Made by a program: the position numbers and the translations under genes
Shown: piece after piece, positions 1 through 64,000 of the stretch
Position numbering within the stretch: position 1 is the stretch's first letter
How the letters are laid out: every line of letters begins with the position of its first letter
The notes under the pieces: model-generated
What the model was told of the DNA's origin: nothing
Database searches by the model: none
What the model saw: only the letters and a program-made list of their open reading frames with translations
Source of the DNA: a virus
IMG/VR virus record: IMGVR_UViG_3300045988_126562
DNA: 64,000 nucleotides
Strand: one strand, 5' to 3'

Positions 1-30
1 TTCCATCGAAAACAGGTATCAAATAAGTAT

Positions 31-831
31 TCATTGTTGTTTGATGAAATTATCGAAATCATTAATAACCTTAATCATCTCTTTTGGTAATATTTCCAGA
101 GCGTAGTCTTTCATATCTTCATTCATTTCTTTCCAATAAGCATATGCTATGCTTCCAGATATTGCTCCTATTGTATCTGCATCCCCACCTAAATATATAG
201 CATTTCTAATACAACTCTCATAGCTGGTAGATTCTAGAAAACATCTAATAGCCTGGGGCACAGACCCTTCACAACTAGAGTCAAAGGTATATCCTTTTCT
301 TACTTTTTCAATAGGTGCATCAAAATCATAGTTTGGGTAATATTCAGAAGCAATATCAGTTAATTCTTTCTTTGTGTAACCTTCACGAGCAGACCATATC
401 AAATCAGCTACACAATTAGCTCCTATAATTCCTTTCTTATGATTATGTGTTATTTCTGCTTGTTTGGTAGAAAAATAAAGAACATCCTCATATTCATACA
501 AATATCCGCATGGACTAACCCTCATTGCCGAGCCATTACCATAACTACCATAAGGTTCTTTCTTGTCAGAAACTATCCATTTTTTAAATAATTTGCCGTA
601 TCCAGCATATGGATACTTACTACACCACTTTGATACAAAAGTTGTAAAATCAGGATTCTTTGGATTATGAATAATAGCTTCAGCTACACCTATTGTACAT
701 ACTGTATCATCAGTGAATTTCCCCTTATTTTCGAATAGGTCAAAACATGGACTATTTTGTCTAGATTTTTTAAATTCATAGGGCTGACCAAATATATCTC
801 CTACTATTGCTCCTAATAATAAGTTATTCAT
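31..831 (-). CDS. ADP-ribosylglycohydrolase family protein (ARH/DraG-like)
   Basis: 266-aa ORF with family-type motifs GAIVGDIFG, FTDDT, GNGSAMR and GGDADTIGAISG. Its start overlaps the stop of the upstream gene. Confidence 0.75.
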   Translation of the reverse strand: MNNLLLGAIVGDIFGQPYEFKKSRQNSPCFDLFENKGKFTDDTVCTIGVAEAIIHNPKNPDFTTFVSKWCSKYPYAGYGKLFKKWIVSDKKEPYGSYGNGSAMRVSPCGYLYEYEDVLYFSTKQAEITHNHKKGIIGANCVADLIWSAREGYTKKELTDIASEYYPNYDFDAPIEKVRKGYTFDSSCEGSVPQAIRCFLESTSYESCIRNAIYLGGDADTIGAISGSIAYAYWKEMNEDMKDYALEILPKEMIKVINDFDNFIKQQ

Positions 832-1106
832 GATTGAGTTTTTGCATATTTTAAATAAGACCCTGGAAACCTATACTGTAGTTTATTATAAAATACTATT
901 AAGTCATTTGTATTAGAATCACTACATAATGATGCTCCATTAGTAGCCGTTTCTAGCTTATAGGAATCAGAGTCCAAATCGTACAATATTACTCCTATAA
1001 AATCTCCATTTTTACTAAATACTAGAAATAAACCTTGATCTGCATTTCCATCACATAAATCTACCGTTTCATGAGAATCAGGTAGAACTACATCTAACAT
1101 TTTCAT
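828..1106 (-). CDS. hypothetical protein
   Basis: 92-aa ORF with stop/start overlaps to both neighbours, suggesting an operon. Confidence 0.5.
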   Translation of the reverse strand: MKMLDVVLPDSHETVDLCDGNADQGLFLVFSKNGDFIGVILYDLDSDSYKLETATNGASLCSDSNTNDLIVFYNKLQYRFPGSYLKYAKTQS

Positions 1107-2053
1107 AAGTTGATTTCTTTGATTGGTTTTAGGTTAAATGAGCTGGGAGTTATTTTTACACAATCCTTAGTTAGAATAATATTCTTACTAAGAGATTCTG
1201 CTGGATACATCCAGGTTTTAATTTTATTACTCTTTTCTAGTTGATTAATAAAATGAGCACCAAAGGACACATTTTTATATTTCCAAGGATCTTTATACAG
1301 AACATCTTCTAGATACTCCCATGTTCCTTCTTGTAATCCTTCTTTACTTCTACCAGATGGCATCAGTGGTAATAACACATGATAATAAATATTTTTACCA
1401 TATTCTTCTACCACTTTTAAAAACTCATCCACTGACTTATTATCTGATATAATGTGGTGTATGTTCACTTTTACATCAGATAAAGACAATAAATTGTTTA
1501 CGGCTTTTGTAGCTCTTTCCCTTAAAACCGGGTTACTAAAGCTAACAGCTACTCCACCACAATATTTAGATGTATACTCCAATATATTTCTAGCCAAAGA
1601 AGTAGACTCATCCGATAATACAATTCCGTTAGTAGTATAATTAGGGACTACTCCGCTATCATATACTGTTTTTAGAAACTCACAAAATTGAGGATGAATA
1701 GTAGGTTCTCCAGTAGAACCAATTGCTATTTGAAAAGGTTTCTCTGTAACAATAACATTAGTACTTTCTACCTGTTTATCTTCAGGGAATGTAGCCATCC
1801 ATTTTTTCCATGTTTCACAAATGTCTTGAAAATCAGTTCCTTTATTTGTAGCACTCACATAGCAGAATGGACATTCAGCATTACACCTAGTGTTAATACC
1901 TACGTCATAAAACTCACTTCTGTCAGGTTCCAATTCACTAGCTACCCCTTTACCTAATCTTACTGTTTTAAGATTATGCCAAATAGCATGATAATTCTTG
2001 TTAGGAAATTTTCTTACTTTAATCTTACTAAATAAATCTTCGTGCTTGTTCAT
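1103..2053 (-). CDS. radical SAM domain protein
   Basis: 316 aa with a CxxxCxxC cluster (CNAECPFCY), a GSTGEPT glycine-rich motif and TNG. Confidence 0.7.
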   Translation of the reverse strand: MNKHEDLFSKIKVRKFPNKNYHAIWHNLKTVRLGKGVASELEPDRSEFYDVGINTRCNAECPFCYVSATNKGTDFQDICETWKKWMATFPEDKQVESTNVIVTEKPFQIAIGSTGEPTIHPQFCEFLKTVYDSGVVPNYTTNGIVLSDESTSLARNILEYTSKYCGGVAVSFSNPVLRERATKAVNNLLSLSDVKVNIHHIISDNKSVDEFLKVVEEYGKNIYYHVLLPLMPSGRSKEGLQEGTWEYLEDVLYKDPWKYKNVSFGAHFINQLEKSNKIKTWMYPAESLSKNIILTKDCVKITPSSFNLKPIKEINL

Positions 2054-2057
2054 ATTT

Positions 2058-2426
2058 TTATAAAAAATCTATTGTATAATTTCCTGGTATATTATGAGTT
2101 TTAAGAACAGCTTCTAATCCTGCTCTATAAAAGGTGTCACAGTCTTCATATCCAGAACCATATGGCATTGTTATATCAATCCATGCTTCTGGAAGATTAT
2201 TCCACTCTTCCTCACTATACCATATTTTATCCTCATCCTCCTTCTTTCTATAATCAACTACTGGGTGTATTTCTGAATCACCATCTGTAGGTAAAATCCC
2301 ACTCAGTATTTCATAGATAAATTCGCAGACGTCCTTTTCAGCGCTAATAGTGCAAAATACTTCACTACTACTGTTTGTTATTATGTCTCCGAATGATTGT
2401 ATATTAATGCCGATATTCTGATGCAT
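2058..2426 (-). CDS. ITNSSSE-leader family paralog 1
   Basis: Track ORF 2058..2483 trimmed to Met20 (MHQNIGINIQSFGDIITNSSSEVF) by alignment with the five paralogs. Divergent acidic C-terminus. Confidence 0.6.
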   Translation of the reverse strand: MHQNIGINIQSFGDIITNSSSEVFCTISAEKDVCEFIYEILSGILPTDGDSEIHPVVDYRKKEDEDKIWYSEEEWNNLPEAWIDITMPYGSGYEDCDTFYRAGLEAVLKTHNIPGNYTIDFL

Positions 2427-2775
2427 AGCATTCACTCCTTGCATTGTCATAGACTTCTTCACATGTAGGAAAATGATCCTCAATCTTTACTATGTATAAA
2501 CCCTTTAAAGTATTAAATTCTTCAGAGTTATTATCTACGATTTCATCCCAATCATCAGTTCTCCAATTATATTTTATAGATAAGTAATTGCAGAACAACT
2601 CATCATATTCACTATGACTTTTTATCCAATCTAAATCTCCTATTGCACAAATATCTATGCACTCATCACTTATATTTCTATAATTGTCCACATAATATGG
2701 ATGCATTAGAAATACTTCCGAACTAGAGTTAGTTATCAAGTCACTGAATGATTGTATAGCACTTATAAATTTCAT
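2404..2775 (-). CDS. ITNSSSE-leader family paralog 2
   Basis: N-terminus MKFISAIQSFSDLITNSSSEVF; the rest is unrelated to its paralogs. Confidence 0.65.
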   Translation of the reverse strand: MKFISAIQSFSDLITNSSSEVFLMHPYYVDNYRNISDECIDICAIGDLDWIKSHSEYDELFCNYLSIKYNWRTDDWDEIVDNNSEEFNTLKGLYIVKIEDHFPTCEEVYDNARSECYASEYRH

Positions 2776-3302
2776 TGTTCTATTTTATTACCGTCATCAT
2801 CTACTATATAATCGTCTTCATTCCAGCTCAATAGCTTTACTACTCTCCCCTCTTTGTTTCTCGCTACTGGGCACTCGCAATCTACTACAAACAAATTTTC
2901 CAAAATCCAGTCTATAGTATGTGTAAACCCATGATCAATATCCACACTTATTTCCTTTTCTAGTTCTTCTAAAGGCTTCTTATTACCTATAGCATGTACT
3001 TCCTTAGTATATAAGTGTTTTTTGTTTTCGGGTATATAAGACAAATATTCTTGATAGTAATCATCAAAGGTTTTAACTTCTAATATACCTCCCATCCCTG
3101 AACTAATGTCATATTTTTCTTTTTCTTCATCTGACATTTCTACCCAATTTTCCCAACTTCCATTATACTTAAATTGGGAATGCACCTTCTCTATCAAGGA
3201 CTGTAATTCTTTTTTAGGCATATCAGTCCTAATACTGAATATTTCTGAACTGGAATTAGTTATTACATCTGAAATTGATTGGACTTTTATACTTAGTTGC
3301 AT
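2772..3302 (-). CDS. ITNSSSE-leader family paralog 3
   Basis: N-terminus MQLSIKVQSISDVITNSSSEIFSIRTD. Confidence 0.65.
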   Translation of the reverse strand: MQLSIKVQSISDVITNSSSEIFSIRTDMPKKELQSLIEKVHSQFKYNGSWENWVEMSDEEKEKYDISSGMGGILEVKTFDDYYQEYLSYIPENKKHLYTKEVHAIGNKKPLEELEKEISVDIDHGFTHTIDWILENLFVVDCECPVARNKEGRVVKLLSWNEDDYIVDDDGNKIEQ

Positions 3303-3574
3303 ATCTCTAGTACTTTTAATTGTTTATTTATAAGAGGAAGTTCTTCCTTATCTATAGATACCCAAATAGACCTTTTCAAATCTGACAGAAGAGAATCATA
3401 AGATAAGGAAAAAATTTCTTCAGTGGCTAAGTTCCTCTTACTCTTTTTTACTGAATTTTTATACTTGGAAAACATTTCTCCAAATGTATATGTTATTGGG
3501 GAATATCCTAATAACTCCTTTAGAAGATTTAGAACATTATCACTATACTCAACAATAGCTAGCATCGTAATCAA
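3293..3574 (-). CDS. hypothetical protein
   Basis: 93-aa ORF inside the paralog array; it lacks the shared leader motif. Confidence 0.45.
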   Translation of the reverse strand: MITMLAIVEYSDNVLNLLKELLGYSPITYTFGEMFSKYKNSVKKSKRNLATEEIFSLSYDSLLSDLKRSIWVSIDKEELPLINKQLKVLEICN

Positions 3575-4073
3575 ATAAGCCGTTGATCTTATTCAGGATA
3601 GCTGCATTATGTATGTTACTTGGATCCTTTGATTTAATAACATAGGAAGAATCATAATACCACTCTGGATCTGATTCATTATGTGATTTAGCAAATTCAT
3701 CCAAGCTTAAACTACCACAATTATTTACCATATAGTGGTATATTTTCTCTTCTACATCGGACGCATCACTCCAGAGTCTTTTAGAAACTTTATCATCATA
3801 ATTTTTTAATAATTCCTCAAGATCTGGATGTTTACCAGGATTTTCTTCTATTTCCTCTTTAGCTTCATCAACATACCATCCATCTGTATCTCCAACTTCC
3901 AAATTATATTCCACTTTTATAGTGAATAGATCGTCGCAGGTTAAATCAGATCCAGCAGATTTTAAAACAGCATTTATAATCTCTTTTACAGCTTCTGGGC
4001 TAGTAGCCCAAGTAAAGACGGATGTAGAGCTATTTGTAATTAAGTCTACGTATGATTGTATAATGTATTTCAT
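3549..4073 (-). CDS. ITNSSSE-leader family paralog 4 (variant motif)
   Basis: N-terminus MKYIIQSYVDLITNSSTSVF; acidic C-terminal part. Confidence 0.6.
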   Translation of the reverse strand: MKYIIQSYVDLITNSSTSVFTWATSPEAVKEIINAVLKSAGSDLTCDDLFTIKVEYNLEVGDTDGWYVDEAKEEIEENPGKHPDLEELLKNYDDKVSKRLWSDASDVEEKIYHYMVNNCGSLSLDEFAKSHNESDPEWYYDSSYVIKSKDPSNIHNAAILNKINGLFDYDASYC

Positions 4074-4086
4074 TTTACTTGTGTAT

Positions 4087-4749
4087 TTATCCCAGATGTA
4101 TATGGAATCCGTTTAGTAGTTCTGTGATTATATCAAAGGTATCATAAGGAATAGAATTGTCTTCTGTACTTATTATAAGAATTTTTCCATCTAAGTATTG
4201 TAAAGTTTCTTCTTCCTTTGGATTCCACCATGACGGTAATGGTTTTCCGGATTTTTCATATTCCTGAAAAAAGATTTTGCATTTTTCTAAAGCTCCTGGA
4301 ATTTCCATCACATCATAATAATCACACCCTCTTTTTCCTTCCATTTTATATCCTAATCCCTCTAAAAAATCGAAATATTCTATAAGAAACATATAGGTAT
4401 TTTTATAGTATTTTCCATCAAGATTAGATGCACTCTCCATTCTATACCTCGCTAAAGCGTATTCGTCTTCTAAATCTATAAACCATCCTTCTACTGTGCC
4501 ATAGTAACTTCCATATCCCCAATTTCCTTTATACATTAAAGTGTATGGGTCTGCTGGTCTATTATAAAAAGCCTTTCTGTAGTCATTCAAAGAAAATCTC
4601 ATAGGTTCTTCAAACCCAGTGGTTATTTCTTTAAGAACATTAAATACTTGCTCTTCAGTTAATTTCGTATCAGTTACGAATAATTCTGAAGAAGAATTGG
4701 TCACTACGTCACTAAAGGATTGTACAGGTATAATTAGCAAATTAACCAT
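4087..4749 (-). CDS. ITNSSSE-leader family paralog 5
   Basis: N-terminus MVNLLIIPVQSFSDVVTNSSSELF. Confidence 0.65.
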   Translation of the reverse strand: MVNLLIIPVQSFSDVVTNSSSELFVTDTKLTEEQVFNVLKEITTGFEEPMRFSLNDYRKAFYNRPADPYTLMYKGNWGYGSYYGTVEGWFIDLEDEYALARYRMESASNLDGKYYKNTYMFLIEYFDFLEGLGYKMEGKRGCDYYDVMEIPGALEKCKIFFQEYEKSGKPLPSWWNPKEEETLQYLDGKILIISTEDNSIPYDTFDIITELLNGFHIHLG

Positions 4750-5047
4750 AATATTCAGATGTTATATTTTGTGAGCCAAATATTAATTTAAGTATACTAG
4801 ATATGTCTTCTCCTACATTGCACATAACTGGATAACTTAATATCAATTCTCCAGGAGACTCTTCATAAATATCTCCAAGAATAGTATCATCGTCATCCTC
4901 TATATTATATCCCCATTTTTTAAGTATTTTATTCCATACTTCTCTGAAGGTTTCTGGAGATACGTCTGTGCGTATAGAAAATATTTCGGAACTAGAATTA
5001 GTTATTATATCTGAGACACTTTGTATATTTACTTTAAATCTTGTCAT
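4742..5047 (-). CDS. ITNSSSE-leader family paralog 6
   Basis: N-terminus MTRFKVNIQSVSDIITNSSSEIFSIRTD. Confidence 0.65.
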   Translation of the reverse strand: MTRFKVNIQSVSDIITNSSSEIFSIRTDVSPETFREVWNKILKKWGYNIEDDDDTILGDIYEESPGELILSYPVMCNVGEDISSILKLIFGSQNITSEYYG

Positions 5048-5065
5048 AAATACAAAAAGCTGCCC

Positions 5066-5641
5066 TTATTGGGCAGCTTTAATTAATTGGTAAAAATATT
5101 CTTTAGGAAGGATTACTACTTCCCCCTCACTAGACATATTAACCTGTCCTTCTTTTACATTCTGTTTATTCCAGAATATAACGAGAGGTTTATCTTTTAA
5201 TGGACAAGCCTCTGCTATAGCATGATAAGAAGGAGTAGGTTTAGTACATTTTATTTGAGCATAAAAGGGAAGTCTGCCAGATGGATCTATTAAATCCACC
5301 TTCATGTTATCCATTTTCTTACTTTCTCCAGCCGAAGTTACTAGTTCTGGATATCCCAGTTCTTTTAATTCATTTCTTATTTTATACTCATATGCTCTTC
5401 CCTTATTTTTAGCATATTTTCCTCCTCTTCTTTTGGTTTTTGCTTTTTCCTCATCACATTTAATACATCCGCTTCTTACTAAATGCGATTTTGCTTTTTG
5501 GGTAACTTCCCCATGTATAGGGCAAATAAACGTAAATGGTTCATCTAATCCTTTGTATTCAGAAGAGGAATAGTCATATTTGTCTCCATGTTTTGGTTTA
5601 CATTTTTTCTCGATAAATTCTTCAGTCGTGTATTTAGCCAT
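5066..5641 (-). CDS. putative nuclease with N-terminal Cys/His module
   Basis: 191 aa. N-terminal CPIHGEV...CIKC segment; C-terminal VDLID...QIKCTK resembles a PD-(D/E)XK-like core. Overlaps the primase 3' end by 97 nt. Confidence 0.35.
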   Translation of the reverse strand: MAKYTTEEFIEKKCKPKHGDKYDYSSSEYKGLDEPFTFICPIHGEVTQKAKSHLVRSGCIKCDEEKAKTKRRGGKYAKNKGRAYEYKIRNELKELGYPELVTSAGESKKMDNMKVDLIDPSGRLPFYAQIKCTKPTPSYHAIAEACPLKDKPLVIFWNKQNVKEGQVNMSSEGEVVILPKEYFYQLIKAAQ

Positions 5642-6621
5642 TGTATTCCGTCATTAATTAACTCGATCGTCTTATCTCTTCCATATTTTTTATAAAAATC
5701 TGAAATATCCTTTGCACCATAATGTTTAGGAATAAAAAGACAGTGACATCCGAATTTCTTCTTAATTTTGAACATGTTACTTATACCAGCTGAATCATTA
5801 TCATAAAAGACTACTATGACTTTAAATTTTCTCTTTAGTACTTCATACTGTTCTTCAGTTAAAAATAAGTTTTCAGAATTTGGAGCTATAGCTGTTATGC
5901 CTAATCCATATAAGCACATAACATCCTTCATGCTTTTAGTAATAACGCATAGATCCCCCGATTCAGGTAATTGTTTACTTCCTTGAATTAATTTAGATGG
6001 CCAATTAGATAAGAACCTAAATCTGGTTCTAAAAGGAAAATACATCCTCCATAATTCCATATTATTTTTGGATCCATAGTAATATCCAAAAATAAAATTA
6101 TTAGGAGATGAAGATGTAAAATAACCTCCATTTAGAAAAACTGATTTGCAAGAATATACATTAAATTTGCTCAGGGTAGATTCCTCTACTCCGTAAGATT
6201 TCCACCATTCCAATTCTTTTTTTGTAAATGGCTGTATTTGAGCTTGTAGAATACAAGATTCTGTTTCTTTAAGTATGTTTCCACTGTACTCTATAAGTTT
6301 TTCATGTTTTTTTAAATCCTTTCTATGTATAATTCCAAAATCATTAGCTATAATTTGTAAAGCTTTATGAAATGAACATCCATATTTATACATTACTAAA
6401 TTAAAACAATTTCCATAAAAATCGCCTCTAAAATCTTTAAAGATTAAGTCTCCACGCTTATTTTTAAAAAAAGCACATGTGGGATTTTCATCCTTCCTTA
6501 AAGGAGAACAAAACAACCCTTTGCCAACATGGACACCTAAATAGTGTTCCATAATGGCTTCTTGGGATAGTCTCTGTAATATTAATTCCTTAGTTATTGT
6601 TGGTTCAATTTGTATTTCCAT
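5545..6621 (-). CDS. DNA primase (Toprim-type)
   Basis: 358 aa with an N-terminal Cys segment (CSPLRKDENPTC) and acidic Toprim-like motifs (VITKSMKD, VVFYDNDSAG). Sits in the replication module. Confidence 0.55.
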   Translation of the reverse strand: MEIQIEPTITKELILQRLSQEAIMEHYLGVHVGKGLFCSPLRKDENPTCAFFKNKRGDLIFKDFRGDFYGNCFNLVMYKYGCSFHKALQIIANDFGIIHRKDLKKHEKLIEYSGNILKETESCILQAQIQPFTKKELEWWKSYGVEESTLSKFNVYSCKSVFLNGGYFTSSSPNNFIFGYYYGSKNNMELWRMYFPFRTRFRFLSNWPSKLIQGSKQLPESGDLCVITKSMKDVMCLYGLGITAIAPNSENLFLTEEQYEVLKRKFKVIVVFYDNDSAGISNMFKIKKKFGCHCLFIPKHYGAKDISDFYKKYGRDKTIELINDGIQWLNTRLKNLSRKNVNQNMETNMTIPLLNTKD

Positions 6622-6658
6622 ATACTATCAATTAAACCACAAAGTTACTAAGAAATTT

Positions 6659-7351
6659 TTATAACTCAAAATCTAATGGATCAGAGTCTTCTGCTTGAAC
6701 AGGTTGTCCTACTGCATTTGGTTTACTTGCTCCTGAGTCTAGGGAAGGCATCTTAGTAGGAGTAGCTGTCTCCATATCCTTCTTCCTATCCAGTTCGTAA
6801 GGAGTAAATCCTAGTTTCTGACCAATACAATTATTTGTAATAACTGCTTCTCCACCTGGCTCGAATACAGACAATAAATAAGGAAAACGAGGTTTATTGT
6901 CCTTATCTCCTATTAACTTAATTTTGGTCTGGAAACCAATTTTTGATTTGGTTTCTGATTCTAAGAACTTACATAACTTCTCAAATGTGGTACTTTTCCC
7001 AGATAATTTATTTAAGGCTTCTGGACAAACCTCAGCTAATAAATGTCCAATGGTTTTAGTAAATACCTCTAGATTAGAAGGATTCTCCATTTCATGTCCA
7101 TTGCTGTTTTTACGGGTAGTTCTTTTCTCATCTCCTGGTTTAGGTGCAAACAGAGTATGAGTAAATTGACCTTCATCGTTCTTGAATTTGATTCTAAGAA
7201 CTTCGTACTTCGCAGTAGGATCTTTCTTACCATCAAATTGTGCATATTCTACACCATCAAATTGTACATCGTGAATTTCCCAAGCTTTTAATAAAGGTAA
7301 AGAAGTTGATACATATTTTTCGTTGGCTCCAAATCCAATATTCATTTCCAT
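6659..7351 (-). CDS. hypothetical protein (possible ssDNA-binding protein)
   Basis: 230 aa in the replication module, with an acidic C-terminal tip DSDPLDFEL like SSB-type tails. Confidence 0.4.
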   Translation of the reverse strand: MEMNIGFGANEKYVSTSLPLLKAWEIHDVQFDGVEYAQFDGKKDPTAKYEVLRIKFKNDEGQFTHTLFAPKPGDEKRTTRKNSNGHEMENPSNLEVFTKTIGHLLAEVCPEALNKLSGKSTTFEKLCKFLESETKSKIGFQTKIKLIGDKDNKPRFPYLLSVFEPGGEAVITNNCIGQKLGFTPYELDRKKDMETATPTKMPSLDSGASKPNAVGQPVQAEDSDPLDFEL

Positions 7352-7366
7352 AATTGTGCAAATTTA

Positions 7367-7948
7367 TTAGAGTTCAAATTTAAATTCTTCAGTAATCTCT
7401 TCACTTCCGTCTCCATCTAATGTTGCTTCCATAGGAAGAACTTCTGGAATATCATCTTCAACTACTTTAATCTTTGGATCTACGCGTTTCTTTTTAGAGT
7501 CTTCTACGTAAGGAATATCAACCCCACCGTCCATGATAAATGTATCATTATTTAGTGGAATTAATTTAAATTCTGTACCGTGTTCAGCTAACTTAGTATT
7601 AGCTTTTCCTCTACAAGAAACAGTCTTGCTCTTAGTAAGTTTGTTTCCACTTTTACATCCGAAAACTTCATCCTTACCAATTACAGGAACTAACTTATCT
7701 TCATGTTTTTGGTATATTACAGAAATCCTATCTTCCCATTCTGCCCCTAAAACTTCTACAGCTTTAGAATTAAGAACTAATTTATTCTCTTCCAGAATAA
7801 CTATAGGCTCTGTACTACCATCATCTTTCATTACTGATTTAGCCTTTTTAGGAGTTGCTGCTCCTTCTTCGATTATCTCTCTGCTAATTGGAGTGTAATC
7901 TCCAGTTTCAGGATCAAAATCGAACTCTATCAACATTTTAACCCGCAT
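7367..7948 (-). CDS. hypothetical protein
   Basis: 193 aa, acidic. Its C-terminus EEFKFEL shares the FEL tip with the neighbour. Confidence 0.45.
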   Translation of the reverse strand: MRVKMLIEFDFDPETGDYTPISREIIEEGAATPKKAKSVMKDDGSTEPIVILEENKLVLNSKAVEVLGAEWEDRISVIYQKHEDKLVPVIGKDEVFGCKSGNKLTKSKTVSCRGKANTKLAEHGTEFKLIPLNNDTFIMDGGVDIPYVEDSKKKRVDPKIKVVEDDIPEVLPMEATLDGDGSEEITEEFKFEL

Positions 7949-8633
7949 TATACTCGCGTATTTTCTCTATAACGTATTCTAAATCGTTATCTATGTAAAG
8001 ATCTTCAAAACAACCAAATGGACTTTTGGCTGTATTTGTACCATCACTATTAGTCATAAACTTATATGCAATACCTCCATCATCATTTTTTCCAATGACT
8101 GTATATAAAACATAAGTAAATAAACCTTCTAGTACGATTACATTATCCAACATTTTACCTATGGTTTTAATCTTATAATTTGGATTCATTTCGTCCCCAG
8201 CATTCTCACTGTGAGTACAAACCACAAACATAAGATCATCACGCATATTCATAGCTTCTTTAAACACACTATACATATGTTGAGCCATTTCAGTAAACTT
8301 TTCGTAAGACTTTTCTTTAGCCCTATCCATAGCCTCAAACGACATCAAATACTGCATATCATCCAAAACTATAGTTTTAATATTAGGCATTTTACTATTT
8401 ATTAGCTTTAAAACAGTTCCAATTTTATCCACACTACTGGTTACGTAGTAATTACCTTCCCATGCTTTGGATTCTGGATCTTGCTTTAAGCTTTTATATT
8501 TAGCCTTAAATCCTCTAAACGGAAGAGGTTTACCGGTTGTACTTATGATGAAAGTTTCTTCTGGATTTAAATTACGAATAGAGGTGGATTTTCCACTCCC
8601 AGATGGACCAACGATTGCTATTAATTCAGCCAT
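7938..8633 (-). CDS. P-loop NTPase (AAA/RecA-like ATPase)
   Basis: Walker A GPSGSGKST and Walker B-like IVLDDM. Confidence 0.65.
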   Translation of the reverse strand: MAELIAIVGPSGSGKSTSIRNLNPEETFIISTTGKPLPFRGFKAKYKSLKQDPESKAWEGNYYVTSSVDKIGTVLKLINSKMPNIKTIVLDDMQYLMSFEAMDRAKEKSYEKFTEMAQHMYSVFKEAMNMRDDLMFVVCTHSENAGDEMNPNYKIKTIGKMLDNVIVLEGLFTYVLYTVIGKNDDGGIAYKFMTNSDGTNTAKSPFGCFEDLYIDNDLEYVIEKIREYNAG

Positions 8634-9746
8634 TTACATTACAAATTGATAATTTTTCTCAGAATTATCTATCTCAACTGGAGTATCTTTCTTTATTATT
8701 TCATCTTTTACTTGTTCTGGCCTACCATTTAAGGTTAAATATGGTTCATAATCATTTATTTCTTTACCTCTAGGAAGTTCTTTCCATACTCCTACATTAC
8801 CATAAAATCCATTGCCTATGGATACGTCTGTGTCTCCATATCTATTTTTTAATACTATTATAGCTCTAAAGGTATTTTCCAGCATACCTTTTATTTTATA
8901 GTCTTTATAAGTAACAAGTTTTTCCCTATGAGGATGAAATACAGCTAGTACTATTTCTGCATCTTCACTAGGTCCTCCACTATCTTTTATATCATCTAGT
9001 TGAGGCTCCTGAAATCCAGCATTTCTTCTATCCATAGAAGAACTTCCTCTATTCATTTGCATTAAAATAAGAGGACTTATACCACATCTGTTTCTAAGAG
9101 TAACTAAGTAATTGGAAGCTAAATCTATTTCTTCTTTTTTAGTTCTCCCTTTATCTTTCCTCATTAGTGCAATATGGTCTATTACTACTAAGATAACTTG
9201 ATTCTTATTATTAGGAATATATATTTTTCTGGTATCTGTTTCTTCAAATCGGCCATATTTACCTAGTTCTTTTAGAAGATGAGCATACATTCTATCAGCC
9301 GTTAAGCTTCTATCATATACTGTTATTATTTCTTCTATTCTATCCAACCAGTTTTTGGCATCTTTTACCAGTTCAAAATCCTCTTCAGAAAGAGTTTTAC
9401 CTCTTTTCTTGGAAAGAAGTTCCTTAAATGATAATTCTTTTCCATATTTTTCCCAAAGGTAGATACTTAAAAGTTTCACAAATAAAGCCTCAGCGGACAT
9501 TTCCAGAGAATAATATATAACTTTAAAATTCTCATTGTTTATATTATCCATTAAAGGCTTATATATATATGCATACAGAGCAAATGAAGTTTTTCCACTT
9601 CCAGTGGAGCCAAATATAAGAGAATATGTAGACTGAGTTACTCCGTCTATTACACTTTCTAACTTCGGTAAACCCATAGGTAAACCCCAGTTTTCCCCCT
9701 TCATTCCTTTCTCTATTTGCTCTAATACAGAATTTACTATCGACAT
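8634..9746 (-). CDS. DnaB-like replicative helicase
   Basis: 370 aa with Walker A GSTGSGKTSF and Walker B VVIDHIALM, in a RecA-like C-terminal domain arrangement. Confidence 0.65.
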   Translation of the reverse strand: MSIVNSVLEQIEKGMKGENWGLPMGLPKLESVIDGVTQSTYSLIFGSTGSGKTSFALYAYIYKPLMDNINNENFKVIYYSLEMSAEALFVKLLSIYLWEKYGKELSFKELLSKKRGKTLSEEDFELVKDAKNWLDRIEEIITVYDRSLTADRMYAHLLKELGKYGRFEETDTRKIYIPNNKNQVILVVIDHIALMRKDKGRTKKEEIDLASNYLVTLRNRCGISPLILMQMNRGSSSMDRRNAGFQEPQLDDIKDSGGPSEDAEIVLAVFHPHREKLVTYKDYKIKGMLENTFRAIIVLKNRYGDTDVSIGNGFYGNVGVWKELPRGKEINDYEPYLTLNGRPEQVKDEIIKKDTPVEIDNSEKNYQFVM

Positions 9747-10367
9747 TTATAATGATTTGATAGCATCCATGTTTATCACTTCGCCATCTCCATTTTGCAT
9801 TGCCTCTAAACTAAGCCAAGCTTGGGCTGATACAAATTCTGCCATACCCATATTTATAAGATTGCGTTCCTTGGCCCAGTCAAGTAAGGACATAATCTTT
9901 TTATGTGTTTCTGGATTATGTTTGATTGCTTTACCATATCCAAATTTTAAATCATCCAAATCTTTGAATTTTCTTCCAGGAGTTCTTAGCATGTGAGTTA
10001 CTCCGTTGATAATCATACTAACTGGATAATTATTGAATAAATCATTCCCCAATTCAGCAGAATATTTAAAATAATTATTTAGGAATATTTTATTAAATTC
10101 TACATCAGCGGGATCAAAAGATTGCCCCCTATCGGGAATTTTATAAGATTTGAGAATGACTCCCTTATTTTGAAGAGAAAGCATGACTTCTCTCAAATCT
10201 TGCCTATCAGATGTGGATAAATATCTAGCTAAATATTCTTTATGGTCTTCCTCCGCACTAGCTAGAAACAATAATCTAACAACTAACCACTCTTCAGCTG
10301 TTAGATGATATTTTTCGAGAACAGATAGCTCATTCTCTATAGTTAAACTTAACTTTTCCAAATACAA
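9747..10367 (-). CDS. hypothetical protein
   Basis: 206-aa ORF. The only available start is TTG, directly after an in-frame TAA. Confidence 0.45.
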   Translation of the reverse strand: MYLEKLSLTIENELSVLEKYHLTAEEWLVVRLLFLASAEEDHKEYLARYLSTSDRQDLREVMLSLQNKGVILKSYKIPDRGQSFDPADVEFNKIFLNNYFKYSAELGNDLFNNYPVSMIINGVTHMLRTPGRKFKDLDDLKFGYGKAIKHNPETHKKIMSLLDWAKERNLINMGMAEFVSAQAWLSLEAMQNGDGEVINMDAIKSL

Positions 10368-10479
10368 TTAGTTTAGATATTACAAAGTAATTATCTATCT
10401 AACTGCAATCAATTTATCCTCCTTTCAGAGTGTTGTCTTGCATATAAATTTGGAACCCTCCTATCAAAGTGTTTAGTTC

Positions 10480-10734
10480 CTATATGTCTCTATCACTTAT
10501 ATACATTCTTTTATTTGCCCAGTCAACGGATTTCTTTACTACATCAAGTAAAGAATCAGATTCGATGTACCAACACCTATACCCATCTTGGGTTATAGTA
10601 GCTTGCCAAATGAACTCTTCTGCACATGGGCCATCATAATCTTCCATATAGTCTAGGCAATTGATTCTTATATTCCAATACCCTATAAATCCTAAATCTA
10701 TAGTTATATCAGAATCTAAATCAGCTTGATTCAT
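10480..10734 (-). CDS. hypothetical protein
   Basis: 84-aa ORF ending in TAG. Confidence 0.45.
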   Translation of the reverse strand: MNQADLDSDITIDLGFIGYWNIRINCLDYMEDYDGPCAEEFIWQATITQDGYRCWYIESDSLLDVVKKSVDWANKRMYISDRDI

Positions 10735-10922
10735 AGTATTAGTAGTTGAGATAGTCTATTACAATCTAATTTAAAATCACCTATACTAGCTTCTAATATA
10801 TTGATTTCTCCTATTTCATAGTCTTTAAGTATAGATAAAAATCTATCCACACTAAGTTCTACATCTTCAGACTTAATCCATTCCCCACTACCTACCCTAT
10901 CATAGTATGTACATCTTATCAT
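10731..10922 (-). CDS. hypothetical protein
   Basis: 63-aa ORF with overlapping stop/start codons on both sides. Confidence 0.45.
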   Translation of the reverse strand: MIRCTYYDRVGSGEWIKSEDVELSVDRFLSILKDYEIGEINILEASIGDFKLDCNRLSQLLIL

Positions 10923-12172
10923 TAAAACCTAAATGTCATTTGTGTTTCCTTTTCTCGTTTCGGAGTATATTGTTCTCCAGATAAAAGTTTATCTAATCCC
11001 TCTTCATCAATGGTTATATAATTTCCAGTTGATGAATTTTGATACCATTTTTCTTCTACAGTGTTCTTTATTACTAAGGTAAATATAATAGCTTCCTCTT
11101 TCCCTTCAAAGATTCTTAATACTCTACCTAGTCTTTGTTCTTTTTTAGTTTGAGAACTATCGAATCCAAGTATAACTGCGATAGAAGCCTCTGGGCAGTT
11201 AAAGCCTTCATTTAATTTCATTACTGTATTAATAACTCCAGATCCAGGCTTTAAAAAATCTTCTATAGTAGCTCTACCTTGTTTAGCAGATGTTTTTCCG
11301 CTATAAACTTTTCCATAAGCTATCTTTTCAGCCATTTTTATTGTACTACTAAAGGTAATACATTTTTTGTCTTGATAGTGAGATAGTATTTTATTAGTAA
11401 CTTCTATTTTTCTTTGATGGTTTGCTATGAAAGCCTTTCTTTTTTGAAGATTTTGAGAAAACTGAAAAGTCATAGCTGTTACCTGTTTTCTGTAGTCAGC
11501 TTCTAATGCTTTATTTCTACACCTATCTTTTACTAATTGTTCTCTCTTTTTCCAGCCGTCAGGTCCAATTAAACTCATACATAATGAAAAATCATAATCA
11601 AAAAAGGAAAATGCCTCATAAAACTTCTCATTATATTTGTTATATTCAGATAAGTCTACATCAAGTACTACTTTATATTCTCTGAAGGATGATAGCCATT
11701 TATTCTTAATGGCTTCTTCCTTAGTTACAATATCTACTACTGGACAAAATTGTAATAAATAATTATGCATACCATCAACTCTTATAAGAGTTGCAGTTAG
11801 GCATAACAACATTTTATAGCGTACAACTTTAAATACTCTAATCAGAGTGGGAGCTAATATTTTATGACATTCGTCAATTATTAATAAATCGGTTATTATT
11901 TCTTTAGAATCTTTTGAAGACTCGTTCATGGTTACAACCTCGCAATTATAGCTGAATCCCCAATCCAATATTTCCGCATTCCATTGTTTTAATAATGGCT
12001 CATTTGGTACTACTATTAATACCTTCTTACTAGGATTTTTATTTAGGAATCTTTTAATAGCTAATAAAGCACACCTGGTTTTTCCATAACCAGTACAACC
12101 ATGAATTATTCCTTGACATTTGTTATCTACCCATTTTTGAACACTTAAAGATTGTCTTTCATCCCTTGTCAT
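10922..12172 (-). CDS. SF2 (DEAD/DEAH-like) helicase
   Basis: Motif I GCTGYGKT, motif II DECH, motif III TAT, motif VI QRLGRVLR. Confidence 0.8.
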   Translation of the reverse strand: MTRDERQSLSVQKWVDNKCQGIIHGCTGYGKTRCALLAIKRFLNKNPSKKVLIVVPNEPLLKQWNAEILDWGFSYNCEVVTMNESSKDSKEIITDLLIIDECHKILAPTLIRVFKVVRYKMLLCLTATLIRVDGMHNYLLQFCPVVDIVTKEEAIKNKWLSSFREYKVVLDVDLSEYNKYNEKFYEAFSFFDYDFSLCMSLIGPDGWKKREQLVKDRCRNKALEADYRKQVTAMTFQFSQNLQKRKAFIANHQRKIEVTNKILSHYQDKKCITFSSTIKMAEKIAYGKVYSGKTSAKQGRATIEDFLKPGSGVINTVMKLNEGFNCPEASIAVILGFDSSQTKKEQRLGRVLRIFEGKEEAIIFTLVIKNTVEEKWYQNSSTGNYITIDEEGLDKLLSGEQYTPKREKETQMTFRF

Positions 12173-12378
12173 AATAAAAAATTCTCCCTAACTGCGCTCT
12201 TGTCATTACGACGTGGACCGTATGCACTATTTTAGTTGGCAAGGAGGGCTCAGGTTTGGAGAATGCTTACTATAGCCCTTTATTCAGCATAATGCTAACA
12301 GCATTGTATATTGTTCTGGACTAAATTTATATATTCCAGAACTATAATACAGTAATTTTAATATTAATTTGTATAAAA

Positions 12379-13233
12379 TCATCCTACAAGATCATATCCT
12401 TTTTCGGAAGCAACCATTTCGATTTGCTCCATTCGTGATTCCCACTGAGAGATATGGAATCGAGCTTCATCGCTCAATGCAAATAAGATGACGTTTCTCA
12501 ACGTTTTTAATTGGTCAGTAGTTAACTCAGAATATTTCTTACTTTTAAGTAAGACCATAGCTCTTAATTGAGTATAACTCAGACCTTTAGGAGTAATATA
12601 AATGTTAATAGAAGGTTTTAGACCCAGCCTTTCTTTCACTACTTCAACTCTGTCCCTAGTAGTTCCGTCCTCATTTTTCACAGTTAAGTCTTTCAACTCT
12701 TGAGGTGAAAACCACAATCCTTGTTTCAATACAAAAGTTAAGGTAATATGTTGTTTATTAAATTTGCCAAGTCTGTCTAGGCATCCATCCATTACTAGAC
12801 TGATGGGTAACTCCTTAAATTCATCTGGACAACCACCTACAATAGCAGAAATAGGAACATTCTTTGTATCAGTGATTGAATCCTTATTATTGTCTAGAAT
12901 AGTTCTAATATCAGATAAAAAGTTAAATCTAGGTTTACCTTTTTCCTGCTCTAACCATCTTAGGAATAGCTCACAGTTACACCTTTCTATCTGATCTTTT
13001 ATGATATCAATTAATACATACCTTCCTGGATTTTGTTTGTCTTGATTGTATAACATAGATCTACAGTGAGCATAAAACGATTTTAGCTGACTTTCACTTG
13101 CATCAATCAATCTAATTTCTTCTTGTACTATTTCGCCATTAATTTCTTGTTTTCTACCTTTCCAGATAAAGCTTTTGATATCAGTTTTTTTGGACGCCAT
13201 TGCTTCTTCCAATCTCTCTCTAATTATTGTCAT
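12379..13233 (-). CDS. hypothetical protein
   Basis: 284-aa ORF. Confidence 0.55.
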   Translation of the reverse strand: MTIIRERLEEAMASKKTDIKSFIWKGRKQEINGEIVQEEIRLIDASESQLKSFYAHCRSMLYNQDKQNPGRYVLIDIIKDQIERCNCELFLRWLEQEKGKPRFNFLSDIRTILDNNKDSITDTKNVPISAIVGGCPDEFKELPISLVMDGCLDRLGKFNKQHITLTFVLKQGLWFSPQELKDLTVKNEDGTTRDRVEVVKERLGLKPSINIYITPKGLSYTQLRAMVLLKSKKYSELTTDQLKTLRNVILFALSDEARFHISQWESRMEQIEMVASEKGYDLVG

Positions 13234-13304
13234 ATGTTCTCTACTAAATTTTATTTCATCATTTTTTCATCTTGTTATTAATTAATCATCTTGTTATTAG
13301 TAGG

Positions 13305-13601
13305 TTATATCATTATGGTATCAACAACTACTTGTTTTTCTACAAAATCTATAAATTGATCTGAATCGAATCTATAGGGAACAAATATGTTATTGACTGG
13401 ATCATACCAGGTTTCTTTACCTGCAATTATTTCTTTATATTTCAGGTATCCTACAGCACCTAGTTTTATAGGAGGAGAATCCCAATTAGGAAATTTAGTA
13501 CATAATATATATTCACCAGTATCTATATTTTGAAACACATATTTAGTATAATCTCCCATTTCTCCTCTTCCTGCTAGTAATCTAGCATAAATAGTGTTCA
13601 C
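13305..13601 (-). CDS. hypothetical protein
   Basis: 98-aa ORF. Confidence 0.5.
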   Translation of the reverse strand: MNTIYARLLAGRGEMGDYTKYVFQNIDTGEYILCTKFPNWDSPPIKLGAVGYLKYKEIIAGKETWYDPVNNIFVPYRFDSDQFIDFVEKQVVVDTIMI

Positions 13602-13974
13602 GAACTAACTCATCTTCAGAAATTTCACTATCTTCAGAAGTAGCAACTACTTTGTAGGTAATCCAATTTTCTACTTCTTCATTATATCTTTCTGAAATTG
13701 TCTCTTCATCTTTGTCAGTTAATTCATCATCACAATCAAACCCCAATTCTTCAGCACAATCTTCCCAAGTCATTAGCCCATGAGACCCCTCATACATCTC
13801 ATACTCCTCTCTAGCAAGTTGATAGGCGTATTCTAATGCTTCTTCTTTATTGTCAGCCAAAATAGTAGAATAATATCTACTTCCTCCGAATCCCCCTTCT
13901 AATCCTACATAAATATTAAATTCTGTTTTATTCATCACATTCATATTTTCTACATCCATACTTAGCAAAATCAC
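13582..13974 (-). CDS. hypothetical acidic protein
   Basis: ORF ends in TAG. The real start is probably Met14 (13935), overlapping the upstream stop. Confidence 0.5.
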   Translation of the reverse strand: MILLSMDVENMNVMNKTEFNIYVGLEGGFGGSRYYSTILADNKEEALEYAYQLAREEYEMYEGSHGLMTWEDCAEELGFDCDDELTDKDEETISERYNEEVENWITYKVVATSEDSEISEDELVREHYLC

Positions 13975-14158
13975 ATCTAGTAACCTCTTGCCCTAAGAAA
14001 CATTTATATAATTTACATTTTGTACAACTTCTATCTGGAAATTTCCACTCTTTTCTATGTAAATCAGCTATTTCTTTTTCCTTTGCTTTACCAGTAAGTA
14101 TAACATCATCACTAACCTTTTTAGCCATTTCTCTTTCTTTTCGGTTTATAATTTTCAC
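13928..14158 (-). CDS. hypothetical Cys-rich protein
   Basis: 76-aa ORF. Confidence 0.45.
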   Translation of the reverse strand: MKIINRKEREMAKKVSDDVILTGKAKEKEIADLHRKEWKFPDRSCTKCKLYKCFLGQEVTRCDFAKYGCRKYECDE

Positions 14159-14357
14159 AAAAATTAAGAGCCTCTTCTAATGCTCTACTATAAGAGGTGA
14201 AACTACTAAACGTACATCCTTCATCTTTTTTAGAAAGCCAAGTCATTTTATCTTCCTTTCCTATCCTAACTCCAGCAGTCCACTCATGTTTACCCAAATG
14301 CAAAACTGGGAAAATACCAATTCTAAAGCCTTTTTCAGCCCACTCCTCTATACCCAT
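14121..14357 (-). CDS. hypothetical protein
   Basis: 78-aa ORF. Confidence 0.45.
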   Translation of the reverse strand: MGIEEWAEKGFRIGIFPVLHLGKHEWTAGVRIGKEDKMTWLSKKDEGCTFSSFTSYSRALEEALNFCENYKPKRKRNG

Positions 14358-14359
14358 CT

Positions 14360-14782
14360 TTACTTAATTATTAGCAAAAAAATAAGGGATGCACAAACTG
14401 TGCATCCCCCTATAATAAATAGCTTATTCTGCACTTTATACTTTTTCAACTCACCATCTTTTGCTAGTAAGATAGATTCATTGATATTATTTATCTCGTG
14501 CAGGTTACTTATTTGCTGATCCTTTACTACTAGTGATTGCTGTAGTATCGTGTTTGCTTCTTGTTGTAAACCTATTTTTCTTTCTAACTGTGGAATCTCC
14601 AATTTGAGTTTCTGATGTTCTAGAAAGATTAAATTTGTTTTCTTTAATTGAGTCGGAGTTATTACTATTAACGAATCCTGAGTCAATTTTGGATAGATAG
14701 CTTGAGAAAAACTGGGCATCATCGGCAATAGACTGATTAGTAATACTATCAAGACCTTTCTCATACCAATGATCAATTTCAA
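14360..14782 (-). CDS. membrane/coiled-coil protein
   Basis: Hydrophobic N-terminus, long heptad-like middle and a C-terminal TM segment (LFIIGGCTVCASLIFLLII). Starts inside the upstream ORF in another frame. Confidence 0.4.
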   Translation of the reverse strand: MKLIIGMRKVLIVLLISLLPMMPSFSQAIYPKLTQDSLIVITPTQLKKTNLIFLEHQKLKLEIPQLERKIGLQQEANTILQQSLVVKDQQISNLHEINNINESILLAKDGELKKYKVQNKLFIIGGCTVCASLIFLLIIK

Positions 14783-15014
14783 TTATTATTGAGTCAGATA
14801 CTCCTACTTCTCCTTTTAAACTATCAATCTTACTTGTTAAGTCTATATTTATAGTACTTAATGAGTCATTTACTAGTTTTAAAGAGTCTATTTTGTTTTC
14901 ATAGGGGATGGTATTCTCTACCCTTCCCCAGTTATAGTAACAGTATAAAACTACTACATTAGTTATAGCTAATAAGATAGCTATACTTATAGCAATTTTA
15001 TTAATCTTGCTCAT
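14505..15014 (-). CDS. N-terminally anchored membrane protein
   Basis: N-terminal TM segment IAISIAILLAITNVVVLYCYY. The last ~90 codons overlap 14360..14782 out of frame. Confidence 0.4.
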   Translation of the reverse strand: MSKINKIAISIAILLAITNVVVLYCYYNWGRVENTIPYENKIDSLKLVNDSLSTINIDLTSKIDSLKGEVGVSDSIIIEIDHWYEKGLDSITNQSIADDAQFFSSYLSKIDSGFVNSNNSDSIKENKFNLSRTSETQIGDSTVRKKNRFTTRSKHDTTAITSSKGSANK

Positions 15015-15471
15015 CTACTTTCTTACCTTCTGTATTCTTTTTAAGATAGCGTTCCTCCATCTCATTGTATCCTGGAATATATTTACCAGGAGCATATTGA
15101 ATGTCTGACACTACGCAATCTACAATCTGATGAGCCATTCTCATATTAAGAAGCAAAGAATTGGTACTTGTGAACACACAATTTGCCTTATCTTCCTTCA
15201 GGGCACGACCTTCAGCCAAAGTTTTTCCTAGTTCAGATTTAGCCTGATCATGTTCATGACAGAAAGAGATACCAATACGAAGAGTATTTTCCGGAAATTC
15301 CATGAAATCATCATCTTCCTTATGTCTTTGATTGAGCACTCCGTCTTCATTTTGAACTACTGTAGCCATAGTTACTCCATCTTTTTCATCAAGTAATACT
15401 CCACAGACAGTAAATGAACGTTCATTACCTTTAAAATCCTTAAACTTTGCTTCTTTAAAAATCTTTTTCAT
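15001..15471 (-). CDS. hypothetical protein
   Basis: 156-aa ORF. Confidence 0.55.
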   Translation of the reverse strand: MKKIFKEAKFKDFKGNERSFTVCGVLLDEKDGVTMATVVQNEDGVLNQRHKEDDDFMEFPENTLRIGISFCHEHDQAKSELGKTLAEGRALKEDKANCVFTSTNSLLLNMRMAHQIVDCVVSDIQYAPGKYIPGYNEMEERYLKKNTEGKKVDEQD

Positions 15472-15492
15472 ATCTTTATTTGTTTTAAAATG

Positions 15493-16158
15493 TTATTTTC
15501 TACCTAGTCCATTGTAAAAATCCAATATAGCATTTTCCTTACGGAGCCATGACGCTTCTTCCTTTGCCATATCAGATATAGTTCTGGAAATTGATTCCTC
15601 TTCTACTTGTTCTTTTACAAGTCTTCCTTCTTCCTCACTTTCTCCATTTAACCACTGAAAGGTAGCCCAATCAGCTTCTTTCAGAGCTTGGTCTACAATT
15701 TTGTTTATAGACATTGTAGTTTCTATTTCCCTATCTACTGTAGCCTCAAAAGGCATTATTCTGTCTTTTATATCTACATTAATAGGTGGAACAGGAGGAT
15801 ACTGAAATACAGCATCATTATCAGTTAAATATTTATATATCCATTCATGATGCAAATATTCCTCTTTAGCTCTGCCTATCCAATATATTTCTAATTTGGG
15901 TAAGCCTTCTACTGCAAAATAGTTAGCAAATGTTCTATACAGGCTATGATTAGCTAATTCTGCGGACATTTGTTTTACTAGCATTTCTATCATAGGAGTA
16001 CTTAATGTGCACTCTCTTCTAGACTTATCTATAATTTTGTTAGTGTAAGTCATAGTAGGTTCAGCTGCAACCGTCATTACTCCTTTATTTGGTGTGTCAA
16101 CCTGTATTGGATTTCCTCTTTCGTCTAGTTTTCTCATTAGTATATTCTGTAAAACCAT
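15493..16158 (-). CDS. ferritin-like di-iron carboxylate protein
   Basis: ELANHSLYRTFANYF...GRAKEEYLHHEWIYKYL matches the ferritin E..Y / EE..H helix pattern. The start may lie downstream at 16077. Confidence 0.55.
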   Translation of the reverse strand: MVLQNILMRKLDERGNPIQVDTPNKGVMTVAAEPTMTYTNKIIDKSRRECTLSTPMIEMLVKQMSAELANHSLYRTFANYFAVEGLPKLEIYWIGRAKEEYLHHEWIYKYLTDNDAVFQYPPVPPINVDIKDRIMPFEATVDREIETTMSINKIVDQALKEADWATFQWLNGESEEEGRLVKEQVEEESISRTISDMAKEEASWLRKENAILDFYNGLGRK

Positions 16159-16405
16159 TTGATATTAAATAATCTAGTGGAGCTTCTAACCAAGTAACAT
16201 ACTTAGATAAAATAAATCCATCCATTTTACAAAACTGAGGACTCTTATACTTTACAGGTTTGATAGCCGAAAAAAATCGGCTATCTACTATTTCAGACCT
16301 ATCTTTATAGTCTTTATACAGTGTAACTTCGTATAGAAATCGAGGTCCCACCTTTAACACGAGGTCTCCAGTAGGGGATTTCATTAGGTTGGTAGGTTCT
16401 TCCAT
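16097..16405 (-). CDS. hypothetical protein
   Basis: 102-aa ORF that overlaps both neighbours. Confidence 0.4.
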   Translation of the reverse strand: MEEPTNLMKSPTGDLVLKVGPRFLYEVTLYKDYKDRSEIVDSRFFSAIKPVKYKSPQFCKMDGFILSKYVTWLEAPLDYLISNGFTEYTNEKTRRKRKSNTG

Positions 16406-16751
16406 TCCATTGATATTTCAGTAATTTTCTGTTTGGATCTCTTTTTATCCGTAGCAGAATATCTGGAATATCAGCCTGATTGCACTGTATAGATTTGGTA
16501 TTTTCTCCATATACATAAACAATCAATTTACTGTAAACAGGAATGACTGGCTTTTCCCTAGAAGCCCACTTTTGGTTGTAAAACCCTCTTCCCTCTCTAC
16601 GACGAAGTTTTTTTAATTCACGTTTTTCCTCAGCCGTTTTGCTGAAATCACAAATCACTCTATTTTTAGGATGTAATCCTAAATCAATCATTAATTGCTG
16701 ATCATGTACATTTACTGGATCAAGCTCCTTTTTCTTCTGCTGTTTAGCCAT
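16314..16751 (-). CDS. hypothetical basic protein
   Basis: 145-aa ORF. Confidence 0.5.
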   Translation of the reverse strand: MAKQQKKKELDPVNVHDQQLMIDLGLHPKNRVICDFSKTAEEKRELKKLRRREGRGFYNQKWASREKPVIPVYSKLIVYVYGENTKSIQCNQADIPDILLRIKRDPNRKLLKYQWNGRTYQPNEIPYWRPRVKGGTSISIRSYTV

Positions 16752-16782
16752 AATTAATCTAAAATATTAAACAGTTAATAAG

Positions 16783-16868
16783 CTCGGACGGTAGGATTCG
16801 AACCTACGTGAGAGTTTCCTCTCGGCAGTTTTGGAGACTGCTGGCATTAACCACTCGCCCACGGCCGA
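16783..16868 (-). tRNA. tRNA with CCA anticodon on a class II (Ser-like, long variable arm) scaffold
   Basis: TCGGCCG-TG-GGC/GCC D arm, anticodon arm GCAGT-CTCCAAA-ACTGC, 17-nt variable arm (GAGAG-GAAA-CTCTC), T arm GTAGG-TTCGAAT-CCTAC, discriminator G. Confidence 0.75.
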
Positions 16869-16870
16869 AT

Positions 16871-17143
16871 TTAATCTTCCACCATTTTTTTCAATTCTTC
16901 CACTGCATTTTTATATTCTTTTATATATTCTTTCAATGTAGTAACATCTCCAGTTTTTTTACAAGCTCTATAGTGAGCTATATACTTTAATGCAGTTTCC
17001 AAAGGGATACCGTAACTAGGTTTTCCCATTTCCTCTCTTTCATTTGACTTTCCTTTGTTTACTTTAACAAGTAATTGTAAATCAAAGAAATGTCCTGTGT
17101 CACTAGTAGATTCTAGTATAAAGTCTGATTCTTCTATTCTCAT
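16871..17143 (-). CDS. hypothetical protein
   Basis: 90-aa ORF between two tRNA genes. Confidence 0.5.
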   Translation of the reverse strand: MRIEESDFILESTSDTGHFFDLQLLVKVNKGKSNEREEMGKPSYGIPLETALKYIAHYRACKKTGDVTTLKEYIKEYKNAVEELKKMVED

Positions 17144-17159
17144 ACTTTTAAGTTATTTG

Positions 17160-17232
17160 AGTCCGGGATGGGACTTGAACCCATGATGCAGGTTTTGCAG
17201 ACCTGTGCCTTAACCAACTTGGCGACCCGAAC
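17160..17232 (-). tRNA. tRNA-Cys(GCA)
   Basis: Acceptor GTTCGGG/CCCGGAC, loop CTGCAAA, T loop TTCAAGT, discriminator U. Confidence 0.85.
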
Positions 17233-17267
17233 AAAAGGAGATTGATTTAACAATCTCCAACTAATTT

Positions 17268-18470
17268 TTATTGTTTCATTTTCTTAGCTACATCCATTAG
17301 CATATTCAAACCAACTGCATCCATTGCACTACCGCTTCCAGAATTGTTACCATTCATCATAATTTCTGGAACCCAACGTACATTAGATTTGCTAAGAGCC
17401 TCTGCTACACCTACAGTAGTTTTATATTGCCACTCAGCTGCTTCCTGAGGAGTTAAACCAGCCTGTACTTTAAGACGATTAGCTTCAGCCTCAGCTTTAC
17501 CTTCCTCAATAATTTTCTTAGCTTTTTCAGCTGCTTCTTTTGCTTGTAATTGAGCTACCTCAAATGCTTGCTGAGCTTTTGTCACCTCTACAGCCTTAAT
17601 TTTTTCCTGCTCCCACTTTGCAGATTCTGCGGCTGCTTTACCTTCCTCTGTAATTTGAATTGTACGCTGTACTGCCTCAGCTGCTTTAGCTTTAGCTGTT
17701 ACAATACTCATATCTGCTTCACGCTGTTTAGAAATCTGATCCAGAGTTGCTTTTTCATATTTCAAATCAGCAATAGATACTTGAGCTACACGTAATCCAT
17801 AGAAAGTAAATGGGCTTTCCTCCTGGCGTTTCAAACCATTTAAAGCAGTAGAATCAGATACTGTTTCTGCTACTTTAGTAATTTGTGTTTCATTAGTTAG
17901 AGGATTAATAGTCTCAATTTCTCTAATTGTAGTTTTATAAATACCGGAATTAAGTTGATCTGTAATATACTGATACAAATCGGTTCTTTTCTCACTAACT
18001 GACTCCAATGAACTCATCAAAGGACCACAAGCAATAATAACCTTTCCGATAGTAGGTTTAATTAAGTCGTTTACCAAACGATCCATTGAACCATAATGAA
18101 TTTGGATTCTTTCCAAATATTTAGGTTCAGTAGGCAACTCAATTCTAAGAGAGCCTAAAACATAACCCTTACCCTTGTCATTGTAAGTGATAGGCATTGC
18201 AGGACTTTCTGCATCATCAGGAATGAACAAATTACCGTTCCCATCTTCTGAAATTTGATTGAACCAAATTTGAGAAGTCTTGTCATAAATAGTTACCGTT
18301 CCCATCTTCTGAAATTGGAATCCCCCATTTGTCCAATATTCTAAAGTTCCAGTAAACGGAATTTGATTGATTCCAATTTGTTTCTTATCCATGTCTTCTC
18401 CTAATTTTGGAATCATACATAAAAATGCGAAAACTACTACTGCAATAAGTGCCAATACACCTTTTCTCAT
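17268..18470 (-). CDS. SPFH/band-7-like membrane protein
   Basis: 400 aa with an N-terminal TM segment, a central band-7-like region and a long Ala/Glu/Lys coiled coil (AKAKAAEAVQ...AEKAKKIIEEGKAEAEA). Confidence 0.55.
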   Translation of the reverse strand: MRKGVLALIAVVVFAFLCMIPKLGEDMDKKQIGINQIPFTGTLEYWTNGGFQFQKMGTVTIYDKTSQIWFNQISEDGNGNLFIPDDAESPAMPITYNDKGKGYVLGSLRIELPTEPKYLERIQIHYGSMDRLVNDLIKPTIGKVIIACGPLMSSLESVSEKRTDLYQYITDQLNSGIYKTTIREIETINPLTNETQITKVAETVSDSTALNGLKRQEESPFTFYGLRVAQVSIADLKYEKATLDQISKQREADMSIVTAKAKAAEAVQRTIQITEEGKAAAESAKWEQEKIKAVEVTKAQQAFEVAQLQAKEAAEKAKKIIEEGKAEAEANRLKVQAGLTPQEAAEWQYKTTVGVAEALSKSNVRWVPEIMMNGNNSGSGSAMDAVGLNMLMDVAKKMKQ

Positions 18471-18498
18471 AAATCTTAATGTTTTAAAAAGTTATAAA

Positions 18499-18663
18499 AA
18501 ATATTTATTCAAAAATTACATAATAAAAGGGAATAATAATCCTTCTAAGCTTATATTCTCTATTGGAAATTCTAGGAACTACCCCTCCCATTGATAAAAA
18601 TAACCATACATAATAAATGACTAGTAAAGCCATTAGAAATGGCATTAGAAACTTAAAAATCAT
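18499..18663 (-). CDS. small hydrophobic protein (holin candidate)
   Basis: 54-aa sub-threshold ORF (MIFKFLMPFLMALLVIYYVWLFLSMGG...). ATGA overlap with the upstream stop; two genes away from the glucosaminidase. Confidence 0.35.
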
Positions 18664-18947
18664 AGTAATAATAATTCTATATCATTAATTTTTTCTGAAA
18701 TCATTTTACTATACCAATATTCCTTGGCTTTCTTTAATTCTTCTTGTGTTGTAAGATTACCAAAAATGCAATCTCTACAATACATTCCGCTACATGGAGA
18801 AGAATGCCTATTATTTTCATAGGCTACACTATAGTCAGACTCACCATCAGATTTTAGATTACATCTGACTCCTGTTGTATTGAGAAATTTATATTTTCTT
18901 CTAACTTCTTCAATTACTAATCTTGGACGTCTGTATTCTCTTTCCAT
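18660..18947 (-). CDS. hypothetical Cys-rich protein with C-terminal ELLLL
   Basis: 95-aa ORF. Confidence 0.5.
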   Translation of the reverse strand: MEREYRRPRLVIEEVRRKYKFLNTTGVRCNLKSDGESDYSVAYENNRHSSPCSGMYCRDCIFGNLTTQEELKKAKEYWYSKMISEKINDIELLLL

Positions 18948-19371
18948 ATCTTTTTTCTATTGATTTAACTTTAGCTATATAATTTGGATCCTCTGCATAT
19001 CCTATTCTTTTTAAAAATGCGTAATAGTCTCCTTTTTGATACTTATATTGTACCTTATTTTTATAGGCTTTTACACTAGATTGCCAAGTGTCAAAACGAT
19101 AATATCTCTTATTTCTAGAGTCATATAAACCGAATAGATTATTATGCTTAGTACACCCATCCGACTTATAATGACCAGTTTCTAAGATTGACTGAGCTAC
19201 TACTACATGTGCATGTTGTAATCCATAGTACCTAGCGCATTGATACACTAACTCAGGAGTGGGATTCTTAGCTGTCATAAACTCAGGAACTTTATGTTCC
19301 ATTCTTTTACTATTAGATTGTAAACTGAACATACAAACACATAGTAAAATAGTGAATAAAATTTTCCTCAT
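18910..19371 (-). CDS. N-acetylglucosaminidase-type cell-wall hydrolase (endolysin candidate)
   Basis: Signal-like N-terminus. AQSILETGHY...HNNLFGL...YAEDPNY pattern of the FlgJ/glucosaminidase family. Confidence 0.65.
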   Translation of the reverse strand: MRKILFTILLCVCMFSLQSNSKRMEHKVPEFMTAKNPTPELVYQCARYYGLQHAHVVVAQSILETGHYKSDGCTKHNNLFGLYDSRNKRYYRFDTWQSSVKAYKNKVQYKYQKGDYYAFLKRIGYAEDPNYIAKVKSIEKRYGKRIQTSKISN

Positions 19372-19396
19372 TTTATTTAAGTTAAGTTATATATAG

Positions 19397-19468
19397 TGAT
19401 CCTATCAGGAATCGAACCTGAATTTAAAGTTTAGGAAACTTTTGTTCTATCCATTGAACTATAGGACC
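19397..19468 (-). tRNA. tRNA-Arg(CCU)
   Basis: GGTCCTA/TAGGATC acceptor, loop TTCCTAA, T loop TTCGATT. Confidence 0.85.
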
Positions 19469-19474
19469 AATAAG

Positions 19475-19546
19475 TACCCCAACCAGGAATCGAACCTGGA
19501 CTGATTGCTTAGAAGGCAATTGTTCTATCCATTGAACTATTGGGGC
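19475..19546 (-). tRNA. tRNA-Arg(UCU)
   Basis: GCCCCAA/TTGGGGT acceptor, loop CTTCTAA, T loop TTCGATT. Confidence 0.85.
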
Positions 19547-19912
19547 ATTATATAACACAGAATTGCTACACTAATTTTACTTAGTCCCTGTAGATCTAAT
19601 TGCTAGCATAGGTGCTCTACAGATGTATCTCATTCGATTTATCCGGCCGGATTTACGAACTCTTGAATTGTAAGGTGGGTTTCCTCCCACGCTTCCGTGT
19701 TATAAAAAATAAGTAATTACCTAAGATCTCTAACAGATTAATACACTTGCTGTTAAAGATTACCTTAACCACCTCTACGCTTCCGTACCTTCACACCAGT
19801 GTATTGGTGTGGAAGCCTACCTCATTACTTTATTATATCTGCTTTCACGTATCAGACTAGTTCCTTCTTCTTGAAATCACGCTGAGATTCCACCCCAGAT
19901 GCCGGCTCGGAG
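19547..19912 (-). ncRNA. unassigned structured RNA candidate (366 nt)
   Basis: ORF-free and G+C-richer, flanked directly by tRNAs. Hairpins GTGGG-TTTCCT-CCCAC, CACACC..GGTGTG nested in GCTTCC..GGAAGC, and CTGTAGA..TCTACAG. Confidence 0.4.
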
Positions 19913-19984
19913 TGACCCCACAGGGATTCAAACCCTGATCGACGGATTAAGAGTCCGCAGCTCTAATCGTTGAGCTATGAGGTC
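19913..19984 (-). tRNA. tRNA-Lys(CUU)
   Basis: GACCTCA/TGGGGTC acceptor, loop CTCTTAA, T loop TTTGAAT. Confidence 0.85.
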
Positions 19985-19990
19985 AATTAA

Positions 19991-20137
19991 TCACGTTTCC
20001 ATAAAGGTATATCGTGATCCTATAATTGCCAAAATACTTAGTATTACAGATTTGACAGTTAATTTTTTAAACACATAATATATTAAAGCAAGACATATTA
20101 AACAAACTGTCAAGCATCCTAAAAGATATGTTACCAT
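19991..20137 (-). CDS. small two-TM membrane protein
   Basis: 48-aa sub-threshold ORF MVTYLLGCLTVCLICLALIYYVFKK...SILAIIGSRY between two tRNAs. Confidence 0.35.
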   Translation of the reverse strand: MVTYLLGCLTVCLICLALIYYVFKKLTVKSVILSILAIIGSRYTFMET

Positions 20138-20159
20138 ATAAATTATATTTATTTATTTG

Positions 20160-20230
20160 TTGGGCTACTGCGATTCGAACGCAGAAATACAGAACCAAAA
20201 TCTGTTGTGTTACCATTACACTATAGCCCA
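20160..20230 (-). tRNA. tRNA-Gln(UUG)
   Basis: U1-A72 acceptor TGGGCTA/TAGCCCA, loop TTTTGGT, T loop TTCGAAT. Confidence 0.85.
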
Positions 20231-20239
20231 AAATGGCAA

Positions 20240-20260
20240 GACTTATTTTTGAAATAAGTC
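20240..20260 (-). terminator. hairpin terminator candidate
   Basis: GACTTATTT/AAATAAGTC 9-bp stem followed by a T-rich tract on the minus strand. Confidence 0.45.
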
Positions 20261-20270
20261 CTGCTTTGTA

Positions 20271-20381
20271 TTATTTCTTTAACGATCCAGGTCTAGTAGT
20301 AGACGCTTGGTAATCCTTTGGTTGTTTATCCCACCAATCCTGTCTAGCTTTAAGCCTAGCTACTCTTTTCTTATATTTCAT
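20271..20381 (-). CDS. small basic protein
   Basis: 36-aa ORF MKYKKRVARLKARQDWW... whose ATG overlaps the upstream TGA (ATGA). Confidence 0.3.
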   Translation of the reverse strand: MKYKKRVARLKARQDWWDKQPKDYQASTTRPGSLKK

Positions 20382-21688
20382 CGTACTGCAATTTTATAAG
20401 TTTTATTGTCTACAACTACAAAATAAACTCCAGAATGTACATTTAAATTTACTCTGTCAGAGTCTGATACTTTGTTATAAATAACTCTACCAACAGTATC
20501 TATTACTCTTATGGATTTCTTAGATACATTACTAACCAAAATATTGCCATTAGAACTGACTACAATGACTTCCTGTAAAGTTAATTCTTCATTAGAAGTA
20601 GGAAATTCAGATTTGAATGTAAATGAAGCCGTGATAGTAGTATCATTAGCTACCACTAAACAGTTATACACCCCATCCATATCTGGCTTTACATATTCCG
20701 AAATAGTTAGTACATTTTTATTTGATTTTACTCCTTCTGGGAGAGTTTTCCCATCTTTGTTCCAAGTATAAGTAATTTTAGTAGGATTCAACGTTTCCAG
20801 TATATTCGTTTCTACTTTTAAGGAGACAGAATCATGATTAAATACTTCTACTTCCAAATCTTTAATGTTAGGATTTTCTACAGTAATAGTTTTACCATTA
20901 CTAGAAGTAGAGTAAATTGTATTGGTTACATCGAATTTAGGATAAACTTCTAGTGTCTTAGTCCAAGTAAAAGGATACTCTCCAGTTTTATTTAAAACCA
21001 CCAAATTAATATCTTCAATAGTTTCATCTGGAATCAATTCAAAGTATCCAGAATCAGATTGTGCTATAATTTCATCATTTGATGATAACATATATTTTTG
21101 GATATCCAAGTCATTAACTGCTTTTACTGTAAATTTCGCAGTATCTCCAGAAGTCAATTTGATAACGTTGTCATCCATTCCATTTACTTGGAATGAACTA
21201 ACTAAGTCAGTAGGATTAGAAACCTTATTTAAATCCTTTAATATATGTAACGTAGCTACAGTATCACAAGTAAATCCATCAAATTCATTCCTACTATAAA
21301 AAGTTCCATATTCATCAGTAACGGATTTAGTTTCAATTTTATGAGTATAAAATAATTCTATGGTTCTAATATTCTGCCACGGATTCCATACATCAGGAAT
21401 TTCTTCCATATGTAGTAGTTTAGTTCCATCATCTAGTGTTGTAATAGCCTCTTTAGGTACTTTTTGAGCACATACTACATGCTTTCCTTGAGATTGGAAA
21501 TCTACTTCTAAATCACCAAATCCACAATACCAATTAACTTCTACATCTTTTAGATATGGATACTTCTCCGTATCTACCTTCAATTCATAATTGCCAGGTT
21601 TTCCTGGTTCAAACAACACCGTGTCTACCTGTGCATACGACATTGCAGTCATAAAGACTGCTACTAACATAAGTAAAAACTTCTTCAT
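20378..21688 (-). CDS. secreted repeat protein with T9SS-type C-terminal sorting domain
   Basis: Signal peptide MKKFLLMLVAVFMTAMSYA, Ig-like beta-rich repeats, and a C-terminus IRVIDTVGRVIYNK...GVYFVVVDNKTYKIAVR typical of Por/T9SS CTDs. Confidence 0.6.
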   Translation of the reverse strand: MKKFLLMLVAVFMTAMSYAQVDTVLFEPGKPGNYELKVDTEKYPYLKDVEVNWYCGFGDLEVDFQSQGKHVVCAQKVPKEAITTLDDGTKLLHMEEIPDVWNPWQNIRTIELFYTHKIETKSVTDEYGTFYSRNEFDGFTCDTVATLHILKDLNKVSNPTDLVSSFQVNGMDDNVIKLTSGDTAKFTVKAVNDLDIQKYMLSSNDEIIAQSDSGYFELIPDETIEDINLVVLNKTGEYPFTWTKTLEVYPKFDVTNTIYSTSSNGKTITVENPNIKDLEVEVFNHDSVSLKVETNILETLNPTKITYTWNKDGKTLPEGVKSNKNVLTISEYVKPDMDGVYNCLVVANDTTITASFTFKSEFPTSNEELTLQEVIVVSSNGNILVSNVSKKSIRVIDTVGRVIYNKVSDSDRVNLNVHSGVYFVVVDNKTYKIAVR

Positions 21689-21709
21689 TTAAAATAATTT
21701 AATTAAACC

Positions 21710-22204
21710 TTATTTTCTAATAAATTCCAATAATTTCTTTAAGCTGTCAGATATTTTATTCTCTATAGAATTAATTTGAAATATTACTTCTACATCTACT
21801 AAATATTCTGACGAGTAAGAATCTCCTAAACCAGTAGTACCTTCTAAATATCTAGTTCCTTTGGGAATTATACTTTTTACTACTCTAATATTCTGTCTAA
21901 CATTAGGATGAGGATGTGCAATAACTTGGCTATTACTCAAAATCATCATAATTATACTATCGATATTAGAATAAGTGTGTATTCCATCCCTAGTCTCCAT
22001 TTTATCATTTACATGAATGCCTAAAATATTAAAAGGTTCATTAGATTGCCTCTTTTCCCCTATTCGAGGAGCTTTAACATTTCTAATGGGAGTTACCCAT
22101 CTTCCATCATATCTTTCAATATAGAGTTTATAACACTCTACGTCTTCCTCTGATACTTTGAAAGTATCTTCTGTAAAAGACTCTGCTTTAATCTTTAAAC
22201 ACAT
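21710..22204 (-). CDS. hypothetical protein
   Basis: 164-aa ORF. Confidence 0.55.
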   Translation of the reverse strand: MCLKIKAESFTEDTFKVSEEDVECYKLYIERYDGRWVTPIRNVKAPRIGEKRQSNEPFNILGIHVNDKMETRDGIHTYSNIDSIIMMILSNSQVIAHPHPNVRQNIRVVKSIIPKGTRYLEGTTGLGDSYSSEYLVDVEVIFQINSIENKISDSLKKLLEFIRK

Positions 22205-22263
22205 AGTTTTATCTAGTTAATAATTAGTGGAGGAGGTGGGAGTCGAACCCACATCTCTGGATT

Positions 22264-22734
22264 TCAATAATGTGATGCGTTCTTACCAGAAAAAGTATCG
22301 GTTTGGGAATGACAATTAGGACATAGTAATCTAAGGTTTTCTATTCTATTATCCTTATTATTTCCATTAATATGGTCTAATTGTAATGATAGAGGCTTTT
22401 CTTGCCACTCATTAATACCACATATACTACACTTGTATTCTAGTAAATTAGATTCCAATAGCCTCTTCTTTAGAGAAGTGTTATTGGTGTAAGTAGAATC
22501 TTCTACTAGAATATCTTCTAAGGACTTATACCTTTCAGGTGAGTGATTTTTAGCATATCTATTAAAGTGGGATGTATCTATATCTAGCTCTCCTATCTTA
22601 TCTTTAATTAGTTTAGTAACTCCGCCTCCCTTTGACCTATAACCAAGCTTAAAAGCTATTTCGGAAACTGTCTCAGATTCTTTAACTATATTACTAAACT
22701 CTTCATCACTAAATTTACTTATTAAAGTTCCCAT
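22264..22734 (-). CDS. HNH homing endonuclease
   Basis: Track ORF trimmed to Met22 because the upstream codons translate tRNA-Phe. CSICG...LDHINGNNKDNRIENLRLLCPNCH. Its stop codon lies inside the 3' half of the split tRNA. Confidence 0.8.
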   Translation of the reverse strand: MGTLISKFSDEEFSNIVKESETVSEIAFKLGYRSKGGGVTKLIKDKIGELDIDTSHFNRYAKNHSPERYKSLEDILVEDSTYTNNTSLKKRLLESNLLEYKCSICGINEWQEKPLSLQLDHINGNNKDNRIENLRLLCPNCHSQTDTFSGKNASHY

Positions 22735-22739
22735 ATAGG

Positions 22740-22811
22740 TGGGACAGGAGGGAATTGAACCCCCAACGCCAGGTTCTTCAAACCTGCGCTCTACCATTGA
22801 GCTACTGTCCC
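22740..22811 (-). tRNA. tRNA-Phe(GAA)
   Basis: GGGACAG/CTGTCCC acceptor, loop TTGAAGA, T loop TTCAATT. Lies inside the insertion that splits the flanking tRNA. Confidence 0.85.
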
Positions 22812-22996
22812 TTTTATCTTAAAATCCAGCGCGAACTGACCACCTGCGCTACCCCTCCATTACGAGATCCATACTAATAGCCGACTATATTAGCGGTATC
22901 TCAACCTATCTTCTACTTTGGTCGTTGATAGGATAAAACTCCTCCTCTAGTGTGCATCAATATCCAAATTTAGAGAGGCAGTAGAAGGAAATATTT

Positions 22997-23323
22997 TTAC
23001 CAGCCATGACCATGCTCTCTTCTGTAAGCTTCAATTTGAGATTGCTCTCTTTCTATGCGGCAGTCTTTTATAAAGGTATCTTCTTTATCTTTACTAACAT
23101 TTTGTTCAAAAGTATTATTTTCTGGTAAATCAAGAAGATTTAAATCTATGGGAAAATCTGTACTATCAGCTAACCAATATATGTATTGCAAATCATAAGA
23201 TTTTATCCATCTCAAAGTCCTTCCTTTGTACTTTCCAAATTGAAGAGGCGAATCCAAATACGAAGATTTTAAATTTTTCAACTTATTAATTAGTTGAATA
23301 TATTCTTCTGAAGTAACTCTCAT
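22997..23323 (-). CDS. hypothetical protein with FGKYKGRTL...YIYWL motif
   Basis: Track ORF trimmed to Met22 (ATG just after the upstream stop). Confidence 0.45.
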   Translation of the reverse strand: MRVTSEEYIQLINKLKNLKSSYLDSPLQFGKYKGRTLRWIKSYDLQYIYWLADSTDFPIDLNLLDLPENNTFEQNVSKDKEDTFIKDCRIEREQSQIEAYRREHGHGW

Positions 23324-23324
23324 A

Positions 23325-23552
23325 TTAATGTTTATTACATAGACAATCTGGATCGTGAACTGTACCATAATTCGTTCCAGTAGCATTATTCAGCATGAAA
23401 GTTATATAATGATGTCCATTATAATAAAACTCTCTAGTTGTTGGAGCAGAATACACATTACCTGCTTTTACTGTAGTAAAAGAGTCAGAAATAACTATAT
23501 ACAGCATTAACGCTATTGATAAAGCTATTAATATCTTTAAAATCTTCTTCAT
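23325..23552 (-). CDS. small secreted/membrane protein
   Basis: 75 aa with a hydrophobic N-terminus. Confidence 0.5.
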   Translation of the reverse strand: MKKILKILIALSIALMLYIVISDSFTTVKAGNVYSAPTTREFYYNGHHYITFMLNNATGTNYGTVHDPDCLCNKH

Positions 23553-23577
23553 ATCTTATATATTTTACTAAATTTTG

Positions 23578-23648
23578 TGATTCCAGTCGGACTCGAACCG
23601 ACGTATTTGGTTTTAGGGACCAACGGATAGCCACTCTCCCATGAAATC
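23578..23648 (-). tRNA. suppressor tRNA, anticodon CUA (amber)
   Basis: GATTTCA/TGGAATC acceptor, anticodon arm TTGGT-CCCTAAA-ACCAA (C at position 33), T arm GTCGG-TTCGAGT-CCGAC. Confidence 0.75.
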
Positions 23649-23724
23649 CTGAGGCACTATTTTTGCAGTACAGTGCCAATTCATCTGACTCTTTGGTCAA
23701 CCACTCGCATCCCACCAGTTTGTT

Positions 23725-24036
23725 TCACCTGCCAAAGCCTTGTCCGTTGTAAGAGATTAATTTAAGGTTTTTAAAAAGTTTTCCAGAATCTGTAATTGCT
23801 ATTGCTGTAGTTTTATTATTTAAATCAGGCTCTTTGAATAAAGAAAAATCTCTGTTTAACAAATTTAATTTTTCTTTCCATTCTATTATATTAGCAGACA
23901 GATAGATTAAATACTGATTATTCCATTTTTGGTTAGGATGATCAATAATCCATTGAGCAACGGCATGTCCGCCTTGTACACATCCATATATAGGATTAAG
24001 ATTCTGATCTATCAGAACGTATAATCTCTCCTGCAT
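23725..24036 (-). CDS. PTH2-like peptidyl-tRNA hydrolase candidate
   Basis: 103 aa. YVLIDQNL...GCVQGGHAVAQW and C-terminal ...KEPDLNNKTTAIAI follow the PTH2 pattern (DL..GK.aAQ..HA ... T.laiGP). Confidence 0.45.
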   Translation of the reverse strand: MQERLYVLIDQNLNPIYGCVQGGHAVAQWIIDHPNQKWNNQYLIYLSANIIEWKEKLNLLNRDFSLFKEPDLNNKTTAIAITDSGKLFKNLKLISYNGQGFGR

Positions 24037-24496
24037 ATTTGTCTACTAAACTATTAACCGAATTAATAAACACCTTACCTAAATAAGTTTTTGAAATGTC
24101 AGATTTAGAATCATATGGATCTAAGCCAAAACCATTCCATCCACTTAGCCATTTAGCATGATTAAGAATAGATTTAATATAGTCCTCACTATTCGAAATT
24201 AAGTTATGTTTTAAAATAAAATAAGTGACATACATAACAAATAACTCATCCCTATTCTTCTTTACTTGGTAATCCGCATTAGTTCTAGTTTTATAGTCAT
24301 TCGATTTTCTGTCTGATTTAGCTTTAATTTGCTTAGCTACTAATTCTTTTATTGCTTGTTTCATTGCTTCCATAATAAGTAATTTAAATTGAGTTTTTAC
24401 AACTAATCTATTGATTTTTGATTTCAAAGGTTCAGGTAAAACTCTTATGGAGGCCATAATTTTCGCAGCAACGTCTACATGTGTTTCATCATTCAT
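23996..24496 (-). CDS. hypothetical protein
   Basis: 166-aa ORF. Confidence 0.55.
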   Translation of the reverse strand: MNDETHVDVAAKIMASIRVLPEPLKSKINRLVVKTQFKLLIMEAMKQAIKELVAKQIKAKSDRKSNDYKTRTNADYQVKKNRDELFVMYVTYFILKHNLISNSEDYIKSILNHAKWLSGWNGFGLDPYDSKSDISKTYLGKVFINSVNSLVDKYAGEIIRSDRSES

Positions 24497-24541
24497 AAAT
24501 TTTTAATTGTTTAACATCTGGAAACTAAAAGTTTTAATTTG

Positions 24542-24626
24542 TGTACCCTCTGGGACTCGAACCCAGCGTGGGATTACTCCCTCCGGATTAAAAGTCCGGT
24601 GCAGTAGCCAGCTCTGCTCAGGGTAC
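24542..24626 (-). tRNA. tRNA with UUU anticodon on a class II (long variable arm) scaffold
   Basis: GTACCCT/AGGGTAC acceptor, D arm GCAG-AGCTGGCTA-CTGC, anticodon arm CCGGA-CTTTTAA-TCCGG, 16-nt variable arm (GGG..CCC), T arm CTGGG-TTCGAGT-CCCAG, discriminator A. Confidence 0.75.
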
Positions 24627-24633
24627 AGATTAC

Positions 24634-24699
24634 AGGATTCATATAAACAGTCCAATATATCCCTAATATACTCTAGTTTAAATTTGCTGTAAGAATCCT
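24634..24699 (-). ncRNA. modular RNA unit (mini form)
   Basis: Closing helix AGGATTC/GAATCCT. 5' boundary TTACAGCAAAT, 3' boundary CCTGTAA. Confidence 0.45.
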
Positions 24700-24720
24700 T
24701 ATTTCTTTAATACAGTGATG

Positions 24721-24728
24721 CAAAGGTA
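24721..24728 (-). promoter_or_regulatory. Bacteroidota-type -7 promoter element candidate
   Basis: Minus strand reads TACCTTTG (TAnnTTTG) followed by CATCAC. The same TTTGCATCAC context recurs at 45112. Confidence 0.35.
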
Positions 24729-24811
24729 GTAATTCTTTTTTACTATTCCAAAATTTTCTATAAGATTTTTATACTAATAGTATACGTATATACTAAATAA
24801 GCGACCTATTG

Positions 24812-25237
24812 TTATAAGTCGCCTTTCTTTATTTTTTTATACAAAGAATAAGGAATTTCATTAAAATTTTCCTTCCCTTCTTCTCTTAATGCTATCATTT
24901 TTACTCCATTTCTGTAGAATACAGTAGGATCAGATTCCAATACATAGTTATCTTTTATATGATTCTCATTGCAATATTCATGGGAATTAAGAAACGGCAA
25001 AACAAGCTTAACCATCTCTCTTATAGGAATAGTAACTTCCTGCATCATAGGAATCCAGTTTGCACAGGTATTTACTGTATGAAGTGGAACGTTACTACCA
25101 GATATAGTTTGCATTCCAGAATTACCCATAAATCGTACATAATCATGGGCTACTATAATTCTTTTTTCTCTAGAAAAATCTAGATCTTCTAATTCTACTT
25201 CAAATTTTCTTTCACTAATCTGTTTTGTTATCTTCAT
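24812..25237 (-). CDS. hypothetical protein
   Basis: 141-aa ORF. Confidence 0.55.
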   Translation of the reverse strand: MKITKQISERKFEVELEDLDFSREKRIIVAHDYVRFMGNSGMQTISGSNVPLHTVNTCANWIPMMQEVTIPIREMVKLVLPFLNSHEYCNENHIKDNYVLESDPTVFYRNGVKMIALREEGKENFNEIPYSLYKKIKKGDL

Positions 25238-25253
25238 ATCTTAAAATTTAATG

Positions 25254-25594
25254 TGGACGATGAGGGATTCGAACCCTCGTCCTAACTACTTCTCAATAAC
25301 ATAGTATATGCGAAATTACCTTTTTATAGAAGGCTAACTAGGGGAAGCCGATTGGCATCCACTCCACCACTCCATTATAAGTTGGAGAACTATAGAAACC
25401 AATGGTCATTTCTGTTCCTAAGCTGACTTACACTCGACTCTCTTTGCAATTAAGCAGCGATACGAACTTCGTCGATTTCGCGAGAGAAAGAAATTGCATT
25501 ATTCTTTCCATTTAATTGTTTGTACTTATAAGGTAGTCACAACCTTTTCACCTATGTTACCGTTCGTCATAGCAGTCAAAAGCCTGTATCGCCC
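25254..25594 (-). ncRNA. ssrA: tmRNA (transfer-messenger RNA)
   Basis: The 5' GGGCGAT pairs with the 3' ATCGTCC-A, giving G3:U70 and A73. T arm GAGGG-TTCGAAT-CCCTC. Internal tag frame GCA ATT TCT ... GCT GCT TAA (25450..25497) encodes AISFSREIDEVRIAA. Confidence 0.8.
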
Positions 25595-25897
25595 TTATTT
25601 GCTATAGAATAAAATTTCTCCGTCAATGGTCTTTACTTCCCAACCACTACTTCTATAGAAATTTTCAACATTTCCTTCTTTATTATCCTGGAATGCTTTT
25701 CTTCTTTTATCCTTCTCGTCTCCACTATATTTAGTAAGTACTGCATCCATTATCTCTTCGGTACTTATACTAATAGGAGCTGAATCAGAAAATCTTTTTA
25801 CTAGAAGATCGTTTACTATTGCTATTACTTCATCATTTGCTAATTTAGCACGCAACTCTCTAGCTTTTCCAGGAGTTATAGGATCAACCTTAGCCAT
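25595..25897 (-). CDS. hypothetical protein
   Basis: 100-aa ORF. Confidence 0.55.
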   Translation of the reverse strand: MAKVDPITPGKARELRAKLANDEVIAIVNDLLVKRFSDSAPISISTEEIMDAVLTKYSGDEKDKRRKAFQDNKEGNVENFYRSSGWEVKTIDGEILFYSK

Positions 25898-25898
25898 A

Positions 25899-26297
25899 TT
25901 ATAATTCTTTTTGACTAGCTGTTACAGCCAATTTATCACATCTATTGTTATATTTATCATCTTTATGCCCCTTTACCCAAGTAAAAGTAACCATGTGATG
26001 AAACCTCATTGCCTTATCGAATCTCTTCCATAGGTCTACATTTTTTCTTCTTTGCCAACCCTTGACAGCACATCCAATAACATACTGTGAATCAGTTATT
26101 ATATTTAGAGCAGATGGTTCAGAAATGGATTCCATAGCTACTATACATGCCATCATTTCCATCTGATTATTTGTAGTATTAATATATGTCTTACTATATT
26201 CTAATACTTCATATCCATCTTTATCTACAATAATTAAGCCTATTCCTCCTTGCCCTCTGGCATAGGAATAGGCTCCATCGGTATAAACTGTATACAT
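25899..26297 (-). CDS. rnhA: ribonuclease H (type 1)
   Basis: YTDGA, NNQMEMMA, ITDSQYV and WVKGH...NRCDKLA supply the DEDD catalytic pattern. Confidence 0.85.
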   Translation of the reverse strand: MYTVYTDGAYSYARGQGGIGLIIVDKDGYEVLEYSKTYINTTNNQMEMMACIVAMESISEPSALNIITDSQYVIGCAVKGWQRRKNVDLWKRFDKAMRFHHMVTFTWVKGHKDDKYNNRCDKLAVTASQKEL

Positions 26298-26863
26298 TAG
26301 TAGATTACCAATGCTGATTTGGTCATATCAGAAGTTTGTAATTTATATACCTGCTTAATTGGAAGAATAATATTTCTATCCTCTATGTAAATTTCTGTAG
26401 TTTTGCCACAGTTTTTTCTTACCAAGTATTGTTGATATAGCCCTTCTCCTATGATATGATCAGAAGAAAAATCGGAAGGAGGGACAATAACATGATTAGT
26501 AGCCTGTTTCAACATCTCATTATTATAAGATAGTGAAGCTGATTCATCATATTCTACTACATTTTTAAACAAAGATCTTACTTTGTTTACTTTAGCAGGA
26601 TTAGCTTTATAGCTCACTCCTAGGAATGTAACATTCTCTGGCTCTTTACGCCATATTGTAGATGCCGTGTTCCAGGTAGCTAAATCAATAATCCCAAAGA
26701 GTAATGTAGATACTGGCCTTCTTACTTCGATGATGTTCTCAGAATTAATTCTTCCAGTTTCTGAAAAGAATAGTACATTGTCAAATGTTTTTACTGCAAT
26801 GCCTAGCACTCCAGTTTTAGTTTTTACTAAATCTCCTTGCTTTGCTACTAACTGCTTATTCAT
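26297..26863 (-). CDS. hypothetical protein
   Basis: 188 aa. Shares LGVSY and IGxGLY motifs with the upstream neighbour. Confidence 0.5.
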   Translation of the reverse strand: MNKQLVAKQGDLVKTKTGVLGIAVKTFDNVLFFSETGRINSENIIEVRRPVSTLLFGIIDLATWNTASTIWRKEPENVTFLGVSYKANPAKVNKVRSLFKNVVEYDESASLSYNNEMLKQATNHVIVPPSDFSSDHIIGEGLYQQYLVRKNCGKTTEIYIEDRNIILPIKQVYKLQTSDMTKSALVIY

Positions 26864-26864
26864 A

Positions 26865-27758
26865 TTATTTCTTTATTTTTAATGTTGCGTAATTTTGATA
26901 ATCCTCTCCTCCAATAGGCTGTTTAAATTTAACATATCCGGACACTCCATATATTTCTACTTTTGTATCATTAAAGCATACAACGGATACATCGCCCATA
27001 GAATGATTACTTAAAAATCCAATGAGTTCTGAATATAGTCCTTTTCCTATTGTTCTATTTTCTAGAAAATTCTTAGGAACTACAAGATAGAGTTTATCAC
27101 AAGTTTTAATATTTCTAATATTTTCCTCTTCTGATTTATCTCTATACCATTCTACTACTTCATATCCTTCTTGGGAAAGATAAGTAGCTGTTAAGTCTCT
27201 TCCAAAATACGGAGACATATAACTTACTCCTAAAAAGACTTTCACTTTTTGGATATTCATTCTGCTCCATACTACTTTGTACGAGTCAAATTCTCCAATT
27301 AATACCCCTCCTTCTGGATTTACTACTTTAGTTACTTTCTTCAAAAAGGAATCATTTACAACGGTTACACAATCCTTTGCTGGATTATAAGCCCTGAGCG
27401 TTCCTTTATAAGAGGAGATAACGTAAATACTTCCGTCCTCCAGTTTCACCATTTGTCCCTCAGATATGGAAGGAACATTGTTTTCTACCTCAACATCCCA
27501 AATTCCTTTAACAATCCAAAGAGATGCCTCAATTCCTTTTAAGAAGGAGGATACCATCCACTCCAACCATAAAATATCATCTAGAGTACATGCCATTTCT
27601 CCCTCTTTTAAACGAACGGCTCTTATCTTTTTTCCTAAAGATTTTGCTATAGGAGAAAGAGTTGTTACTATTTCTTCATCATTTTTGCATATGAAGTATT
27701 TACCTTCTAGATGCGTTTTGTAAAATTCTTGTTTAGTCATATTATTTAATTGTATCAT
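26865..27758 (-). CDS. hypothetical protein
   Basis: 297 aa. Its C-terminal part is paralogous to 26297..26863 (FLGVSY, IGKGLY). Confidence 0.5.
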   Translation of the reverse strand: MIQLNNMTKQEFYKTHLEGKYFICKNDEEIVTTLSPIAKSLGKKIRAVRLKEGEMACTLDDILWLEWMVSSFLKGIEASLWIVKGIWDVEVENNVPSISEGQMVKLEDGSIYVISSYKGTLRAYNPAKDCVTVVNDSFLKKVTKVVNPEGGVLIGEFDSYKVVWSRMNIQKVKVFLGVSYMSPYFGRDLTATYLSQEGYEVVEWYRDKSEEENIRNIKTCDKLYLVVPKNFLENRTIGKGLYSELIGFLSNHSMGDVSVVCFNDTKVEIYGVSGYVKFKQPIGGEDYQNYATLKIKK

Positions 27759-27777
27759 AAGTTTCTAATTTGAAAGG

Positions 27778-27864
27778 CGGAGAGCACTGGAATCGAACCA
27801 GACACCCATACGGAGTGCAATCTGCTTAGCAGGCAGTCCCTATCACCATCAAGGATTACTCTCC
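27778..27864 (-). tRNA. tRNA-Ser(GCU)
   Basis: GGAGAGT/GCTCTCC acceptor, loop CTGCTAA, long variable arm, T loop TTCGATT, discriminator G. Confidence 0.85.
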
Positions 27865-27913
27865 AAGTAAATTATGAGGAAAGCATTATTATGCCCCCCC
27901 CCATTTTCTAGAG

Positions 27914-28156
27914 TTACAGCTTAATCATGTCCTCAAACTTTTTAGCCATAGCACGATTGTCAGAGGCAATCTTATTCAGAGCTTCCATTTCTTCCTGAGC
28001 CTTTTTCATCTCTTCTTGCTTCTTAGCTGCCTGAGCTTGAGCTTTATCAGCTAAATTTAACAACTTAGTAATGGTCTTATTAAATATACTTAAGATTGCA
28101 TTACTTTTACTCAGCATATTAGCTGAACTTCTTGAAAACGGATTTGTAAAAATCAT
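27914..28156 (-). CDS. hypothetical coiled-coil protein
   Basis: 80-aa ORF. Confidence 0.5.
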   Translation of the reverse strand: MIFTNPFSRSSANMLSKSNAILSIFNKTITKLLNLADKAQAQAAKKQEEMKKAQEEMEALNKIASDNRAMAKKFEDMIKL

Positions 28157-28344
28157 AATCTTCTCTTACTTGTTAATTATTAGATATTATTTTAAATTTT
28201 TTATCAAAGGATAGACTATGTTTCTTTCTCCACATACTGTATCTATCCGGACAGAATCACTTCCCAGTAGGATATGGAAAGTCTTATATGAGTTCAATTC
28301 TCAAACGAGTCAGCGCTTTAAATTAACTCGTCATAGTCTATAAG
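28157..28344 (-). ncRNA. unassigned structured RNA candidate
   Basis: 10-bp closing inverted repeat ATAGACTATG/CATAGTCTAT enclosing the hairpins ACGAGT..ACTCGT and ACTTTCC..GGGAAGT. No ORF. Confidence 0.3.
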
Positions 28345-28391
28345 TGCCTTCAGTGGGACTCGAACCCACACGGCCGAAGCCACTAGATCCT

Positions 28392-29228
28392 CAAGCTATG
28401 AGTCTTAGCTTCGACTATGTCTTAACCATATCTTTCGACTTAGGTTGCTGGTATATAGTCTGTACACATTTATAAATTGGGTTGGGCGTCAGGTGTCCCT
28501 CCGTTGTTTTCAGCCTATGTTTTCAAGGCATCCTTCTTTTAAAACATACGAACAAAAACGAATGTTCCCAATTTAACTTAGCTCGGCGTTATTTACATTT
28601 ATAAGGCTGTAACCTTCACCGAATTAGCCAGCTTCTACTTCAAGAGTTTCCTCTTGAGCACTCAATACCTTTCCTGAATAATTGTCTGTTTGTGCATGAC
28701 AATTTGGACAAAGAACTTGTAGATTTTCTAAACGATTATCTGTATGAATTCCGTTTAAATGGTGTAATTCAAGTGAAATAGGATGTCCTAACCACTCAGT
28801 TAAACCGCAGCATTCACATTTATGTTCTTTTATTCCTTCAGACAGAAGACGATTACGGATATTATGAGAAGTCCATCCTGAATTTTCAATTAAAATTTCA
28901 GAAATGTCTTTCTTTTTGATTGACGGATGTTCTCCACTTTTTAATCCTTTATTCCATCGTGCTCCTGTAAAATGACTCATATCTAAATTTAATTGTTGTA
29001 TCTTCTTTTTTACTGTATTAAGATTACCTCCTTTTGGAGATATTCCGATAATTCTACACACTTCGGCGTAAGAATGTCCTTCTTTTACAGCATTAATAAA
29101 TTGTTCTTCTGTATATTTTTTACTTGCCATGGTATATTATTTTAATACACTATTATACTAATAAAAATTGTATACACAAAAAATAATTTTAACTTAATAC
29201 TTCCAATTAATTTAGATGTAATTTTTTT
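28392..29228 (-). mobile_element. group I intron with HNH ORF in the tRNA-Leu anticodon loop
   Basis: Exon ends in U and intron ends in G. The 3' non-coding part carries R/S-like elements GTACAGACTATATACC and TAAGACATAGTCGAAG (P7 pairing GACTAT/ATAGTC). Confidence 0.7.
28624..29130 (-). CDS. intron-encoded HNH homing endonuclease
   Basis: Paralog of 22264..22734. CECCG...LHHLNGIHTDNRLENLQVLCPNCH. Confidence 0.8.
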   Translation of the reverse strand: MASKKYTEEQFINAVKEGHSYAEVCRIIGISPKGGNLNTVKKKIQQLNLDMSHFTGARWNKGLKSGEHPSIKKKDISEILIENSGWTSHNIRNRLLSEGIKEHKCECCGLTEWLGHPISLELHHLNGIHTDNRLENLQVLCPNCHAQTDNYSGKVLSAQEETLEVEAG

Positions 29229-29277
29229 AAGTCTAGCGTGTCTACCAATTCCACCATGAAGGCTTTAACTCTTGGGT

Positions 29278-29610
29278 TTACAAGAGTAATAATAAAAATT
29301 CTTCTTCCACCGTATGACTGAAAGATAATTCCAATAGAGCCTTTTTAACTTTTATAAAAGCTTCTGTATCGCTAGAGTTCCATTCTGGCCATGCTCCACC
29401 TCCAGCCCTATATCCATATACTTTACTTAAAAAAGATTGATAGTCTCTTATTCCTAAGTCTTCGAATAATGAACATACTTTTGTACCAGAATGTCCAGTC
29501 ATAATTCTACCATCATTTAGAGTTTTACGCTCAACCACTTCTACGAATACAGACTTCTCCCTTAATTTAAATTCGTAGTGCTTTGTCCTTATTACAAATA
29601 CCTCTTCCAT
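29278..29610 (-). CDS. hypothetical protein with C-terminal EEEFLLLLL
   Basis: 110-aa ORF. Confidence 0.5.
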   Translation of the reverse strand: MEEVFVIRTKHYEFKLREKSVFVEVVERKTLNDGRIMTGHSGTKVCSLFEDLGIRDYQSFLSKVYGYRAGGGAWPEWNSSDTEAFIKVKKALLELSFSHTVEEEFLLLLL

Positions 29611-29626
29611 AAAACATATTATTTGG

Positions 29627-29700
29627 TGTTCCCCACCGGGATTGAACCGATAACCGCCTGATTATGAGTCAGGTGCTCTAACCAATTGAGCTAGGGGAAC
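29627..29700 (-). tRNA. tRNA-Met(CAU), elongator type
   Basis: GTTCCCC/GGGGAAC acceptor, loop CTCATAA, T loop TTCAATC. The 3' CCA is genomically encoded (29624..29626). Confidence 0.8.
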
Positions 29701-29708
29701 TTTAAAAA

Positions 29709-30785
29709 TTACATTATTTCTTTATCACAGTTAAACATAGACAATTCTATTCCTCTGAACTTAGAATATATTGGTTGAAGATCAGAAAAGCTACATTCTT
29801 TTAGATTGTTAATATAAGTTAGTTGGTCTTTGAGATCCCAACAAGTAAAACATATTTTGGAGGAAACGTTTATACCTTCTTTTTCCGTTATAATTCTGTT
29901 ACAATTAATGGAATGGTTAAGAAGATCTAAATCTAATTTAGCGTATTTTAAAGATCCTTGAAACTTATTATATACATTAATTTCTTCAGGATTAACAATG
30001 TTCTCTAGTGGTTCTGATAATATAGGCCCATTTCCATGTCTAGTTATATATATTCTAGATACATAATTTACTATTATATCTTTCACACCAATAGACTTTA
30101 TAATTTTATAAGCATTTTCTCCAGTTGTATTAGAAGGAGTAGTGTGTGGATAGAATCCAAATTTTTGATCTAGTAGTATTCCTTGAGATCCTTCAAATAT
30201 AATATTAGAAAAGCTAGGTTTTAAGAATCCTATTTTATTTCTTTTGAACCAGTTAATATAAGATTCTGCTAATTCTTCTATATTAACACAGGTTTCATTA
30301 TAATACTCTAATATAGAATTTAGCTTGGAGAGCAACACTTTTTTATTTTGACATTCTTCCACTGTAAGGGAGCAGCATTCCATAACTCTTTTAATAGCCG
30401 GCCAATATCCGGTTCCTACGGTTCCATGTTTTAAATTATCCTTATCTTTTCTTTGAAAAGATATATCCATAGGAGTAATTACTTGACATAAGGGATTATA
30501 TATTACCTTTGGAGTTACATTGAACTTTTCTAATAAAATTTTACTTTCAACTATAGCAGACAAGGGGTTTACAAAACAATACTCTGACCAATAAGTAGGA
30601 CATCCTTTAAAAGTTCCACTTCCAAAATTACTGAAAACGTGTTTTTTGTTTCCAGAAATAACTGTATGACCACTTTGTGATCCGCCACTAAATCTTACTA
30701 TAATGGAGTTTGAGTCAGATAGGTTATGCACTATCTGACCCTTGCCCTCGTCTCCAAAAAAGGCTCCTAAAACTATATGTATCAT
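29709..30785 (-). CDS. adenylosuccinate synthetase family protein, short form (PurA/PurZ-like)
   Basis: 358 aa with P-loop GDEGKGQ, RFSGGSQSGHTV, GTVGTGYW, FEGSQG and TRHGNGP. Confidence 0.7.
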   Translation of the reverse strand: MIHIVLGAFFGDEGKGQIVHNLSDSNSIIVRFSGGSQSGHTVISGNKKHVFSNFGSGTFKGCPTYWSEYCFVNPLSAIVESKILLEKFNVTPKVIYNPLCQVITPMDISFQRKDKDNLKHGTVGTGYWPAIKRVMECCSLTVEECQNKKVLLSKLNSILEYYNETCVNIEELAESYINWFKRNKIGFLKPSFSNIIFEGSQGILLDQKFGFYPHTTPSNTTGENAYKIIKSIGVKDIIVNYVSRIYITRHGNGPILSEPLENIVNPEEINVYNKFQGSLKYAKLDLDLLNHSINCNRIITEKEGINVSSKICFTCWDLKDQLTYINNLKECSFSDLQPIYSKFRGIELSMFNCDKEIM

Positions 30786-31675
30786 AAAAACGTGGGAAAA
30801 TCCTCTACTTTTTTAGATATACTTTCTGAATTACAATTTTTAATAGCATTTCCAATAATTTCTGGAATATTTTCTGAGTTAGAAGAAAGAAGATTGTCCC
30901 CTACTAATCTTTCCCATCCGTTCTTTATCCTGCTAAATGGATAACTTCCATCGGTACAGTGAATGTGAAATACGTGATATTGCTCTTGTGCTTTTTCCAA
31001 AGCTTCTTTAGCTGTAATATCACTACATCCATTTTCATATTGTAAATGTCTATGTAGATATGTACTTTTAATGCATTCGTGACAAGGCTCATCACCTATG
31101 GTAAATAAAAATCCTTTCTTTCCTCTTTTGAACCAAGCATCAGTTTCTGTATGATAACCAGCTATAATCCAGGATAAAAGATAACTTTCCCCACCATTTC
31201 CTCCACCACCTCCTTCAATATAGAAGGTCTTAAGAGAATTAACTATTTTTTCACTGTCAATTTCAAATTGGTCTACTTGAATTGGATAAGAGTCAGAATA
31301 ATGGTCTCCAATAGCCATAAATAAAATCTGTGGGTCTTGAACTCCAATTTCTTTTAAATATGACATTAGATGAGGAAATTGATTTTTGATTAGATTTAGA
31401 GGAATCCTACCCATAGATCCAGTTACATCAAAAGCTATAATAATAGGAGTAGTATTAGGATGTTCCTCACTATCTCTACATTCTCTTACTCCTACATTTA
31501 ACATTTCTTTAGGAACAGAAGTATTATGTATCCTGGCTCCCAAATTAAAGTCTGACGATAATTTATTGGTCTGTATATGAGAACTAAAAGTATCTCTGAC
31601 GCTAGAGGATGCAGTAATATTAGCATTCTTTGTAGCCGCCATATATGAGCATTCAGTATAAACTCCGTATCCCAT
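30782..31675 (-). CDS. von Willebrand factor A domain protein
   Basis: MIDAS-like AFDVTGSMG. Overlapping stop/start with the PurA-like gene. Confidence 0.55.
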   Translation of the reverse strand: MGYGVYTECSYMAATKNANITASSSVRDTFSSHIQTNKLSSDFNLGARIHNTSVPKEMLNVGVRECRDSEEHPNTTPIIIAFDVTGSMGRIPLNLIKNQFPHLMSYLKEIGVQDPQILFMAIGDHYSDSYPIQVDQFEIDSEKIVNSLKTFYIEGGGGGNGGESYLLSWIIAGYHTETDAWFKRGKKGFLFTIGDEPCHECIKSTYLHRHLQYENGCSDITAKEALEKAQEQYHVFHIHCTDGSYPFSRIKNGWERLVGDNLLSSNSENIPEIIGNAIKNCNSESISKKVEDFPTFL

Positions 31676-31677
31676 TC

Positions 31678-32010
31678 TTAATCCTCCTCTTTAAACCATT
31701 CATCGTAAGTATCTTGAGCTAACTTTAACTCAATTTCTTTATTTCTTAACTTCACTTTCAAGTTTTGTACTTGACTTACAAACTCTGATGGATTGAATGA
31801 CTTTGAAGCTAAAGTTAAAGAATCAGACGTTCTAACTGATAAATCTGTTAAAGAAGCCAATTCATTTTCTAATCCAAACTTCTCCTTCTTTAAGTTATTT
31901 ACCAGAGATTGTTGTTCCATCTCTACAATTTGAGCAATCTGATCTGCTCTTTTTACTAGCAAGGCATTGCCAGTTTCTGATAACATCTGCTTAAAATTTC
32001 CCATATTCAT
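31678..32010 (-). CDS. hypothetical coiled-coil protein
   Basis: 110-aa ORF. Confidence 0.5.
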   Translation of the reverse strand: MNMGNFKQMLSETGNALLVKRADQIAQIVEMEQQSLVNNLKKEKFGLENELASLTDLSVRTSDSLTLASKSFNPSEFVSQVQNLKVKLRNKEIELKLAQDTYDEWFKEED

Positions 32011-32153
32011 TTAATTATTATATAATTCCTATGACCTTTAAAAGTTGTATACCATATTATAACAGTATTCTTTTCTGTTATATCTACATATGGTCTTAAT
32101 ATTATATGTATATATAGCAAAATTACTATTAATATACAGAAAAGTACTATCAT
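32007..32153 (-). CDS. small hydrophobic protein
   Basis: 48-aa sub-threshold ORF MIVLFCILIVILLYIHIIL... whose stop overlaps the next ATG. Confidence 0.35.
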   Translation of the reverse strand: MIVLFCILIVILLYIHIILRPYVDITEKNTVIIWYTTFKGHRNYIIIK

Positions 32154-32158
32154 ATTTC

Positions 32159-32446
32159 TTATTTTCTAGAATATTTAACTTGTGACTCTTTAAAATATTC
32201 TTCATATTCCTCTGGATCTTTTATATATCTACTTTGACTTTTGAATCTATAGTCTAATATATAATCACACCAATCCCAATCGTTTACCAGCACTTTTGGA
32301 TGAGGAAGTTCGTAAGAATCTTTATCAATCAAATTTATTATATCTCTAACTTTTTGCCTAATTCTTCTTTTTATCTTTCTTCTAAACTCATTGTGACGAG
32401 CTATACCATGATCCTTATAAATAGGAACTTTTTTACTTTTAGACAT
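32159..32446 (-). CDS. hypothetical basic protein
   Basis: 95-aa ORF. Confidence 0.5.
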   Translation of the reverse strand: MSKSKKVPIYKDHGIARHNEFRRKIKRRIRQKVRDIINLIDKDSYELPHPKVLVNDWDWCDYILDYRFKSQSRYIKDPEEYEEYFKESQVKYSRK

Positions 32447-32467
32447 AAAGAAACAGATTTTAAGATG

Positions 32468-32539
32468 TAGCGACAGAAGGACTTGAACCTTCGACCAAGA
32501 GTTTATGATTCTCCTACTCTACCACTGAGCTATGTCGCC
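32468..32539 (-). tRNA. tRNA with CAU anticodon (Ile2/lysidine-type or Met)
   Basis: GGCGACA/TGTCGCT acceptor, loop ATCATAA, TTGGTC-GAAGG-TTCAAGT-CCTTC. Third CAU tRNA in the window. Confidence 0.7.
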
Positions 32540-32645
32540 ATACATAAGATGTAATATCAGTTTTAACCCTACCTTGGAACGGGAAAGTTTCCTTTCCCGT
32601 TGCTATTATTAGCACGCATGCGCTTTACACCTTAGTATTAACTTT

Positions 32646-33200
32646 TTATGAACACCAGCTGTATTTCAATATACCTCCATAGATGGCATCGAAATAGAGC
32701 TTTTTGAACTGCTCGCTAAAATAGTCTGCTATTTCTCTACTCCGGCAAGCGAAGCCGATACCGGCATCAGAACCGCTAGAATCATAATAAGCATCGAAAC
32801 AAGCGACGCCGCCATTATCATCGGCAGAAACATTAGAGCGCAGCCGGTATTTTTTACCTTCATAAAGAAATAGAGGATTACTTTCTATCTTATACTCTTT
32901 AGGAGTACTAGATTCTAGATATATTTTTAGCCAAGGATAATACCAAGCACCCTCTGTAAGATGGAATTTATGATCCCCATTCAATGCTCTTAAGATAGTC
33001 TCACATTTGATTCTTGCAGCTAGATGTTTGGGCATGTCATCAACATAGGATGGTCTTTCTTCTCCCAAGACTTTAAGTGCGTCCTCGTAGGTTTTAACTC
33101 TTTCTCTAATGTCAGAGTCTACAAAATCAATACTTTGAGTACTTTCGTTGTAAACTGGAATTTTACCCTCTGGGGCATTAATTGTAATTTGATAATTCAT
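32646..33200 (-). CDS. hypothetical protein
   Basis: 184-aa ORF. Confidence 0.55.
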   Translation of the reverse strand: MNYQITINAPEGKIPVYNESTQSIDFVDSDIRERVKTYEDALKVLGEERPSYVDDMPKHLAARIKCETILRALNGDHKFHLTEGAWYYPWLKIYLESSTPKEYKIESNPLFLYEGKKYRLRSNVSADDNGGVACFDAYYDSSGSDAGIGFACRSREIADYFSEQFKKLYFDAIYGGILKYSWCS

Positions 33201-33201
33201 A

Positions 33202-33408
33202 TTATTTAAGTTCTTTAAGTATGTCTTCGAATAAATTAGTAAATACTGCTTTTCTTAAACAGAATATAGTATTAATTACAGGAGTAAGAGCTATAATTAC
33301 TCTTGGAAGAGTTGGTCTTCCTAATTCTGTTTCTTCACGACACATATAATAACCAATAGTTCCCATTACAGATAATATCCATATAAAAAAAATAATTAAT
33401 CCTATCAT
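33202..33408 (-). CDS. small membrane protein
   Basis: 68 aa with two hydrophobic segments. Confidence 0.5.
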   Translation of the reverse strand: MIGLIIFFIWILSVMGTIGYYMCREETELGRPTLPRVIIALTPVINTIFCLRKAVFTNLFEDILKELK

Positions 33409-33432
33409 GTTTATTTTTGTTTTGCTAATTAG

Positions 33433-33506
33433 AGCCTCCTGTCAGACTCGAACTGACAACATCTTCATTACAAGTGAAGTGCAACTACCAATTGTGCTAA
33501 GGAGGC
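33433..33506 (-). tRNA. tRNA-Thr(UGU)
   Basis: GCCTCCT/AGGAGGC acceptor, loop CTTGTAA, T loop TTCGAGT. Confidence 0.85.
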
Positions 33507-34048
33507 AAGCTAGGCTAATTATACGGGTTAGCCTTTGATCCCTTTATAGTTTTTCGTCACGTGGAAACTACTAAACCCGGCATCCTGTCTTATATACCGC
33601 GTGAGCTGGCGGTCTATATATAGTATTGTAAAGAGTGTGCTGTTACACCAAATGCTCTAAGGGCGATTATTGACATTGAACGTATGTGCACAGTGACTTA
33701 ATGTATGCACTAGCTGACTTTCGTTCTCCTACTAACAGCTAAGGTATCACGTACCTCCCAATCTTAATTCCAGGCTCCTCCCGTACTATTGGAACTTATC
33801 AATAATTGGCTCCGACACTTAATATCACATTGAGCAACGTATAGGAACCCTTGTCATTTCAGACTTGGAATACTACTCTCCGAGATTAATGCTTGTACCT
33901 CCCTGCGGTTCTACGGAAGGACTAGTAAGTCCTATACCTTCACGCTTGTCCACATCATGTTAGCTATACATGACTTAAGGATATACCATAACTTCCGCTC
34001 GCAACTCTTTAAATGATGGCTACTTCCAAGCCTACATCCTCATTACAA
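33507..34048 (-). ncRNA. large unassigned structured RNA candidate (542 nt)
   Basis: No ORF of 60 aa or more on either strand. G+C-richer than its surroundings, with many local helices. Abuts a tRNA 5' end. Confidence 0.45.
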
Positions 34049-34318
34049 TTACTCTTCTATTTCTACTCTTGTTTCACTATAATTATCATTGAAAAGATCA
34101 CTATCAAGATCGATTCCTTGATCCCTGGCAAATAGAGATCCGTTAAATTTTAAGAAGTTTTTGATTGCTTCTTCATTCCAAACTTCGGGCAGATCCCAAT
34201 CCTCTGGAACTCCATCGTCAAGAGATGTTAAATCACTATTTTCAATACATTCTGCACAAGCAGCTGCTAAACCCTCTAAGGATTCAAAATCTAATACTGT
34301 ACTTAGTACTACTTTCAT
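34049..34318 (-). CDS. hypothetical acidic protein
   Basis: 89-aa ORF. Confidence 0.5.
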   Translation of the reverse strand: MKVVLSTVLDFESLEGLAAACAECIENSDLTSLDDGVPEDWDLPEVWNEEAIKNFLKFNGSLFARDQGIDLDSDLFNDNYSETRVEIEE

Positions 34319-34350
34319 CTTTAATTTAAAATTTTTGTTGTTATAAAAAC

Positions 34351-34480
34351 AAGTTAGTTTTACCAGAATAGGACTCGAACCTATAACCTCTTGATAAAAT
34401 TCAAGGCTCTACCAATTGAGCTATACGTCTCTGGATTTAAGTTGGTAGACGTAAATTTTTTATATTGCTGTTCCTAACTT
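34351..34480 (-). ncRNA. modular RNA unit with tRNA-like domain (non-canonical order)
   Basis: Closing helix AAGTTAG/CTAACTT and boundary GAACAGCAAT. Inside: acceptor-type hairpin TACGTCT..AGACGTA, D arm TA-GCTC-AATTGGTA-GAGC, hairpin CTTGA-ATTTTA-TCAAG, T arm ATAGG-TTCGAGT-CCTAT. Confidence 0.45.
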
Positions 34481-34641
34481 TATGTAATAAAAAATATGTA
34501 GAACAACGACTTAACATAAAAGCATAAGGACTTTTAGTCCAAAATCTAAGCTCCTTAAATTTGAATTTCTACAAATATTCCACTTTTTACGAGTTACATT
34601 TATCCTTGCCAGGCTAGGGTCAAAATATTTTATTTAAACAG

Positions 34642-34845
34642 TTAATCCCAATACCATATTTCTCTGCTCATAGCAAATCTCATAGATATTTTACCTTCTA
34701 AAGTCTTGAACCACTTTTTATGTCTAAAAAATTGGAATCTGCATTTTCCTTTTCTTCCTCCACAAACTTTATATTTCCATCTTCTGCTATGTGGGTTTCT
34801 TCCAATTTGTTTTCTAGTCATTTTCCATTTTTTACCGTAGCTCAT
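34642..34845 (-). CDS. small basic protein
   Basis: Track ORF 34642..34983 trimmed to Met47 because the upstream codons translate tRNA-Ser. Confidence 0.4.
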   Translation of the reverse strand: MSYGKKWKMTRKQIGRNPHSRRWKYKVCGGRKGKCRFQFFRHKKWFKTLEGKISMRFAMSREIWYWD

Positions 34846-34864
34846 AATTTCATTGATTTGGTAG

Positions 34865-34956
34865 AGGAGGAAGTCGGACTCGAACCGACACATCACTTTT
34901 ACATGATTACTGGGAGTTTTCAAGACTCCTGCCTTACCAATTAGGCTTATTCCTCC
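34865..34956 (-). tRNA. tRNA-Ser(UGA)
   Basis: GGAGGAA/TTCCTCC acceptor, arm GGAGT-CTTGAAA-ACTCC, long variable arm, T arm GTCGG-TTCGAGT-CCGAC. Confidence 0.85.
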
Positions 34957-35044
34957 ATTTGTGGACTCAACCGTAGTCCACATGGTGCGATAAGTGTTTT
35001 ATATTTTGCAGGGGCGCACTTTCCACTAACCCCGAACGGTAATT

Positions 35045-35344
35045 TTATGCCGCATACTCAAGTATACCTTCTCTTATTAAGTCTTTAGATTTTTGTCTTT
35101 CCTTTTTAATTTCTCTGTGATTATCCATTTGATCAGATACATAAGAGTTTGTTACAGCCGTTTTCTTTAATAATTTAGAAAACTTAACTTTATCCAAAAA
35201 ATCTGTAATAGATTCGCATCTTTTTCCTATTCTATTTCTTTTACTTGGATTGTCTTGATACCAGTAAGAGTAAGAATAATAAATTTTTCTAGCTCTTGAT
35301 AGCCATTTTCTTTTGGCTAATTCTCTTCTTTGCTCTCTATTCAT
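35045..35344 (-). CDS. hypothetical basic protein
   Basis: 99-aa ORF. Confidence 0.5.
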   Translation of the reverse strand: MNREQRRELAKRKWLSRARKIYYSYSYWYQDNPSKRNRIGKRCESITDFLDKVKFSKLLKKTAVTNSYVSDQMDNHREIKKERQKSKDLIREGILEYAA

Positions 35345-35369
35345 ATTGATAAAGTTTAAAAAAATTAAC

Positions 35370-35472
35370 AGAAGACTATGCCGACTTGCACTTACGGCTG
35401 GATTTGAACCAGTTTAATTTGAATTTCAGTCAAATTTGTGAACCATTTTATTTGATTTGCTGTAAGTCTTCT
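35370..35472 (-). ncRNA. modular RNA unit with T-loop hairpin
   Basis: Closing helix AGAAGACT/AGTCTTCT. Boundaries TACAGCAAAT and TCTGTTA. Inside: TTTGA-CTGAAAT-TCAAA and CTGG-TTCAAAT-CCAG hairpins. Confidence 0.45.
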
Positions 35473-35480
35473 TATAAATC

Positions 35481-35584
35481 AGGATACCTAAACTCAATTG
35501 TGCTCCAAATAGCAATTCTCCACATTGGTGAATATAAGACTCGAACTTATTATAACTAGTTACTGAATTTGCTGTCTGTATCCT
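35481..35584 (-). ncRNA. modular RNA unit with circularly permuted tRNA-like domain
   Basis: Closing helix AGGATAC/GTATCCT. Order: T arm ATAAG-TTCGAGT-CTTAT, acceptor hairpin ATTCACC-AATGT-GGAGAAT, D arm GCT-ATTTGG-AGC. Confidence 0.55.
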
Positions 35585-35734
35585 TGTTTGATGGATGCCA
35601 GCCGTTTCTATTCCATCATTGCGTACTACGTTGCTGGCTAACGTCTAAGACTTCCATGTCCTCACGTTATCTTAGAATTAGTGTGATTATTATTGCCTAG
35701 CTAATTTCTTAGCTGGGAGGATTACGCTAAAGAG

Positions 35735-35807
35735 TACCCCCAACGGGATTCGAACCCGTGACTTCACATCGAAAGTGTGACGACTTAAACCACTTGTCGA
35801 TAGGGGC
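35735..35807 (-). tRNA. tRNA-Glu(UUC)
   Basis: GCCCCTA/TGGGGGT acceptor, arm TCACA-CTTTCGA-TGTGA, T arm ACGGG-TTCGAAT-CCCGT. Confidence 0.85.
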
Positions 35808-35875
35808 ATATATAGGTTACTAATCTCACGATCCATAACCTATTAAATTTATTATGAACACTTTTTATTGTGTTT

Positions 35876-36973
35876 TTAATCCTGAGGAATACTCATCATA
35901 ATTGTAGCACGATTCCAATTATTTTCCTCATATTGTTGTACTTTATCTCCTTCAGCACTGACTACCAAACGAGATTCCTCTACTCCATATTTTACTAATA
36001 CCTCTTTCACTGATTCAGCTCTCTTTTTACTTAATTCCATATTATATTCTGGAGTTCCTGTATCAGCGTCTGCATATCCAGTAATAGAAATACGTATATC
36101 TTTATTATCCTTCAAATAAGTAGCTATGTTCTCTAAATTTGCCATTTGATCATCAGCTATCTTAGATGAATTGATAGTAAATCTTACTGTAGTAGGAGCC
36201 ACCTCTTTTAAAACAACAATATTTTCTACTGTTACAGTATCAATAGTGGTTACGACCTTTGGAGCTTTTTCACATTCCTGTCTAAGTTTATTGATTTCCT
36301 CATTTAGAGCGTCAATATCCTCTTGATCATAAGATGGGATGTATGTGAATCCTCTAGTCCCATCATGATTTTTAAACTTATATGTGATGCCAGCTGTTAA
36401 ATTACACATTCCATCATATCTAGCTCCTCCTACTACTCCGTCGAACTTATCATTAAGAGCAGACATATTTCCTTCTATATTAAGCTGAATAGATTTAGAT
36501 AGATCAACATTTACCTGAACTCCTACTCTAGGAACTACATAATCTCCTATTGGTAGTACTCCATTATCAAATGTATGTGCATAACCTACTCCTCCTATCA
36601 ATACTAAGTTAACTGGTCTGTCATAATTCTGAGAGAATAAATTTAACGGATTCAGCATTGCATCTAAGTAAAATCCATATCTGTTAATAACAGAAATTTC
36701 ATTTGTAGGAACAACATGATTCTGTCCCCACTCTCCTTGAATACGAGTTCCCAAAACTGGAGTCCAATATTTATTAAGGGAAACATTTACCGTTGGACCA
36801 AAAATTCTCTTTGTGTCCACTGATTTGTAATTATCCCCAAATGTGGCATTAGTTCCAGCTCCTACACTGATAGACCAATTATCAGTGAATTTATACTTCG
36901 GCATTCTTAACTCTTGTGCATTTAAGCACATAACGCTCATAAGAGCAATTAAAAGAAATAATACTTTCTTCAT
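35876..36973 (-). CDS. OmpA-family outer-membrane protein
   Basis: Signal peptide, beta-barrel-like N-terminal half and a C-terminal OmpA-like domain (ITGYADADTGTPEYNMELSKKRAESV). Confidence 0.75.
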   Translation of the reverse strand: MKKVLFLLIALMSVMCLNAQELRMPKYKFTDNWSISVGAGTNATFGDNYKSVDTKRIFGPTVNVSLNKYWTPVLGTRIQGEWGQNHVVPTNEISVINRYGFYLDAMLNPLNLFSQNYDRPVNLVLIGGVGYAHTFDNGVLPIGDYVVPRVGVQVNVDLSKSIQLNIEGNMSALNDKFDGVVGGARYDGMCNLTAGITYKFKNHDGTRGFTYIPSYDQEDIDALNEEINKLRQECEKAPKVVTTIDTVTVENIVVLKEVAPTTVRFTINSSKIADDQMANLENIATYLKDNKDIRISITGYADADTGTPEYNMELSKKRAESVKEVLVKYGVEESRLVVSAEGDKVQQYEENNWNRATIMMSIPQD

Positions 36974-37000
36974 CTTACTTGTTTAATTTAAAAAAAATAT

Positions 37001-37435
37001 TTATATACACTGTAGAAATTTTTCAATTTCCTCAACTATTTTATCATATTCTTCTTTAGATATTTCCTTTGCTATATCACTTTGTCCATAAGTTATATAA
37101 GGATTATTAAACCACAAAGGATTTATATGTCTATGCTTTTCTATAGACACCGAAATTTTATCTCTGCTTTTATACTTTTCATATAAAGTGTACCCAGAAT
37201 CAAAGTTTCTACTGTTTTGCTCAAATAGAGATTTGTCTATATAAACAAATCCAGTAACTTCAAAATTGAATTTCAGAATAAAATATTTCCCTATTAGATT
37301 TTCATACCATTTATTTTTATTTTCTTCTAGCTGCTCTAATTCTTTCTTTCTTTTCTTAGATTCCTCTTCTTCAGCTTCAATATATTCTTTTAGAGAGGCA
37401 TCTGGATGTATTCTGTAATAATCTTTCACATTCAT
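37001..37435 (-). CDS. hypothetical protein
   Basis: 144-aa ORF. Confidence 0.55.
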   Translation of the reverse strand: MNVKDYYRIHPDASLKEYIEAEEEESKKRKKELEQLEENKNKWYENLIGKYFILKFNFEVTGFVYIDKSLFEQNSRNFDSGYTLYEKYKSRDKISVSIEKHRHINPLWFNNPYITYGQSDIAKEISKEEYDKIVEEIEKFLQCI

Positions 37436-37456
37436 AGTAAAAATTCATTAATATTG

Positions 37457-37528
37457 TGGACACGGCGGGACTCGAACCCGATCCTCCTGAGTGCAAATCA
37501 AGCGCATTCCCAATTATGCTACCGGCCC
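37457..37528 (-). tRNA. tRNA-Ala(UGC)
   Basis: GGGCCGG 5' end with a G3:U70 pair, loop TTTGCAC, T loop TTCGAGT. Two mismatches in the acceptor stem. Confidence 0.7.
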
Positions 37529-37541
37529 ATAAAGCTGGATT

Positions 37542-37895
37542 TTACACCAGCAAAAGATCTTCTTCATTAGGAATATCCAGCACTATTGGATCAATTCCGA
37601 AATCAGAATACTCTATAATACTCATTGGAAGCCAACAGTTAGGTAAACAATCAAGATCTACCCTAAAAGAAGAATCACTAGTATCTACTTCTTCAATATC
37701 AGATAGTGTTAAAGGTGTAGATAATTCTAGAATATCAACATCTATACCTACTTCTTCGTCTTCATGTTCAAGCTCACAGCCTGCATATTCCCAACCTTCT
37801 TCTAATAATTCTTCCTCTGTCTTGATTCTAAATTTTCCAGATTCAATCAAAGCCAGAAATTCCGTTTCATTCAGATCTTTAACTTTCTTTCTCAT
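37542..37895 (-). CDS. hypothetical acidic protein with C-terminal EEDLLLV
   Basis: Track ORF 37542..37958 trimmed to Met22 because the upstream codons translate a tRNA. Confidence 0.5.
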   Translation of the reverse strand: MRKKVKDLNETEFLALIESGKFRIKTEEELLEEGWEYAGCELEHEDEEVGIDVDILELSTPLTLSDIEEVDTSDSSFRVDLDCLPNCWLPMSIIEYSDFGIDPIVLDIPNEEDLLLV

Positions 37896-37916
37896 ATTTA
37901 TAATATTGTGAATTTG

Positions 37917-38003
37917 CGCACGCGGAAGGGTTCGAACCTTCGATGGGGCTTTCGCCACGGTAGATTAACAGTCTACTGCCTTCGACCACTCGGCCACACG
38001 TAC
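37917..38003 (-). tRNA. tRNA with GUU anticodon on a class II (Ser-like, long variable arm) scaffold
   Basis: GTACGTG/CGCGTGC acceptor, Ser-type D arm GCC-GAGTGGTCGAA-GGC, arm GTAGA-CTGTTAA-TCTAC, 18-nt variable arm, T arm GAAGG-TTCGAAC-CCTTC, discriminator G. Confidence 0.75.
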
Positions 38004-38010
38004 TAGTAAC

Positions 38011-38076
38011 AGAATACTTTGTTTAGCTTGATAATTTAAAAGATTATTGCTTAAAATAAATTGCTGTAAGTATTCT
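38011..38076 (-). ncRNA. modular RNA unit (mini form)
   Basis: Closing helix AGAATACTT/AAGTATTCT. Boundaries ACAGCAAT and TCTGTTA. Confidence 0.45.
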
Positions 38077-38081
38077 TATAC

Positions 38082-38205
38082 AGATAACCATTGTTTTATA
38101 AACTGGCGCTCTACCAACTGAGCTATTACTAAGGCACTTCTTAGTAAATGAGGCTCGAACTCATGACTTCTAGTTGGGACAAACATAATTTGCTGTCGGT
38201 TATCT
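38082..38205 (-). ncRNA. modular RNA unit with circularly permuted tRNA-like domain
   Basis: Closing helix AGATAACC/GGTTATCT. Order: ACTAG-AAGTC-ATGAG-TTCGAGC-CTCAT, acceptor hairpin TTACTAA-GAAGTGCC-TTAGTAA, D arm TA-GCTC-AGTTGGTA-GAGC, then CCAGT. Confidence 0.6.
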
Positions 38206-38227
38206 AAATATTATTAACTTAACCGAG

Positions 38228-38302
38228 TAGGCTGCCCCAGATTTGAACTGGGAACCTTCTGAGTATCAGTCAGATGCTCTGACCAAGTTGAGCTAACAGC
38301 CT
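38228..38302 (-). tRNA. tRNA-Ile(GAU)
   Basis: AGGCTGT/GCAGCCT acceptor, loop CTGATAC, T loop TTCAAAT. Confidence 0.85.
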
Positions 38303-38309
38303 ATCTTCA

Positions 38310-38513
38310 TCAAGGAATATACTCCCTGATATTTCCTATTGCTACTTCACATTCTGAAGATGCAATATGTTTAGAATAATTAGCATCTTTTGCTAATGCT
38401 TCTCTACAATCTCTATCACAAGGGAACTTCGAGCATTCAAGTCTGCAAGTTCCTAAAAGCCTGCTGTGGTGAGATTTATCCCAAATCCACACGTCAAAAA
38501 TAAAATGTCTCAT
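38310..38513 (-). CDS. hypothetical Cys-rich protein
   Basis: 67-aa ORF. Confidence 0.45.
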   Translation of the reverse strand: MRHFIFDVWIWDKSHHSRLLGTCRLECSKFPCDRDCREALAKDANYSKHIASSECEVAIGNIREYIP

Positions 38514-38533
38514 TTTGCCAATATTTAAAGTTT

Positions 38534-38824
38534 TTATTTATATTTTTCTTTCCATTTTTCGCATTTGCGTTTCACTGACTTACCAAGTAAAGAAGGAAAT
38601 TCATCACCATACGTTAATCTTCCCAAATCTACTATATTTATTAATGTGTCTGCTAATTCATCACACAAATCCATTTCATTTATTTTCTTATAGCTAGATA
38701 ATCCTGTGATAGTACTGATAGCTCCCATCACTTCTCCAGACTCTTCTGCCAGTTTAATCGCAACATCCTGTATAGTCCTCCCATTTTTAATAGAAGAGCC
38801 TACTTCCATAATTTCTTTGATCAT
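38534..38824 (-). CDS. MazG-like nucleotide pyrophosphohydrolase (small)
   Basis: 96 aa. KLAEESGEVMGAI ... CDELADTLINIVDL matches the EExGE...ExxD pattern. Confidence 0.55.
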   Translation of the reverse strand: MIKEIMEVGSSIKNGRTIQDVAIKLAEESGEVMGAISTITGLSSYKKINEMDLCDELADTLINIVDLGRLTYGDEFPSLLGKSVKRKCEKWKEKYK

Positions 38825-39093
38825 TCTTCGATTATTCCTTTTTTAGGTACTGGTATTTTTACTATCCCAGTTCCATTACATGTTTCACATTCTGTTTCAT
38901 CACATAGTAAGCCCATCCCTAACGTACAAATGGCTAATCCAGCTTTCTGGCCCGTACTCATTTCTACACTCCCTGTTCCTTTACATTTTGGACAAATTTC
39001 TTCTACATATTGTCTTTTTGGAGTAGTTGGATTACTATGTGGGCAGTTTCCTGTACAGGAAACAGATAACAGGATAAATAACAAATATTTCAT
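38821..39093 (-). CDS. lipoprotein with DnaJ-type CxxCxGxG zinc-finger repeats
   Basis: Lipobox-like LLSVSC; CPKCKGTG and CETCNGTG. Confidence 0.5.
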   Translation of the reverse strand: MKYLLFILLSVSCTGNCPHSNPTTPKRQYVEEICPKCKGTGSVEMSTGQKAGLAICTLGMGLLCDETECETCNGTGIVKIPVPKKGIIEE

Positions 39094-39488
39094 ATTAATT
39101 TCAAATATAATGGTTTGTCTTTATTTTTTGCTACTTTAAATCCAATAGGAATTAGGGATCTTTCATATATTCTTCTAAGTCTATTGTTAGCTGGATATAC
39201 CAATAATACTTTTCCCTTTAAAAAATTCTTCCATATGTTATTGTTAATAAAGTTCATTAAACATTGTTTAGCCCAAGATAATGACTTCATTCCATCCTTT
39301 CCAACTATTAAGTTTTCTTGAAATCCATTCTTTCGTTTAGTAGCAATGTAAAAGGTGACGTTCATAAACCCTGGTTTTTTATATATTTCATAGATTTCCA
39401 AAGTTATTATTTGTCCATATTCATTCTTAGATTTGTAATAATATGAGTTTACATGCTCTCTATCTTTTTGTAGATCAATATCATACAT
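39090..39488 (-). CDS. hypothetical protein
   Basis: 132-aa ORF. Confidence 0.55.
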   Translation of the reverse strand: MYDIDLQKDREHVNSYYYKSKNEYGQIITLEIYEIYKKPGFMNVTFYIATKRKNGFQENLIVGKDGMKSLSWAKQCLMNFINNNIWKNFLKGKVLLVYPANNRLRRIYERSLIPIGFKVAKNKDKPLYLKLI

Positions 39489-39493
39489 ATTAA

Positions 39494-39970
39494 CTATCTA
39501 TTATTAATAATGTAATTTAGAGTTCCTTTACTAGAAATATTGTATTTATACATTAACTCCTTATAAGACATTCCATTTTGCCTATCCATTTGTATTTTAA
39601 GTACAGTGTCATCAGAGTATTTTTTATTAGCATTTGAAGATTTTTCTTGTCTTACTTTTTCTGAAATATCCATCATATTATCGGAACTCGTACCAATGTC
39701 TATATTTGAAATAGAATTATTTAGTAGGTTTCCATCTAAATGCCTAACTACTATATTATCATTATATATTTTTTCTCCGAATTTGCTATATGCTTGGAAT
39801 CTATGAAAATAAACTTTTATGATTTTTCCTTCTATTCTAAATGAAAAATATTTGTATTTACTCTTACCACTAGTTCCTACTGATTTATTATGTTTATTAT
39901 AAACTATTCCATCAGGAGTTATTGTATAACCTCTTTCTTTAGCTACTATTTCAAATTTACTGTAATCCAT
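39494..39970 (-). CDS. free-standing HNH (HNH_3-type) homing endonuclease
   Basis: FHRFQAY...VVRHLDGNLLNNSISNIDIGTSSDN plus a C-terminal HTH-like tail. Ends in TAG; lies next to tRNA-fMet. Confidence 0.65.
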   Translation of the reverse strand: MDYSKFEIVAKERGYTITPDGIVYNKHNKSVGTSGKSKYKYFSFRIEGKIIKVYFHRFQAYSKFGEKIYNDNIVVRHLDGNLLNNSISNIDIGTSSDNMMDISEKVRQEKSSNANKKYSDDTVLKIQMDRQNGMSYKELMYKYNISSKGTLNYIINNR

Positions 39971-40033
39971 GTATTATTAATAGAATTAGTTGATTATCCA
40001 GCTACACCACGTGGAGGTTTCTATTATGTAGCC

Positions 40034-40105
40034 TTGCGGAGGCAGGATTCGAACCTGCGACTTTCAGCTTATGAGGCTGACGAGCTACCTCTGCTCTACT
40101 CCGCG
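40034..40105 (-). tRNA. initiator tRNA-fMet(CAU)
   Basis: C1xA72 mismatch (CGCGGAG/CTCCGCA), loop CTCATAA, and close overall resemblance to the bacterial initiator layout. Confidence 0.8.
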
Positions 40106-40333
40106 ATGTTTGGTAGCTAATTTATATCCGCTACCCAGGGATATCTCTCTTACCAGTGAGACACGGACTCTTCTAACCGTAGAGCACGGCTGGTTACTGA
40201 CGCTCCAGACACGGCATTTAGACTGAAAATGTCGAAACAGTAATTGAAAGCCTACAATGGGAGGTCATTACTCTCCCACTTTCTAGTTGTTACCCTAGAT
40301 GTGCAATTCTACACCACATTGTGTCTTTCCTAG
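40106..40333 (-). ncRNA. unassigned structured RNA candidate (228 nt)
   Basis: G+C-rich and ORF-free, filling the exact gap between two tRNAs. Hairpins GGGAGAG..CTCCC and GGTAGC..GCTACC. Confidence 0.4.
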
Positions 40334-40405
40334 AGTCGGTAATGGGAATCGAACCCACATCTCCAGTTTGGAAGACTGGAGCACTAACCGTTGTGCTATA
40401 CCGAC
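40334..40405 (-). tRNA. tRNA-Gly(UCC)
   Basis: GTCGGTA/TACCGAC acceptor, loop CTTCCAA, discriminator U. Confidence 0.85.
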
Positions 40406-40490
40406 GATTTAATTAGTTTATAAACTGAAACGCACACTACTACTATGAAAGAAAACAATATAGACCATAAAAATACTCTAAACAGAAATA

Positions 40491-40736
40491 TTAACCATTC
40501 CATACTTTTCCAGATCGTATTTTAGAATATACTTTACTTAAAGCTTCATTTTTATATTTTGTAAGTTTCATTCTAGTTATAGCATTTGCAAATTCAGTTG
40601 GTCCCACCTTACTATAGAAATGAAAAGAACCATCTTTCCACTGAACCACAATTATAGAGCCTACTTTATAGGCTGTTTTAATTGGGCTTTTGAATGAGAA
40701 TTTAATATAAGATTTAATCTTGTTTATAACATTCAT
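40491..40736 (-). CDS. hypothetical protein
   Basis: 81-aa ORF. Confidence 0.5.
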   Translation of the reverse strand: MNVINKIKSYIKFSFKSPIKTAYKVGSIIVVQWKDGSFHFYSKVGPTEFANAITRMKLTKYKNEALSKVYSKIRSGKVWNG

Positions 40737-40751
40737 ATTAATAACAATTTG

Positions 40752-40826
40752 TGCTCCTTGTAAGATTCGAACTTACGACCACTTGAATGTAAGTCAAGCA
40801 CTCTAAACCAACTGAGCTAAAGGAGC
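40752..40826 (-). tRNA. tRNA-Val(UAC)
   Basis: GCTCCTT/AAGGAGC acceptor, loop CTTACAT, T loop TTCGAAT. Confidence 0.85.
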
Positions 40827-40834
40827 GATTAAGC

Positions 40835-40992
40835 AAGAGACCACCTTTTTTATTTGTTTTAAATCCAGGCTAAACTACTAACTTCTAGGTATTTCAGAAA
40901 GTTAGATAAGGATTCGAACCTTATTTCTTTGTCTAATTGAAATTTAATTAAAACTATAAAGATTAAGAAAATAATCTTGCTGTATGTCTCTT
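40835..40992 (-). ncRNA. modular RNA unit with circularly permuted tRNA-like domain
   Basis: Closing helix AAGAGAC/GTCTCTT and boundary ATACAGCAAG. Order: T arm TAAGG-TTCGAAT-CCTTA, extended acceptor hairpin TCTAACT..AGTTAGT, D arm TTTA-GCCTGGATT-TAAA. Confidence 0.55.
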
Positions 40993-41001
40993 TATAATAA
41001 C

Positions 41002-41119
41002 AGAAGACCTTTAAATACGTTGCTCTACCAATTGAGCTAAAATGAGTAAACTCATCTACAGGACTCGAACCTATAACCCACGGCTTACCAGGCTAAATAT
41101 ATATTGCTGCTAGTCTTCT
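41002..41119 (-). ncRNA. modular RNA unit: circularly permuted tRNA-Thr(GGU)-like gene
   Basis: Closing helix AGAAGAC/GTCTTCT. Order: GC-CTGGTAA-GCCGT-GGGTT-ATAGG-TTCGAGT-CCTGT-AGATGAG-T-TTA-CTCATTT-TA-GCTC-AATTGGTA-GAGC-A-ACG. Confidence 0.65.
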
Positions 41120-41125
41120 TTTACT

Positions 41126-41279
41126 TGGGAGAATTTCCTATCTCCCGCAATAAAGTGCTAAGGTATCATAATGAAATGAGGCTCAGCGGTTTCGACTTTA
41201 CTAGGATAGTTCACGATGTTTTGGCAATCATCTAACTATTGTCAACCTATTATTATGCCAAATTGTAGTTGACTTGTTG
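41126..41279 (-). ncRNA. unassigned structured RNA candidate
   Basis: Hairpins GGGAGA..TCTCCC, GTCAAC..GTTGAC and TTGGCA..TGCCAA. No ORF. Confidence 0.3.
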
Positions 41280-41352
41280 GGGAGAAGCTAAGAATCGAAC
41301 TTAGTCCTTTATATCCACAGTATAACGTTCTAGCCGTTAAACTACAACTCCC
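41280..41352 (-). tRNA. tRNA-His(GUG) with encoded G-1
   Basis: G(-1) opposite C73, loop CTGTGGA, T arm CTAAG-TTCGATT-CTTAG. Two U-U mismatches in the acceptor. Confidence 0.75.
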
Positions 41353-41537
41353 ATTTATATTGAAATGAAAACGACAGTTCTGCAAGAGGAAGAAAAGGTA
41401 GCTTACCTATTTATGATAGGTAATATACCCGTAGGAAGCATTCTGGGATCCATTTTCTCTAAGAATTTCCCAATTTTCCTAATTACTTTCTTCATAAACT
41501 GTAAAAATTTAGTTAAACATATAATTTATCTATGTAG

Positions 41538-41610
41538 CCGAAAGCGGGGGACTCGAACCCCAAACTCCACAGTGACAGTGTGGTATTATGCCAATTTCAC
41601 TACGCCTCCG
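41538..41610 (-). tRNA. tRNA-Asp(GUC)
   Basis: CGGAGGC/GCTTTCG acceptor (two G:U pairs), arm CCACA-CTGTCAC-TGTGG, discriminator G. Confidence 0.75.
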
Positions 41611-41722
41611 TTGTTGTAGCATCTATCCTCACGAACCAATGCTACTTTTATTTATTATCATGGCAAAATGATATACTTCACCTCAAAGTTTGATATTTCT
41701 ATCAGGGACAATGAGGGATTTG

Positions 41723-41816
41723 TGGGCCGAGAGAGATTCGAACTCCCCTACCGCAAAGTCCATACGACTATTTGTTAAAGCGGGGTGGATTTACAGTCCA
41801 CTGCCGTTATCGACCC
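41723..41816 (-). tRNA. atypical 94-nt tRNA-like gene with Tyr (GUA) anticodon arm
   Basis: GGGTCGA/TCGGCCC acceptor, perfect arm GTGGA-CTGTAAA-TCCAC, T arm GGGAG-TTCGAAT-CTCTC. Only 8 nt stand where the D arm should be, and the variable insert is ~35 nt. Confidence 0.5.
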
Positions 41817-41824
41817 ATTAATAC

Positions 41825-41891
41825 AGAGTGCAAAGATAGTTATTTTATTCCCAATAATAAAATTTAAATTGTTAATTGCTGTTAACACTCT
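41825..41891 (-). ncRNA. modular RNA unit (mini form)
   Basis: Closing helix AGAGTG/CACTCT. Boundaries TTAACAGCAAT and TCTGTAT. Confidence 0.4.
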
Positions 41892-41900
41892 TATTTTTAC

Positions 41901-41963
41901 AGAAACCTTTTGTGGTTATGTTCATTAATGGTAAACATTTATAAAATTTGCTGTTAGGCTTCT
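41901..41963 (-). ncRNA. modular RNA unit (mini form)
   Basis: Closing helix AGAAGCC/GGTTTCT. Boundaries TAACAGCAAAT and TCTGTAA. Confidence 0.4.
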
Positions 41964-42018
41964 TGTTTTTGGATTTATGCCTTATAGTGTCTTATAATTT
42001 TATTAGCTTCCGAATTAC

Positions 42019-42126
42019 GGGGCACTCTTCCACTTTTTATTATTTATATTCTACTATAATACATAAATCCGATAATTTAAATTAAAAGTAATGATAGATG
42101 TATGAAAAATTTGCTGTTTGTGCCCC
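42019..42126 (-). ncRNA. modular RNA unit (AT-rich insert)
   Basis: Closing helix GGGGCAC/GTGCCCC. Boundaries AAACAGCAAAT and CCCGTAA. Confidence 0.4.
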
Positions 42127-42147
42127 AAACGTCATCAAGATAATTTG

Positions 42148-42223
42148 TAGGGTAAGCGGGATTCGAACCCGCGATCTCTTGCTCCCAAAGCAAGCGCCCT
42201 AGACCGGACTGGACCACTACCCT
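42148..42223 (-). tRNA. tRNA-Pro(UGG)
   Basis: AGGGTAG/TTACCCT acceptor, arm CTTGC-TTTGGGA-GCAAG, T arm GCGGG-TTCGAAT-CCCGC. The 5' end overlaps the upstream TAG stop. Confidence 0.85.
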
Positions 42224-42911
42224 ATTGTTTATTTGTATAAACTTTAGCCTTGTCTACTATATTTCGTAAATCTGAAAACGAAGAAGCTTGCTCTATAAGC
42301 CAACCAAAATATACTTTTCTTTGTTTACTCATATTATTCTCTATTAGCTTATCTATTCTGTCACTAGTCTTAAGTTTCATCAAAGTGGACTTAGTTTCTT
42401 TAAAGCGGGCATCTATAATATCAGAAAGTTCTTTTTTCATTGCATTCTTTCTCTCTTGTAAAGATGCGCCAGAAATAGCAAATGCTGTCCTCACCTTTTT
42501 CTTTTCTCTATTAGTAAGACGACTAACGTCAAAACCATTATCAATAAGAAATTGATCATTATTTATATTAGCACTCCAAGATGCCACTTCTCTATCATCT
42601 ATTTTATTCTCCTCTGGCACATTAAGCAAAGTACTTAGAGTAGAATTAAATTTCTTTGCTGTTTTCAATAAGAGTAAGACTTCTGAATATGTGCAAAGTT
42701 GTACTGTTCTGCCCCAACAAACAGTGTATAGATTTTTCCGGTTGTTATGAGTAAGAATATATAAATGATTACTATGACAGGCCATTTCATTACTTGTATG
42801 ATCACTAACTCTCACTCTAAGCATTCCTATTACAAAGTATTCAGAGTTAGTATTTTGAGCCTTACTAGATTTAGAAGAAAGCTTTCTTAAAGCGTCATAA
42901 ATTTTGTCCAT
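42222..42911 (-). CDS. hypothetical protein
   Basis: 229-aa ORF ending in TAG, between the Ro-like gene and the RNA array. Confidence 0.55.
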   Translation of the reverse strand: MDKIYDALRKLSSKSSKAQNTNSEYFVIGMLRVRVSDHTSNEMACHSNHLYILTHNNRKNLYTVCWGRTVQLCTYSEVLLLLKTAKKFNSTLSTLLNVPEENKIDDREVASWSANINNDQFLIDNGFDVSRLTNREKKKVRTAFAISGASLQERKNAMKKELSDIIDARFKETKSTLMKLKTSDRIDKLIENNMSKQRKVYFGWLIEQASSFSDLRNIVDKAKVYTNKQ

Positions 42912-42926
42912 GATAATTTATATTAC

Positions 42927-42944
42927 GGGAGTCCGAAGACTCCC
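42927..42944 (-). terminator. strong hairpin (terminator/attenuator candidate)
   Basis: GGGAGTC-TTCG-GACTCCC immediately after the stop of 42950..44653. Confidence 0.45.
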
Positions 42945-42949
42945 AATTA

Positions 42950-44653
42950 CTAAATTGTTATCAGATTTAACAGTTCCTGATTCATAGCTGCCTCAAACAA
43001 CTCTCTAGCTGTTTTAGGTGTACTAGGTTCAGGATTTTCTGGAGTAGGTTCTTGTCCTAAAAGAAAAGCAATTCCTGAAGGATCTAAACCTCCCATATAG
43101 AAGAATCCCGGAGTATCTGCATACCCCTCGAATTTAGGTCTAATTTCTCTGCTGTAGGAACTGTTAGGTATATCCCACAGAACAATCTTGAAATCATCAA
43201 CATAGTCTTTAGGGAATCCAGCGTCTAGCAACTTTTTCTTGAATAAGGCAAAGTTCGTCTTTGATTCTTGTGTAGAATCTTGATAGCCATATCCATAATA
43301 TGACTGCCCTCTGTTAAATTCTCCATCGCTTACACATAACAATCCTTTTGGGAACTGATTAATAGGAGTTCCTTTTCTGAAAATTTCGACAAATAAGTCA
43401 GCGATTCCTAAGAAGTTAGTACTTCCATAAGATTCTGCCCTATCATTGAAATACTTCTCAGTAGGAGTTTTACCATTCCACAATCTCAATGTAGGTTTGC
43501 TAGCAAACTCCACATATCCACTCGCAAATGGCCCTTCTAACAAGTAAGAGAAGTAGAGAGCAATAGCTTTGGCAACGTCGTTACTTGATACATTAGTCCC
43601 ATTTACATTTGAACTCATAGACCCAGAGGTATCTCTCGCAACTAAGAAAGTTGACTTAGTATTCATTCCTTTCTTTGCTGTTTCAATAAGTCCTCCAAAC
43701 TGTTTATCTACAGTCATTTTCTTGTAAGTAGGACTATTATATTCAATTCCTTTGAATAACTCATATACATATCCAGTAAACTTGGCTACTGGTTGTTTTA
43801 GAATCCATTCTTCGTATGCGGTTTCTAAGTTATTATTCTTTAGGAAATTTCCAGAAACTAGCAAAGCCAGAGCACGACCATGCACAGTAGAAAAGTTTAT
43901 ATTCAACTTTCCCCTTGAGATTTGCTGTTGCCATTGATGAGCCGTTCCTGACACTTTCAATTGACGATATTGCTTATAGTTGAGAGAGTGATACTGGTCA
44001 GCCTTAAACTGTCCCTTACCAAACAATCTATGTGCAATATACTTTCCAATAATCGTATCCGCCTGTGCTTCCAAAGTACGGGCTTTAGAACGAGCTTTAA
44101 TAGTAGGAAGATATTTCTTTACTAAATTGCAAGTATTAGGATTTTCCAGACCAGCTAGAATAAAATCACCTAATGCTTTCCAATCTAGCACTTTTCCTTT
44201 CCACCCATGAAATTGAATATCATAGGACATCATTTGGAAAATATCCTTCCAACAACCAGCTGCTACAAACAAAGGAAGATTGTTATAGAATACTTCAGGG
44301 TAATTTATAGCCACCCAAATCATTCTCATAATCCCTTCATGCTTCATTCCCTGCCCTCGCTGAACAGAAGTGGTTTCTGAACCATCTAATAATTCAACCT
44401 TTCGAGTTACCAAACGAATATAGAATACCAATTTCATTGCATCAAGCTGATTGATATTCCATAATGTACGCATATCCTTATCAATATCAGCATAAGGACG
44501 CAACTGCCTGTACTGAGAAATTAAAGAAAACTGGTCTGTAAATGGATCTCCTGTAGAAGTTAATTTTACAGCACCATTGCCACTCAAAGTGATTTCTGCA
44601 ATACTCTTTACTGGTTCGTTGCCAAACAGATAGCTTTGTTTCTTGTCAAACAT
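42950..44653 (-). CDS. Ro60-like architecture protein: helical N-terminal domain + C-terminal vWA (MIDAS)
   Basis: 567 aa. N-terminal STGDPFTDQF...MKLVFYIRL...GCWKDIF pattern, which I recall from DUF2828-type proteins. C-terminal VARDTSGSMSS DxSxS MIDAS motif. Confidence 0.55.
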   Translation of the reverse strand: MFDKKQSYLFGNEPVKSIAEITLSGNGAVKLTSTGDPFTDQFSLISQYRQLRPYADIDKDMRTLWNINQLDAMKLVFYIRLVTRKVELLDGSETTSVQRGQGMKHEGIMRMIWVAINYPEVFYNNLPLFVAAGCWKDIFQMMSYDIQFHGWKGKVLDWKALGDFILAGLENPNTCNLVKKYLPTIKARSKARTLEAQADTIIGKYIAHRLFGKGQFKADQYHSLNYKQYRQLKVSGTAHQWQQQISRGKLNINFSTVHGRALALLVSGNFLKNNNLETAYEEWILKQPVAKFTGYVYELFKGIEYNSPTYKKMTVDKQFGGLIETAKKGMNTKSTFLVARDTSGSMSSNVNGTNVSSNDVAKAIALYFSYLLEGPFASGYVEFASKPTLRLWNGKTPTEKYFNDRAESYGSTNFLGIADLFVEIFRKGTPINQFPKGLLCVSDGEFNRGQSYYGYGYQDSTQESKTNFALFKKKLLDAGFPKDYVDDFKIVLWDIPNSSYSREIRPKFEGYADTPGFFYMGGLDPSGIAFLLGQEPTPENPEPSTPKTARELFEAAMNQELLNLITI

Positions 44654-44667
44654 TGTTTTATCTAATT

Positions 44668-44982
44668 TTATATTAAAAGTAAATATTCTTCATCATAACT
44701 TACAGAATCTGCAGAAGAGATTCCCAATTCCAAAACAAAATCATTCAGTGAACCAATTGTTACTCTTCTGTTTAGATCTGTCCACCTCCATTCCTCCGCA
44801 AATTTTCTAGAACCTGTAAGATAACTAGGCTCACATCCCGGAATTACAAGTACTGTTATTCCTTTTTCAAACCTGTTTTCTCCGATGTGTTCAAATCTTC
44901 TAAGTTTTAACTTAGTTTCTCTGATTTCCTCAAGATATTCAAATTCTTTCTTATCTCTACAATAAACAGCTTCTATAATCAT
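44668..44982 (-). CDS. hypothetical protein with C-terminal EEYLLLI
   Basis: Track ORF 44668..45078 trimmed to Met33 because the upstream codons translate tRNA-Leu. Confidence 0.5.
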   Translation of the reverse strand: MIIEAVYCRDKKEFEYLEEIRETKLKLRRFEHIGENRFEKGITVLVIPGCEPSYLTGSRKFAEEWRWTDLNRRVTIGSLNDFVLELGISSADSVSYDEEYLLLI

Positions 44983-44998
44983 AATATTTAAATTTATG

Positions 44999-45084
44999 TA
45001 CCGAGAGCGGGATTCGAACCCGCACAGCCCTTCCGGACTATCGGATTTTAAGTCCGATGCGTCTACCAGTTCCGCCATCTCGGC
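44999..45084 (-). tRNA. tRNA-Leu(UAA)
   Basis: GCCGAGA/TCTCGGT acceptor, arm TCGGA-CTTAAAA-TCCGA, long variable arm, discriminator A. Confidence 0.85.
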
Positions 45085-45111
45085 ATTAAGTTCTATTTGA
45101 ATTTAGTGATG

Positions 45112-45119
45112 CAAAATTA
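45112..45119 (-). promoter_or_regulatory. Bacteroidota-type -7 promoter element candidate
   Basis: Minus strand TAATTTTG (TAnnTTTG) followed by CATCAC, ~28 nt upstream of the tRNA-Leu 5' end. Confidence 0.35.
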
Positions 45120-45260
45120 CTACAAATTTTTTATATTCACAAGTAATTTACAGAAATTATTTTCCTTAATGCTTAACAAGTAAGAAGTTTTCCTTCCAAA
45201 TTTAAAATCGGATGTACTATATCTTCTTACTTGGTAGTTGATACTTATGGGATACAAAAA

Positions 45261-45626
45261 TTATAATTTAGTGATTTTCAATTCACACATAGATTTTTTC
45301 TCTATTAAAGATAACACTCCAAATATATCAGCAGCTACTCCTACTCCTGCTGATGAATCCCATACGTAATAAAGCTGAGGAAGGGACATTGTAGGATCTT
45401 CCTTGTTGTCCGTTTCCTGCAAAGGATCTTTTGACTCCCATATCTTCTTTACTGGATTCCAAGTCCAAGAATCAATATCCTTTTCTTCTACCATTAATGT
45501 GCCTTTTGGAATTTCTCCATCTGTCTTATCCATGTAGTCCTGTATAGCTTCTTCCTTAGTTAAAGCTCCAGACAGAAATTTTTTACAGATGCCATCAGGT
45601 GTTAATACAAAATACGTTTGATTCAT
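45261..45626 (-). CDS. hypothetical protein
   Basis: 121-aa ORF. Confidence 0.55.
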   Translation of the reverse strand: MNQTYFVLTPDGICKKFLSGALTKEEAIQDYMDKTDGEIPKGTLMVEEKDIDSWTWNPVKKIWESKDPLQETDNKEDPTMSLPQLYYVWDSSAGVGVAADIFGVLSLIEKKSMCELKITKL

Positions 45627-45627
45627 T

Positions 45628-45984
45628 TTACCATTTATATTTAGGTAAGTTAGTAATTACATAAATAAATTCTCCTAATGAGAAAACTGTTGATGATTTG
45701 TTTATACTGAACTCAGCCTGTCTTCCATCACTTGCAACAGTTTTAATAATAGTGCCATTTTTTCCTTCGTAGATTTTTACTACGTAGAACATAATACTGT
45801 TCCCTTCAAATACGAGTTGTATTGCCTCTAACTCTTCAATGAAGTTTAGCACTACAGGATCCACATTAACTCTAGTATATGATTCTATTGACTGATTCGC
45901 TTTGCCAGAATACATATAATTAAATGATTCTGCTTTTATTGTAAAACTAACAAGTAAACAGAATAAGATCAGTATCTTTTTCAT
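45628..45984 (-). CDS. secreted hypothetical protein
   Basis: 118 aa with an N-terminal signal-like segment. Confidence 0.55.
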   Translation of the reverse strand: MKKILILFCLLVSFTIKAESFNYMYSGKANQSIESYTRVNVDPVVLNFIEELEAIQLVFEGNSIMFYVVKIYEGKNGTIIKTVASDGRQAEFSINKSSTVFSLGEFIYVITNLPKYKW

Positions 45985-46209
45985 AACAACAATAATTCTT
46001 CTTCTACATTGTCATTAGGAGCTATCCAAACTTCACTCCATGTGTAGTGATTGCCTTTCAATTTGTATCCTTCCTCCGCCACAAATTTCAGATATAGTAG
46101 ATGTCACTCCTACGTACTTTTCCATATCAGGATTCCAATATAAATCATATAAGTGTTTTGGAACCTGAGTATATCCTACAATTTTAACTTTGTCACCTAT
46201 TTTAAACAT
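45981..46209 (-). pseudogene. frameshifted small gene (two sub-threshold ORFs)
   Basis: MFKIGDKVKIVGYTQ...SEICGGG (frame 1, stop at 46033) continues plausibly as ...AEEGYKLKGNHYTWSEVWIAPNDNVEEELLLL in the +1 frame to 45981. Confidence 0.35.
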
Positions 46210-46249
46210 ATAGTTATAATGGGAGGATTTTCACCTCCCTATTGTAACA

Positions 46250-46654
46250 TTATTCTTCTGTTTCTTTGTCCGCCACTTCTTCTTTGCCAGAAATGTCTTT
46301 GATCATTTCTAGATCTTCGGAATCCAAGCCTTCAACCATATTGGTTGGGAACATTTTGTTATGAACATTCACACAGATTTGTATTTTGCTAGCCACAACA
46401 CTCATTTTAATCACAATGTTGTATAACTCTTTTACCCATGAAGAAGGATCTTTCATATCTACTGTAAGAGAATTACTGTCTCTTTGACCCAAATCAGTGT
46501 GTTCGAACAATTTACTTTGAAGATTCCTAAATTCTTGCTTGTAGGATTCTACCTCCTGACGTGAGGTAGCTGATGTGTTACGGATTACGTTCTTTACTCT
46601 GGCTTCTAATGCTTTAGATCCAGTCAAGCCAATCATTGCTTCAAATGTTCTCAT
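46250..46654 (-). CDS. hypothetical protein
   Basis: 134-aa ORF. Confidence 0.55.
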   Translation of the reverse strand: MRTFEAMIGLTGSKALEARVKNVIRNTSATSRQEVESYKQEFRNLQSKLFEHTDLGQRDSNSLTVDMKDPSSWVKELYNIVIKMSVVASKIQICVNVHNKMFPTNMVEGLDSEDLEMIKDISGKEEVADKETEE

Positions 46655-46664
46655 ATTTTTCTTT

Positions 46665-46883
46665 TTAAAATGTTAATATTTTATTCTTACAAGATTGATA
46701 AATATCATCATCAACTAATTCTCTATAAATTTCCATAGAGTCCATGATTTCATAGAGTCTTTCCTCTTCGCAATATTTTATCTCTTCTTGCCATCGTTTG
46801 TTTCTCTCGTTTATTGATTCATTAGGTGACGTTATCCAAGTAAGAAGGATAATCGCCACCAATCCCAAAATAACTTTTTTCAT
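46665..46883 (-). CDS. small membrane-anchored protein
   Basis: 72 aa with an N-terminal TM segment. Confidence 0.5.
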   Translation of the reverse strand: MKKVILGLVAIILLTWITSPNESINERNKRWQEEIKYCEEERLYEIMDSMEIYRELVDDDIYQSCKNKILTF

Positions 46884-47110
46884 ATAGCAAGAATAGTTAT
46901 TTTGAGCCTCTCTTCAATAGATAAAGGAATGAATATTCCATTTATCCATACTTTCTCGATTTTGCCGTTCATAAAGTCCAATTGAATAGTATTGCCTTCA
47001 GTTGTTTTTACTGTGAGCAAATTACTTTCTATACTAGTGTATAGCGGAATGCCATATAAGATATTATCTTTTATAGCTGCCTCAAGCAAAAAATAAACAA
47101 ATGCAAACAT
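46880..47110 (-). CDS. hypothetical protein
   Basis: 76-aa ORF. Confidence 0.45.
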   Translation of the reverse strand: MFAFVYFLLEAAIKDNILYGIPLYTSIESNLLTVKTTEGNTIQLDFMNGKIEKVWINGIFIPLSIEERLKITILAI

Positions 47111-47304
47111 TATAAGTCGGATAATTCGTTAATTCTCTCAGAATCAACTTCTTGTATTGTTTCTAACTCGCCCATCAGAGCATTTTTTCTCTCAATAACA
47201 GATTTAGTACAGGGAAGTTCTCCTAAGTAAGCTATCTGTTCTTTTAAATACTGTATTCTACGAGAACGCTCATAAGAACCTATTCTCAACGAAATAACAT
47301 TCAT
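47110..47304 (-). CDS. hypothetical protein
   Basis: 64-aa ORF. Confidence 0.45.
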   Translation of the reverse strand: MNVISLRIGSYERSRRIQYLKEQIAYLGELPCTKSVIERKNALMGELETIQEVDSERINELSDL

Positions 47305-47531
47305 AATTTAATTATTTGAGGTTTGTCACATTTGATACTTTCCCTGGTTAGGTCATTTAATATGATTCCAGGAATGTCTTTGAGATTAGATTCTTCAGAA
47401 TAGTCTCTATCATAGTCTAGTTTTAAAGACTTATGCTTTAGAACTGTTCCTTTAGAATCCATGAATAGGTAGTTTACATAAATAAACAACTGAGAACAAT
47501 CTACTTCGGTATGATAGATTACTGTTTCCAT
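47301..47531 (-). CDS. hypothetical protein
   Basis: 76-aa ORF. Confidence 0.45.
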   Translation of the reverse strand: METVIYHTEVDCSQLFIYVNYLFMDSKGTVLKHKSLKLDYDRDYSEESNLKDIPGIILNDLTRESIKCDKPQIIKL

Positions 47532-47662
47532 TTCTCAATCTTGTTGTCAATTTTTGTATACCATTCTCCTTTTAGGAAAAATTTACAATTTCCATTTATT
47601 GTTTTACCTACCACTGCAAGCATAGTTGCATCTGGCAAGCTATCAAATTCCTTTTGAGTCAT
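47522..47662 (-). CDS. small hypothetical protein
   Basis: 46-aa sub-threshold ORF MTQKEFDSLPDATML... that fills the gap, with ATGA overlap to the upstream stop. Confidence 0.35.
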
Positions 47663-48066
47663 TCTCTTGATTTTAAAATCTTATTAATTTCAATAGATAG
47701 ATCTGCTAACTCATCATTTGACATATTTTCTAAGTTTATTTTCTTAGAATCAGATAAAGATACAGAAGACATCCAAGTAGGATTCCATAATACTCTATAT
47801 GTGAGACCGTAGCATTCTACTTTTACAAAAGGATGAGTATATGTGTTATCCAAGAATTTAATCTTTTCCACAAACGGCTCAGATACTATAGTACATTCTG
47901 GAGACACTGTTTCGTAAACTGGGCCAAATAGGTTGTTTCCTATAGGCTTATCTCCTCTACTAACTAATTGTCCTCCTTCGGATAGATTACCTTCACTATC
48001 ATAAATTCCTATATAGGAATTATCTTTTGGGTAATATAAATTACCTACTATACTTTTCTTATTCAT
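47659..48066 (-). CDS. hypothetical protein
   Basis: 135-aa ORF. Confidence 0.55.
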   Translation of the reverse strand: MNKKSIVGNLYYPKDNSYIGIYDSEGNLSEGGQLVSRGDKPIGNNLFGPVYETVSPECTIVSEPFVEKIKFLDNTYTHPFVKVECYGLTYRVLWNPTWMSSVSLSDSKKINLENMSNDELADLSIEINKILKSRE

Positions 48067-48337
48067 ATTCTTTGTACTCCGTTACATCTAACAAATCTAC
48101 TAATTCACCTTTTAACTTTCCATTAACAGCATATCCTATTCTGTCTTGGAAGTAAAATACTTCTATGTCTCCATATTTCTTTATGAGTTTTACTTTGTTT
48201 ATATGATCTCCAAAATCTACTACAATTTCGTTATCAAATGAAACAAAAAGTCTAGTTACCCATAAGATTACTGAAGCTATACATAATCCTAATATTAGAG
48301 AATCCATTATTTCCAACTGATTATGAATGAAACCCAA
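48059..48337 (-). CDS. membrane-anchored hypothetical protein
   Basis: 92 aa with TM segment LILGLCIASVILWVTRLFV. Confidence 0.5.
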   Translation of the reverse strand: MGFIHNQLEIMDSLILGLCIASVILWVTRLFVSFDNEIVVDFGDHINKVKLIKKYGDIEVFYFQDRIGYAVNGKLKGELVDLLDVTEYKEYE

Positions 48338-48447
48338 ATTAACGCAATGCCAAACTGAGTAGAGTCTACTCCTATAGCTACCATAGGAAAATCAGGCTGG
48401 CTAATAGTCAGCCTGATATTTTTGTATATTTTACATGTCATATTTTC

Positions 48448-48996
48448 TTAGAGCTTGATTAGACCAGAAATCATATTATCTCCAGAATCTCGATACTGAA
48501 TAAGATATGGATTTAATATTTTTAAGTATCTCCTGTCTCCAAAGTTATAGGAAACTGCGTTGGGAAGTATTGTAGTTTTGCATTCTGGAATATTAGATGA
48601 TAACCATTTGATGGTATCTTCCAATCCAGTTCTTCTAAGAGAAAAAGTAAAAGCTATATACTTATTGCGAACTGTATTCTTCTTCATTTTATTGTAAATG
48701 TAAAGAAGATCGTCACCATTACTTTTATAGGATTTACAGAAATCACAATCTACAAATGTAACCAAAGCTCTTTCCTGAAGCAGCAAATCAAATTCTCCTA
48801 TTATAGAATTTCTTCTAATAAATGGATTGACTGGATTAAAATCTACTAAAATTGTTCTTTGATTAATTGGAAGTATTTTTATGTATTCTTCTGGATGAGT
48901 TCCAGCTAATCCTAAAACTACTTTTGTAGATTTGATGTGTGAAAACAGATATTTCTGTACTGTTCTTTTTACTATTGCATTTAAATATTGTTCCAT
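48448..48996 (-). CDS. hypothetical protein
   Basis: 182-aa ORF. Confidence 0.55.
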   Translation of the reverse strand: MEQYLNAIVKRTVQKYLFSHIKSTKVVLGLAGTHPEEYIKILPINQRTILVDFNPVNPFIRRNSIIGEFDLLLQERALVTFVDCDFCKSYKSNGDDLLYIYNKMKKNTVRNKYIAFTFSLRRTGLEDTIKWLSSNIPECKTTILPNAVSYNFGDRRYLKILNPYLIQYRDSGDNMISGLIKL

Positions 48997-49041
48997 AATT
49001 TCTAACAGTTATTAATTTAACTAACGAAATTTATACAGTTA

Positions 49042-49296
49042 TCATTGATATGTAAAAATATGGTCTTTATATTGTGCAAGGGCACGATACATAGTACTTA
49101 ATGCCCAAGAAAGACCAATATCTTTTGTTTTCTGTGAGTCTTCTACTATTTCCTGTTTATAAATAACTTTTACAGAATTTTCTGATTCTTTCGCAAAAGC
49201 TATATTATTGTAAGAAAAACGGTCTTGAGTCATTTGGATATTTTCGAGAATAATACTTCTCTCAACAGTATTAAGTCTAAATTTTAATGTATCCAT
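49042..49296 (-). CDS. hypothetical protein
   Basis: 84-aa ORF. Confidence 0.5.
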   Translation of the reverse strand: MDTLKFRLNTVERSIILENIQMTQDRFSYNNIAFAKESENSVKVIYKQEIVEDSQKTKDIGLSWALSTMYRALAQYKDHIFTYQ

Positions 49297-49298
49297 AA

Positions 49299-49466
49299 TT
49301 ATATGATATTAAATCCAAATTCCTTCAACTGATTATAGTACCATCCATAATCAATTGATTCTTCATTTTTAACTGTATTATAGTAGTTTGCCAGAGTAAT
49401 CTTTTTAGCACTATTTGTAGTGCTATGATAAGCTCTTTCAATTTCTTTTAGTAATTTTTCTTTCAT
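49299..49466 (-). CDS. small hypothetical protein
   Basis: 55-aa sub-threshold ORF MKEKLLKEIERAYHS... Confidence 0.4.
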   Translation of the reverse strand: MKEKLLKEIERAYHSTTNSAKKITLANYYNTVKNEESIDYGWYYNQLKEFGFNII

Positions 49467-49628
49467 TTCTCTTATATGATTTGCACCTGAGACTTATTCT
49501 ACTACCTCCTCTATCATGTAATTATCCTCCCAAGGAGTAATCCCTATAGTATTTTAGATTACAATTATATTTAGTAAAATGAATAAGAAACAGGTGAATG
49601 CCGTAATTGTCAAATTGACAATTAGATT

Positions 49629-49865
49629 TTACTTTGTTCTAACTACATAACCATTCTCTTTCAAGAAATCTATGCAAGCTTTAATTGATTTTTGTTTCTC
49701 ACAAGATGCTGCGCATATGATTCCTTTTGCAGATGATATATTCCAGTTATTAAGATTAAATACACAATCTGTGCTATTTGTTATTCTTAAAACCCCAAAG
49801 ATTGTCATTGCTTTTGGAATGAACTCAGCATTCTCTAAATTTTGTTGTTTAAAAAATGAAATCAA
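49629..49865 (-). CDS. hypothetical protein (uncertain start)
   Basis: 78-aa ORF with only a TTG start. A 13-codon ATG mini-ORF just upstream in another frame suggests a frameshift. Confidence 0.35.
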   Translation of the reverse strand: MISFFKQQNLENAEFIPKAMTIFGVLRITNSTDCVFNLNNWNISSAKGIICAASCEKQKSIKACIDFLKENGYVVRTK

Positions 49866-49999
49866 GAAGCGTCATTTCCTTTTACTTCTAAAATTGTTGC
49901 CATGATTATTATATTTTATGAGTTAATAAAATTCAATTAAATAATCCTCTATATTTTCACAAACGAGAGGATTTAACAAAATGCAAACTTTAAAAAATG

Positions 50000-50070
50000 T
50001 TAGGAACAGTGGATTCGAACCACTAACCTCACCTTATCAGTGTGACGCTCTACCATTGAGCTAGTCCCTA
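50000..50070 (-). tRNA. tRNA-Ile(GAU), second copy
   Basis: TAGGGAC/GTTCCTA acceptor, loop CTGATAA, T arm AGTGG-TTCGAAT-CCACT. Confidence 0.8.
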
Positions 50071-50533
50071 AAAGTTCATATAAACCTTTCCCTACAGATG
50101 GGAATAGGACTTAGAAACTTAGAACTTGATAGACGAATTTGTACTTCATTCATCCAAGTTTTTTACTCCCAATTAGGAAGATTTTAGCTGGTGATTGCCT
50201 TATATAATAGTATCCAAGATTCACCACTTCAAGGATTATTGCCTCATTTTTACTAGTATTAATGAGGTCTTAAAGATATGAAAACGTTATATAGCTACCT
50301 AAAAAGATGTGGTTTTTAATTATGTATTTTGGATTCAAATAGCTAAATATATTCTATTTTCGAGAAAATGAGTATGGTCAGGATTTTAATAGGAATCGGG
50401 AGGGAGAATCACTCTGACATCCCGCAGCCTCCTCACTCTTACCTTGACCATGAAGATCATATACCTCACATTTCATTCTGCTCTCAAACTTCTATGTGAG
50501 TATCTAATCTTCATCTTAACTCATTTTATTATA

Positions 50534-50707
50534 TCAGAAAAAATCCACTACATAGATTCTATTATCTCGTCTCAAGATTTGAATGTATGTATAGGGAATA
50601 TCTCTATTAAACTGGTTATATTGCAGTATCTCCTGCTTACCATTATGATAGAGTACATTATTTTGGATTTTTCCAAACACTGTTTCAAGTTTTGGCTTTG
50701 AGTTCAT
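50534..50707 (-). CDS. small hypothetical protein
   Basis: 57-aa sub-threshold ORF MNSKPKLETVFGKIQNN..., more protein-like than the opposing plus-strand track ORF. Confidence 0.4.
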   Translation of the reverse strand: MNSKPKLETVFGKIQNNVLYHNGKQEILQYNQFNRDIPYTYIQILRRDNRIYVVDFF

Positions 50708-50738
50708 AGTTTTTATTTAGTGCTACATAAAAAAGATT

Positions 50739-50762
50739 GAAAGAGGGATTAATCCCTCTTTC
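50739..50762 (-). terminator. rho-independent terminator
   Basis: GAAAGAGGGA-TTAA-TCCCTCTTTC followed by a T run on the minus strand. Confidence 0.6.
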
Positions 50763-50868
50763 CTTCACCTTCTAACAATACCATACCATAGGCATTTACT
50801 TTGTACGGTTTATTTAACATAGGTTTAACACTTGTTTTCTTTTCTGTATTCTTTTTAGTCGTTTTCAT
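50749..50868 (-). CDS. small basic protein
   Basis: 39-aa ORF MKTTKKNTEKKTSVKP... ending inside the terminator hairpin. Confidence 0.3.
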   Translation of the reverse strand: MKTTKKNTEKKTSVKPMLNKPYKVNAYGMVLLEGEGKRD

Positions 50869-50937
50869 ATCTTTATATTTTTTAATAGTTTATACTTTGT
50901 TTATTGGCGGTTATACGATACCGCCAAACGAACTAAT

Positions 50938-51474
50938 TTAGTTTTTTGCTAAATCGGTTTTAATTGTTTCAGGAATAGCAACAATATCAAAGAAAGGATA
51001 ATCTTTTTTTGTCATGTTGCTAAAATCCATTTTATTAGCTGCTGCAATATAATCGGGTGCGCACATTGGTTTAATTTGTCCAACTTTAATACACAGACCA
51101 TTTTCAACCAATTTTTTCACCGCCTCAACCGCCGTATTTCCGTGTTTGTCAATACCGGTAATTTGATATTCCGGTGCGGTTGCATCATTTGTATTTGGGT
51201 ACAATTGGCGCAAAATTGCATTTGTTGAAACTGTGCCCTCTTTAACAAATTTTCCGTTTTCGTCATACAAGAAAGATACAAAAACTGCACCCTCTCGCGT
51301 ACTCCCGTTAATGTTGTAAGTTTTTCCGTAAACCTTTGCCGACGGAATAACGGTAAAACCATTACGATACAAGCCCGCACCGACGTTTGAAATAGGGCGA
51401 TTTGCTTTGTTTAACGTTTCTTCACTCGGATTTGCGTTTAAACCTTCTGCTTTGATAATTTTCAAAATTTCCAT
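50938..51474 (-). CDS. hypothetical protein in a G+C-rich island
   Basis: 178-aa ORF. Local composition is visibly richer in G+C than the rest of the window. Confidence 0.55.
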   Translation of the reverse strand: MEILKIIKAEGLNANPSEETLNKANRPISNVGAGLYRNGFTVIPSAKVYGKTYNINGSTREGAVFVSFLYDENGKFVKEGTVSTNAILRQLYPNTNDATAPEYQITGIDKHGNTAVEAVKKLVENGLCIKVGQIKPMCAPDYIAAANKMDFSNMTKKDYPFFDIVAIPETIKTDLAKN

Positions 51475-51673
51475 AAAAATAAATCTTTTTGTTGTTTGTA
51501 AATCTATTAGTTGAATTTGTGAGAATTTTTGTTTTTCTCTCGCTTCCTGGTGGGGGCCTTAAAGGGTAGTGTACTCCCCCTACCCCAACATATATTATTT
51601 CATTTTTTGAGAGTAGGTGGGGGGGGGATTATAAATCATCTATTGAACATTTGGAAATATGGAAAATATTTAC

Positions 51674-51681
51674 TATATTTG
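51674..51681 (+). promoter_or_regulatory. Bacteroidota-type -7 promoter element candidate
   Basis: TATATTTG (TAnnTTTG) 26 nt upstream of the ATG at 51707, at the strand-switch region. Confidence 0.35.
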
Positions 51682-51706
51682 CAGATAATTAAAACCAAAA
51701 ATAAAT

Positions 51707-52150
51707 ATGGCAGCAGAAAGGTACACAAGTAACATAAGTACTACAATTAACAAGGAGGTACATTCTTTATTGTGCCTAGTAGTTTATGAGTTAGAAAATA
51801 TGAAAACTTGTAAACTTACTAATGAGAGAGAGAAAAACTCACAGATTCTTTTATTAACTCCAGAGGAATTAAATATTGATGCCATCTGGAAGAAACTTAA
51901 TATTAACGAAGATTACTTAATTAGTAAAGTCATTACTTCTATACAAGTAATAGAGAAAGATGTAACTATTACGAATGTAGGTACAGCTGATGATTATGAA
52001 AACTACAACGTACATGTAGATGACGGACATATAAATGTAGATAATAATGTAGAAACAACTGTAACTAACAATGTAGATGTAAGTGTTACTAATAAGCCAC
52101 AAGTTTCACTTGACGAACCTATTGATGTAAGAGTAACTAATTTACCATGA
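51707..52150 (+). CDS. hypothetical protein
   Basis: 147-aa ORF; first gene of the plus-strand block. Confidence 0.55.
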   Translation: MAAERYTSNISTTINKEVHSLLCLVVYELENMKTCKLTNEREKNSQILLLTPEELNIDAIWKKLNINEDYLISKVITSIQVIEKDVTITNVGTADDYENYNVHVDDGHINVDNNVETTVTNNVDVSVTNKPQVSLDEPIDVRVTNLP

Positions 52151-52533
52151 AAAAACTAGAAATCTTAAATAAAGTTTCTTCTATGAGAGTTTCTGAATTA
52201 TTAGATTTTGTAAATGAATATGATATTTTATATGAGGATTACAAATTCTATTTTGAAAATTTGCTAGATGAAGGCATACTAGAGACTCCAGTAGAAAAAG
52301 TATGTACATTCTTAGAATTGTGTGATATATCCAATTTTATTGGGAATCAGAAAAAGTCTGATATTCCTCTTACTTGTAAATTCAGAATAGAAAAAATAGA
52401 TAAGTCTATACTTACTGTAGAAAAATTTACAGAAATTTATAAAGAAGATAAATCAAAAGCCGAAAAATTATTATATGCAGCTATGTTTGTAGATGATACT
52501 TTAAGTGCATACAAGAAAACATTTAATATATAA
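52147..52533 (+). CDS. hypothetical protein
   Basis: 128-aa ORF. Confidence 0.55.
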   Translation: MKKLEILNKVSSMRVSELLDFVNEYDILYEDYKFYFENLLDEGILETPVEKVCTFLELCDISNFIGNQKKSDIPLTCKFRIEKIDKSILTVEKFTEIYKEDKSKAEKLLYAAMFVDDTLSAYKKTFNI

Positions 52534-52541
52534 AAAGAAAA

Positions 52542-52575
52542 AGCCTGACACCTACAAATAGTGCCAGGCTTTTTT
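52542..52575. terminator. bidirectional rho-independent terminator
   Basis: AGCCTGaCAC..GTGcCAGGCT hairpin with A and T runs on both sides, between convergent genes. Confidence 0.65.
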
Positions 52576-53455
52576 ATTGTGTTGCTAATACTGGTTTATA
52601 ATTTCTAAATAAAGATTGTGTCATATTTAGTAACTCTCTACCAACTGTAGTTCTGTATTCATTAGCTTTATTATACGCTTCTATTATTCTTTTTGATAAA
52701 TTAGGATCTTTTGGAGACTCCATTCCTTTTATAGGATAGTTATACTCATCTATATAATTTTTCATTTGAGGACCATTAAACCTCCTTTGAGTTTTTACAG
52801 TCTTTTCTGGCTGTAATAGAACTTCTCCACTTAGAACTCCATCATATCCTTTAGATTTGGAATGTTTTATACCTTCATCGTACAATACATTAGATAGTCC
52901 CTTTCCTTGTTCAGTTTTAGCTACATTAATATATTCTGGCCTCATCCATTTTCTTCCAAATTCCTCTGCTGGACTCAATTCTATATCGGCTATTACTCCT
53001 TTCTTAGGAGTAGATAAAGATATTTTATCAATCCCAAACTTCTCTTTAGTTATAGTTTTAACTATATCATCAGCCTCAGATAGAGGAAGTTTTAGTGCTT
53101 TTATATTAATATACGGTAATGCCTCAAATGCTGCGGAACTCATAGCTTTCTTTAACAGAGCTTTATTTCCAGTTTTCTTATAATTAGAAGCAGCAGCTCC
53201 AATTCTTCCCATAGCTAATGCTGGAGATAATGGAGAGAAATCTAAAGCTGTTTCAGCAACTCTTATAATTGGCCTAGCTACTTTACTAGTTCCATTTCTA
53301 ACTACCTGTCCTAGATCTAAATTATTTCTTGGAGTTATAAGAACTTCTGGAAGGGATACTTCATAAGTATCTCCATTATAAGAATTAACTACTTGATTAT
53401 TTTCGTAGGCTTCTTTATATTCTCTAGTTCCGTATTTAATCTTTTTTGGATTCAT
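52574..53455 (-). CDS. hypothetical protein with GNAT-like C-terminal segment
   Basis: 293 aa. EQGKGLSNVLYDEGIKHSKSKGYDGV resembles acetyltransferase motif A. Confidence 0.4.
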   Translation of the reverse strand: MNPKKIKYGTREYKEAYENNQVVNSYNGDTYEVSLPEVLITPRNNLDLGQVVRNGTSKVARPIIRVAETALDFSPLSPALAMGRIGAAASNYKKTGNKALLKKAMSSAAFEALPYINIKALKLPLSEADDIVKTITKEKFGIDKISLSTPKKGVIADIELSPAEEFGRKWMRPEYINVAKTEQGKGLSNVLYDEGIKHSKSKGYDGVLSGEVLLQPEKTVKTQRRFNGPQMKNYIDEYNYPIKGMESPKDPNLSKRIIEAYNKANEYRTTVGRELLNMTQSLFRNYKPVLATQ

Positions 53456-53696
53456 TAGAATTTGTTTGTTTAAAAGGATTCCTATTTCTAAATGCAGATG
53501 TTACTGAATCAATTCCTAGTAATGCACAGCTAGACCAAAATAACATTTCAACTATATCAGGACTAGGTATAGCATGAAATAATGCCACAGCAGCAGATAT
53601 TAAACATAATATCCACCCTAAACATCCAGCCACTCTTTTACTAGAAGGATTTTTGCCTTCAGAAACAGTATCCCATATAAAAGTTTTAAAATCCAT
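53436..53696 (-). CDS. small membrane protein
   Basis: 86 aa with two TM segments. Confidence 0.5.
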   Translation of the reverse strand: MDFKTFIWDTVSEGKNPSSKRVAGCLGWILCLISAAVALFHAIPSPDIVEMLFWSSCALLGIDSVTSAFRNRNPFKQTNSNESKKD

Positions 53697-53697
53697 T

Positions 53698-55224
53698 TTA
53701 GAAATTGTACCTTCTAATTTGATTTTCCATATCTATTCCTTTTCCTTCTGGATTCCAATGCTTATCGGAAGAGTTTATGTTTTGTAATAAATATTTTCTC
53801 AACCCTCCATTTCCTCCTAACCAAGCTCCACCTAACATACCCCATCTGCTTATGCCTTTCGATTTAGCCGCCTCTATATCTTCTTTAGTGAAACCTTTTT
53901 CCATAGCTTTAGCTAAATTAATAGCTGCACGTATCTGTAATTTTGGATTGTTTAGGAATGTTTGAGTATCTACTCCTGCATAAGACTTAATATTATTATA
54001 CTTATTATCATCTTGCATAAATTGAAAATATCCCCATGCTGGGGCATATTTATTTTTTGCCTTACTATCAAACCCACTTTCATACTTAGCTACTGTAGTT
54101 AAGAAATCTCGATATTCAGCAGCATCGGGCATTTCAAATATTAATTCATCATATATCTTATTAAATGCATCATTACCTTTACTTGGGTTAGCCAGAGGAG
54201 TTTTTTTAACAATAGGCTCTTCTTTACTTACAGGAATTTCTTTTTGATCTTGTTTTTCTTCCTGTTCTTTGGGATTACCAAGTAAGTTGATAGATGCCGA
54301 ATTTTCTGTTCTTTCAAGGAACCTATCCAAATTGGATTTAGGAGTATAGTCTACTTCTGGCAATTTTATATTGGAAGTAGAAATATTATTCCAAGATACA
54401 AATATACTAGGATCAATGGATAATACTCCCCCACTCTGATTCTTTTTTACTCTATTATTAGTATATGTAGGTCTATCACTTTTGATAAACTTTTTTCTCA
54501 TATCCCTTTTAGAGTTTTGCTCCTCAGCATTCTTAACTAACTTGGATTTTTTTGGAGTAAATCTTCCTCCAAATTTATATTTATGATCTCTAAATAAAAA
54601 TGCAATCACGTTGGAATATTCTGCTCTTTTATCTAATGACACATTACTTTTAGGCCTCAATATATGTTCTCCTAATGCCTTAGTTTTATCAGTTATAGAG
54701 GAATTTGGATCCATGAATACATTTTTAGCTATTTGACCTCTTAAAGGTTCTCCATTTTTATTTGCCCAAGGAGTCCAGTTTGTAATAGTTACAGTTTGTT
54801 TTCCATTCTTATCTGGTTTTGTCAGATGCAATATTTCATCGTTAGCCTCTCCTATTATAAAATCGGTTTGAGATTCCGGAGTATTTCCATTTTTTTGAAT
54901 AAAATCACTATAGTCATTCCATCTATATTTATTCTCTTCTGTATTATCTATTTGGTAAATTCCATTTCCTCCTCCTTTTTTTGTTATAGTGTGATCCAAC
55001 CTACTTTCTTCTACTCCATTTCCTAAATAAGACACGTTATTTTTAAACGAAGTACTAACAGTAGGATTGTTTTTATGCAATAATTTTATATGAGAAAAGA
55101 TTCTAACTAAATTATTTATATTAACTCCTTTTTTTCCAAGAGCAGCATCGAGACTCCTATAAGGTATTAAATTTATATCAACTTCTTTCCTATTAGGAAA
55201 TTCTATTGGTTTTAATGGTTCCAT
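53698..55224 (-). CDS. protein with C-terminal lytic transglycosylase (SLT-like) domain
   Basis: 508 aa. VAKYESGFDSKAKNKYAPAWGYFQFM matches the ES...GxxQ transglycosylase motif. Confidence 0.6.
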   Translation of the reverse strand: MEPLKPIEFPNRKEVDINLIPYRSLDAALGKKGVNINNLVRIFSHIKLLHKNNPTVSTSFKNNVSYLGNGVEESRLDHTITKKGGGNGIYQIDNTEENKYRWNDYSDFIQKNGNTPESQTDFIIGEANDEILHLTKPDKNGKQTVTITNWTPWANKNGEPLRGQIAKNVFMDPNSSITDKTKALGEHILRPKSNVSLDKRAEYSNVIAFLFRDHKYKFGGRFTPKKSKLVKNAEEQNSKRDMRKKFIKSDRPTYTNNRVKKNQSGGVLSIDPSIFVSWNNISTSNIKLPEVDYTPKSNLDRFLERTENSASINLLGNPKEQEEKQDQKEIPVSKEEPIVKKTPLANPSKGNDAFNKIYDELIFEMPDAAEYRDFLTTVAKYESGFDSKAKNKYAPAWGYFQFMQDDNKYNNIKSYAGVDTQTFLNNPKLQIRAAINLAKAMEKGFTKEDIEAAKSKGISRWGMLGGAWLGGNGGLRKYLLQNINSSDKHWNPEGKGIDMENQIRRYNF

Positions 55225-55502
55225 TTTCTAGCATTGGCTGCGAATGTGGCTCTTTTTCTGATTGCTGGGTTAGGACTGTTCTTTCCTTTAGAAATACACT
55301 CAGAAGTTACTTTACCTCCACAATAATCAGTAAATTTGCCTCTATTCTCTTTTTTAATATGTATCTTATTTTTTCCTCCCTTTTCTAGCAATCTTTTCAC
55401 CGGGCCACCCTTTTTAAGGTACATAATCTCTTCCGAAGATAATTTACTAATGCGGTCCTTCAGAGCAGCCGCAATACGTTCATAAGACTTTTCGTTATAC
55501 AT
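55212..55502 (-). CDS. hypothetical basic protein
   Basis: 96-aa ORF. Confidence 0.5.
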   Translation of the reverse strand: MYNEKSYERIAAALKDRISKLSSEEIMYLKKGGPVKRLLEKGGKNKIHIKKENRGKFTDYCGGKVTSECISKGKNSPNPAIRKRATFAANARKWNH

Positions 55503-55660
55503 CGTTATTAAGTATTTTAAGGTTTTACTTTTTATGCTACGAAATTAGTCGTAAATTTGCACATAAACAAATGAATCTTAGATAACTGGAAAATGGAGGA
55601 ACTATAGAAGTAGTGAATTGTTAAACTAACTATATATTAACCCAAAAACAAAATAATTAG

Positions 55661-56350
55661 ATGGTATTAGATCTTTTTACAAAACTGTATTCGCTCGTAT
55701 CTCAATTAAGCTCGAATACTAAAAATCTCATTATTGTAGTGATGTTTTTCGTCATATCAATAATAGCTTATGAAGATTTAGGCAATAGAATAGTAGACGA
55801 TACAGTTAAAACTACTCTTGAGCTAAAAACAAAAGCGGAGAATTACTCTAAAGAGATGACACCTGCTATAAACGGACATGTATATCATATCTTAATGAGT
55901 GATCCGGATGCCTGTAATGTTATACTTTTAAGTTATCATAATTCCCAAACAAGCTCACAGGGATTCTCTTACTTGTATATTACTGGACTTACGGAGGAAG
56001 GAAGATGGGACATAACTAAGCCATATATAAGTAATTGGCATGAATTAAGTGCTATCAATTACGGCAATGAGCTAGATAGAATCCACAAACTCGAATATTT
56101 ACGAGTTGATAGTGTAGAAAATATGAAGGAGGAATATCCTAAGTTATATTTTAAGCTAAAAGAATGTGATGCATCTAGTGCGGCTTTTTATCCTATTCAA
56201 AGCAGGACTAACACCGCTGGTATGTTAGTAATGTTATACAAAAATACTAAGAAGTATGAATTAGGTTATTATATGAAAACTATAGAACCTTGTATGACTG
56301 AATTATATGACATACTTGACTACATGAAGAAACAAGAAAATATGAAATAA
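55661..56350 (+). CDS. membrane-anchored hypothetical protein
   Basis: 229 aa with an N-terminal TM segment. Confidence 0.55.
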   Translation: MVLDLFTKLYSLVSQLSSNTKNLIIVVMFFVISIIAYEDLGNRIVDDTVKTTLELKTKAENYSKEMTPAINGHVYHILMSDPDACNVILLSYHNSQTSSQGFSYLYITGLTEEGRWDITKPYISNWHELSAINYGNELDRIHKLEYLRVDSVENMKEEYPKLYFKLKECDASSAAFYPIQSRTNTAGMLVMLYKNTKKYELGYYMKTIEPCMTELYDILDYMKKQENMK

Positions 56351-56351
56351 T

Positions 56352-57272
56352 ATGAAGGTTGATAAAAGAAATGGTGAATGTTTGTACAATGATTTAGAAC
56401 ATGTGTACTGGAAAGAGAGTACTAATGAAAAGTATATCTCAGTGACTACCTTAATAGGTAGGTTTGAGGCTAAGTTTGATAAGGATTTTTGGTCCAAATA
56501 TAAAGCCTTAGAAAGGATATTAGGAAAAGAAAGATTCGCTTTAGAAAAAACTAAACTATTAAAGACTCATAAATTTGATATAGGAGTCTTAAGTGTATAT
56601 GACATTTCTGAAAAGGACTTTCTTAGTGTACAACAAGATATTCTTGATGAATGGGAACAAACTAACAAAGAGTCTTGTGAACGAGGAACAGCTATTCACG
56701 CACAATTAGAAGCCTATAGTAAAGGTGGAAAATTCAAGGAAAAAATAGTTCCTAAATTAAACAAGGACTTCGATAACTTTAATTGTTATGTTAATCCAGA
56801 TAAGAATGAACTTGTTAAGTCTATAGACAGAGGTATTCTTCCAGAATATTTAGTTTATAGAGAATCTGATGATGGGGTACTAAAAATAGCTGGTCAAATA
56901 GACCTTCTTATTAAAGACGGTAATGACATTTATATTGTAGACTATAAGACTAACAAAGAAATAAAAATGAAATCCGGATTTGATACTTCTACTAAAAGAA
57001 ACGCTATGATGCAGTATCCATTAAATAATCTTATGGATTGCAATTATATTCATTATACTCTACAATTAAGTACATATGCTTGGATGCTCCAAAAAATAAA
57101 TCCAGAATATAATGTAAAGGGTTTAATACTGGTTCACTATGATCACAATGGAAACGTCACTACATATCAACTTGATTATCTAAAATCTGATGTAGAAAGG
57201 ATGTTAGCTTATTACAAAACAGTAAGGAAAAGGGAGTTAGCAGAAGAACAAAGAAAAAGAATAGAATTTTAA
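56352..57272 (+). CDS. PD-(D/E)XK nuclease (RecB/Cas4-like exonuclease)
   Basis: GTAIHAQLE, GQIDLLIKDG..IYIVDYKT and YTLQLSTYAWML motifs. Confidence 0.6.
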   Translation: MKVDKRNGECLYNDLEHVYWKESTNEKYISVTTLIGRFEAKFDKDFWSKYKALERILGKERFALEKTKLLKTHKFDIGVLSVYDISEKDFLSVQQDILDEWEQTNKESCERGTAIHAQLEAYSKGGKFKEKIVPKLNKDFDNFNCYVNPDKNELVKSIDRGILPEYLVYRESDDGVLKIAGQIDLLIKDGNDIYIVDYKTNKEIKMKSGFDTSTKRNAMMQYPLNNLMDCNYIHYTLQLSTYAWMLQKINPEYNVKGLILVHYDHNGNVTTYQLDYLKSDVERMLAYYKTVRKRELAEEQRKRIEF

Positions 57273-57383
57273 CTACGGCAAGCATAGTAATAATAAAATA
57301 TGAATGGAGACGAAATTATTTATATTTCACACATTAAAACAGACCAGAATACTATATAATGCCGTAGTTAATAATTTTAAGTT

Positions 57384-57590
57384 ATGGACAAGTTAGTAGA
57401 AGAAAGGCTAAAACTTTGTAGAAAATGTCCACTATACAACAACGGAGTATGTAATCAACGTTTGTTTTACAATCCTCAAACGGGAGATGTAAGTAGTACA
57501 CCAAAAGGAGGATATACTTCTGGATGTGGATGTGTAATAAAATACAAAGTTAAATCTAGAGTAGAAAGATGCCCGGTAGGCAAATGGTAA
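57384..57590 (+). CDS. Cys-rich small protein
   Basis: 68 aa. LCRKCP...GCGCVIKYK...RCPVGKW; paralog of the next gene. Confidence 0.5.
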   Translation: MDKLVEERLKLCRKCPLYNNGVCNQRLFYNPQTGDVSSTPKGGYTSGCGCVIKYKVKSRVERCPVGKW

Positions 57591-57596
57591 GGATGT

Positions 57597-57815
57597 ATGA
57601 AGATACTAAGGAAATTTAGAAATATTATTATAGGAAACATAAATAATATTTTTAACTTAAACAAGGAAGTCAGTAATCCTAGAATGGATATATGTAATAG
57701 ATGTGAGTATGCTAAGGAGATATTAAAATTAGGTAAAATCTGTACGCAATGCGGATGTATATTAAAAGCAAAAACAACAGTAAAAGAAGAGCATTGTGTA
57801 TTAAATAAATGGTAA
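57597..57815 (+). CDS. Cys-rich small protein (paralog)
   Basis: 72 aa. ICNRCE...QCGCILKAK...HCVLNKW. Confidence 0.5.
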   Translation: MKILRKFRNIIIGNINNIFNLNKEVSNPRMDICNRCEYAKEILKLGKICTQCGCILKAKTTVKEEHCVLNKW

Positions 57816-57822
57816 TAAAATT

Positions 57823-58386
57823 ATGAATAATGGACAAATGAATTATGTAATGGGAGGAAACTCAGTAGCTATGTCAGGAGCTGAAACTATATCTGAAATG
57901 ACTAAAAAAGAAGCAGTTAGGGCGTTTAATGAAGCTAATAAAAAGGCTGAAGATGCTTATAGAAAAAATATTGATGCTCAAATAGCCAAGTCCAATGAGA
58001 ACAAAAAGAAAGCAGAGGATCTAGAAATTATGCCAGTAGGCCCATATATATTATTTAAATTATATACAGAAAATCCCTACGAACAAATAATTCAAACAGA
58101 CTCTGGATTAATTTTACCTTCTTTTGATGGAAGAGAATTAACTAAAGAAACAGGACAGTTAGAAAAACAACCAAAAGCTGTAGAAATAGGACATGTAATA
58201 GAAGTTGGGCCAGAAGTGGTAAATATTAAACCTGGAGATGACATAATGTTAAGAGCGGGAATGATATTACCTGTTCCATTTTTAAGACAGGGTTTTTGGA
58301 TTACTGGACAAAACAATGTACTAGTAGTAATTAATAAGGGATTAACTGACCGTTTTGACGAATATAAGAATAAAAAATTAAATTAA
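57823..58386 (+). CDS. GroES-like co-chaperonin candidate
   Basis: The C-terminal ~100 aa follow the Cpn10 pattern (MPVGPYILFK...TDSGLILP...GHVIEVGPEV...IKPGDDIML). Confidence 0.5.
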   Translation: MNNGQMNYVMGGNSVAMSGAETISEMTKKEAVRAFNEANKKAEDAYRKNIDAQIAKSNENKKKAEDLEIMPVGPYILFKLYTENPYEQIIQTDSGLILPSFDGRELTKETGQLEKQPKAVEIGHVIEVGPEVVNIKPGDDIMLRAGMILPVPFLRQGFWITGQNNVLVVINKGLTDRFDEYKNKKLN

Positions 58387-58628
58387 TGAAAATGGAAGAA
58401 AAAATATTTTTTAAGCCGGGTGATACAGTTATTCTGAAACAAAATATACCTAATAGACCAAAAATGGTAGTAGTTTGCAAGGTATCTTCTTACTTGAGGG
58501 ATCCTAAAAGTAATTATTTTAGAGGAATCAAGTGCAGATGGTTCAATAGCAACATGGAATTACAAGAAGCAGTTTTTAATACTAAAGACCTTCTTATAGT
58601 TGAATCAGCAGAAAATAGTAATAATTAA
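58386..58628 (+). CDS. hypothetical protein
   Basis: 80-aa ORF. Confidence 0.5.
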   Translation: MKMEEKIFFKPGDTVILKQNIPNRPKMVVVCKVSSYLRDPKSNYFRGIKCRWFNSNMELQEAVFNTKDLLIVESAENSNN

Positions 58629-58667
58629 ATATATAGGAAGGCATCAAAAGTGTCTTCCTTTTCGTAT

Positions 58668-59390
58668 ATGAAGGAATTGGATTCTAAGCAGAGAGCGTTC
58701 GTCCTGTATGCTGCTAAGATATTAAGATGCAAAGATGGGGACGAACTAAATAAGAAGATTCAAGCATTGTCAACAGATGAGCTTAATCAACTAACAACAT
58801 CATTCGATAAAATTTATAATCAACAAATGGAAAATAGTACATTAATGGCTAGGTTAGGCACTAAACTTAATTATATTAAAAAGCTTAACAACAGGTGTCC
58901 AGAAGGATATGAAGTAGAAGTATTTAGAGCAGGAGGTAAACCTTGCATGAGATGTAAAAAAATACAAGGGGCTATTCCAGTGGCTGCTCATAAAAATGGG
59001 AAAACTATTAATGATATTAAGTCAGAGATAGCTAAAGATAAATGTGGCAGCAAGATGAAAAAGAAAAAAATGGAATGTGGAGGGAAAACCAAATCAATGT
59101 GCGGAGGCTCGAAAATGCAAAATGGAGGCAAAGCGTATGATTCAAAAGAACATGAAAAATTGGTAAAAGATTATCAATCTGGTAAAATAAAACAAGGAAG
59201 CCCCCAGCATAGAAGGCTACAGGAATTAAACAGAAGTTCAGAAGCTGCTCATGACGAGGACAGAATAAGTAGACCTTCAAATTCAGGAAAGAAAACATTA
59301 ATGGAAAAGAATAAGAAAGCTATAAGATATAGAAAGCACGAAAACGGAGGAACTCTTACAGAAAATTTTAGAAATACTTATTTTAAATAA
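58668..59390 (+). CDS. hypothetical basic protein
   Basis: Track ORF 58650..59390 begins at GTG; the first ATG is Met7 at 58668. Confidence 0.5.
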   Translation: MKELDSKQRAFVLYAAKILRCKDGDELNKKIQALSTDELNQLTTSFDKIYNQQMENSTLMARLGTKLNYIKKLNNRCPEGYEVEVFRAGGKPCMRCKKIQGAIPVAAHKNGKTINDIKSEIAKDKCGSKMKKKKMECGGKTKSMCGGSKMQNGGKAYDSKEHEKLVKDYQSGKIKQGSPQHRRLQELNRSSEAAHDEDRISRPSNSGKKTLMEKNKKAIRYRKHENGGTLTENFRNTYFK

Positions 59391-59418
59391 GTAAATATAA
59401 ATAAATTAATGGACTAAT

Positions 59419-60000
59419 ATGAATGTGTTTACGTTTAATCATCAATTAAACAGAGTAGAAATTAATGAGGCAGAAATATTGCTAATTAAGGAATTTGCTC
59501 TTTTATTTGGGTTAGAGAGAAATAAAACTAAAGAGGATCCAACTGGAGTTAAAAAAACTAGAGCATTTAGAGAATTTACTTATATATGGCTTATGCTAGA
59601 TTGGAAATCTCCATATTCTGATTATCCAGAACAAGCCAGACATAAAGATGTAATGGTAGATGCAGGTTTAACTCAAGAAGAGTTTGATGATCCTATCTTC
59701 AGAGCAGCATGTAGAAAATATAGAGAGTTGCAAGAATCATCCATAACAGTAAAAATGTTTCAAGCTGCTCAAAATACAGTTATAAAATTTATAGATTACT
59801 TCAACAGTATTGATCCACAGGAAAGAGATCCAGTGACCGGTAAACCTATATTTAAAGTAAAGGATATTATGCTTGAAGTAAAAGGTTTATCTGAGGTAAA
59901 TGAAAATCTCAAAGCATTAGAATTACAAGTTAAAAAAGAACAATCTGGAGGAGAAGATGATGTTTTAGGAGATGTTAGAAGTGGAACTTTTGACGATTAA
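59419..60000 (+). CDS. terminase small subunit candidate
   Basis: 193-aa ORF immediately upstream of the large terminase. Assigned by position only. Confidence 0.35.
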   Translation: MNVFTFNHQLNRVEINEAEILLIKEFALLFGLERNKTKEDPTGVKKTRAFREFTYIWLMLDWKSPYSDYPEQARHKDVMVDAGLTQEEFDDPIFRAACRKYRELQESSITVKMFQAAQNTVIKFIDYFNSIDPQERDPVTGKPIFKVKDIMLEVKGLSEVNENLKALELQVKKEQSGGEDDVLGDVRSGTFDD

Positions 60001-60002
60001 TT

Positions 60003-62324
60003 ATGGCTAGAGGCAGAAAGAAAGGTTCTAAGTTAATAGAAGGAAAAGTAACTGAAGCTATTAATGAAGCTTTACCTGATAATATAAACCTTACTAAGGT
60101 AGGATTAGGATACAATATCCAAGTAAATGATGAGGCTTTAGAAGGATTTAGCTTGGTAACTAAAGAAAGTGTTGAGGAGGCTAGAAAACAGAATAGTCCT
60201 ATTATGTCTTCCAAAATAAATTGGGATGTTCCAATAGACCAAGAAATATCATACTTCGATTCTGATTTATCTTATGAACTTACTAAATATAGGCCAGTAA
60301 ATGAAACACAAGGATTAGATTTCAATCCTGATTGGTTTACTGAAGTTAGAGATTTGAAAGTTTCTTCTGGTCATTATACCCAATATAAACCTGGAACTAA
60401 ATCTCATAGAGATTTTTGGTCTGAGCAATATAGGAGGTGTATAGAGGGATATGAAGTAAATGGATATAGAATAACAGGAGATAACTACTTCTTTTTGAAC
60501 TTTTATAGGTTAATGAATGTAACAGACGTAAAAGTCGCTGGTAGTGGTCGTGAAGTAAGTTTTCCAAGATTTTTTTCTAAACAATATGAGTATTTTCATT
60601 ATATAGACTTATGCGAACATCTAAAAAAAGATGTATGTGCTTTAAAAGCTCGTGGAGTAGGATTTAGTGAAATAGCCGCATCATTAGGAGTTAGACTGTA
60701 TACAGTAAAAAGGGACATGCACATTATATATTCTGCGTATGCTGAAGGTAAGTTAAAACCACTATTAAAGAAATGTTGGGAACAGTTAGAATTCTTGAAT
60801 GTGGAAACAGAAGATGGAATGCGTCACGTACGGCAAAGATATAATAATGATATGCACAAAAAAGCCTCTAAGTTAAATAAACAGCGTGAAGAGTATGGAT
60901 GGAAATCTGATATACTAGGTATTGTAGTAGATAACCCAAATAAACTTAGAGGTGAGCGTGTGGACCGATTATTCTTTGAAGAAGCTGGTTCTAATCCTGC
61001 TTTATTAAAAACTTATATACAGGCTAATGCTCTTGTAGAAATATTAGGTAATAAGTTTGGTACAAGATTTGTATGGGGTACTGGAGGAGATAGTGGTCCA
61101 GCTTTAGCTGGATTATCAAAAATGTTTTATAATCCCAAGGGATATAATGTATTACCCCATAAACATAGATACTCTAAAACTGGTGATCCTGTAGAAACTG
61201 GGTATTTTATTCCAGCTTTTACTTTTGTAGCAGGAGATGGATATATTGATGATAGAGGAGTAACTCTAACTGAGAAAGCTAAGGCATACTATAATGAAAA
61301 GAAAAATGCTCTCGCAGAAAATGCTAAAGAGTATATAATGTTCTGTGCAGAGTATTGTTTTACTCCAGAAGATGCTTTAGCATTAGAAGGTGATAATCTA
61401 TTTAATAGAGAATTATTAGCTAATCAAAAAGCTGCTATAGAGTTACATAAAAGAGGCCCCAAACCAGTAAATGGGTATTTAGAGTATAAATTTAAAAATA
61501 ACGAACATGCTCAAGAAAATATAGAAGGATTTAAATTTATACCAAGTAATAATAGTAAATTACAAATATTGGAACATCCGATTAAGGGAGAAGATAATTC
61601 TATATTTAGAAATTTATATGTGGCTGGTATAGACGGTATAGACTTAGGGCAAAAAGAGACCTCCGACGCTACTAAAGATCCTTCTGATTTCTGTATAATA
61701 ATTCTTAAAAGAATGCAAGGAGTAAATCCTCCCATGCCAGTGGCTTATTATAAAGATAGACCACAGGACGTGAGAGAAGCATATAGAATTGCACTAAAAC
61801 TATTAGAATACTACAATTGCAAAGCAGTTCTTGAGTTTTCAAAGATAGGCTTTAAGAACTTTCTTGTAGACAAAAATATAGAACATAAGTGGTTAATGAG
61901 AAGAACAAGGGCCACTTTAGATGATCCTAACTCCGTTAGTAAACAATATGGAGTTCCAGCTAATGAAAAAACTATTCAACATCAATTAGAATTAATAGCT
62001 TCATTTGTAGAGGATTGGTGCGAACATATATGGTTTATAGATTTAATAAATGAATTACTAGAATATTCCTACGAGAATAAAAGAAAATTCGATGCTGTAG
62101 CAGCCTTTGGAATGTGTATGCTAGCAGATGAAGAGTTAATAGGAGTATTGCCAAGAGCTGATGAAGTTGTAAATAAAAAGTGGAGAAATGTTGGATGGTA
62201 TACAGATGAAAGAGGATATAAGAAATTTGGAGTAATTCCAGATAAGGACCAAATTACTCAGACAAATATAAGAAACGAATATGACCCATCAAGAGATAGA
62301 AGCAGCCGTCCTAGATACAATTGA
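60003..62324 (+). CDS. terL: terminase large subunit
   Basis: 773 aa with ATPase-like KARGVGFSE and DRLFFEEAG (Walker B plus catalytic Glu) and a nuclease-like VAGIDGIDLG. A portal-like gene follows. Confidence 0.7.
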   Translation: MARGRKKGSKLIEGKVTEAINEALPDNINLTKVGLGYNIQVNDEALEGFSLVTKESVEEARKQNSPIMSSKINWDVPIDQEISYFDSDLSYELTKYRPVNETQGLDFNPDWFTEVRDLKVSSGHYTQYKPGTKSHRDFWSEQYRRCIEGYEVNGYRITGDNYFFLNFYRLMNVTDVKVAGSGREVSFPRFFSKQYEYFHYIDLCEHLKKDVCALKARGVGFSEIAASLGVRLYTVKRDMHIIYSAYAEGKLKPLLKKCWEQLEFLNVETEDGMRHVRQRYNNDMHKKASKLNKQREEYGWKSDILGIVVDNPNKLRGERVDRLFFEEAGSNPALLKTYIQANALVEILGNKFGTRFVWGTGGDSGPALAGLSKMFYNPKGYNVLPHKHRYSKTGDPVETGYFIPAFTFVAGDGYIDDRGVTLTEKAKAYYNEKKNALAENAKEYIMFCAEYCFTPEDALALEGDNLFNRELLANQKAAIELHKRGPKPVNGYLEYKFKNNEHAQENIEGFKFIPSNNSKLQILEHPIKGEDNSIFRNLYVAGIDGIDLGQKETSDATKDPSDFCIIILKRMQGVNPPMPVAYYKDRPQDVREAYRIALKLLEYYNCKAVLEFSKIGFKNFLVDKNIEHKWLMRRTRATLDDPNSVSKQYGVPANEKTIQHQLELIASFVEDWCEHIWFIDLINELLEYSYENKRKFDAVAAFGMCMLADEELIGVLPRADEVVNKKWRNVGWYTDERGYKKFGVIPDKDQITQTNIRNEYDPSRDRSSRPRYN

Positions 62325-62595
62325 AAAGGCATATTGTGCTAAGTATGTAGGCAAAATAAAAGTAGAGAATTTAGTAGATTGTAATAAAAATATAATTGGA
62401 TACAAGCTTACTCTTGGATTGAATAATATAGAAAGACCTCTTACTATTCAAATGGAAGGAAATGTAGATCAGTTTCTTAAATATATAGAGAAAGAGCTAA
62501 GAAGTAGACATCTACATTACACTTCTTTTTATACTGGATATCAGATTATTCCGGAAGAGTGTAATATGGATACATCATGTGATTGTAAAAAATGA
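62281..62595 (+). CDS. hypothetical protein
   Basis: 104-aa ORF that overlaps the terL 3' end by 44 nt. Confidence 0.4.
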   Translation: MTHQEIEAAVLDTIEKAYCAKYVGKIKVENLVDCNKNIIGYKLTLGLNNIERPLTIQMEGNVDQFLKYIEKELRSRHLHYTSFYTGYQIIPEECNMDTSCDCKK

Positions 62596-64000
62596 AAAAG
62601 AAAACTGAGGATGAAATGATTGCCTGTATAAATAAGGCAATTACTGAATTAGTTTATCCTAAGTATAAATTACAAAAAGCTTATAACTATTACAATGGTG
62701 TAAGGGATGCTGAGCAATTTAGAGCTTTGGAAGAGAATTTTGGATTAGGTAATCCTACTTCTATAGAGTTTATACCTTTGATAAGGAAACATATAGATGC
62801 CTTAATTGGAGAATATTTAGAAACTCCTATTCTTCCAAAAGTTACTTGCAAAGATACTGGTACACTAACTAATATAGCTAGGGATAAACATCTTAAAATA
62901 GTAAAAGAAGTATTTAATTATTTAAAGGCTCACCTTAATAATTCTATACTAGCTTTTGTAGATGGAAAGAATATAACAGATAAAGCAGTGGAATCTCAAC
63001 TAAAAAAGATAATATCTGATATAGATAAAAATTATATATCAGAGTATGAGATAGCTGCACAAAATGTTTTAGAATATATAATGCAATCCAGAAATACAGA
63101 CTTAACGGAAAAGCTAAAAACTTTATTTAAGGATCTACTTATAACTGGATATGCTTACTATAGAGTAAAACCTTCTCCAGAAGGAAATAATATAGATATA
63201 GAAGTTCTTAATCCGTTAAATGTATTTATAGATAAAAACCCTGAATCTATATACATTAAAAATAGCTATAGAGCTGTAGTAAGAAAATGGCTGTCTAAGA
63301 CTCAAATACTTAATAAGTATGGAGAAATAATGGATAAAGATACTATAAAAGAATTAGAAGATTTATATGAAGGGATATATGATAATTCTACATATTATGT
63401 AAGAACATTTACTAACCAAGCTACTGGATATCCAGCTACAGATGGAATAGATGCAGGACAAGAAATAGTTCCTGGTTTCCCAGCTGATGAATACAGAGTA
63501 ACTAATTATAAACTTATTCCAGTATATGAAGTAGAATGGACTGAAACTAGAAAAGAAGATGGTAAGTTCGTAATGGATAGATATGAAGGAGTTAGGATAG
63601 GAGAAAGTATTTTCATACATTCGGATATATCTCAAAATGTTGTGAGAACTAAAGATAACCCTTCATTTTGTACTTTATCTACTAGTGGTATATATTATTC
63701 TACTAGAAGTGCTGAAGCCTATTCTTTAGTACTAGCTTGTGCTAATCTACAAGATAAGTATGATGTTCTCCACTTCTATAGGGATTCTCTAATTGCTAAT
63801 AGTGGTACTTCTGGAGACTGGCTAGATTTATCTATGCTACCGACTGTTCTTGGGGCAGATGTTCCCGAAAGATTGCAAAAATGGCTGGGATATAAGAAGG
63901 GAGGAGTAGCTTTAATAGACACCTCACAAGAAGGAAGGGCATTTAATAACAATACCTCCTTCGCAGGATTTGATGATACTATTAAAGCCCCAACTATACA
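62592..64000 (+). CDS. portal protein candidate (partial, runs off the window)
   Basis: ATG at 62592 overlaps the upstream TGA. I read no in-frame stop through position 64000, so it is absent from the track only because it is incomplete. Confidence 0.55.
   Translation, partial: MKKKTEDEMIACINKAITELVYPKYKLQKAYNYYNGVRDAEQFRALEENFGLGNPTSIEFIPLIRKHIDALIGEYLETPILPKVTCKDTGTLTNIARDKHLKIVKEVFNYLKAHLNNSILAFVDGKNITDKAVESQLKKIISDIDKNYISEYEIAAQNVLEYIMQSRNTDLTEKLKTLFKDLLITGYAYYRVKPSPEGNNIDIEVLNPLNVFIDKNPESIYIKNSYRAVVRKWLSKTQILNKYGEIMDKDTIKELEDLYEGIYDNSTYYVRTFTNQATGYPATDGIDAGQEIVPGFPADEYRVTNYKLIPVYEVEWTETRKEDGKFVMDRYEGVRIGESIFIHSDISQNVVRTKDNPSFCTLSTSGIYYSTRSAEAYSLVLACANLQDKYDVLHFYRDSLIANSGTSGDWLDLSMLPTVLGADVPERLQKWLGYKKGGVALIDTSQEGRAFNNNTSFAGFDDTIKAPTI

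What the first reader, a model, noticed from the sequence alone, without database searches (positions are those of the whole stretch)
24634..42126. Eleven copies of a modular RNA unit with covarying closing helices and conserved boundary motifs
On the minus strand each unit reads 5'-(A)AGA-helix strand a-(U)ACAGCAA(A)U ... helix strand a'-CUGU(U)A-3'.

The helix sequence differs in every copy but stays complementary:
- AGGATTC/GAATCCT (24634..24699)
- AAGTTAG/CTAACTT (34351..34480)
- AGAAGACT/AGTCTTCT (35370..35472)
- AGGATAC/GTATCCT (35481..35584)
- AGAATACTT/AAGTATTCT (38011..38076)
- AGATAACC/GGTTATCT (38082..38205)
- AAGAGAC/GTCTCTT (40835..40992)
- AGAAGAC/GTCTTCT (41002..41119)
- AGAGTG/CACTCT (41825..41891)
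- AGAAGCC/GGTTTCT (41901..41963)
- GGGGCAC/GTGCCCC (42019..42126)

This compensatory variation argues for a selected RNA (or ssDNA) structure rather than a simple sequence repeat. Inserts range from ~50 nt (mini units) to ~140 nt (tRNA-like domains). Units are often tandem, which gives a conserved junction such as GGTCTTCTGTTATTATAAAGAGACATACAGCAAG.

A related 11-bp inverted repeat followed by GTTA, but lacking ACAGCAA, lies at 45177..45233.
Basis: seen in the sequence. Interest (0 to 1): 0.8.

Follow-up and report, generated by a model that had tools for sequence, protein, structure and literature searches.

The report
Small RNAs partnered with Ro60-like protein
The eleven repeats are real genes for small structured RNAs that look like the missing RNA partners of a Ro60-like phage protein (DUF2828) encoded next to them, and their layout matches the enigmatic "Class I" RNAs of social amoebae, known until now only from those organisms.

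Summary
All eleven units lie at the stated coordinates on the minus strand. Each reads A-AGR-stem, then (U)ACAGCAA, a variable insert, the complementary stem strand, then GU.

The family is far larger than this window. A covariance model built from related phages gave 240 plus-strand hits against 1 minus-strand hit around homologues of the gene just upstream of the array, ORF 42950-44653(-). That ORF is a DUF2828/DUF7788 protein. Its confident AlphaFold model matches Ro60/Rsr over its full length, and Ro60 entries fill the top 10 PDB hits.

Units sit mostly 0-2 kb downstream of this gene. This holds in gut, cyanobacterial, Felix-O1-like, Listeria and mycobacterial phages, and in bacterial chromosomes. 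In 16 loci a unit encloses the gene's own start codon.

Inserts are anticodon-stem-loop mimics or permuted tRNA-like domains of the YrlA type.

Best reading: these are Y-RNA-like partners of a Ro60-like protein, a new RNA family. One homologue, Bas63 gp130, is a published anti-defence factor whose RNA partner had only been guessed at.

The architecture (AAG start, covarying stem, UUACAGCAA, CUGU end, about 60 nt) equals that of dictyostelid Class I RNAs. Rfam's model for them hits the units only below its gathering score.

The parts
24634..24699 (-). Unit 1, a mini unit: AGGAUUC-UU-ACAGCAAAU ... GAAUCCU-GUAA. It ends 7 nt before tRNA-Lys(UUU).
   Evidence: Model R1 43.8 bits, E = 3e-7. RF01414 22.4 bits.
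34351..34480 (-). Unit 2: closing helix AAGUUAG/CUAACUU around a complete but circularly permuted tRNA-Lys(UUU)-like body. Order: acceptor 3' strand + ACCA, loop, acceptor 5' strand, D arm, anticodon arm, T arm.
   Evidence: Rfam tRNA model positions 7-64 at 34367-34424, 34.7 bits.
35370..35472 (-). Unit 3: AGAAGACU-U-ACAGCAAAU ... AGUCUUCU-GUUAA. The insert holds an anticodon-loop-like hairpin (UUUGA-CUGAAAU-UCAAA) and a T-arm-like hairpin.
   Evidence: R1 46.2 bits, E = 9e-8. RF01414 26 bits.
35481..35584 (-). Unit 4: AGGAUAC-AG-ACAGCAAAU ... GUAUCCU-GAUU. Degenerate tRNA-like insert with a T arm. In tandem with unit 3.
   Evidence: R1 23.2 bits.
38011..38076 (-). Unit 5, a mini unit: AGAAUACUU-ACAGCAAUU ... 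AAGUAUUCU-GUUA. It carries an anticodon-stem-loop mimic AUAAU-CUUUUAA-AUUAU (Lys UUU type). It ends 7 nt before tRNA-Asn.
   Evidence: R1 61.1 bits (this unit was in the training set). RF01414 28.9 bits over model 1-56, with CUUACAGCAAUU matched exactly.
38082..38205 (-). Unit 6: AGAUAACC-G-ACAGCAAAU ... GGUUAUCU-GUAUAA. It encloses a permuted tRNA-like domain: T arm, 7-bp acceptor hairpin, D arm.
   Evidence: fold z = -3.4. Full-length YrlA alignment 23.6 bits, with ACAGCAAAU aligned to the YrlA 5' consensus aCGGCGAAUGC..
40835..40992 (-). Unit 7: AAGAGAC-AU-ACAGCAAGA ... GUCUCUU-GCUUAA. It has a T arm plus an acceptor-like hairpin. It ends 8 nt before tRNA-Val.
41002..41119 (-). Unit 8: AGAAGAC-U-AGCAGCAAU ... 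GUCUUCU-GUUA. It encloses T arm, acceptor hairpin and D arm. In tandem with unit 7.
   Evidence: YrlA RF02553 35.7 bits, E = 1.5e-4, model positions 23-88..
41825..41891 (-). Unit 9, a mini unit: AGAGUG-UUA-ACAGCAAUU ... CACUCU-GUAUUAA. It lies directly before an aberrant tRNA-Tyr-like gene.
   Evidence: R1 43.9 bits. RF01414 23 bits.
41901..41963 (-). Unit 10, a mini unit: AGAAGCC-UA-ACAGCAAAU ... GGUUUCU-GUAAAA, with one G.U pair. In tandem with unit 9.
   Evidence: R1 49 bits.
42019..42126 (-). Unit 11: GGGGCAC-AA-ACAGCAAAU ... GUGCCCC-GUAAU. It starts 20 nt after tRNA-Pro(UGG). Its orthologues in L001 and L002 keep complementarity with different helices.
   Evidence: R1 22.9 bits.
42950..44653 (-). 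Gene for a 567-aa Ro60-like protein: an alpha-helical repeat domain (DUF2828) plus a vWA/MIDAS domain (DUF7788). It is the proposed protein partner of the units and is transcribed in the same direction, just upstream of them.
   Evidence: Pfam DUF7788 at 3.8e-8; DUF2828 at 2e-4, below its cut-off. Relatives pass both cut-offs. PHROG 850 'RNA-binding protein'. AlphaFold model pLDDT 84.8, pTM 0.85. The top 10 Foldseek PDB hits are all Ro60/Rsr, E about 1e-7, TM 0.50-0.54. MIDAS residues D341, S343, S345, T412 and D443 are invariant.
45177..45233 (-). Variant or decayed unit: A-AGUAAGAAG ... CUUCUUACUU-GUUA, with a small internal hairpin but no CAGCAA motif.
   Evidence: Not found by model R1.
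44615..44656 (-). Decayed remnant of a start-codon unit at the 5' end of the DUF2828 gene: caAUGUUUGACAaGaAAC, encoding MFDKK. In 16 related loci the same place reads AAG-AUG-UUU-(A/G)AC-AGC-AAA ... ACAUCUG and forms a full unit.

Best explanation
**What they are.** The eleven units are genes for small non-coding RNAs of one family. They are transcribed with the tRNA array on the minus strand. They act as the Y-RNA-like partners of the Ro60-like DUF2828/DUF7788 protein encoded just upstream (42950-44653).

**Architecture of each RNA (shown).**
- A constant platform: a 6-9 bp closing stem of free sequence that begins A|AG and ends CU|GU, with the single-stranded motif (U)ACAGCAA directly 3' of the 5' strand.
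- A variable module: either an anticodon-stem-loop-like hairpin (mini units) or a circularly permuted tRNA-like domain (T arm, closed acceptor stem, D arm).

**How it works (inferred).**
- The platform is the binding site of the ring-shaped protein. The analogy is Ro60 binding the stem and 5'-strand motif GNCGAA of Y RNAs.
- The variable tRNA-mimicking module is the effector end. It recruits or decoys tRNA-recognising enzymes, such as host tRNA-directed nucleases, PNPase-type exonucleases or repair enzymes.
- In many relatives a copy of the platform encloses the protein's own start codon. This suggests translational autoregulation of the MS2-coat-protein/operator type.
- In Felix-O1-like phage Bas63 the homologous protein is needed to overcome the Ppl defence system. 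The RNP is therefore probably a counter-defence or RNA quality-control device that accompanies large phage tRNA sets.

**Status of the steps.**
- Shown: the RNA family, its covariation, its tight linkage to the gene, and the Ro60-like fold.
- Inferred: physical binding, processing at the boundary motifs, and the effector role of the tRNA mimics.
For: **The units and their helix**
1. The units are real and non-random.
2. Covariation: 99.1% of cells paired against 68.5% shuffled and 35-49% slid. All 7 pairs change on both sides. 97 cells are compensatory against 24 in shuffles. Orthologous units keep complementarity with different helices.

**Linkage to the gene**
3. Around 79 viral homologues of the protein (30-99% identity), a script finds 383 units on the gene strand against 39 on the other. 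Model R1 finds 240 against 1 at E <= 0.1.
4. In 57 loci with full flanks, units fall 129, 41 and 30 in the 0-2, 2-4 and 4-6 kb bins downstream. There are 14 within 2 kb upstream and none further upstream.
5. Around 69 loci from bacterial genome assemblies, mostly metagenome bins, all 39 hits are on the gene strand. Several lie 5-20 nt after the stop codon, including in an 8-Mb Saprospiraceae chromosome (L118), with the variant motif UCAGCAA.

**Cultured phages**
6. Units flank the gene in these phages:
   - Leptolyngbya phage Lbo-JY46, 63 and 57 bits;
   - Citrobacter phage Moogle;
   - Escherichia phage Bas63;
   - Listeria phage LP-048;
   - Mycobacterium phage BobsGarage.

**Reverse test**
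7. Of 120 viral stretches matching ATAAGAN6ACAGCAAA, 9 of the 22 with a closing helix also carry the gene. None of the 98 without a helix does.

**The protein**
8. It has a Ro60-like fold, an intact MIDAS site, and belongs to PHROG 850 'RNA-binding protein'.
9. In 16 of 124 loci a unit encloses the gene's start codon.

**The inserts**
10. 41 of 134 mini units carry a hairpin of at least 5 bp with a 7-nt loop, U at position 2 and a purine at position 6. Shuffles give 3.4 +/- 1.8. CUUUUAA is the commonest loop.
11. 62 of 96 large units have a T arm. The order is T-then-D 17 times and D-then-T 3 times.
12. There are sub-threshold YrlA matches to units 6 and 8.

**Published function**
13. Bas63 gp130 was called Ro60-like and a counter of the Ppl defence system, and its authors guessed at Y RNAs among the downstream 'tRNA genes' (bioRxiv 10.1101/2024.10.10.617714, read). 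The Bas63 copy is 84.7% identical to the Moogle protein.
Against: - No binding, expression or end-mapping data exist for any unit.
- The protein does not hit Pfam TROVE, and no PDB sequence matches even with a profile. The Ro60 relationship rests on a predicted structure with TM about 0.5.
- The motif (ACAGCAA) differs from the Y-RNA motif GNCGAA.
- YrlA and Class I hits are below Rfam's gathering scores.
- Units were partly selected for having a helix, so pairing percentages are inflated by construction. The strand, distance and reverse tests are the independent evidence.
- The window's own gene lacks a functional start-codon unit.
- The T4-like phage Aeh1 has the gene but only a weak hit at 16.2 bits, E = 0.32.
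- The published model for Ppl concerns DNA degradation, not tRNA.
Confidence: 0.72

Rival explanations
1. The units are circularly permuted or split tRNA genes, as in Cyanidioschyzon merolae or some archaea. The closing helix and boundary motifs would direct cleavage and ligation, so that functional tRNAs are produced.
For: In units 6 and 8 the T arm and acceptor 3' strand precede the acceptor 5' strand and D arm. Unit 2 contains every tRNA element in permuted order, including an internal ACCA. The units sit among 26 tRNA genes.
Against: - About 60% of family members are mini units with no tRNA body.
- Most tRNA-like inserts lack an anticodon arm, and their acceptor stem is closed by a short loop. 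This is the YrlA layout rather than a precursor.
- By eye there is no bulge-helix-bulge geometry. The junction carries a long conserved single-stranded motif instead.
- The same platform occurs next to DUF2828 genes in loci with few or no tRNA genes. Lbo-JY46 has one tRNA in 15 kb, and the Saprospiraceae loci are another case.
- The platform also occurs on the gene's start codon.
Confidence: 0.05
2. The units are DNA-level elements. They could be hairpin recombination sites (integron attC-like, followed by GTTA) or miniature mobile elements that shuffle tRNA gene cassettes. On this reading the inverted repeats act in single-stranded DNA.
For: The inverted repeats have variable sequence and are followed by G-TT(A), reminiscent of the attC core GTTRRRY (recalled from general knowledge). 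Lengths of 60-160 nt are attC-like. The units lie between tRNA genes in a mosaic array.
Against: - Strand bias relative to the neighbouring gene is 240:1 and 39:0.
- Mismatches are G.U 12 times against A.C twice.
- The inserts carry T-loop and D-loop sequence and anticodon-loop mimics, which only make sense in RNA.
- One copy lies inside the coding start of an mRNA.
- The best Rfam matches are to expressed small RNAs.
- No integrase or transposase appeared among the 20 largest ORFs scanned.
Confidence: 0.04
3. The units are cis-acting processing or stability signals of the polycistronic tRNA transcript. They could be RNase III/E/P entry sites or spacers, with no trans-acting role and no specific link to the DUF2828 protein.
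For: Units 1, 5, 7 and 9 end 4-8 nt before a tRNA or tRNA-like gene, and unit 11 starts 20 nt after one. tRNA-like domains could attract RNase P. Phage early transcripts often use stem-loops as processing sites (general knowledge).
Against: - The conserved single-stranded CAGCAA and the conserved termini are not needed for a plain processing hairpin.
- Units follow the DUF2828 gene even where no tRNA array exists.
- Unit density decays with distance from that gene.
- The reverse test ties units to the gene.
- The identical architecture exists as free, abundant small RNAs in dictyostelids (PMC7919456).
Confidence: 0.12

Closest known systems
Dictyostelid Class I RNAs (Rfam RF01414; Aspegren 2004; Avesson 2011; Kjellin 2021, PMC7919456)
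   Same: Nearly every defining feature is shared.
- A short stem of free, covarying sequence joins the 5' and 3' ends.
- The conserved motif (CC)UUACAGCAA lies directly after the 5' stem strand and is predicted to be unpaired.
- The termini are conserved: AAG ... CUGU, with G pairing C.
- The rest is A/U-rich and variable, and the length is about 60 nt.

RF01414 is the best Rfam match for the mini units. In the window it gives 22-29 bits on 4 units (3 mini units and unit 3), full length, with the correct strand and boundaries. In L041 it gives 39.7 bits, and there are six more hits at about 24.5 bits in other loci.
   Different: - All hits stay below Rfam's gathering score of 41.5 bits.
- The phage units have stems of 7-9 bp rather than 6.
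- They lack the DUSE promoter.
- They are embedded in polycistronic tRNA arrays.
- They can carry 50-140 nt tRNA-like inserts.
- They are linked to a DUF2828 gene. The known Class I binding protein is an RRM protein (Rnp1A), and whether dictyostelids have a DUF2828 protein could not be tested here.
- Kjellin et al. reported the class as absent outside Dictyostelia, but they did not search phages.
Bacterial and phage Y RNAs of the YrlA type with Ro60/Rsr (Rfam RF02553; Chen 2014, PMC4201824)
   Same: - They are encoded on the same strand within a few kb of a ring-shaped HEAT + vWA protein.
- The 5' and 3' ends pair.
- A short conserved motif sits near the 5' end.
- There is a permuted tRNA-like domain: T arm, closed acceptor stem, D arm.
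- Several paralogous RNAs occur per locus, some without the tRNA module, like YrlB.

   Different: - The motif is (U)ACAGCAA, not GNCGAA(N)G.
- The protein is DUF2828/DUF7788, not Pfam TROVE.
- Scores are 23.6-35.7 bits against a gathering score of 69.
- Most members are about 60-nt mini units with anticodon-loop mimics.
- Copy number reaches 11-13 per locus.
Thermus phage phiLo Ro60 with Yrl1/Yrl2 (PMC12135203; PDB 9L5Y)
   Same: It is a phage-encoded Ro60-type ring protein with adjacent phage-encoded partner RNAs, proposed to hijack host PNPase as an anti-defence strategy. 9L5Y is among the top 10 structural matches of the window protein.
   Different: The phiLo protein is a recognisable Ro60, and its RNAs carry the CGAA motif in a stem-bulge-stem. 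There are two RNAs upstream of the gene, and no tRNA array.
Bas63 gp130, counter of the Ppl defence system (PhageMaP, bioRxiv 10.1101/2024.10.10.617714)
   Same: It belongs to the same protein family. The Bas63 protein is 84.7% identical to Moogle's, which in turn is a strong DUF2828 + DUF7788 member and 24% identical to the window protein. The gene order is the same: gene, tRNA-Pro, then the array. The authors suspected Y RNAs among the downstream tRNA genes.
   Different: The authors identified no RNA. Model R1 places three units in the spacers between the Bas63 tRNA genes (5750-5825, 5917-5983 and 6372-6448 of L153), not in the tRNA genes themselves.

Membership tests
Dictyostelid Class I RNA (RF01414) | A short stem joins the 5' and 3' ends; its structure, not its sequence, is conserved. 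| tested here: met
   Stems are 6-9 bp, differ in every copy, and pair in 99.1% of cells across 50 homologues.
Dictyostelid Class I RNA (RF01414) | An 11-nt motif CCUUACAGCAA lies directly 3' of the 5' stem strand, with U3, C6, C9, A10 and A11 near-invariant. | tested here: met
   (U)UACAGCAA lies 0-3 nt after the stem. CAGCAA is invariant in 10 of 11 window units. Bacterial variants read UCAGCAA. The first two C's are not conserved.
Dictyostelid Class I RNA (RF01414) | Conserved termini: AAG at the start and CUGU at the end. | tested here: inconclusive
   At the DNA level the units begin A-AG(R) and end (C)U-GU or GA. An A precedes the stem in 317 of 383 units, and a G follows it in 291 of 383. 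The ends of the mature RNA are unknown.
Dictyostelid Class I RNA (RF01414) | Score at or above Rfam's gathering threshold of 41.5 bits. | tested here: not met
   The best score in the window is 28.9 bits. None passes in 11 further loci. The best anywhere is 39.7 bits, in L041.
Dictyostelid Class I RNA (RF01414) | A DUSE promoter about 60 nt upstream, and expression as an abundant discrete RNA of 42-65 nt. | not testable with these tools
   DUSE is a eukaryotic promoter element and is not expected in a phage. No transcript data are available.
YrlA / Y RNA (RF02553) | Encoded within about 4 kb of a Ro60 orthologue, on the same strand. | tested here: inconclusive
   The linkage is very strong. 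However, the protein is Ro60-like by predicted fold only, not a Pfam TROVE member.
YrlA / Y RNA (RF02553) | The motif GNCGAA(N0-1)G near the 5' end. | tested here: not met
   The aligned position reads ACAGCAAAU against the consensus aCGGCGAAUGC, with both G's replaced by A. The motif definition comes from PMC4201824.
YrlA / Y RNA (RF02553) | A tRNA-like domain with T arm, closed acceptor stem and D arm. | tested here: met
   Units 6 and 8 have it in full, and unit 7 in part. It is absent from the five mini units.
YrlA / Y RNA (RF02553) | Score at or above Rfam's gathering threshold of 69 bits. | tested here: not met
   Scores are 35.7 and 23.6 bits in the window and 28.2 bits in L013.
Ro60 / TROVE protein (for ORF 42950-44653) | A sequence match to Pfam TROVE or to solved Ro60 chains. 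| tested here: not met
   There is no TROVE hit. phmmer and a profile search of PDB sequences find nothing.
Ro60 / TROVE protein (for ORF 42950-44653) | An alpha-helical repeat domain followed by a vWA domain with a MIDAS site, superposable on Ro60 over its full length. | tested here: met
   The model has pLDDT 84.8 and pTM 0.85. The top 10 Foldseek hits are all Ro60/Rsr: 584-599 aligned columns, E = 1e-7 to 5e-5, TM up to 0.54. The DxSxS...T...D residues are invariant.
Permuted tRNA genes (C. merolae / archaeal type) | After the ends are joined, a complete cloverleaf with an anticodon arm results, and a bulge-helix-bulge motif lies at the junction. | tested here: not met
   By inspection, only unit 2 has all the arms. 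Units 6 and 8 lack a matching anticodon stem. The junction is a plain helix plus a 7-nt single-stranded motif.
Integron attC sites | A strand-symmetric DNA hairpin with R/L boxes, extrahelical bases and a linked integrase. | tested here: not met
   The G.U against A.C asymmetry, the 240:1 strand bias, and the absence of a recombinase among the 20 ORFs scanned.

The most novel reading that the evidence does not exclude
Dictyostelid Class I RNAs and these phage and bacterial units are one RNA class, and its conserved partner is a DUF2828-type Ro60-like protein.

On this reading:
- Class I RNAs, which have had no known molecular function since 2004, would be amoebal Y RNAs. They may have been acquired from the bacteria or phages that the amoebae eat.
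- The tRNA- and anticodon-loop-mimicking modules of the phage versions would act as baits that deliver tRNA-targeting host defence enzymes to the Ro-like ring, or shield phage tRNAs from them.
Probability: 0.3. Interest if true: 0.92.

Novelty: new variant of a known kind. Interest (0 to 1): 0.82.

Why it matters
**A missing RNA partner.** DUF2828 'RNA-binding proteins' occur in at least 710 GenBank phage genomes. These include Felix-O1-like, Listeria P100-like, Staphylococcus, Campylobacter, Vibrio and mycobacterial phages, some of them therapeutic candidates. The proteins also occur in bacteria. One of them is a proven anti-defence factor, yet no RNA partner has been described. This finding supplies a concrete, searchable RNA family with precise coordinates in cultivable phages, so binding, knock-out and defence assays can start at once.

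**More tRNA mimicry.** The family enlarges the world of tRNA mimics with two types: anticodon-loop minis and permuted tRNA bodies.

**A lead on Class I RNAs.** It offers the first molecular lead on dictyostelid Class I RNAs. These are abundant, developmentally regulated RNAs, thought to be unique to social amoebae, and their mechanism has been open for two decades.

**Annotation.** Spacers in phage tRNA arrays are not empty, and 'extra' tRNA-like sequences there need not be tRNAs.

Tried and rejected
**Family thresholds.** An Rfam scan at gathering thresholds finds only tRNAs and tmRNA in the window. No unit passes any family threshold, including in 11 related loci.

**Sequence-level link to Ro60.** phmmer and a 34-sequence profile against PDB sequences gave nothing. 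NCBIfam has no model. The first AlphaFold model, from 20 close homologues, was poor at pLDDT 62.7. It was replaced by a model from 64 sequences.

**Close relatives in GenBank.** Megablast of the array against GenBank phages found only a 276-bp match.

**Rejected readings.**
- A pseudoknot between ACAG and CUGU. The two segments are complementary, and the YrlA alignment pairs them. But they cannot form together with the a/a' helix, because the linker is only 0-3 nt.
- A candidate twelfth unit at 16337-16445 (15 bits). It lies in coding sequence and has no proper 3' strand.

**Uninformative scans.** Promoter and terminator scans show no enrichment over shuffles.

**Dictyostelium question.** I could not find out whether Dictyostelium encodes a DUF2828 protein. 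Two homology searches list only phage and bacterial relatives among their top 120. Literature searches for DUF2828 and for TROVE with Dictyostelium were uninformative. Avesson 2011, Burroughs & Aravind 2016 and Sim 2020 are not held in the library.

**Aeromonas phage Aeh1.** It has the gene, but only a weak hit of 16 bits overlapping an odd 122-nt 'tRNA-Val'.

Full report
**1. The observation**

The window is AT-rich (about 32% G+C) and phage-like. Between 16.7 and 50.1 kb, on the minus strand, it carries 26 tRNA genes and a tmRNA.

Their common form is 5'-A | AGR-NNNN(N) | N0-3 | ACAGCAA(W)U ... insert ... | (N)NNNN-YCU | GU(W)A-3'.

- ACAGCAA occurs 17 times in 64 kb, all on the minus strand, against 6.8 +/- 2.8 expected.
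- Unit 8 has AGCAGCAA instead.
- The closing helix is part of the minimum-free-energy fold of every unit tested.
- The units lie in intergenic DNA.
- Four pairs are tandem: 4-3, 6-5, 8-7 and 10-9.
- Several units end a few nucleotides before a tRNA gene.
- The variant at 45177-45233 exists: it has the stem and GUUA but no motif.

**2. What the inserts are**

Five units (1, 5, 9, 10 and, more loosely, 3) are 'mini' units of 63-103 nt.

Units 6 and 8 hold a T arm (GGUUCGAGUCC type), then a 7-bp hairpin made of the two acceptor strands, then a D arm (AGCUCAAUUGGUAGAGC). This is a circularly permuted tRNA body without a proper anticodon arm.

Unit 2 holds all the tRNA elements in another permutation, with an internal ACCA. 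Rfam's tRNA model matches its positions 7-64.

An Rfam scan with relaxed thresholds gave only two families on the units.
- YrlA ('Y RNA-like') matched units 8 (35.7 bits) and 6 (23.6 bits, full length).
- Dicty_Class_I_RNA matched units 5, 3, 9 and 1 (28.9 to 22.4 bits). Each match was full length, on the right strand and with matching boundaries.

All of these are below the curated thresholds. In the YrlA alignment the phage ACAGCAAAU lies on the YrlA 5' consensus aCGGCGAAUGC. That consensus contains the proposed Ro60-binding motif GNCGAA(N)G (PMC4201824).

**3. The neighbouring gene**

The largest ORF next to the array is 42950-44653(-), 567 aa. It is separated from unit 11 by one small ORF and tRNA-Pro. 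It hits Pfam DUF7788, and more weakly DUF2828. It also hits PHROG 850 'RNA-binding protein'.

Sequence searches against solved structures found nothing.

An AlphaFold model from 64 diverse homologues is confident: pLDDT 84.8, pTM 0.85. Its ten best Foldseek matches in the PDB are all Ro60/Rsr, aligned over 584-599 columns:
- X. laevis 1YVP, 1YVR and 2I91, with E about 1e-7 and TM 0.50-0.54;
- human Ro60;
- D. radiodurans 2NVO;
- Thermus phage phiLo 9L5Y.

Every later hit is a vWA domain only. A first, weaker model gave the same ranking. The MIDAS residues are invariant.

The protein therefore has a Ro60-like architecture, although it is not a TROVE member by sequence.

**4. Linkage of the RNA and the gene across phylogeny**

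*Viral contigs.* Seventy-nine viral contigs encode homologues at 30-99% identity.
- A simple motif-plus-helix script found 383 units on the gene's strand and 39 on the other. The helices were 7-9 bp on the gene's strand and mostly 6 bp on the other. The 5' flank was A in 317 of 383 units. The 3' flank began with G in 291 of 383. The median span was 72 nt.
- I aligned 83 non-redundant mini units (A3) and built covariance model R1. On 83 loci (1.05 Mb) it gave 241 hits at E <= 0.1, of which 240 were on the gene's strand.
- In 57 loci with full flanks, the units are distributed as follows: 129 within 2 kb downstream of the gene, 41 at 2-4 kb, 30 at 4-6 kb, 14 within 2 kb upstream, none further upstream, and 9 on the start codon.

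*Bacterial genome assemblies.* In 69 loci, mostly metagenome bins, all 39 hits were on the gene's strand. In Saprospiraceae, including an 8-Mb chromosome (L118), the unit starts 5-20 nt after the stop codon and has the motif variant UCAGCAA. In Planctomycetota, Gemmataceae and Fusibacter it lies a few hundred nt upstream of the gene.

*Cultured phages.*

| Phage | Position of units |
|---|---|
| Leptolyngbya phage Lbo-JY46 | two units right after the gene, 63.4 and 57 bits |
| Citrobacter phage Moogle | two units between tRNA genes, just after an 'RNA-binding protein' that scores 98.8 bits (DUF2828) and 147.6 bits (DUF7788) |
| Escherichia phage Bas63 | three units |
| Listeria phage LP-048 | three units just upstream of the gene; RtcB ligase lies 1.3 kb downstream |
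| Mycobacterium phage BobsGarage | one unit after the 'Ro-like RNA binding protein' gene |

*Reverse test.* Of 120 viral stretches matching ATAAGAN6ACAGCAAA, 22 have a closing helix and 9 of those contain the gene. None of the 98 stretches without a helix does.

**5. Structure support**

On 50 model hits taken mostly from loci outside the training set (A5), 99.1% of cells pair. Column shuffles give 68.5%, and sliding the register gives 35-49%. All seven pairs show double-sided changes. Compensatory cells number 97 against 24 in shuffles, and the covariation score is 0.742 against 0.197.

The alignment is fitted to the model, so these numbers lean towards the structure. The orthologous trio after tRNA-Pro is an assumption-free example: GGGGCAC, GGGAUGC and GGAGUGC, each with an exact complement.

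Among helices with one internal mismatch, G.U outnumbers A.C by 12 to 2. This fits RNA transcribed from this strand.

**6. A copy on the start codon**

In 16 of 124 loci the gene begins AAG-AUG-UUU-(A/G)AC-AGC-AAA (encoding MF(N/D)SK), and the sequence (A)ACAUCU-G follows about 50 nt later. The start codon therefore lies inside the closing helix, and CAGCAA encodes Ser-Lys.

This is the classic arrangement for translational autoregulation by an RNA-binding protein, for example the MS2 coat protein and its operator (general knowledge). It is indirect but specific evidence that the protein recognises this platform.

The window's gene keeps only a decayed remnant, AUGUUUGACAaGaAAC, with no 3' strand.

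**7. The variable module mimics tRNA parts**

In 134 non-redundant mini units, hairpins with 7-nt loops are over-represented: 66 against about 19 in shuffles. Forty-one units have a stem of at least 5 bp closing a loop with U at position 2 and a purine at position 6, against 3.4 +/- 1.8 in shuffles. The commonest loop is CUUUUAA, the tRNA-Lys(UUU) anticodon loop.

Of 96 large units, 62 have a T arm. The order is T-then-D 17 times and D-then-T 3 times. Twenty-eight have an acceptor-like hairpin straight after the T arm.

The window shows both kinds. Unit 5 has an AUAAU-CUUUUAA-AUUAU mimic, unit 3 has a CUGAAAU loop, and units 6 and 8 have the permuted body.

**8. Comparison with what is known**

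*(a) Y RNAs.* Ro60 binds Y RNAs that are encoded next to its gene. Bacterial YrlA RNAs carry a permuted tRNA-like domain and a GNCGAA motif (PMC4201824). A Thermus phage Ro60 binds two adjacent Y-like RNAs and host PNPase (PMC12135203). The present system works like this, but with a different protein family, a different motif, and mostly mini RNAs.

*(b) Class I RNAs.* Kjellin et al. 2021 (PMC7919456) define dictyostelid Class I RNAs by five features:
- a 6-bp covarying stem joining the ends;
- the 11-nt motif CCUUACAGCAA next to the 5' stem strand;
- the conserved start AAG and end CUGU;
- a length of about 60 nt;
- a variable remainder.

They report finding none outside Dictyostelia. The phage mini units have all five features.

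The reported E-values are corrected for 4227 families, so the family-specific E-values of the four window hits are about 2e-5 to 1e-3. In other loci the model gives 39.7 bits (L041) and six further hits, all on units. Because none reaches 41.5 bits, I do not file the units as members of RF01414. The resemblance is nevertheless too detailed to dismiss.

*(c) Function.* The PhageMaP preprint showed that Bas63 gp130 counters the Ppl defence system. The authors noted its Ro60-like structure and guessed that some downstream tRNA genes might be Y RNAs. The units I find in Bas63 lie in the spacers between those tRNA genes.

I found no paper or Rfam family that describes the RNA itself.

**9. Mechanism and rivals**

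*Most likely (confidence about 0.7).* The platform binds the Ro-like ring, and the tRNA-mimic module engages tRNA-recognising enzymes. The RNP serves counter-defence or RNA quality control alongside the phage tRNA set. Extra platform copies on the mRNA give feedback control.

*Shown:* the family, its covariation, the linkage and the fold. *Inferred:* binding, processing and the effector role.

*Rivals.*
- Functional permuted tRNA genes (0.05). This reading fails on the mini units, on the missing anticodon arms, and on loci without tRNA arrays.
- DNA hairpin recombination sites (0.04). This reading fails on the strand bias, the G.U asymmetry and the mRNA copy.
- Mere processing signals (0.12). 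This reading fails on the linkage to the gene where no tRNA array exists and on the conserved single-stranded motif.

**10. Verdict**

The units belong to a widespread, apparently undescribed RNA family tied to DUF2828 Ro60-like proteins. That makes it a new variant of the Ro60/Y-RNA kind of system.

It has an unexpected and testable connection to dictyostelid Class I RNAs. I put the probability of true equivalence at about 0.3. The question could not be tested further here, because I could not determine whether dictyostelids encode DUF2828.

Noticed in passing
window 41720-41820 (-): A tRNA-Tyr(GUA)-like gene directly after unit 9. It has an acceptor stem, an anticodon arm (GUGGA-CUGUAAA-UCCAC) and a T arm. 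Only about 6 nt stand where the D arm should be, and the 'variable' region is about 37 nt. Neither ARAGORN nor Rfam calls it.
   Followed up: partly
window 23577-23648 (-): A suppressor-type tRNA with anticodon CUA, which ARAGORN labels 'Pyl'. It suggests that TAG is read through or recoded in this phage. A tmRNA lies at 25251-25594.
   Followed up: no
window 42147-42223 (-); L001 12239-12314; L002 11662-11736; L083 9186-9262; L153 5581-5657: tRNA-Pro(UGG) is the first tRNA gene downstream of the DUF2828 gene in this gut phage, in its relatives, and in the Felix-O1-like phages Moogle and Bas63. This is conserved micro-synteny across proteins only 24% identical.
   Followed up: partly
window 40110-40330 (-), 35590-35730 (-), 41120-41280 (-), 41610-41720 (-): Further intergenic stretches inside the tRNA array have no ORF, no tRNA and no Rfam match. 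By eye they are G+C-richer and rich in complementary segments. They may be other unclassified structured RNAs.
   Followed up: no
window 17268-18470 (-): A 400-aa ORF with a weak SPFH/Band-7 hit (E = 0.0012) and a PHROG 11908 match lies next to tRNA-Cys and tRNA-Trp. From memory of Burroughs & Aravind 2016, SPFH proteins have been proposed as scaffolds of RNA-repair systems with a tRNA-like RNA.
   Followed up: no
L156 6804-8015 (Listeria phage LP-048): An RtcB-like tRNA-splicing ligase lies 1.3 kb downstream of the DUF2828 gene and its three units. This echoes the Salmonella rsr-yrlBA-rtcBA RNA-repair operon.
   Followed up: no
L052 960-1144; L013 5823-5910; L059 12767-13054: Other RNA elements occur near DUF2828 genes in related viral contigs:
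- a Hatchet ribozyme (55.4 bits, above its gathering score);
- a RAGATH-1 hammerhead just upstream of the gene (49 bits, below its threshold);
- a group I intron (92 bits).
   Followed up: no
L083 (NC_027293, Citrobacter phage Moogle) 9186-13872: The RefSeq feature table, as returned, lists the tRNA genes on the strand opposite to the 'RNA-binding protein' gene. ARAGORN and Rfam place all of them on the same strand as that gene. ARAGORN also finds tRNAs that are not annotated: Met at 9433-9509 and His at 12786-12862.
   Followed up: partly
L154 8151-8272 (Aeromonas phage Aeh1): An annotated 122-nt 'tRNA-Val', far too long for a tRNA, overlaps the only weak model hit (16 bits) near the Aeh1 DUF2828 gene. 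It may be a divergent tRNA-like partner RNA.
   Followed up: no
window 20378-21688 (-) and 35876-36973 (-): One ORF has Ig-like domains and a C-terminal DUF6383 / weak Por-secretion-tail hit. Another is OmpA-like with a Bacteroidota-style signal peptide. Together they point to a Bacteroidota host. L003 (IMG/VR UViG_3300045988_115313, 105 kb) is a 99% identical contig.
   Followed up: no

What the first reader, a model, noticed from the sequence alone, without database searches (positions are those of the whole stretch)
40835..44653. Ro60-like (helical + vWA/MIDAS) gene followed by permuted tRNA-like RNAs: candidate phage Ro / Y-RNA (YrlA-like) system
ORF 42950..44653 has a ~330-aa helical N-terminal part and a C-terminal vWA domain with a DxSxS MIDAS motif (VARDTSGSMSS). 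Ro60/Rsr has the same two-part build (TROVE + vWA).

On the same strand, 0.8-2.1 kb downstream and again near 38.1 and 35.5 kb, RNA modules sit between ordinary tRNA genes. In these modules a canonical T arm comes first. It is followed by a 7-bp acceptor-type helix capped by a 4-16-nt loop, then by a canonical D arm (for example TA-GCTC-AATTGGTA-GAGC). The two RNA ends exit where the anticodon stem would be and are clamped by a long-range helix.

Bacterial YrlA Y RNAs are described as having this topology. They mimic tRNA and are encoded next to rsr. Several such modules in one phage tRNA island, alongside a tmRNA, a PTH2-like gene and a suppressor tRNA, would be an unusual RNA-surveillance or hijack module.
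Basis: partly seen in the sequence, partly recalled or inferred. Interest (0 to 1): 0.9.

Follow-up and report, generated by a model that had tools for sequence, protein, structure and literature searches.

The report
Phage Ro-like protein with partner RNAs
A phage gene for a ring-shaped, Ro60-like RNA-binding protein sits beside eleven small RNA genes that share one short "handle" (a closing stem plus ACAGCAA), several shaped like rearranged tRNAs, and I found no description of this protein-RNA pairing although it recurs in many unrelated phages and bacteria.

Summary
ORF 42950-44653(-) encodes a DUF2828/DUF7788 protein. Its AlphaFold model (pLDDT 84.7) matches only Ro60 structures over its full length.

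Eleven RNA modules lie on the same strand in the tRNA island. M5 and M8-M10 carry partial tRNA-like parts. M1-M3, M7 and M11 have none.

- **Phage metagenome loci:** in 70 related loci, strict modules occur 228 times on the gene strand and once opposite.
- **Independent test:** a covariance model trained on other phages finds nine modules here, all on the minus strand.
- **Breadth:** it also finds modules beside DUF2828 genes in FelixO1, Moogle, A511, CP81 and Enterococcus phages (weakly in LeBron), and 62/62 on the gene strand in bacterial genomes.
- **Own mRNA:** in 17 of 66 relatives the protein's mRNA start folds into the same handle, which suggests autoregulation.

Best reading: a Ro/Y-RNA-type RNP built from a different protein family and a new RNA family. 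Binding and expression are untested, and Rfam thresholds for YrlA and Class I RNA are not reached. The short modules closely resemble Dictyostelium Class I RNAs.

The parts
42950..44653 (-). Gene for a 567-aa Ro60-like protein: helical N-terminal repeat domain (about 35-330) plus a vWA domain with a complete MIDAS motif (336-560). Belongs to the DUF2828/DUF7788 family (phrog_850 'RNA-binding protein').
   Evidence: Pfam DUF7788 33.3 bits (cut-off 27.1) and DUF2828 20.8 bits (below 29). PHROG 850, E 7e-26. hhalign to the canonical DUF2828 clade: probability 99.9%, E 1e-32. AF2 pLDDT 84.7; the top 12 Foldseek PDB hits are all full-length Ro60.
42018..42127 (-). Module M1 (110 nt). Stem GGGGCAC/GUGCCCC, ACAGCAA, no tRNA-like part. 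First module after tRNA-Pro.
   Evidence: Python stem scan. R1 model 22.6 bits, E 0.011. Orthologous modules in L003/L004/L005 have different but still paired stems: GGGAUGC/GCAUCCC, GGAGUGC/GCACUCC, GGGACAC/GUGUCCC.
41901..41963 (-). Module M2 (63 nt, short class). AGAAGCCU-a-ACAGCAA...AGGUUUCU-G.
   Evidence: R1 47.8 bits, E 1e-8. The MFE fold keeps the terminal stem and leaves the motif unpaired. Weak Rfam Class I hit, 18.4 bits.
41825..41891 (-). Module M3 (67 nt, short class). AGAGUGU-ua-ACAGCAA...GCACUCU-G.
   Evidence: R1 27.6 bits, E 7e-4. Rfam Class I 23 bits.
41002..41119 (-). Module M4 (118 nt, YrlA-like). Handle AGAAGACU-a-GCAGCAA...GGUCUUCU-G encloses a T arm, a 6-7 bp hairpin and a D arm.
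   Evidence: Rfam YrlA 35.7 bits at 41015-41082. MFE fold. R1 20 bits. 76% identical to unannotated DNA beside the DUF2828 gene of Enterococcus phages.
40835..40992 (-). Module M5 (158 nt). Handle AAGAGAC-au-ACAGCAA...GUCUCUU-G with a T arm (AUAAGG-UUCGAAU-CCUUAU), a 9-bp hairpin and a D-like arm.
   Evidence: Python stem scan and MFE fold. Not recovered by R1 because the insert is long.
38081..38206 (-). Module M6 (126 nt, YrlA-like). Handle (U)AGAUAACC-g-ACAGCAA...GGUUAUCU-G with a T arm, an 8-bp hairpin and a D arm (GCUC-AGUUGGUA-GAGC).
   Evidence: Rfam YrlA 23.6 bits over model positions 1-114. Python scan. Fold z-score -3.8.
38011..38076 (-). Module M7 (66 nt, short class). AGAAUACUU-ACAGCAA...AAGUAUUCU-G.
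   Evidence: R1 57.4 bits, E 5e-11, the best in the window. Rfam Class I 28.9 bits. Fold z-score -3.1.
35481..35584 (-). Module M8 (104 nt). Handle AGGAUAC-ag-ACAGCAA...GUAUCCU-G with a T arm, an imperfect hairpin and a 4-bp D-like arm.
   Evidence: R1 21.5 bits. Fold.
35370..35472 (-). Module M9 (103 nt). Handle AGAAGACU-u-ACAGCAA...AGUCUUCU-G with a T-arm-like hairpin (CUGG-UUCAAAU-CCAG).
   Evidence: R1 46.9 bits, E 2e-8. Fold z-score -2.4.
34351..34480 (-). Module M10 (130 nt). Handle AAGUUAG-ga-ACAGCAA...CUAACUU-G encloses an unpermuted, acceptor-less tRNA-like body: D arm, anticodon-like arm, T arm.
   Evidence: Rfam tRNA 34.7 bits over model positions 7-64 at 34367-34424. R1 15.4 bits..
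24634..24699 (-). Module M11 (66 nt, short class), 18 kb from the gene, beside tRNA-Lys and the tmRNA. AGGAUUC-uu-ACAGCAA...GAAUCCU-G.
   Evidence: R1 44.1 bits, E 8e-8..

Best explanation
The locus encodes a Ro60/Y-RNA-type ribonucleoprotein made from non-canonical parts.

**Protein.** It is a DUF2828/DUF7788 family member with a Ro60-like build: a helical repeat domain plus a vWA/MIDAS domain.

**RNAs.** Eleven small RNAs are encoded on the same strand in the phage's tRNA island. Each carries a constant handle: a 6-9 bp terminal stem that begins (A)G and ends CU followed by G, with single-stranded ACAGCAA 0-3 nt after the 5' strand. I infer that this handle is the protein's binding site.

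**Effector part.** The variable interior of each RNA is the effector part.
- In M4 and M6 it is a YrlA-like tRNA mimic with a T arm, an acceptor-like hairpin and a D arm.
- In M5, M8, M9 and M10 it has partial tRNA-like parts.
- In M1, M2, M3, M7 and M11 it is an AU-rich segment with no tRNA features.

**Proposed function (inferred by analogy).** The tRNA-like RNAs tether or decoy host enzymes that recognise tRNA, or exoribonucleases. This would follow Ro60-Y RNA-PNPase, the rsr-yrlBA-rtcBA operon, phiLo Ro60, and the anti-Ppl activity reported for the FelixO1-type homologue. The effect would be to protect or remodel the translation apparatus during infection.

**Autoregulation.** In many relatives, though not clearly in this phage, the same handle is built into codons 1-20 of the protein's own mRNA. 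Excess protein would then occlude its start codon.

**Shown:** the fold similarity, the RNA motif and its covariation, and the genomic linkage.
**Inferred:** binding, discrete transcripts and function.
For: **Protein**
- AF2 pLDDT 84.7; Foldseek top 12 PDB hits are Ro60 from frog, human, Deinococcus and Thermus phage, full length, E 2e-7 to 1e-4.
- The vWA domain aligns to the human Ro60 vWA domain in register, E 2.7e-4.
- The MIDAS motif is invariant.

**RNA in the window**
- 17 of 17 ACAGCAA copies are on the minus strand.
- There are 11 stem-closed modules.
- A covariance model trained only on other phages finds 9 of them, all on the minus strand and none on the plus strand.

**Linkage**
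- 70 IMG/VR loci (40-65% protein identity): 373 motifs on the gene strand. 228 have qualifying stems, against 1 strict module on the opposite strand. The observed rate is 61%, against 10.7% when the downstream sequence is shuffled.
- With the model, 10 of the 15 apparently empty loci also have modules.
- The RNA pattern alone leads to a DUF2828 gene in at least 19 of 23 hits.
- Modules flank the gene in Leptolyngbya phage Lbo-JY46, Enterococcus phage Porthos, Citrobacter phage Moogle, Salmonella phage FelixO1, Listeria A511 and Campylobacter CP81. In mycobacteriophage LeBron they are seen by eye; the R1 scores there are not significant.
- In bacterial and archaeal genome loci, 62 of 62 model hits are on the gene strand, mostly within 700 nt upstream.

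**Structure**
- Terminal stem: 95% paired, covariation score 0.87 against 0.23 in shuffles.
- tRNA-like domain: 14 of 15 pairs show compensatory change.

**Autoregulatory mimic**
- 17 of 66 relatives read AAG-AUG-UUY-RAC-AGC-AAA ... RACAUCUG.

**Literature**
- Ro60 partners with adjacent YrlA RNAs in bacteria and phages (PMC4201824, PMC12135203).
- Bas63 gp130 is Ro60-like, counters Ppl and sits upstream of tRNAs (10.1101/2024.10.10.617714).
- A511 has RtcB 1.4 kb downstream.
Against: - No transcript or binding data exist for any of these RNAs.
- The protein fails Pfam TROVE. TM-scores to Ro60 are only 0.28-0.51, so ring geometry may differ.
- Sequence-level similarity to Ro60 is limited to the vWA domain (hhalign probability 42%).
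- Window modules score well below the Rfam gathering scores: YrlA 35.7 against 69; Class I 28.9 against 41.5.
- The short-module alignment was chosen by requiring a stem, so its covariation statistics are partly circular. The strand asymmetry, the shuffle control and the independent model hits are not.
- Many IMG/VR loci are related to each other.
- ValKK3 (KVP40-like) shows no module within 3 kb.
- This window's own gene start has only a degenerate handle.
- No RNA-repair enzyme was found in the window.
Confidence: 0.75

Rival explanations
1. The modules are punctuation or processing signals of the polycistronic tRNA transcripts, such as RNase sites, stabilisers, promoters or terminators. On this reading they are not partners of the protein, and their nearness to the gene only reflects its position in the tRNA island.
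For: Modules lie between tRNAs. They are separated by a constant GAUA spacer (..CU|GAUA|AG..), which looks like a cleavage site. In FelixO1, Moogle, Porthos and CP81 the gene also abuts tRNA clusters.
Against: Lbo-JY46 has five tandem modules directly after the gene, with only one tRNA, 2.7 kb upstream. LeBron and most bacterial loci have modules beside the gene without tRNA arrays. The motif is embedded in the protein's own start region in 17 of 66 relatives. The pattern search returns DUF2828 loci in at least 19 of 23 cases. There is no excess of promoter-like or terminator-like sites.
Confidence: 0.08
2. The handles are cis-acting operator or sponge sites on long transcripts, not discrete stable small RNAs. 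The protein binds them only to regulate itself or neighbouring genes.
For: The handle occurs inside the coding start of the gene in many relatives. There is no evidence of independent promoters or terminators for single modules in the window.
Against: Each module is closed by its own covarying stem, with conserved ends and a fixed spacer. Many carry elaborate, covarying tRNA-like domains that an operator would not need. LeBron has three modules followed by one strong terminator, which looks like an sRNA operon. Canonical Y RNAs and the look-alike Dictyostelium Class I RNAs are discrete RNAs (PMC4201824, PMC7919456).
Confidence: 0.1
3. The modules are decayed or rearranged tRNA genes (pseudogenes) plus chance repeats. 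The protein is a vWA/MIDAS protein with a non-RNA role.
For: They lie in a tRNA island. Several contain T and D arms. M10 looks like a tRNA without an acceptor stem. Homing HNH endonuclease genes are scattered in the island.
Against: Five of the eleven modules have no tRNA features yet keep the handle. The same order (T arm, hairpin, D arm) recurs with compensatory changes in phages of different phyla. Strict modules are 228 to 1 by strand in relatives. Model hits occur next to distant homologues in bacteria.
Confidence: 0.03

Closest known systems
Bacterial and phage Ro60 (Rsr, TROVE + vWA) with YrlA/YrlB Y RNAs (Chen et al. 2014, PMC4201824; Thermus phage phiLo Ro60-Yrl1/2, PMC12135203)
   Same: - Two-domain protein: a helical repeat ring plus a vWA/MIDAS domain (Foldseek).
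- Partner RNA genes lie within a few kb on the same strand.
- Each RNA is closed by a 5'/3' stem.
- One RNA class carries a permuted tRNA-like domain (T arm, hairpin, D arm) and another is short, as with YrlA and YrlB.
- Weak but significant hits to the YrlA model: 35.7 bits here, 47.8 bits in Porthos.
   Different: - The protein is DUF2828/DUF7788, not Pfam TROVE. Only the vWA domain aligns to Ro60 by sequence.
- The handle is a simple stem plus single-stranded ACAGCAA, not the bulged double helix of the YrlA consensus.
- No module reaches the YrlA gathering score.
- There are far more RNA genes per genome: 11 here and up to 9 within 6 kb of the gene in relatives.
- Many relatives embed the handle in the protein's own mRNA.
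Bas63 gp130 and the FelixO1-type 'RNA-binding protein' (PhageMaP preprint 10.1101/2024.10.10.617714)
   Same: FelixO1 and Moogle proteins of this type match DUF2828 and DUF7788 at E 1e-28 to 1e-43, the same Pfam families as the window protein. The preprint reports structural similarity to Ro60 and a position directly upstream of a tRNA stretch. Its authors guessed that Y RNAs hide among the tRNAs.
   Different: - The window protein is only about 24% identical to the FelixO1-type proteins.
- The preprint reports a phenotype (countering the Ppl defence system) but identifies no RNA partner.
- Here the candidate RNAs are located between the tRNAs rather than being mis-called tRNAs: FelixO1 locus L182 5750-5826, 5917-5984, 6371-6448 and 6462-6592.
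- I did not examine Bas63's own sequence.
Dictyostelium Class I RNAs (Rfam RF01414; Kjellin et al. 2021, PMC7919456)
   Same: Short modules share every described RNA feature.
- A conserved 5' G.
- A covarying terminal stem (6 bp in Dictyostelium, mostly 7-9 bp here).
- (C)UUACAGCAA next to the 5' strand. The positions invariant across Dictyostelia (C6, C9, A10, A11) are invariant here too.
- A variable AU-rich interior.
- A 3' end of ...C-UG.
- Median length about 60 nt.

Example: DdR-21 GUUGAC-cuu-ACAGCAA...GUCAAC-UG against the window's (A)GAAGACU-u-ACAGCAA...AGUCUUC-UG. Rfam hits reach 39.3 bits in Lbo-JY46.
   Different: - All hits stay below the 41.5-bit gathering score.
- The full CCUU prefix is not conserved in phages.
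- There is no DUSE promoter.
- Class I RNAs are reported as unique to Dictyostelia, and their known direct binder is the RRM protein Rnp1A.
- Whether Dictyostelium has a DUF2828 protein could not be checked here.

Membership tests
DUF2828 / DUF7788 (Pfam PF11443 + PF25043; phrog_850) | C-terminal DUF7788 (vWA-type) domain above the Pfam gathering score | tested here: met
   33.3 bits against a cut-off of 27.1, residues 341-515.
DUF2828 / DUF7788 (Pfam PF11443 + PF25043; phrog_850) | N-terminal DUF2828 domain | tested here: met
   The single sequence scores 20.8 bits, below the cut-off of 29. Most close homologues listed carry a precomputed PF11443 hit. The profile of the window clade aligns to the canonical clade (PORT_68: DUF2828 E 7e-27) over 456 columns, probability 99.9%, E 1e-32. 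PHROG 850, E 7e-26.
Ro60 / TROVE (Pfam PF05731 + vWA_Ro60) | Sequence match to the TROVE domain | tested here: not met
   No TROVE hit at E up to 1. hhalign of the family profile against human Ro60 aligns only the vWA domain. A profile search of PDB sequences gives Ro60 only at E 0.63.
Ro60 / TROVE (Pfam PF05731 + vWA_Ro60) | Ro60 fold: helical repeat ring closed by a vWA domain with MIDAS | tested here: met
   The top 12 Foldseek PDB hits are all Ro60, aligned over the full length at probability 1.00. TM-scores are only 0.28-0.51. MIDAS residues are invariant.
Ro60 / TROVE (Pfam PF05731 + vWA_Ro60) | Binds Y RNA and misfolded RNA | not testable with these tools
   Only genomic linkage to candidate RNAs is shown.
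YrlA Y RNA (Rfam RF02553) | Score at or above the gathering score (69 bits) | tested here: not met
   35.7 and 23.6 bits in the window. 47.8 bits at best in Porthos. None at the gathering score in 11 rich loci.
YrlA Y RNA (Rfam RF02553) | tRNA-like domain in the order T arm, acceptor-like hairpin, D arm, enclosed by a 5'/3' stem | tested here: met
   Met for M4 and M6. The three tRNA-like helices are recovered by RNAalifold without constraint across 29 modules, with compensatory changes in 14 of 15 pairs; the 5'/3' stem is supported separately.
YrlA Y RNA (Rfam RF02553) | Ro-binding bulged helix of the YrlA consensus (cggCga-AUGCu...AcUuG-ucGccg) | tested here: not met
   The model's outer helices are not matched in the window hit, which covers only model positions 23-88. 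The handle is instead a stem plus ACAGCAA.
Dictyostelium Class I RNA (Rfam RF01414) | Score at or above the gathering score (41.5 bits) | tested here: not met
   Window 28.9, 26, 23 and 18.4 bits. Best relative 39.3 bits. Others 32-34 bits.
Dictyostelium Class I RNA (Rfam RF01414) | 5' G, short covarying terminal stem (6 bp in Dictyostelia), conserved motif next to the 5' strand, variable interior, about 60 nt | tested here: met
   Met for short modules by direct comparison with published sequences, with stems mostly 7-9 bp. The ACAGCAA core is shared. The CCUU prefix is only partly shared.
Dictyostelium Class I RNA (Rfam RF01414) | DUSE promoter about 60 nt upstream; dictyostelid host | tested here: not met
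   These are phage and bacterial loci, and no such element applies.

The most novel reading that the evidence does not exclude
The stem + ACAGCAA RNAs found next to DUF2828 genes in phages and bacteria would be the same RNA family as the Class I RNAs of dictyostelid amoebae. Those are abundant 42-65-nt RNAs with no known mechanism and are reported as unique to Dictyostelia.

If so, DUF2828 proteins, which also occur in eukaryotes, would be the missing conserved protein partner. This would define a second, Ro/Y-like RNP lineage spanning viruses, bacteria and eukaryotes.

The evidence does not exclude this. All RNA-level features match, and the Rfam Class I model hits phage modules at E down to 2e-4. 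The presence of DUF2828 in Dictyostelium, and any binding, are untested.
Probability: 0.3. Interest if true: 0.95.

Novelty: new variant of a known kind. Interest (0 to 1): 0.85.

Why it matters
Ro60-Y RNA particles are a classic but sparsely distributed RNA-surveillance system.

**Scale.** This locus shows that a much larger, functionally uncharacterised protein family has its own conserved RNA partners.
- DUF2828/DUF7788 occurs in 710 phage records, including FelixO1, A511, LeBron, KVP40-like and Campylobacter phages.
- A second query, PORT_68, found 4,636 relatives at E up to 1e-3.
- The partner RNAs share a simple, searchable signature that Rfam 15 does not capture at its gathering scores.

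**What it makes testable.**
- It supplies candidate RNAs for a protein already reported to defeat a bacterial defence system (Bas63 gp130 against Ppl).
- It explains unannotated gaps in well-studied phage tRNA islands.
- It predicts a translational autoregulation loop.
- It offers a lead on the 20-year-old question of what Dictyostelium Class I RNAs do.

All of these can be tested directly in culturable phage-host pairs.

Tried and rejected
- **Rfam at gathering thresholds.** The window and 11 module-rich loci gave only tRNA, tmRNA and a group I intron. YrlA and Class I appear only below threshold.
- **First AlphaFold run.** An alignment of close homologues gave a mediocre model (pLDDT 68.5). 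It was replaced by a more diverse alignment.
- **Sequence-level link to TROVE.** Pfam, a PDB profile search and hhalign against human Ro60 recovered only the vWA domain.
- **Promoter and terminator scan** of 33.5-45.3 kb showed no enrichment. It is uninformative, because the host is probably in Bacteroidota, whose promoters the scan does not cover.
- **Literature.** A search for the motif string returned only primers. DUF2828 appears in five unrelated papers. Avesson 2011 and the Sim 2020 review are not held.
- **DUF2828 in Dictyostelium.** A search for its signature peptides in the partial proteome files of the Kjellin supplement found nothing. Those files are truncated, so the result is inconclusive.
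- **RNA-repair or PTH2 genes in the window.** None were found among 30 further ORFs in 14-56 kb scanned with Pfam.
- **ACAGCAA copies at 19753 and 23808.** They have no closing stem and no model hit, so they are not counted as modules.
- **The window gene's own start** (AGAUA...ACAAGAA...UAUCU-G) is too degenerate to call an autoregulatory handle.

Full report
**1. What is at the coordinates**

All genes between about 14 and 51 kb run on the minus strand. ARAGORN and Rfam find 26 tRNAs and a tmRNA there. The window is part of IMG/VR contig IMGVR_UViG_3300045988_115313, 105 kb. OmpA/OMP-barrel and DUF6383 genes point to a phage of a Gram-negative, probably Bacteroidota, host. So does 80% identity of one tRNA-like stretch to crAss001.

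ORF 42950-44653(-) encodes 567 aa with the MIDAS string VARDTSGSMSS.

**2. The protein**

Family assignment:
- Pfam gives DUF7788 above threshold, DUF2828 just below it, and a faint vWA_Ro60 match. There is no TROVE hit.
- PHROGs places it in phrog_850, "RNA-binding protein", E 7e-26.
- 1,482 relatives were found in the large protein collection. The 120 listed are at least 64% identical. One is named "DUF2828 family protein", and most carry precomputed DUF2828 and/or DUF7788 hits.
- A profile of the window clade aligns to the canonical DUF2828 clade at probability 99.9%, E 1e-32. That clade includes Enterococcus phage Porthos PORT_68, with DUF2828 E 7e-27 and DUF7788 E 4e-46.

Fold:
- AlphaFold with a 48-sequence diverse alignment gives pLDDT 84.7 and pTM 0.85. 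The model has a helical domain to about residue 330 followed by a vWA fold.
- Foldseek against the PDB returns Ro60 as the 12 best hits: frog 2i91/1yvr/1yvp, human 9nen/9nep/9nf8/9nfa, Thermus phage phiLo 9l5y and Deinococcus 2nvo. They align over 507-620 columns at E 2e-7 to 1.4e-4.
- All lower hits are isolated vWA domains.
- TM-scores are moderate (0.28-0.51).

By sequence, only the vWA domain aligns to human Ro60 (E 2.7e-4).

So the protein has a Ro60-like architecture but is not a Pfam TROVE member.

**3. The RNAs**

Reading the intergenic gaps showed a feature common to many more elements: ACAGCAA shortly after a short sequence whose complement reappears 45-150 nt downstream, followed by (U)G. 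All 17 ACAGCAA copies in the window are on the minus strand.

A stem scan defines 11 modules, M1-M11 (see parts). MFE folds keep the terminal stem and generally leave the motif unpaired.
- **No tRNA features:** M2, M3, M7 and M11 are short (63-67 nt). M1 is 110 nt.
- **Full T arm / hairpin / D arm:** M4 and M6.
- **Partial tRNA-like parts:** M5, M8 and M9. M10 holds an unpermuted, acceptor-less tRNA-like body.

**4. Is the handle real and is it linked to the protein?**

*Phage metagenome loci.* A protein-based scan of IMG/VR returned 71 loci. In the 70 that are not this phage:
- ACAGCAA occurs 373 times on the gene strand. Across all 71 loci the counts are 382 on the gene strand and 53 opposite.
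- 228 gene-strand copies (61%) have a qualifying closing stem. One strict module was found on the opposite strand. The rate is 10.7% when the downstream sequence is shuffled.
- Modules cluster just downstream or just upstream of the gene.
- They are often in tight tandem, separated by GAUA.
- 130 unique modules are 47-80 nt and 76 are longer. 65 of the 76 long ones carry a T-loop motif, against 1 of 130 short ones.

*Covariation.* An alignment of 90 short modules shows 95% pairing in an 8-bp stem, with every position but the outermost A-U covarying. The caveat is that these modules were selected for having a stem.

*Independent test.* A covariance model (R1) built from that alignment was run on sequences not used to build it.
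- In the window it finds 9 modules, all on the minus strand.
- In Lbo-JY46, Porthos, Moogle and two close relatives it makes 25 hits, all on the gene strand.
- It finds modules in 10 of the 15 loci that had none by the strict scan.
- FelixO1 has four, A511 three and CP81 two. LeBron's three are seen by eye; the model scores there are weak, 13-14 bits.
- In 80 bacterial and archaeal genome loci with homologues only 21-27% identical for all but three loci, it makes 62 hits. All are on the gene strand and most lie within 700 nt upstream. The consensus there is AAGRCNC-(UU)ACAGCAA...GNGYCUU-G.

*Converse test.* A DNA pattern for two tandem modules found 23 places in IMG/VR. At least 19 have a DUF2828 gene alongside.

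*Exception.* ValKK3 showed nothing within 3 kb.

**5. The tRNA-like domain**

Twenty-nine long modules from many phages were aligned with MAFFT. RNAalifold, with no constraint, predicts a T arm, an adjoining 6-bp hairpin and a D arm in that order. Fourteen of the 15 pairs show compensatory change. Pairing is 93%, against 62% in shuffles and 34-49% with slid partners. This confirms the YrlA-like topology beyond this phage.

**6. A handle inside the protein's own mRNA**

In 17 of 66 relatives, about 13 of them distinct sequences, the gene begins AAG-AUG-UUY-RAC-AGC-AAA. A complementary RACAUCUG lies 38-60 nt downstream. The start codon therefore sits in the 5' strand of a module. Several others have one-mismatch versions.

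This is the classic layout of translational autorepression by an RNA-binding protein. It ties the handle to this protein rather than to a neighbouring gene. The window's own gene has only a degenerate version.

**7. Mechanism**

*Shown:* the fold, the RNA family, the covariation and the linkage.

*Inferred:*
- The protein binds the stem + ACAGCAA handle.
- The variable interiors act as effector modules, as in Y RNAs.
- The tRNA-like ones engage host tRNA-binding enzymes or exoribonucleases.

Precedents are Ro60-Y RNA-PNPase and YrlA (PMC4201824), and phiLo Ro60-Yrl attenuating host PNPase (PMC12135203). Bas63 gp130 counters the Ppl defence system (10.1101/2024.10.10.617714). RtcB lies near the gene in A511.

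The position inside a 26-tRNA/tmRNA island fits a role in protecting or remodelling translation. No experiment bears on this.

**8. Comparison with the known and novelty**

Phage Ro60 with Y-like RNAs is known for TROVE proteins. The Ro-likeness of DUF2828 proteins is already reflected in annotations ("Ro-like RNA binding protein") and in the Bas63 preprint.

I found no description of the following in the held literature or in Rfam 15:
- the RNA family with its handle;
- its breadth;
- its multiplicity per genome;
- the mRNA mimic.

I therefore rate this a new variant of a known kind.

**9. Dictyostelium**

The short modules match Class I RNAs feature for feature. Published sequences such as DdR-21 (GUUGAC-cuu-ACAGCAA...GUCAAC-UG) come from the supplement of PMC7919456.
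- The positions invariant across Dictyostelia are invariant here too.
- Rfam's Class I model hits phage modules at up to 39.3 bits, against a gathering score of 41.5.
- A sequence-only HMM of the phage modules ranks 12 of 14 Class I RNAs above 1,400 shuffles.
- The authors searched only one bacterium and concluded that the class is unique to Dictyostelia.

Whether Dictyostelium encodes a DUF2828 protein could not be checked. This stays a lead, not a finding.

**10. Verdict**

The main uncertainty is the lack of expression and binding data.

Noticed in passing
window 41723-41817 (-): A tRNA-Tyr-like gene with anticodon loop CUGUAAA, a 7-bp acceptor stem and a good T arm. It has almost no D arm and a variable region of about 36 nt. 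ARAGORN missed it, and Rfam gives only tRNA-Sec at 20.6 bits. It is 80% identical to unannotated DNA in Bacteroides phage crAss001 and its relatives.
   Followed up: partly
window 23577-23648 (-) and 25253-25594 (-): A tRNA with a CUA anticodon (amber-suppressor type; ARAGORN labels it Pyl), and a phage tmRNA with tag GKNNAISFSREIDEVRIAA.
   Followed up: no
related loci, e.g. L036 5921-5984, L058 5999-6070, L063 5888-5930: In 17 of 66 relatives the first roughly 20 codons of the DUF2828 gene form a module: AAG AUG UUY RAC AGC AAA ... RACAUCUG. This is a likely autoregulatory mimic that also constrains residues 3-5 (N/D-S-K) of the protein.
   Followed up: partly
L016 8410-8521, L065 7746-7858, L012 7818-7932, L057 8223-8346, L050 8454-8579, L062 8508-8635: A second recurrent interior domain in long modules. 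A T arm is followed by a conserved ...GCC..GAGGCACUUGGUGUGGAAUAUCGG segment, distinct from the YrlA-like layout.
   Followed up: no
L183 (Listeria phage A511) 2649-2922 and 5803-7014: Three modules lie directly upstream of the DUF2828 gene gp178. An RtcB-type 'tRNA splicing ligase' (gp173) and an HD phosphohydrolase lie within 1.4 kb downstream. This echoes the bacterial rsr-yrlBA-rtcBA operon.
   Followed up: no
L185 (Campylobacter phage CP81) 2818-2978; L007 (Citrobacter phage Moogle) 8186-11945: Two apparent annotation problems in public records. CP81 ORF140 overlaps two predicted modules and is probably not a gene. The Moogle RefSeq record places its tRNAs on the strand opposite to the Rfam tRNA matches.
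   Followed up: no
window 39494-39970, 28624-29130, 22264-22797 (-): Three HNH endonuclease ORFs are scattered through the tRNA island. FelixO1 has the same arrangement in its tRNA region.
   Followed up: no
window 29709-30785, 25899-26297, 35876-36973, 15493-16158 (-): Auxiliary genes interleaved with the tRNAs: adenylosuccinate synthetase, RNase H, an OmpA/beta-barrel outer-membrane protein and a ferritin-like protein.
   Followed up: no
L148 4570-4637 and other bacterial loci (L114, L153, L172, L128): Modules upstream of DUF2828 genes in bacterial genome records often read CUUACAGCAA. One, from a Carnobacterium MAG, carries the exact Dictyostelium 11-mer CCUUACAGCAA. One locus comes from a Promethearchaeota MAG (L143). 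I did not determine whether these are prophages or contaminating phage contigs.
   Followed up: no
L063 12767-13054: A group I intron (92 bits) lies in a related jumbo-phage contig near the DUF2828 locus.
   Followed up: no
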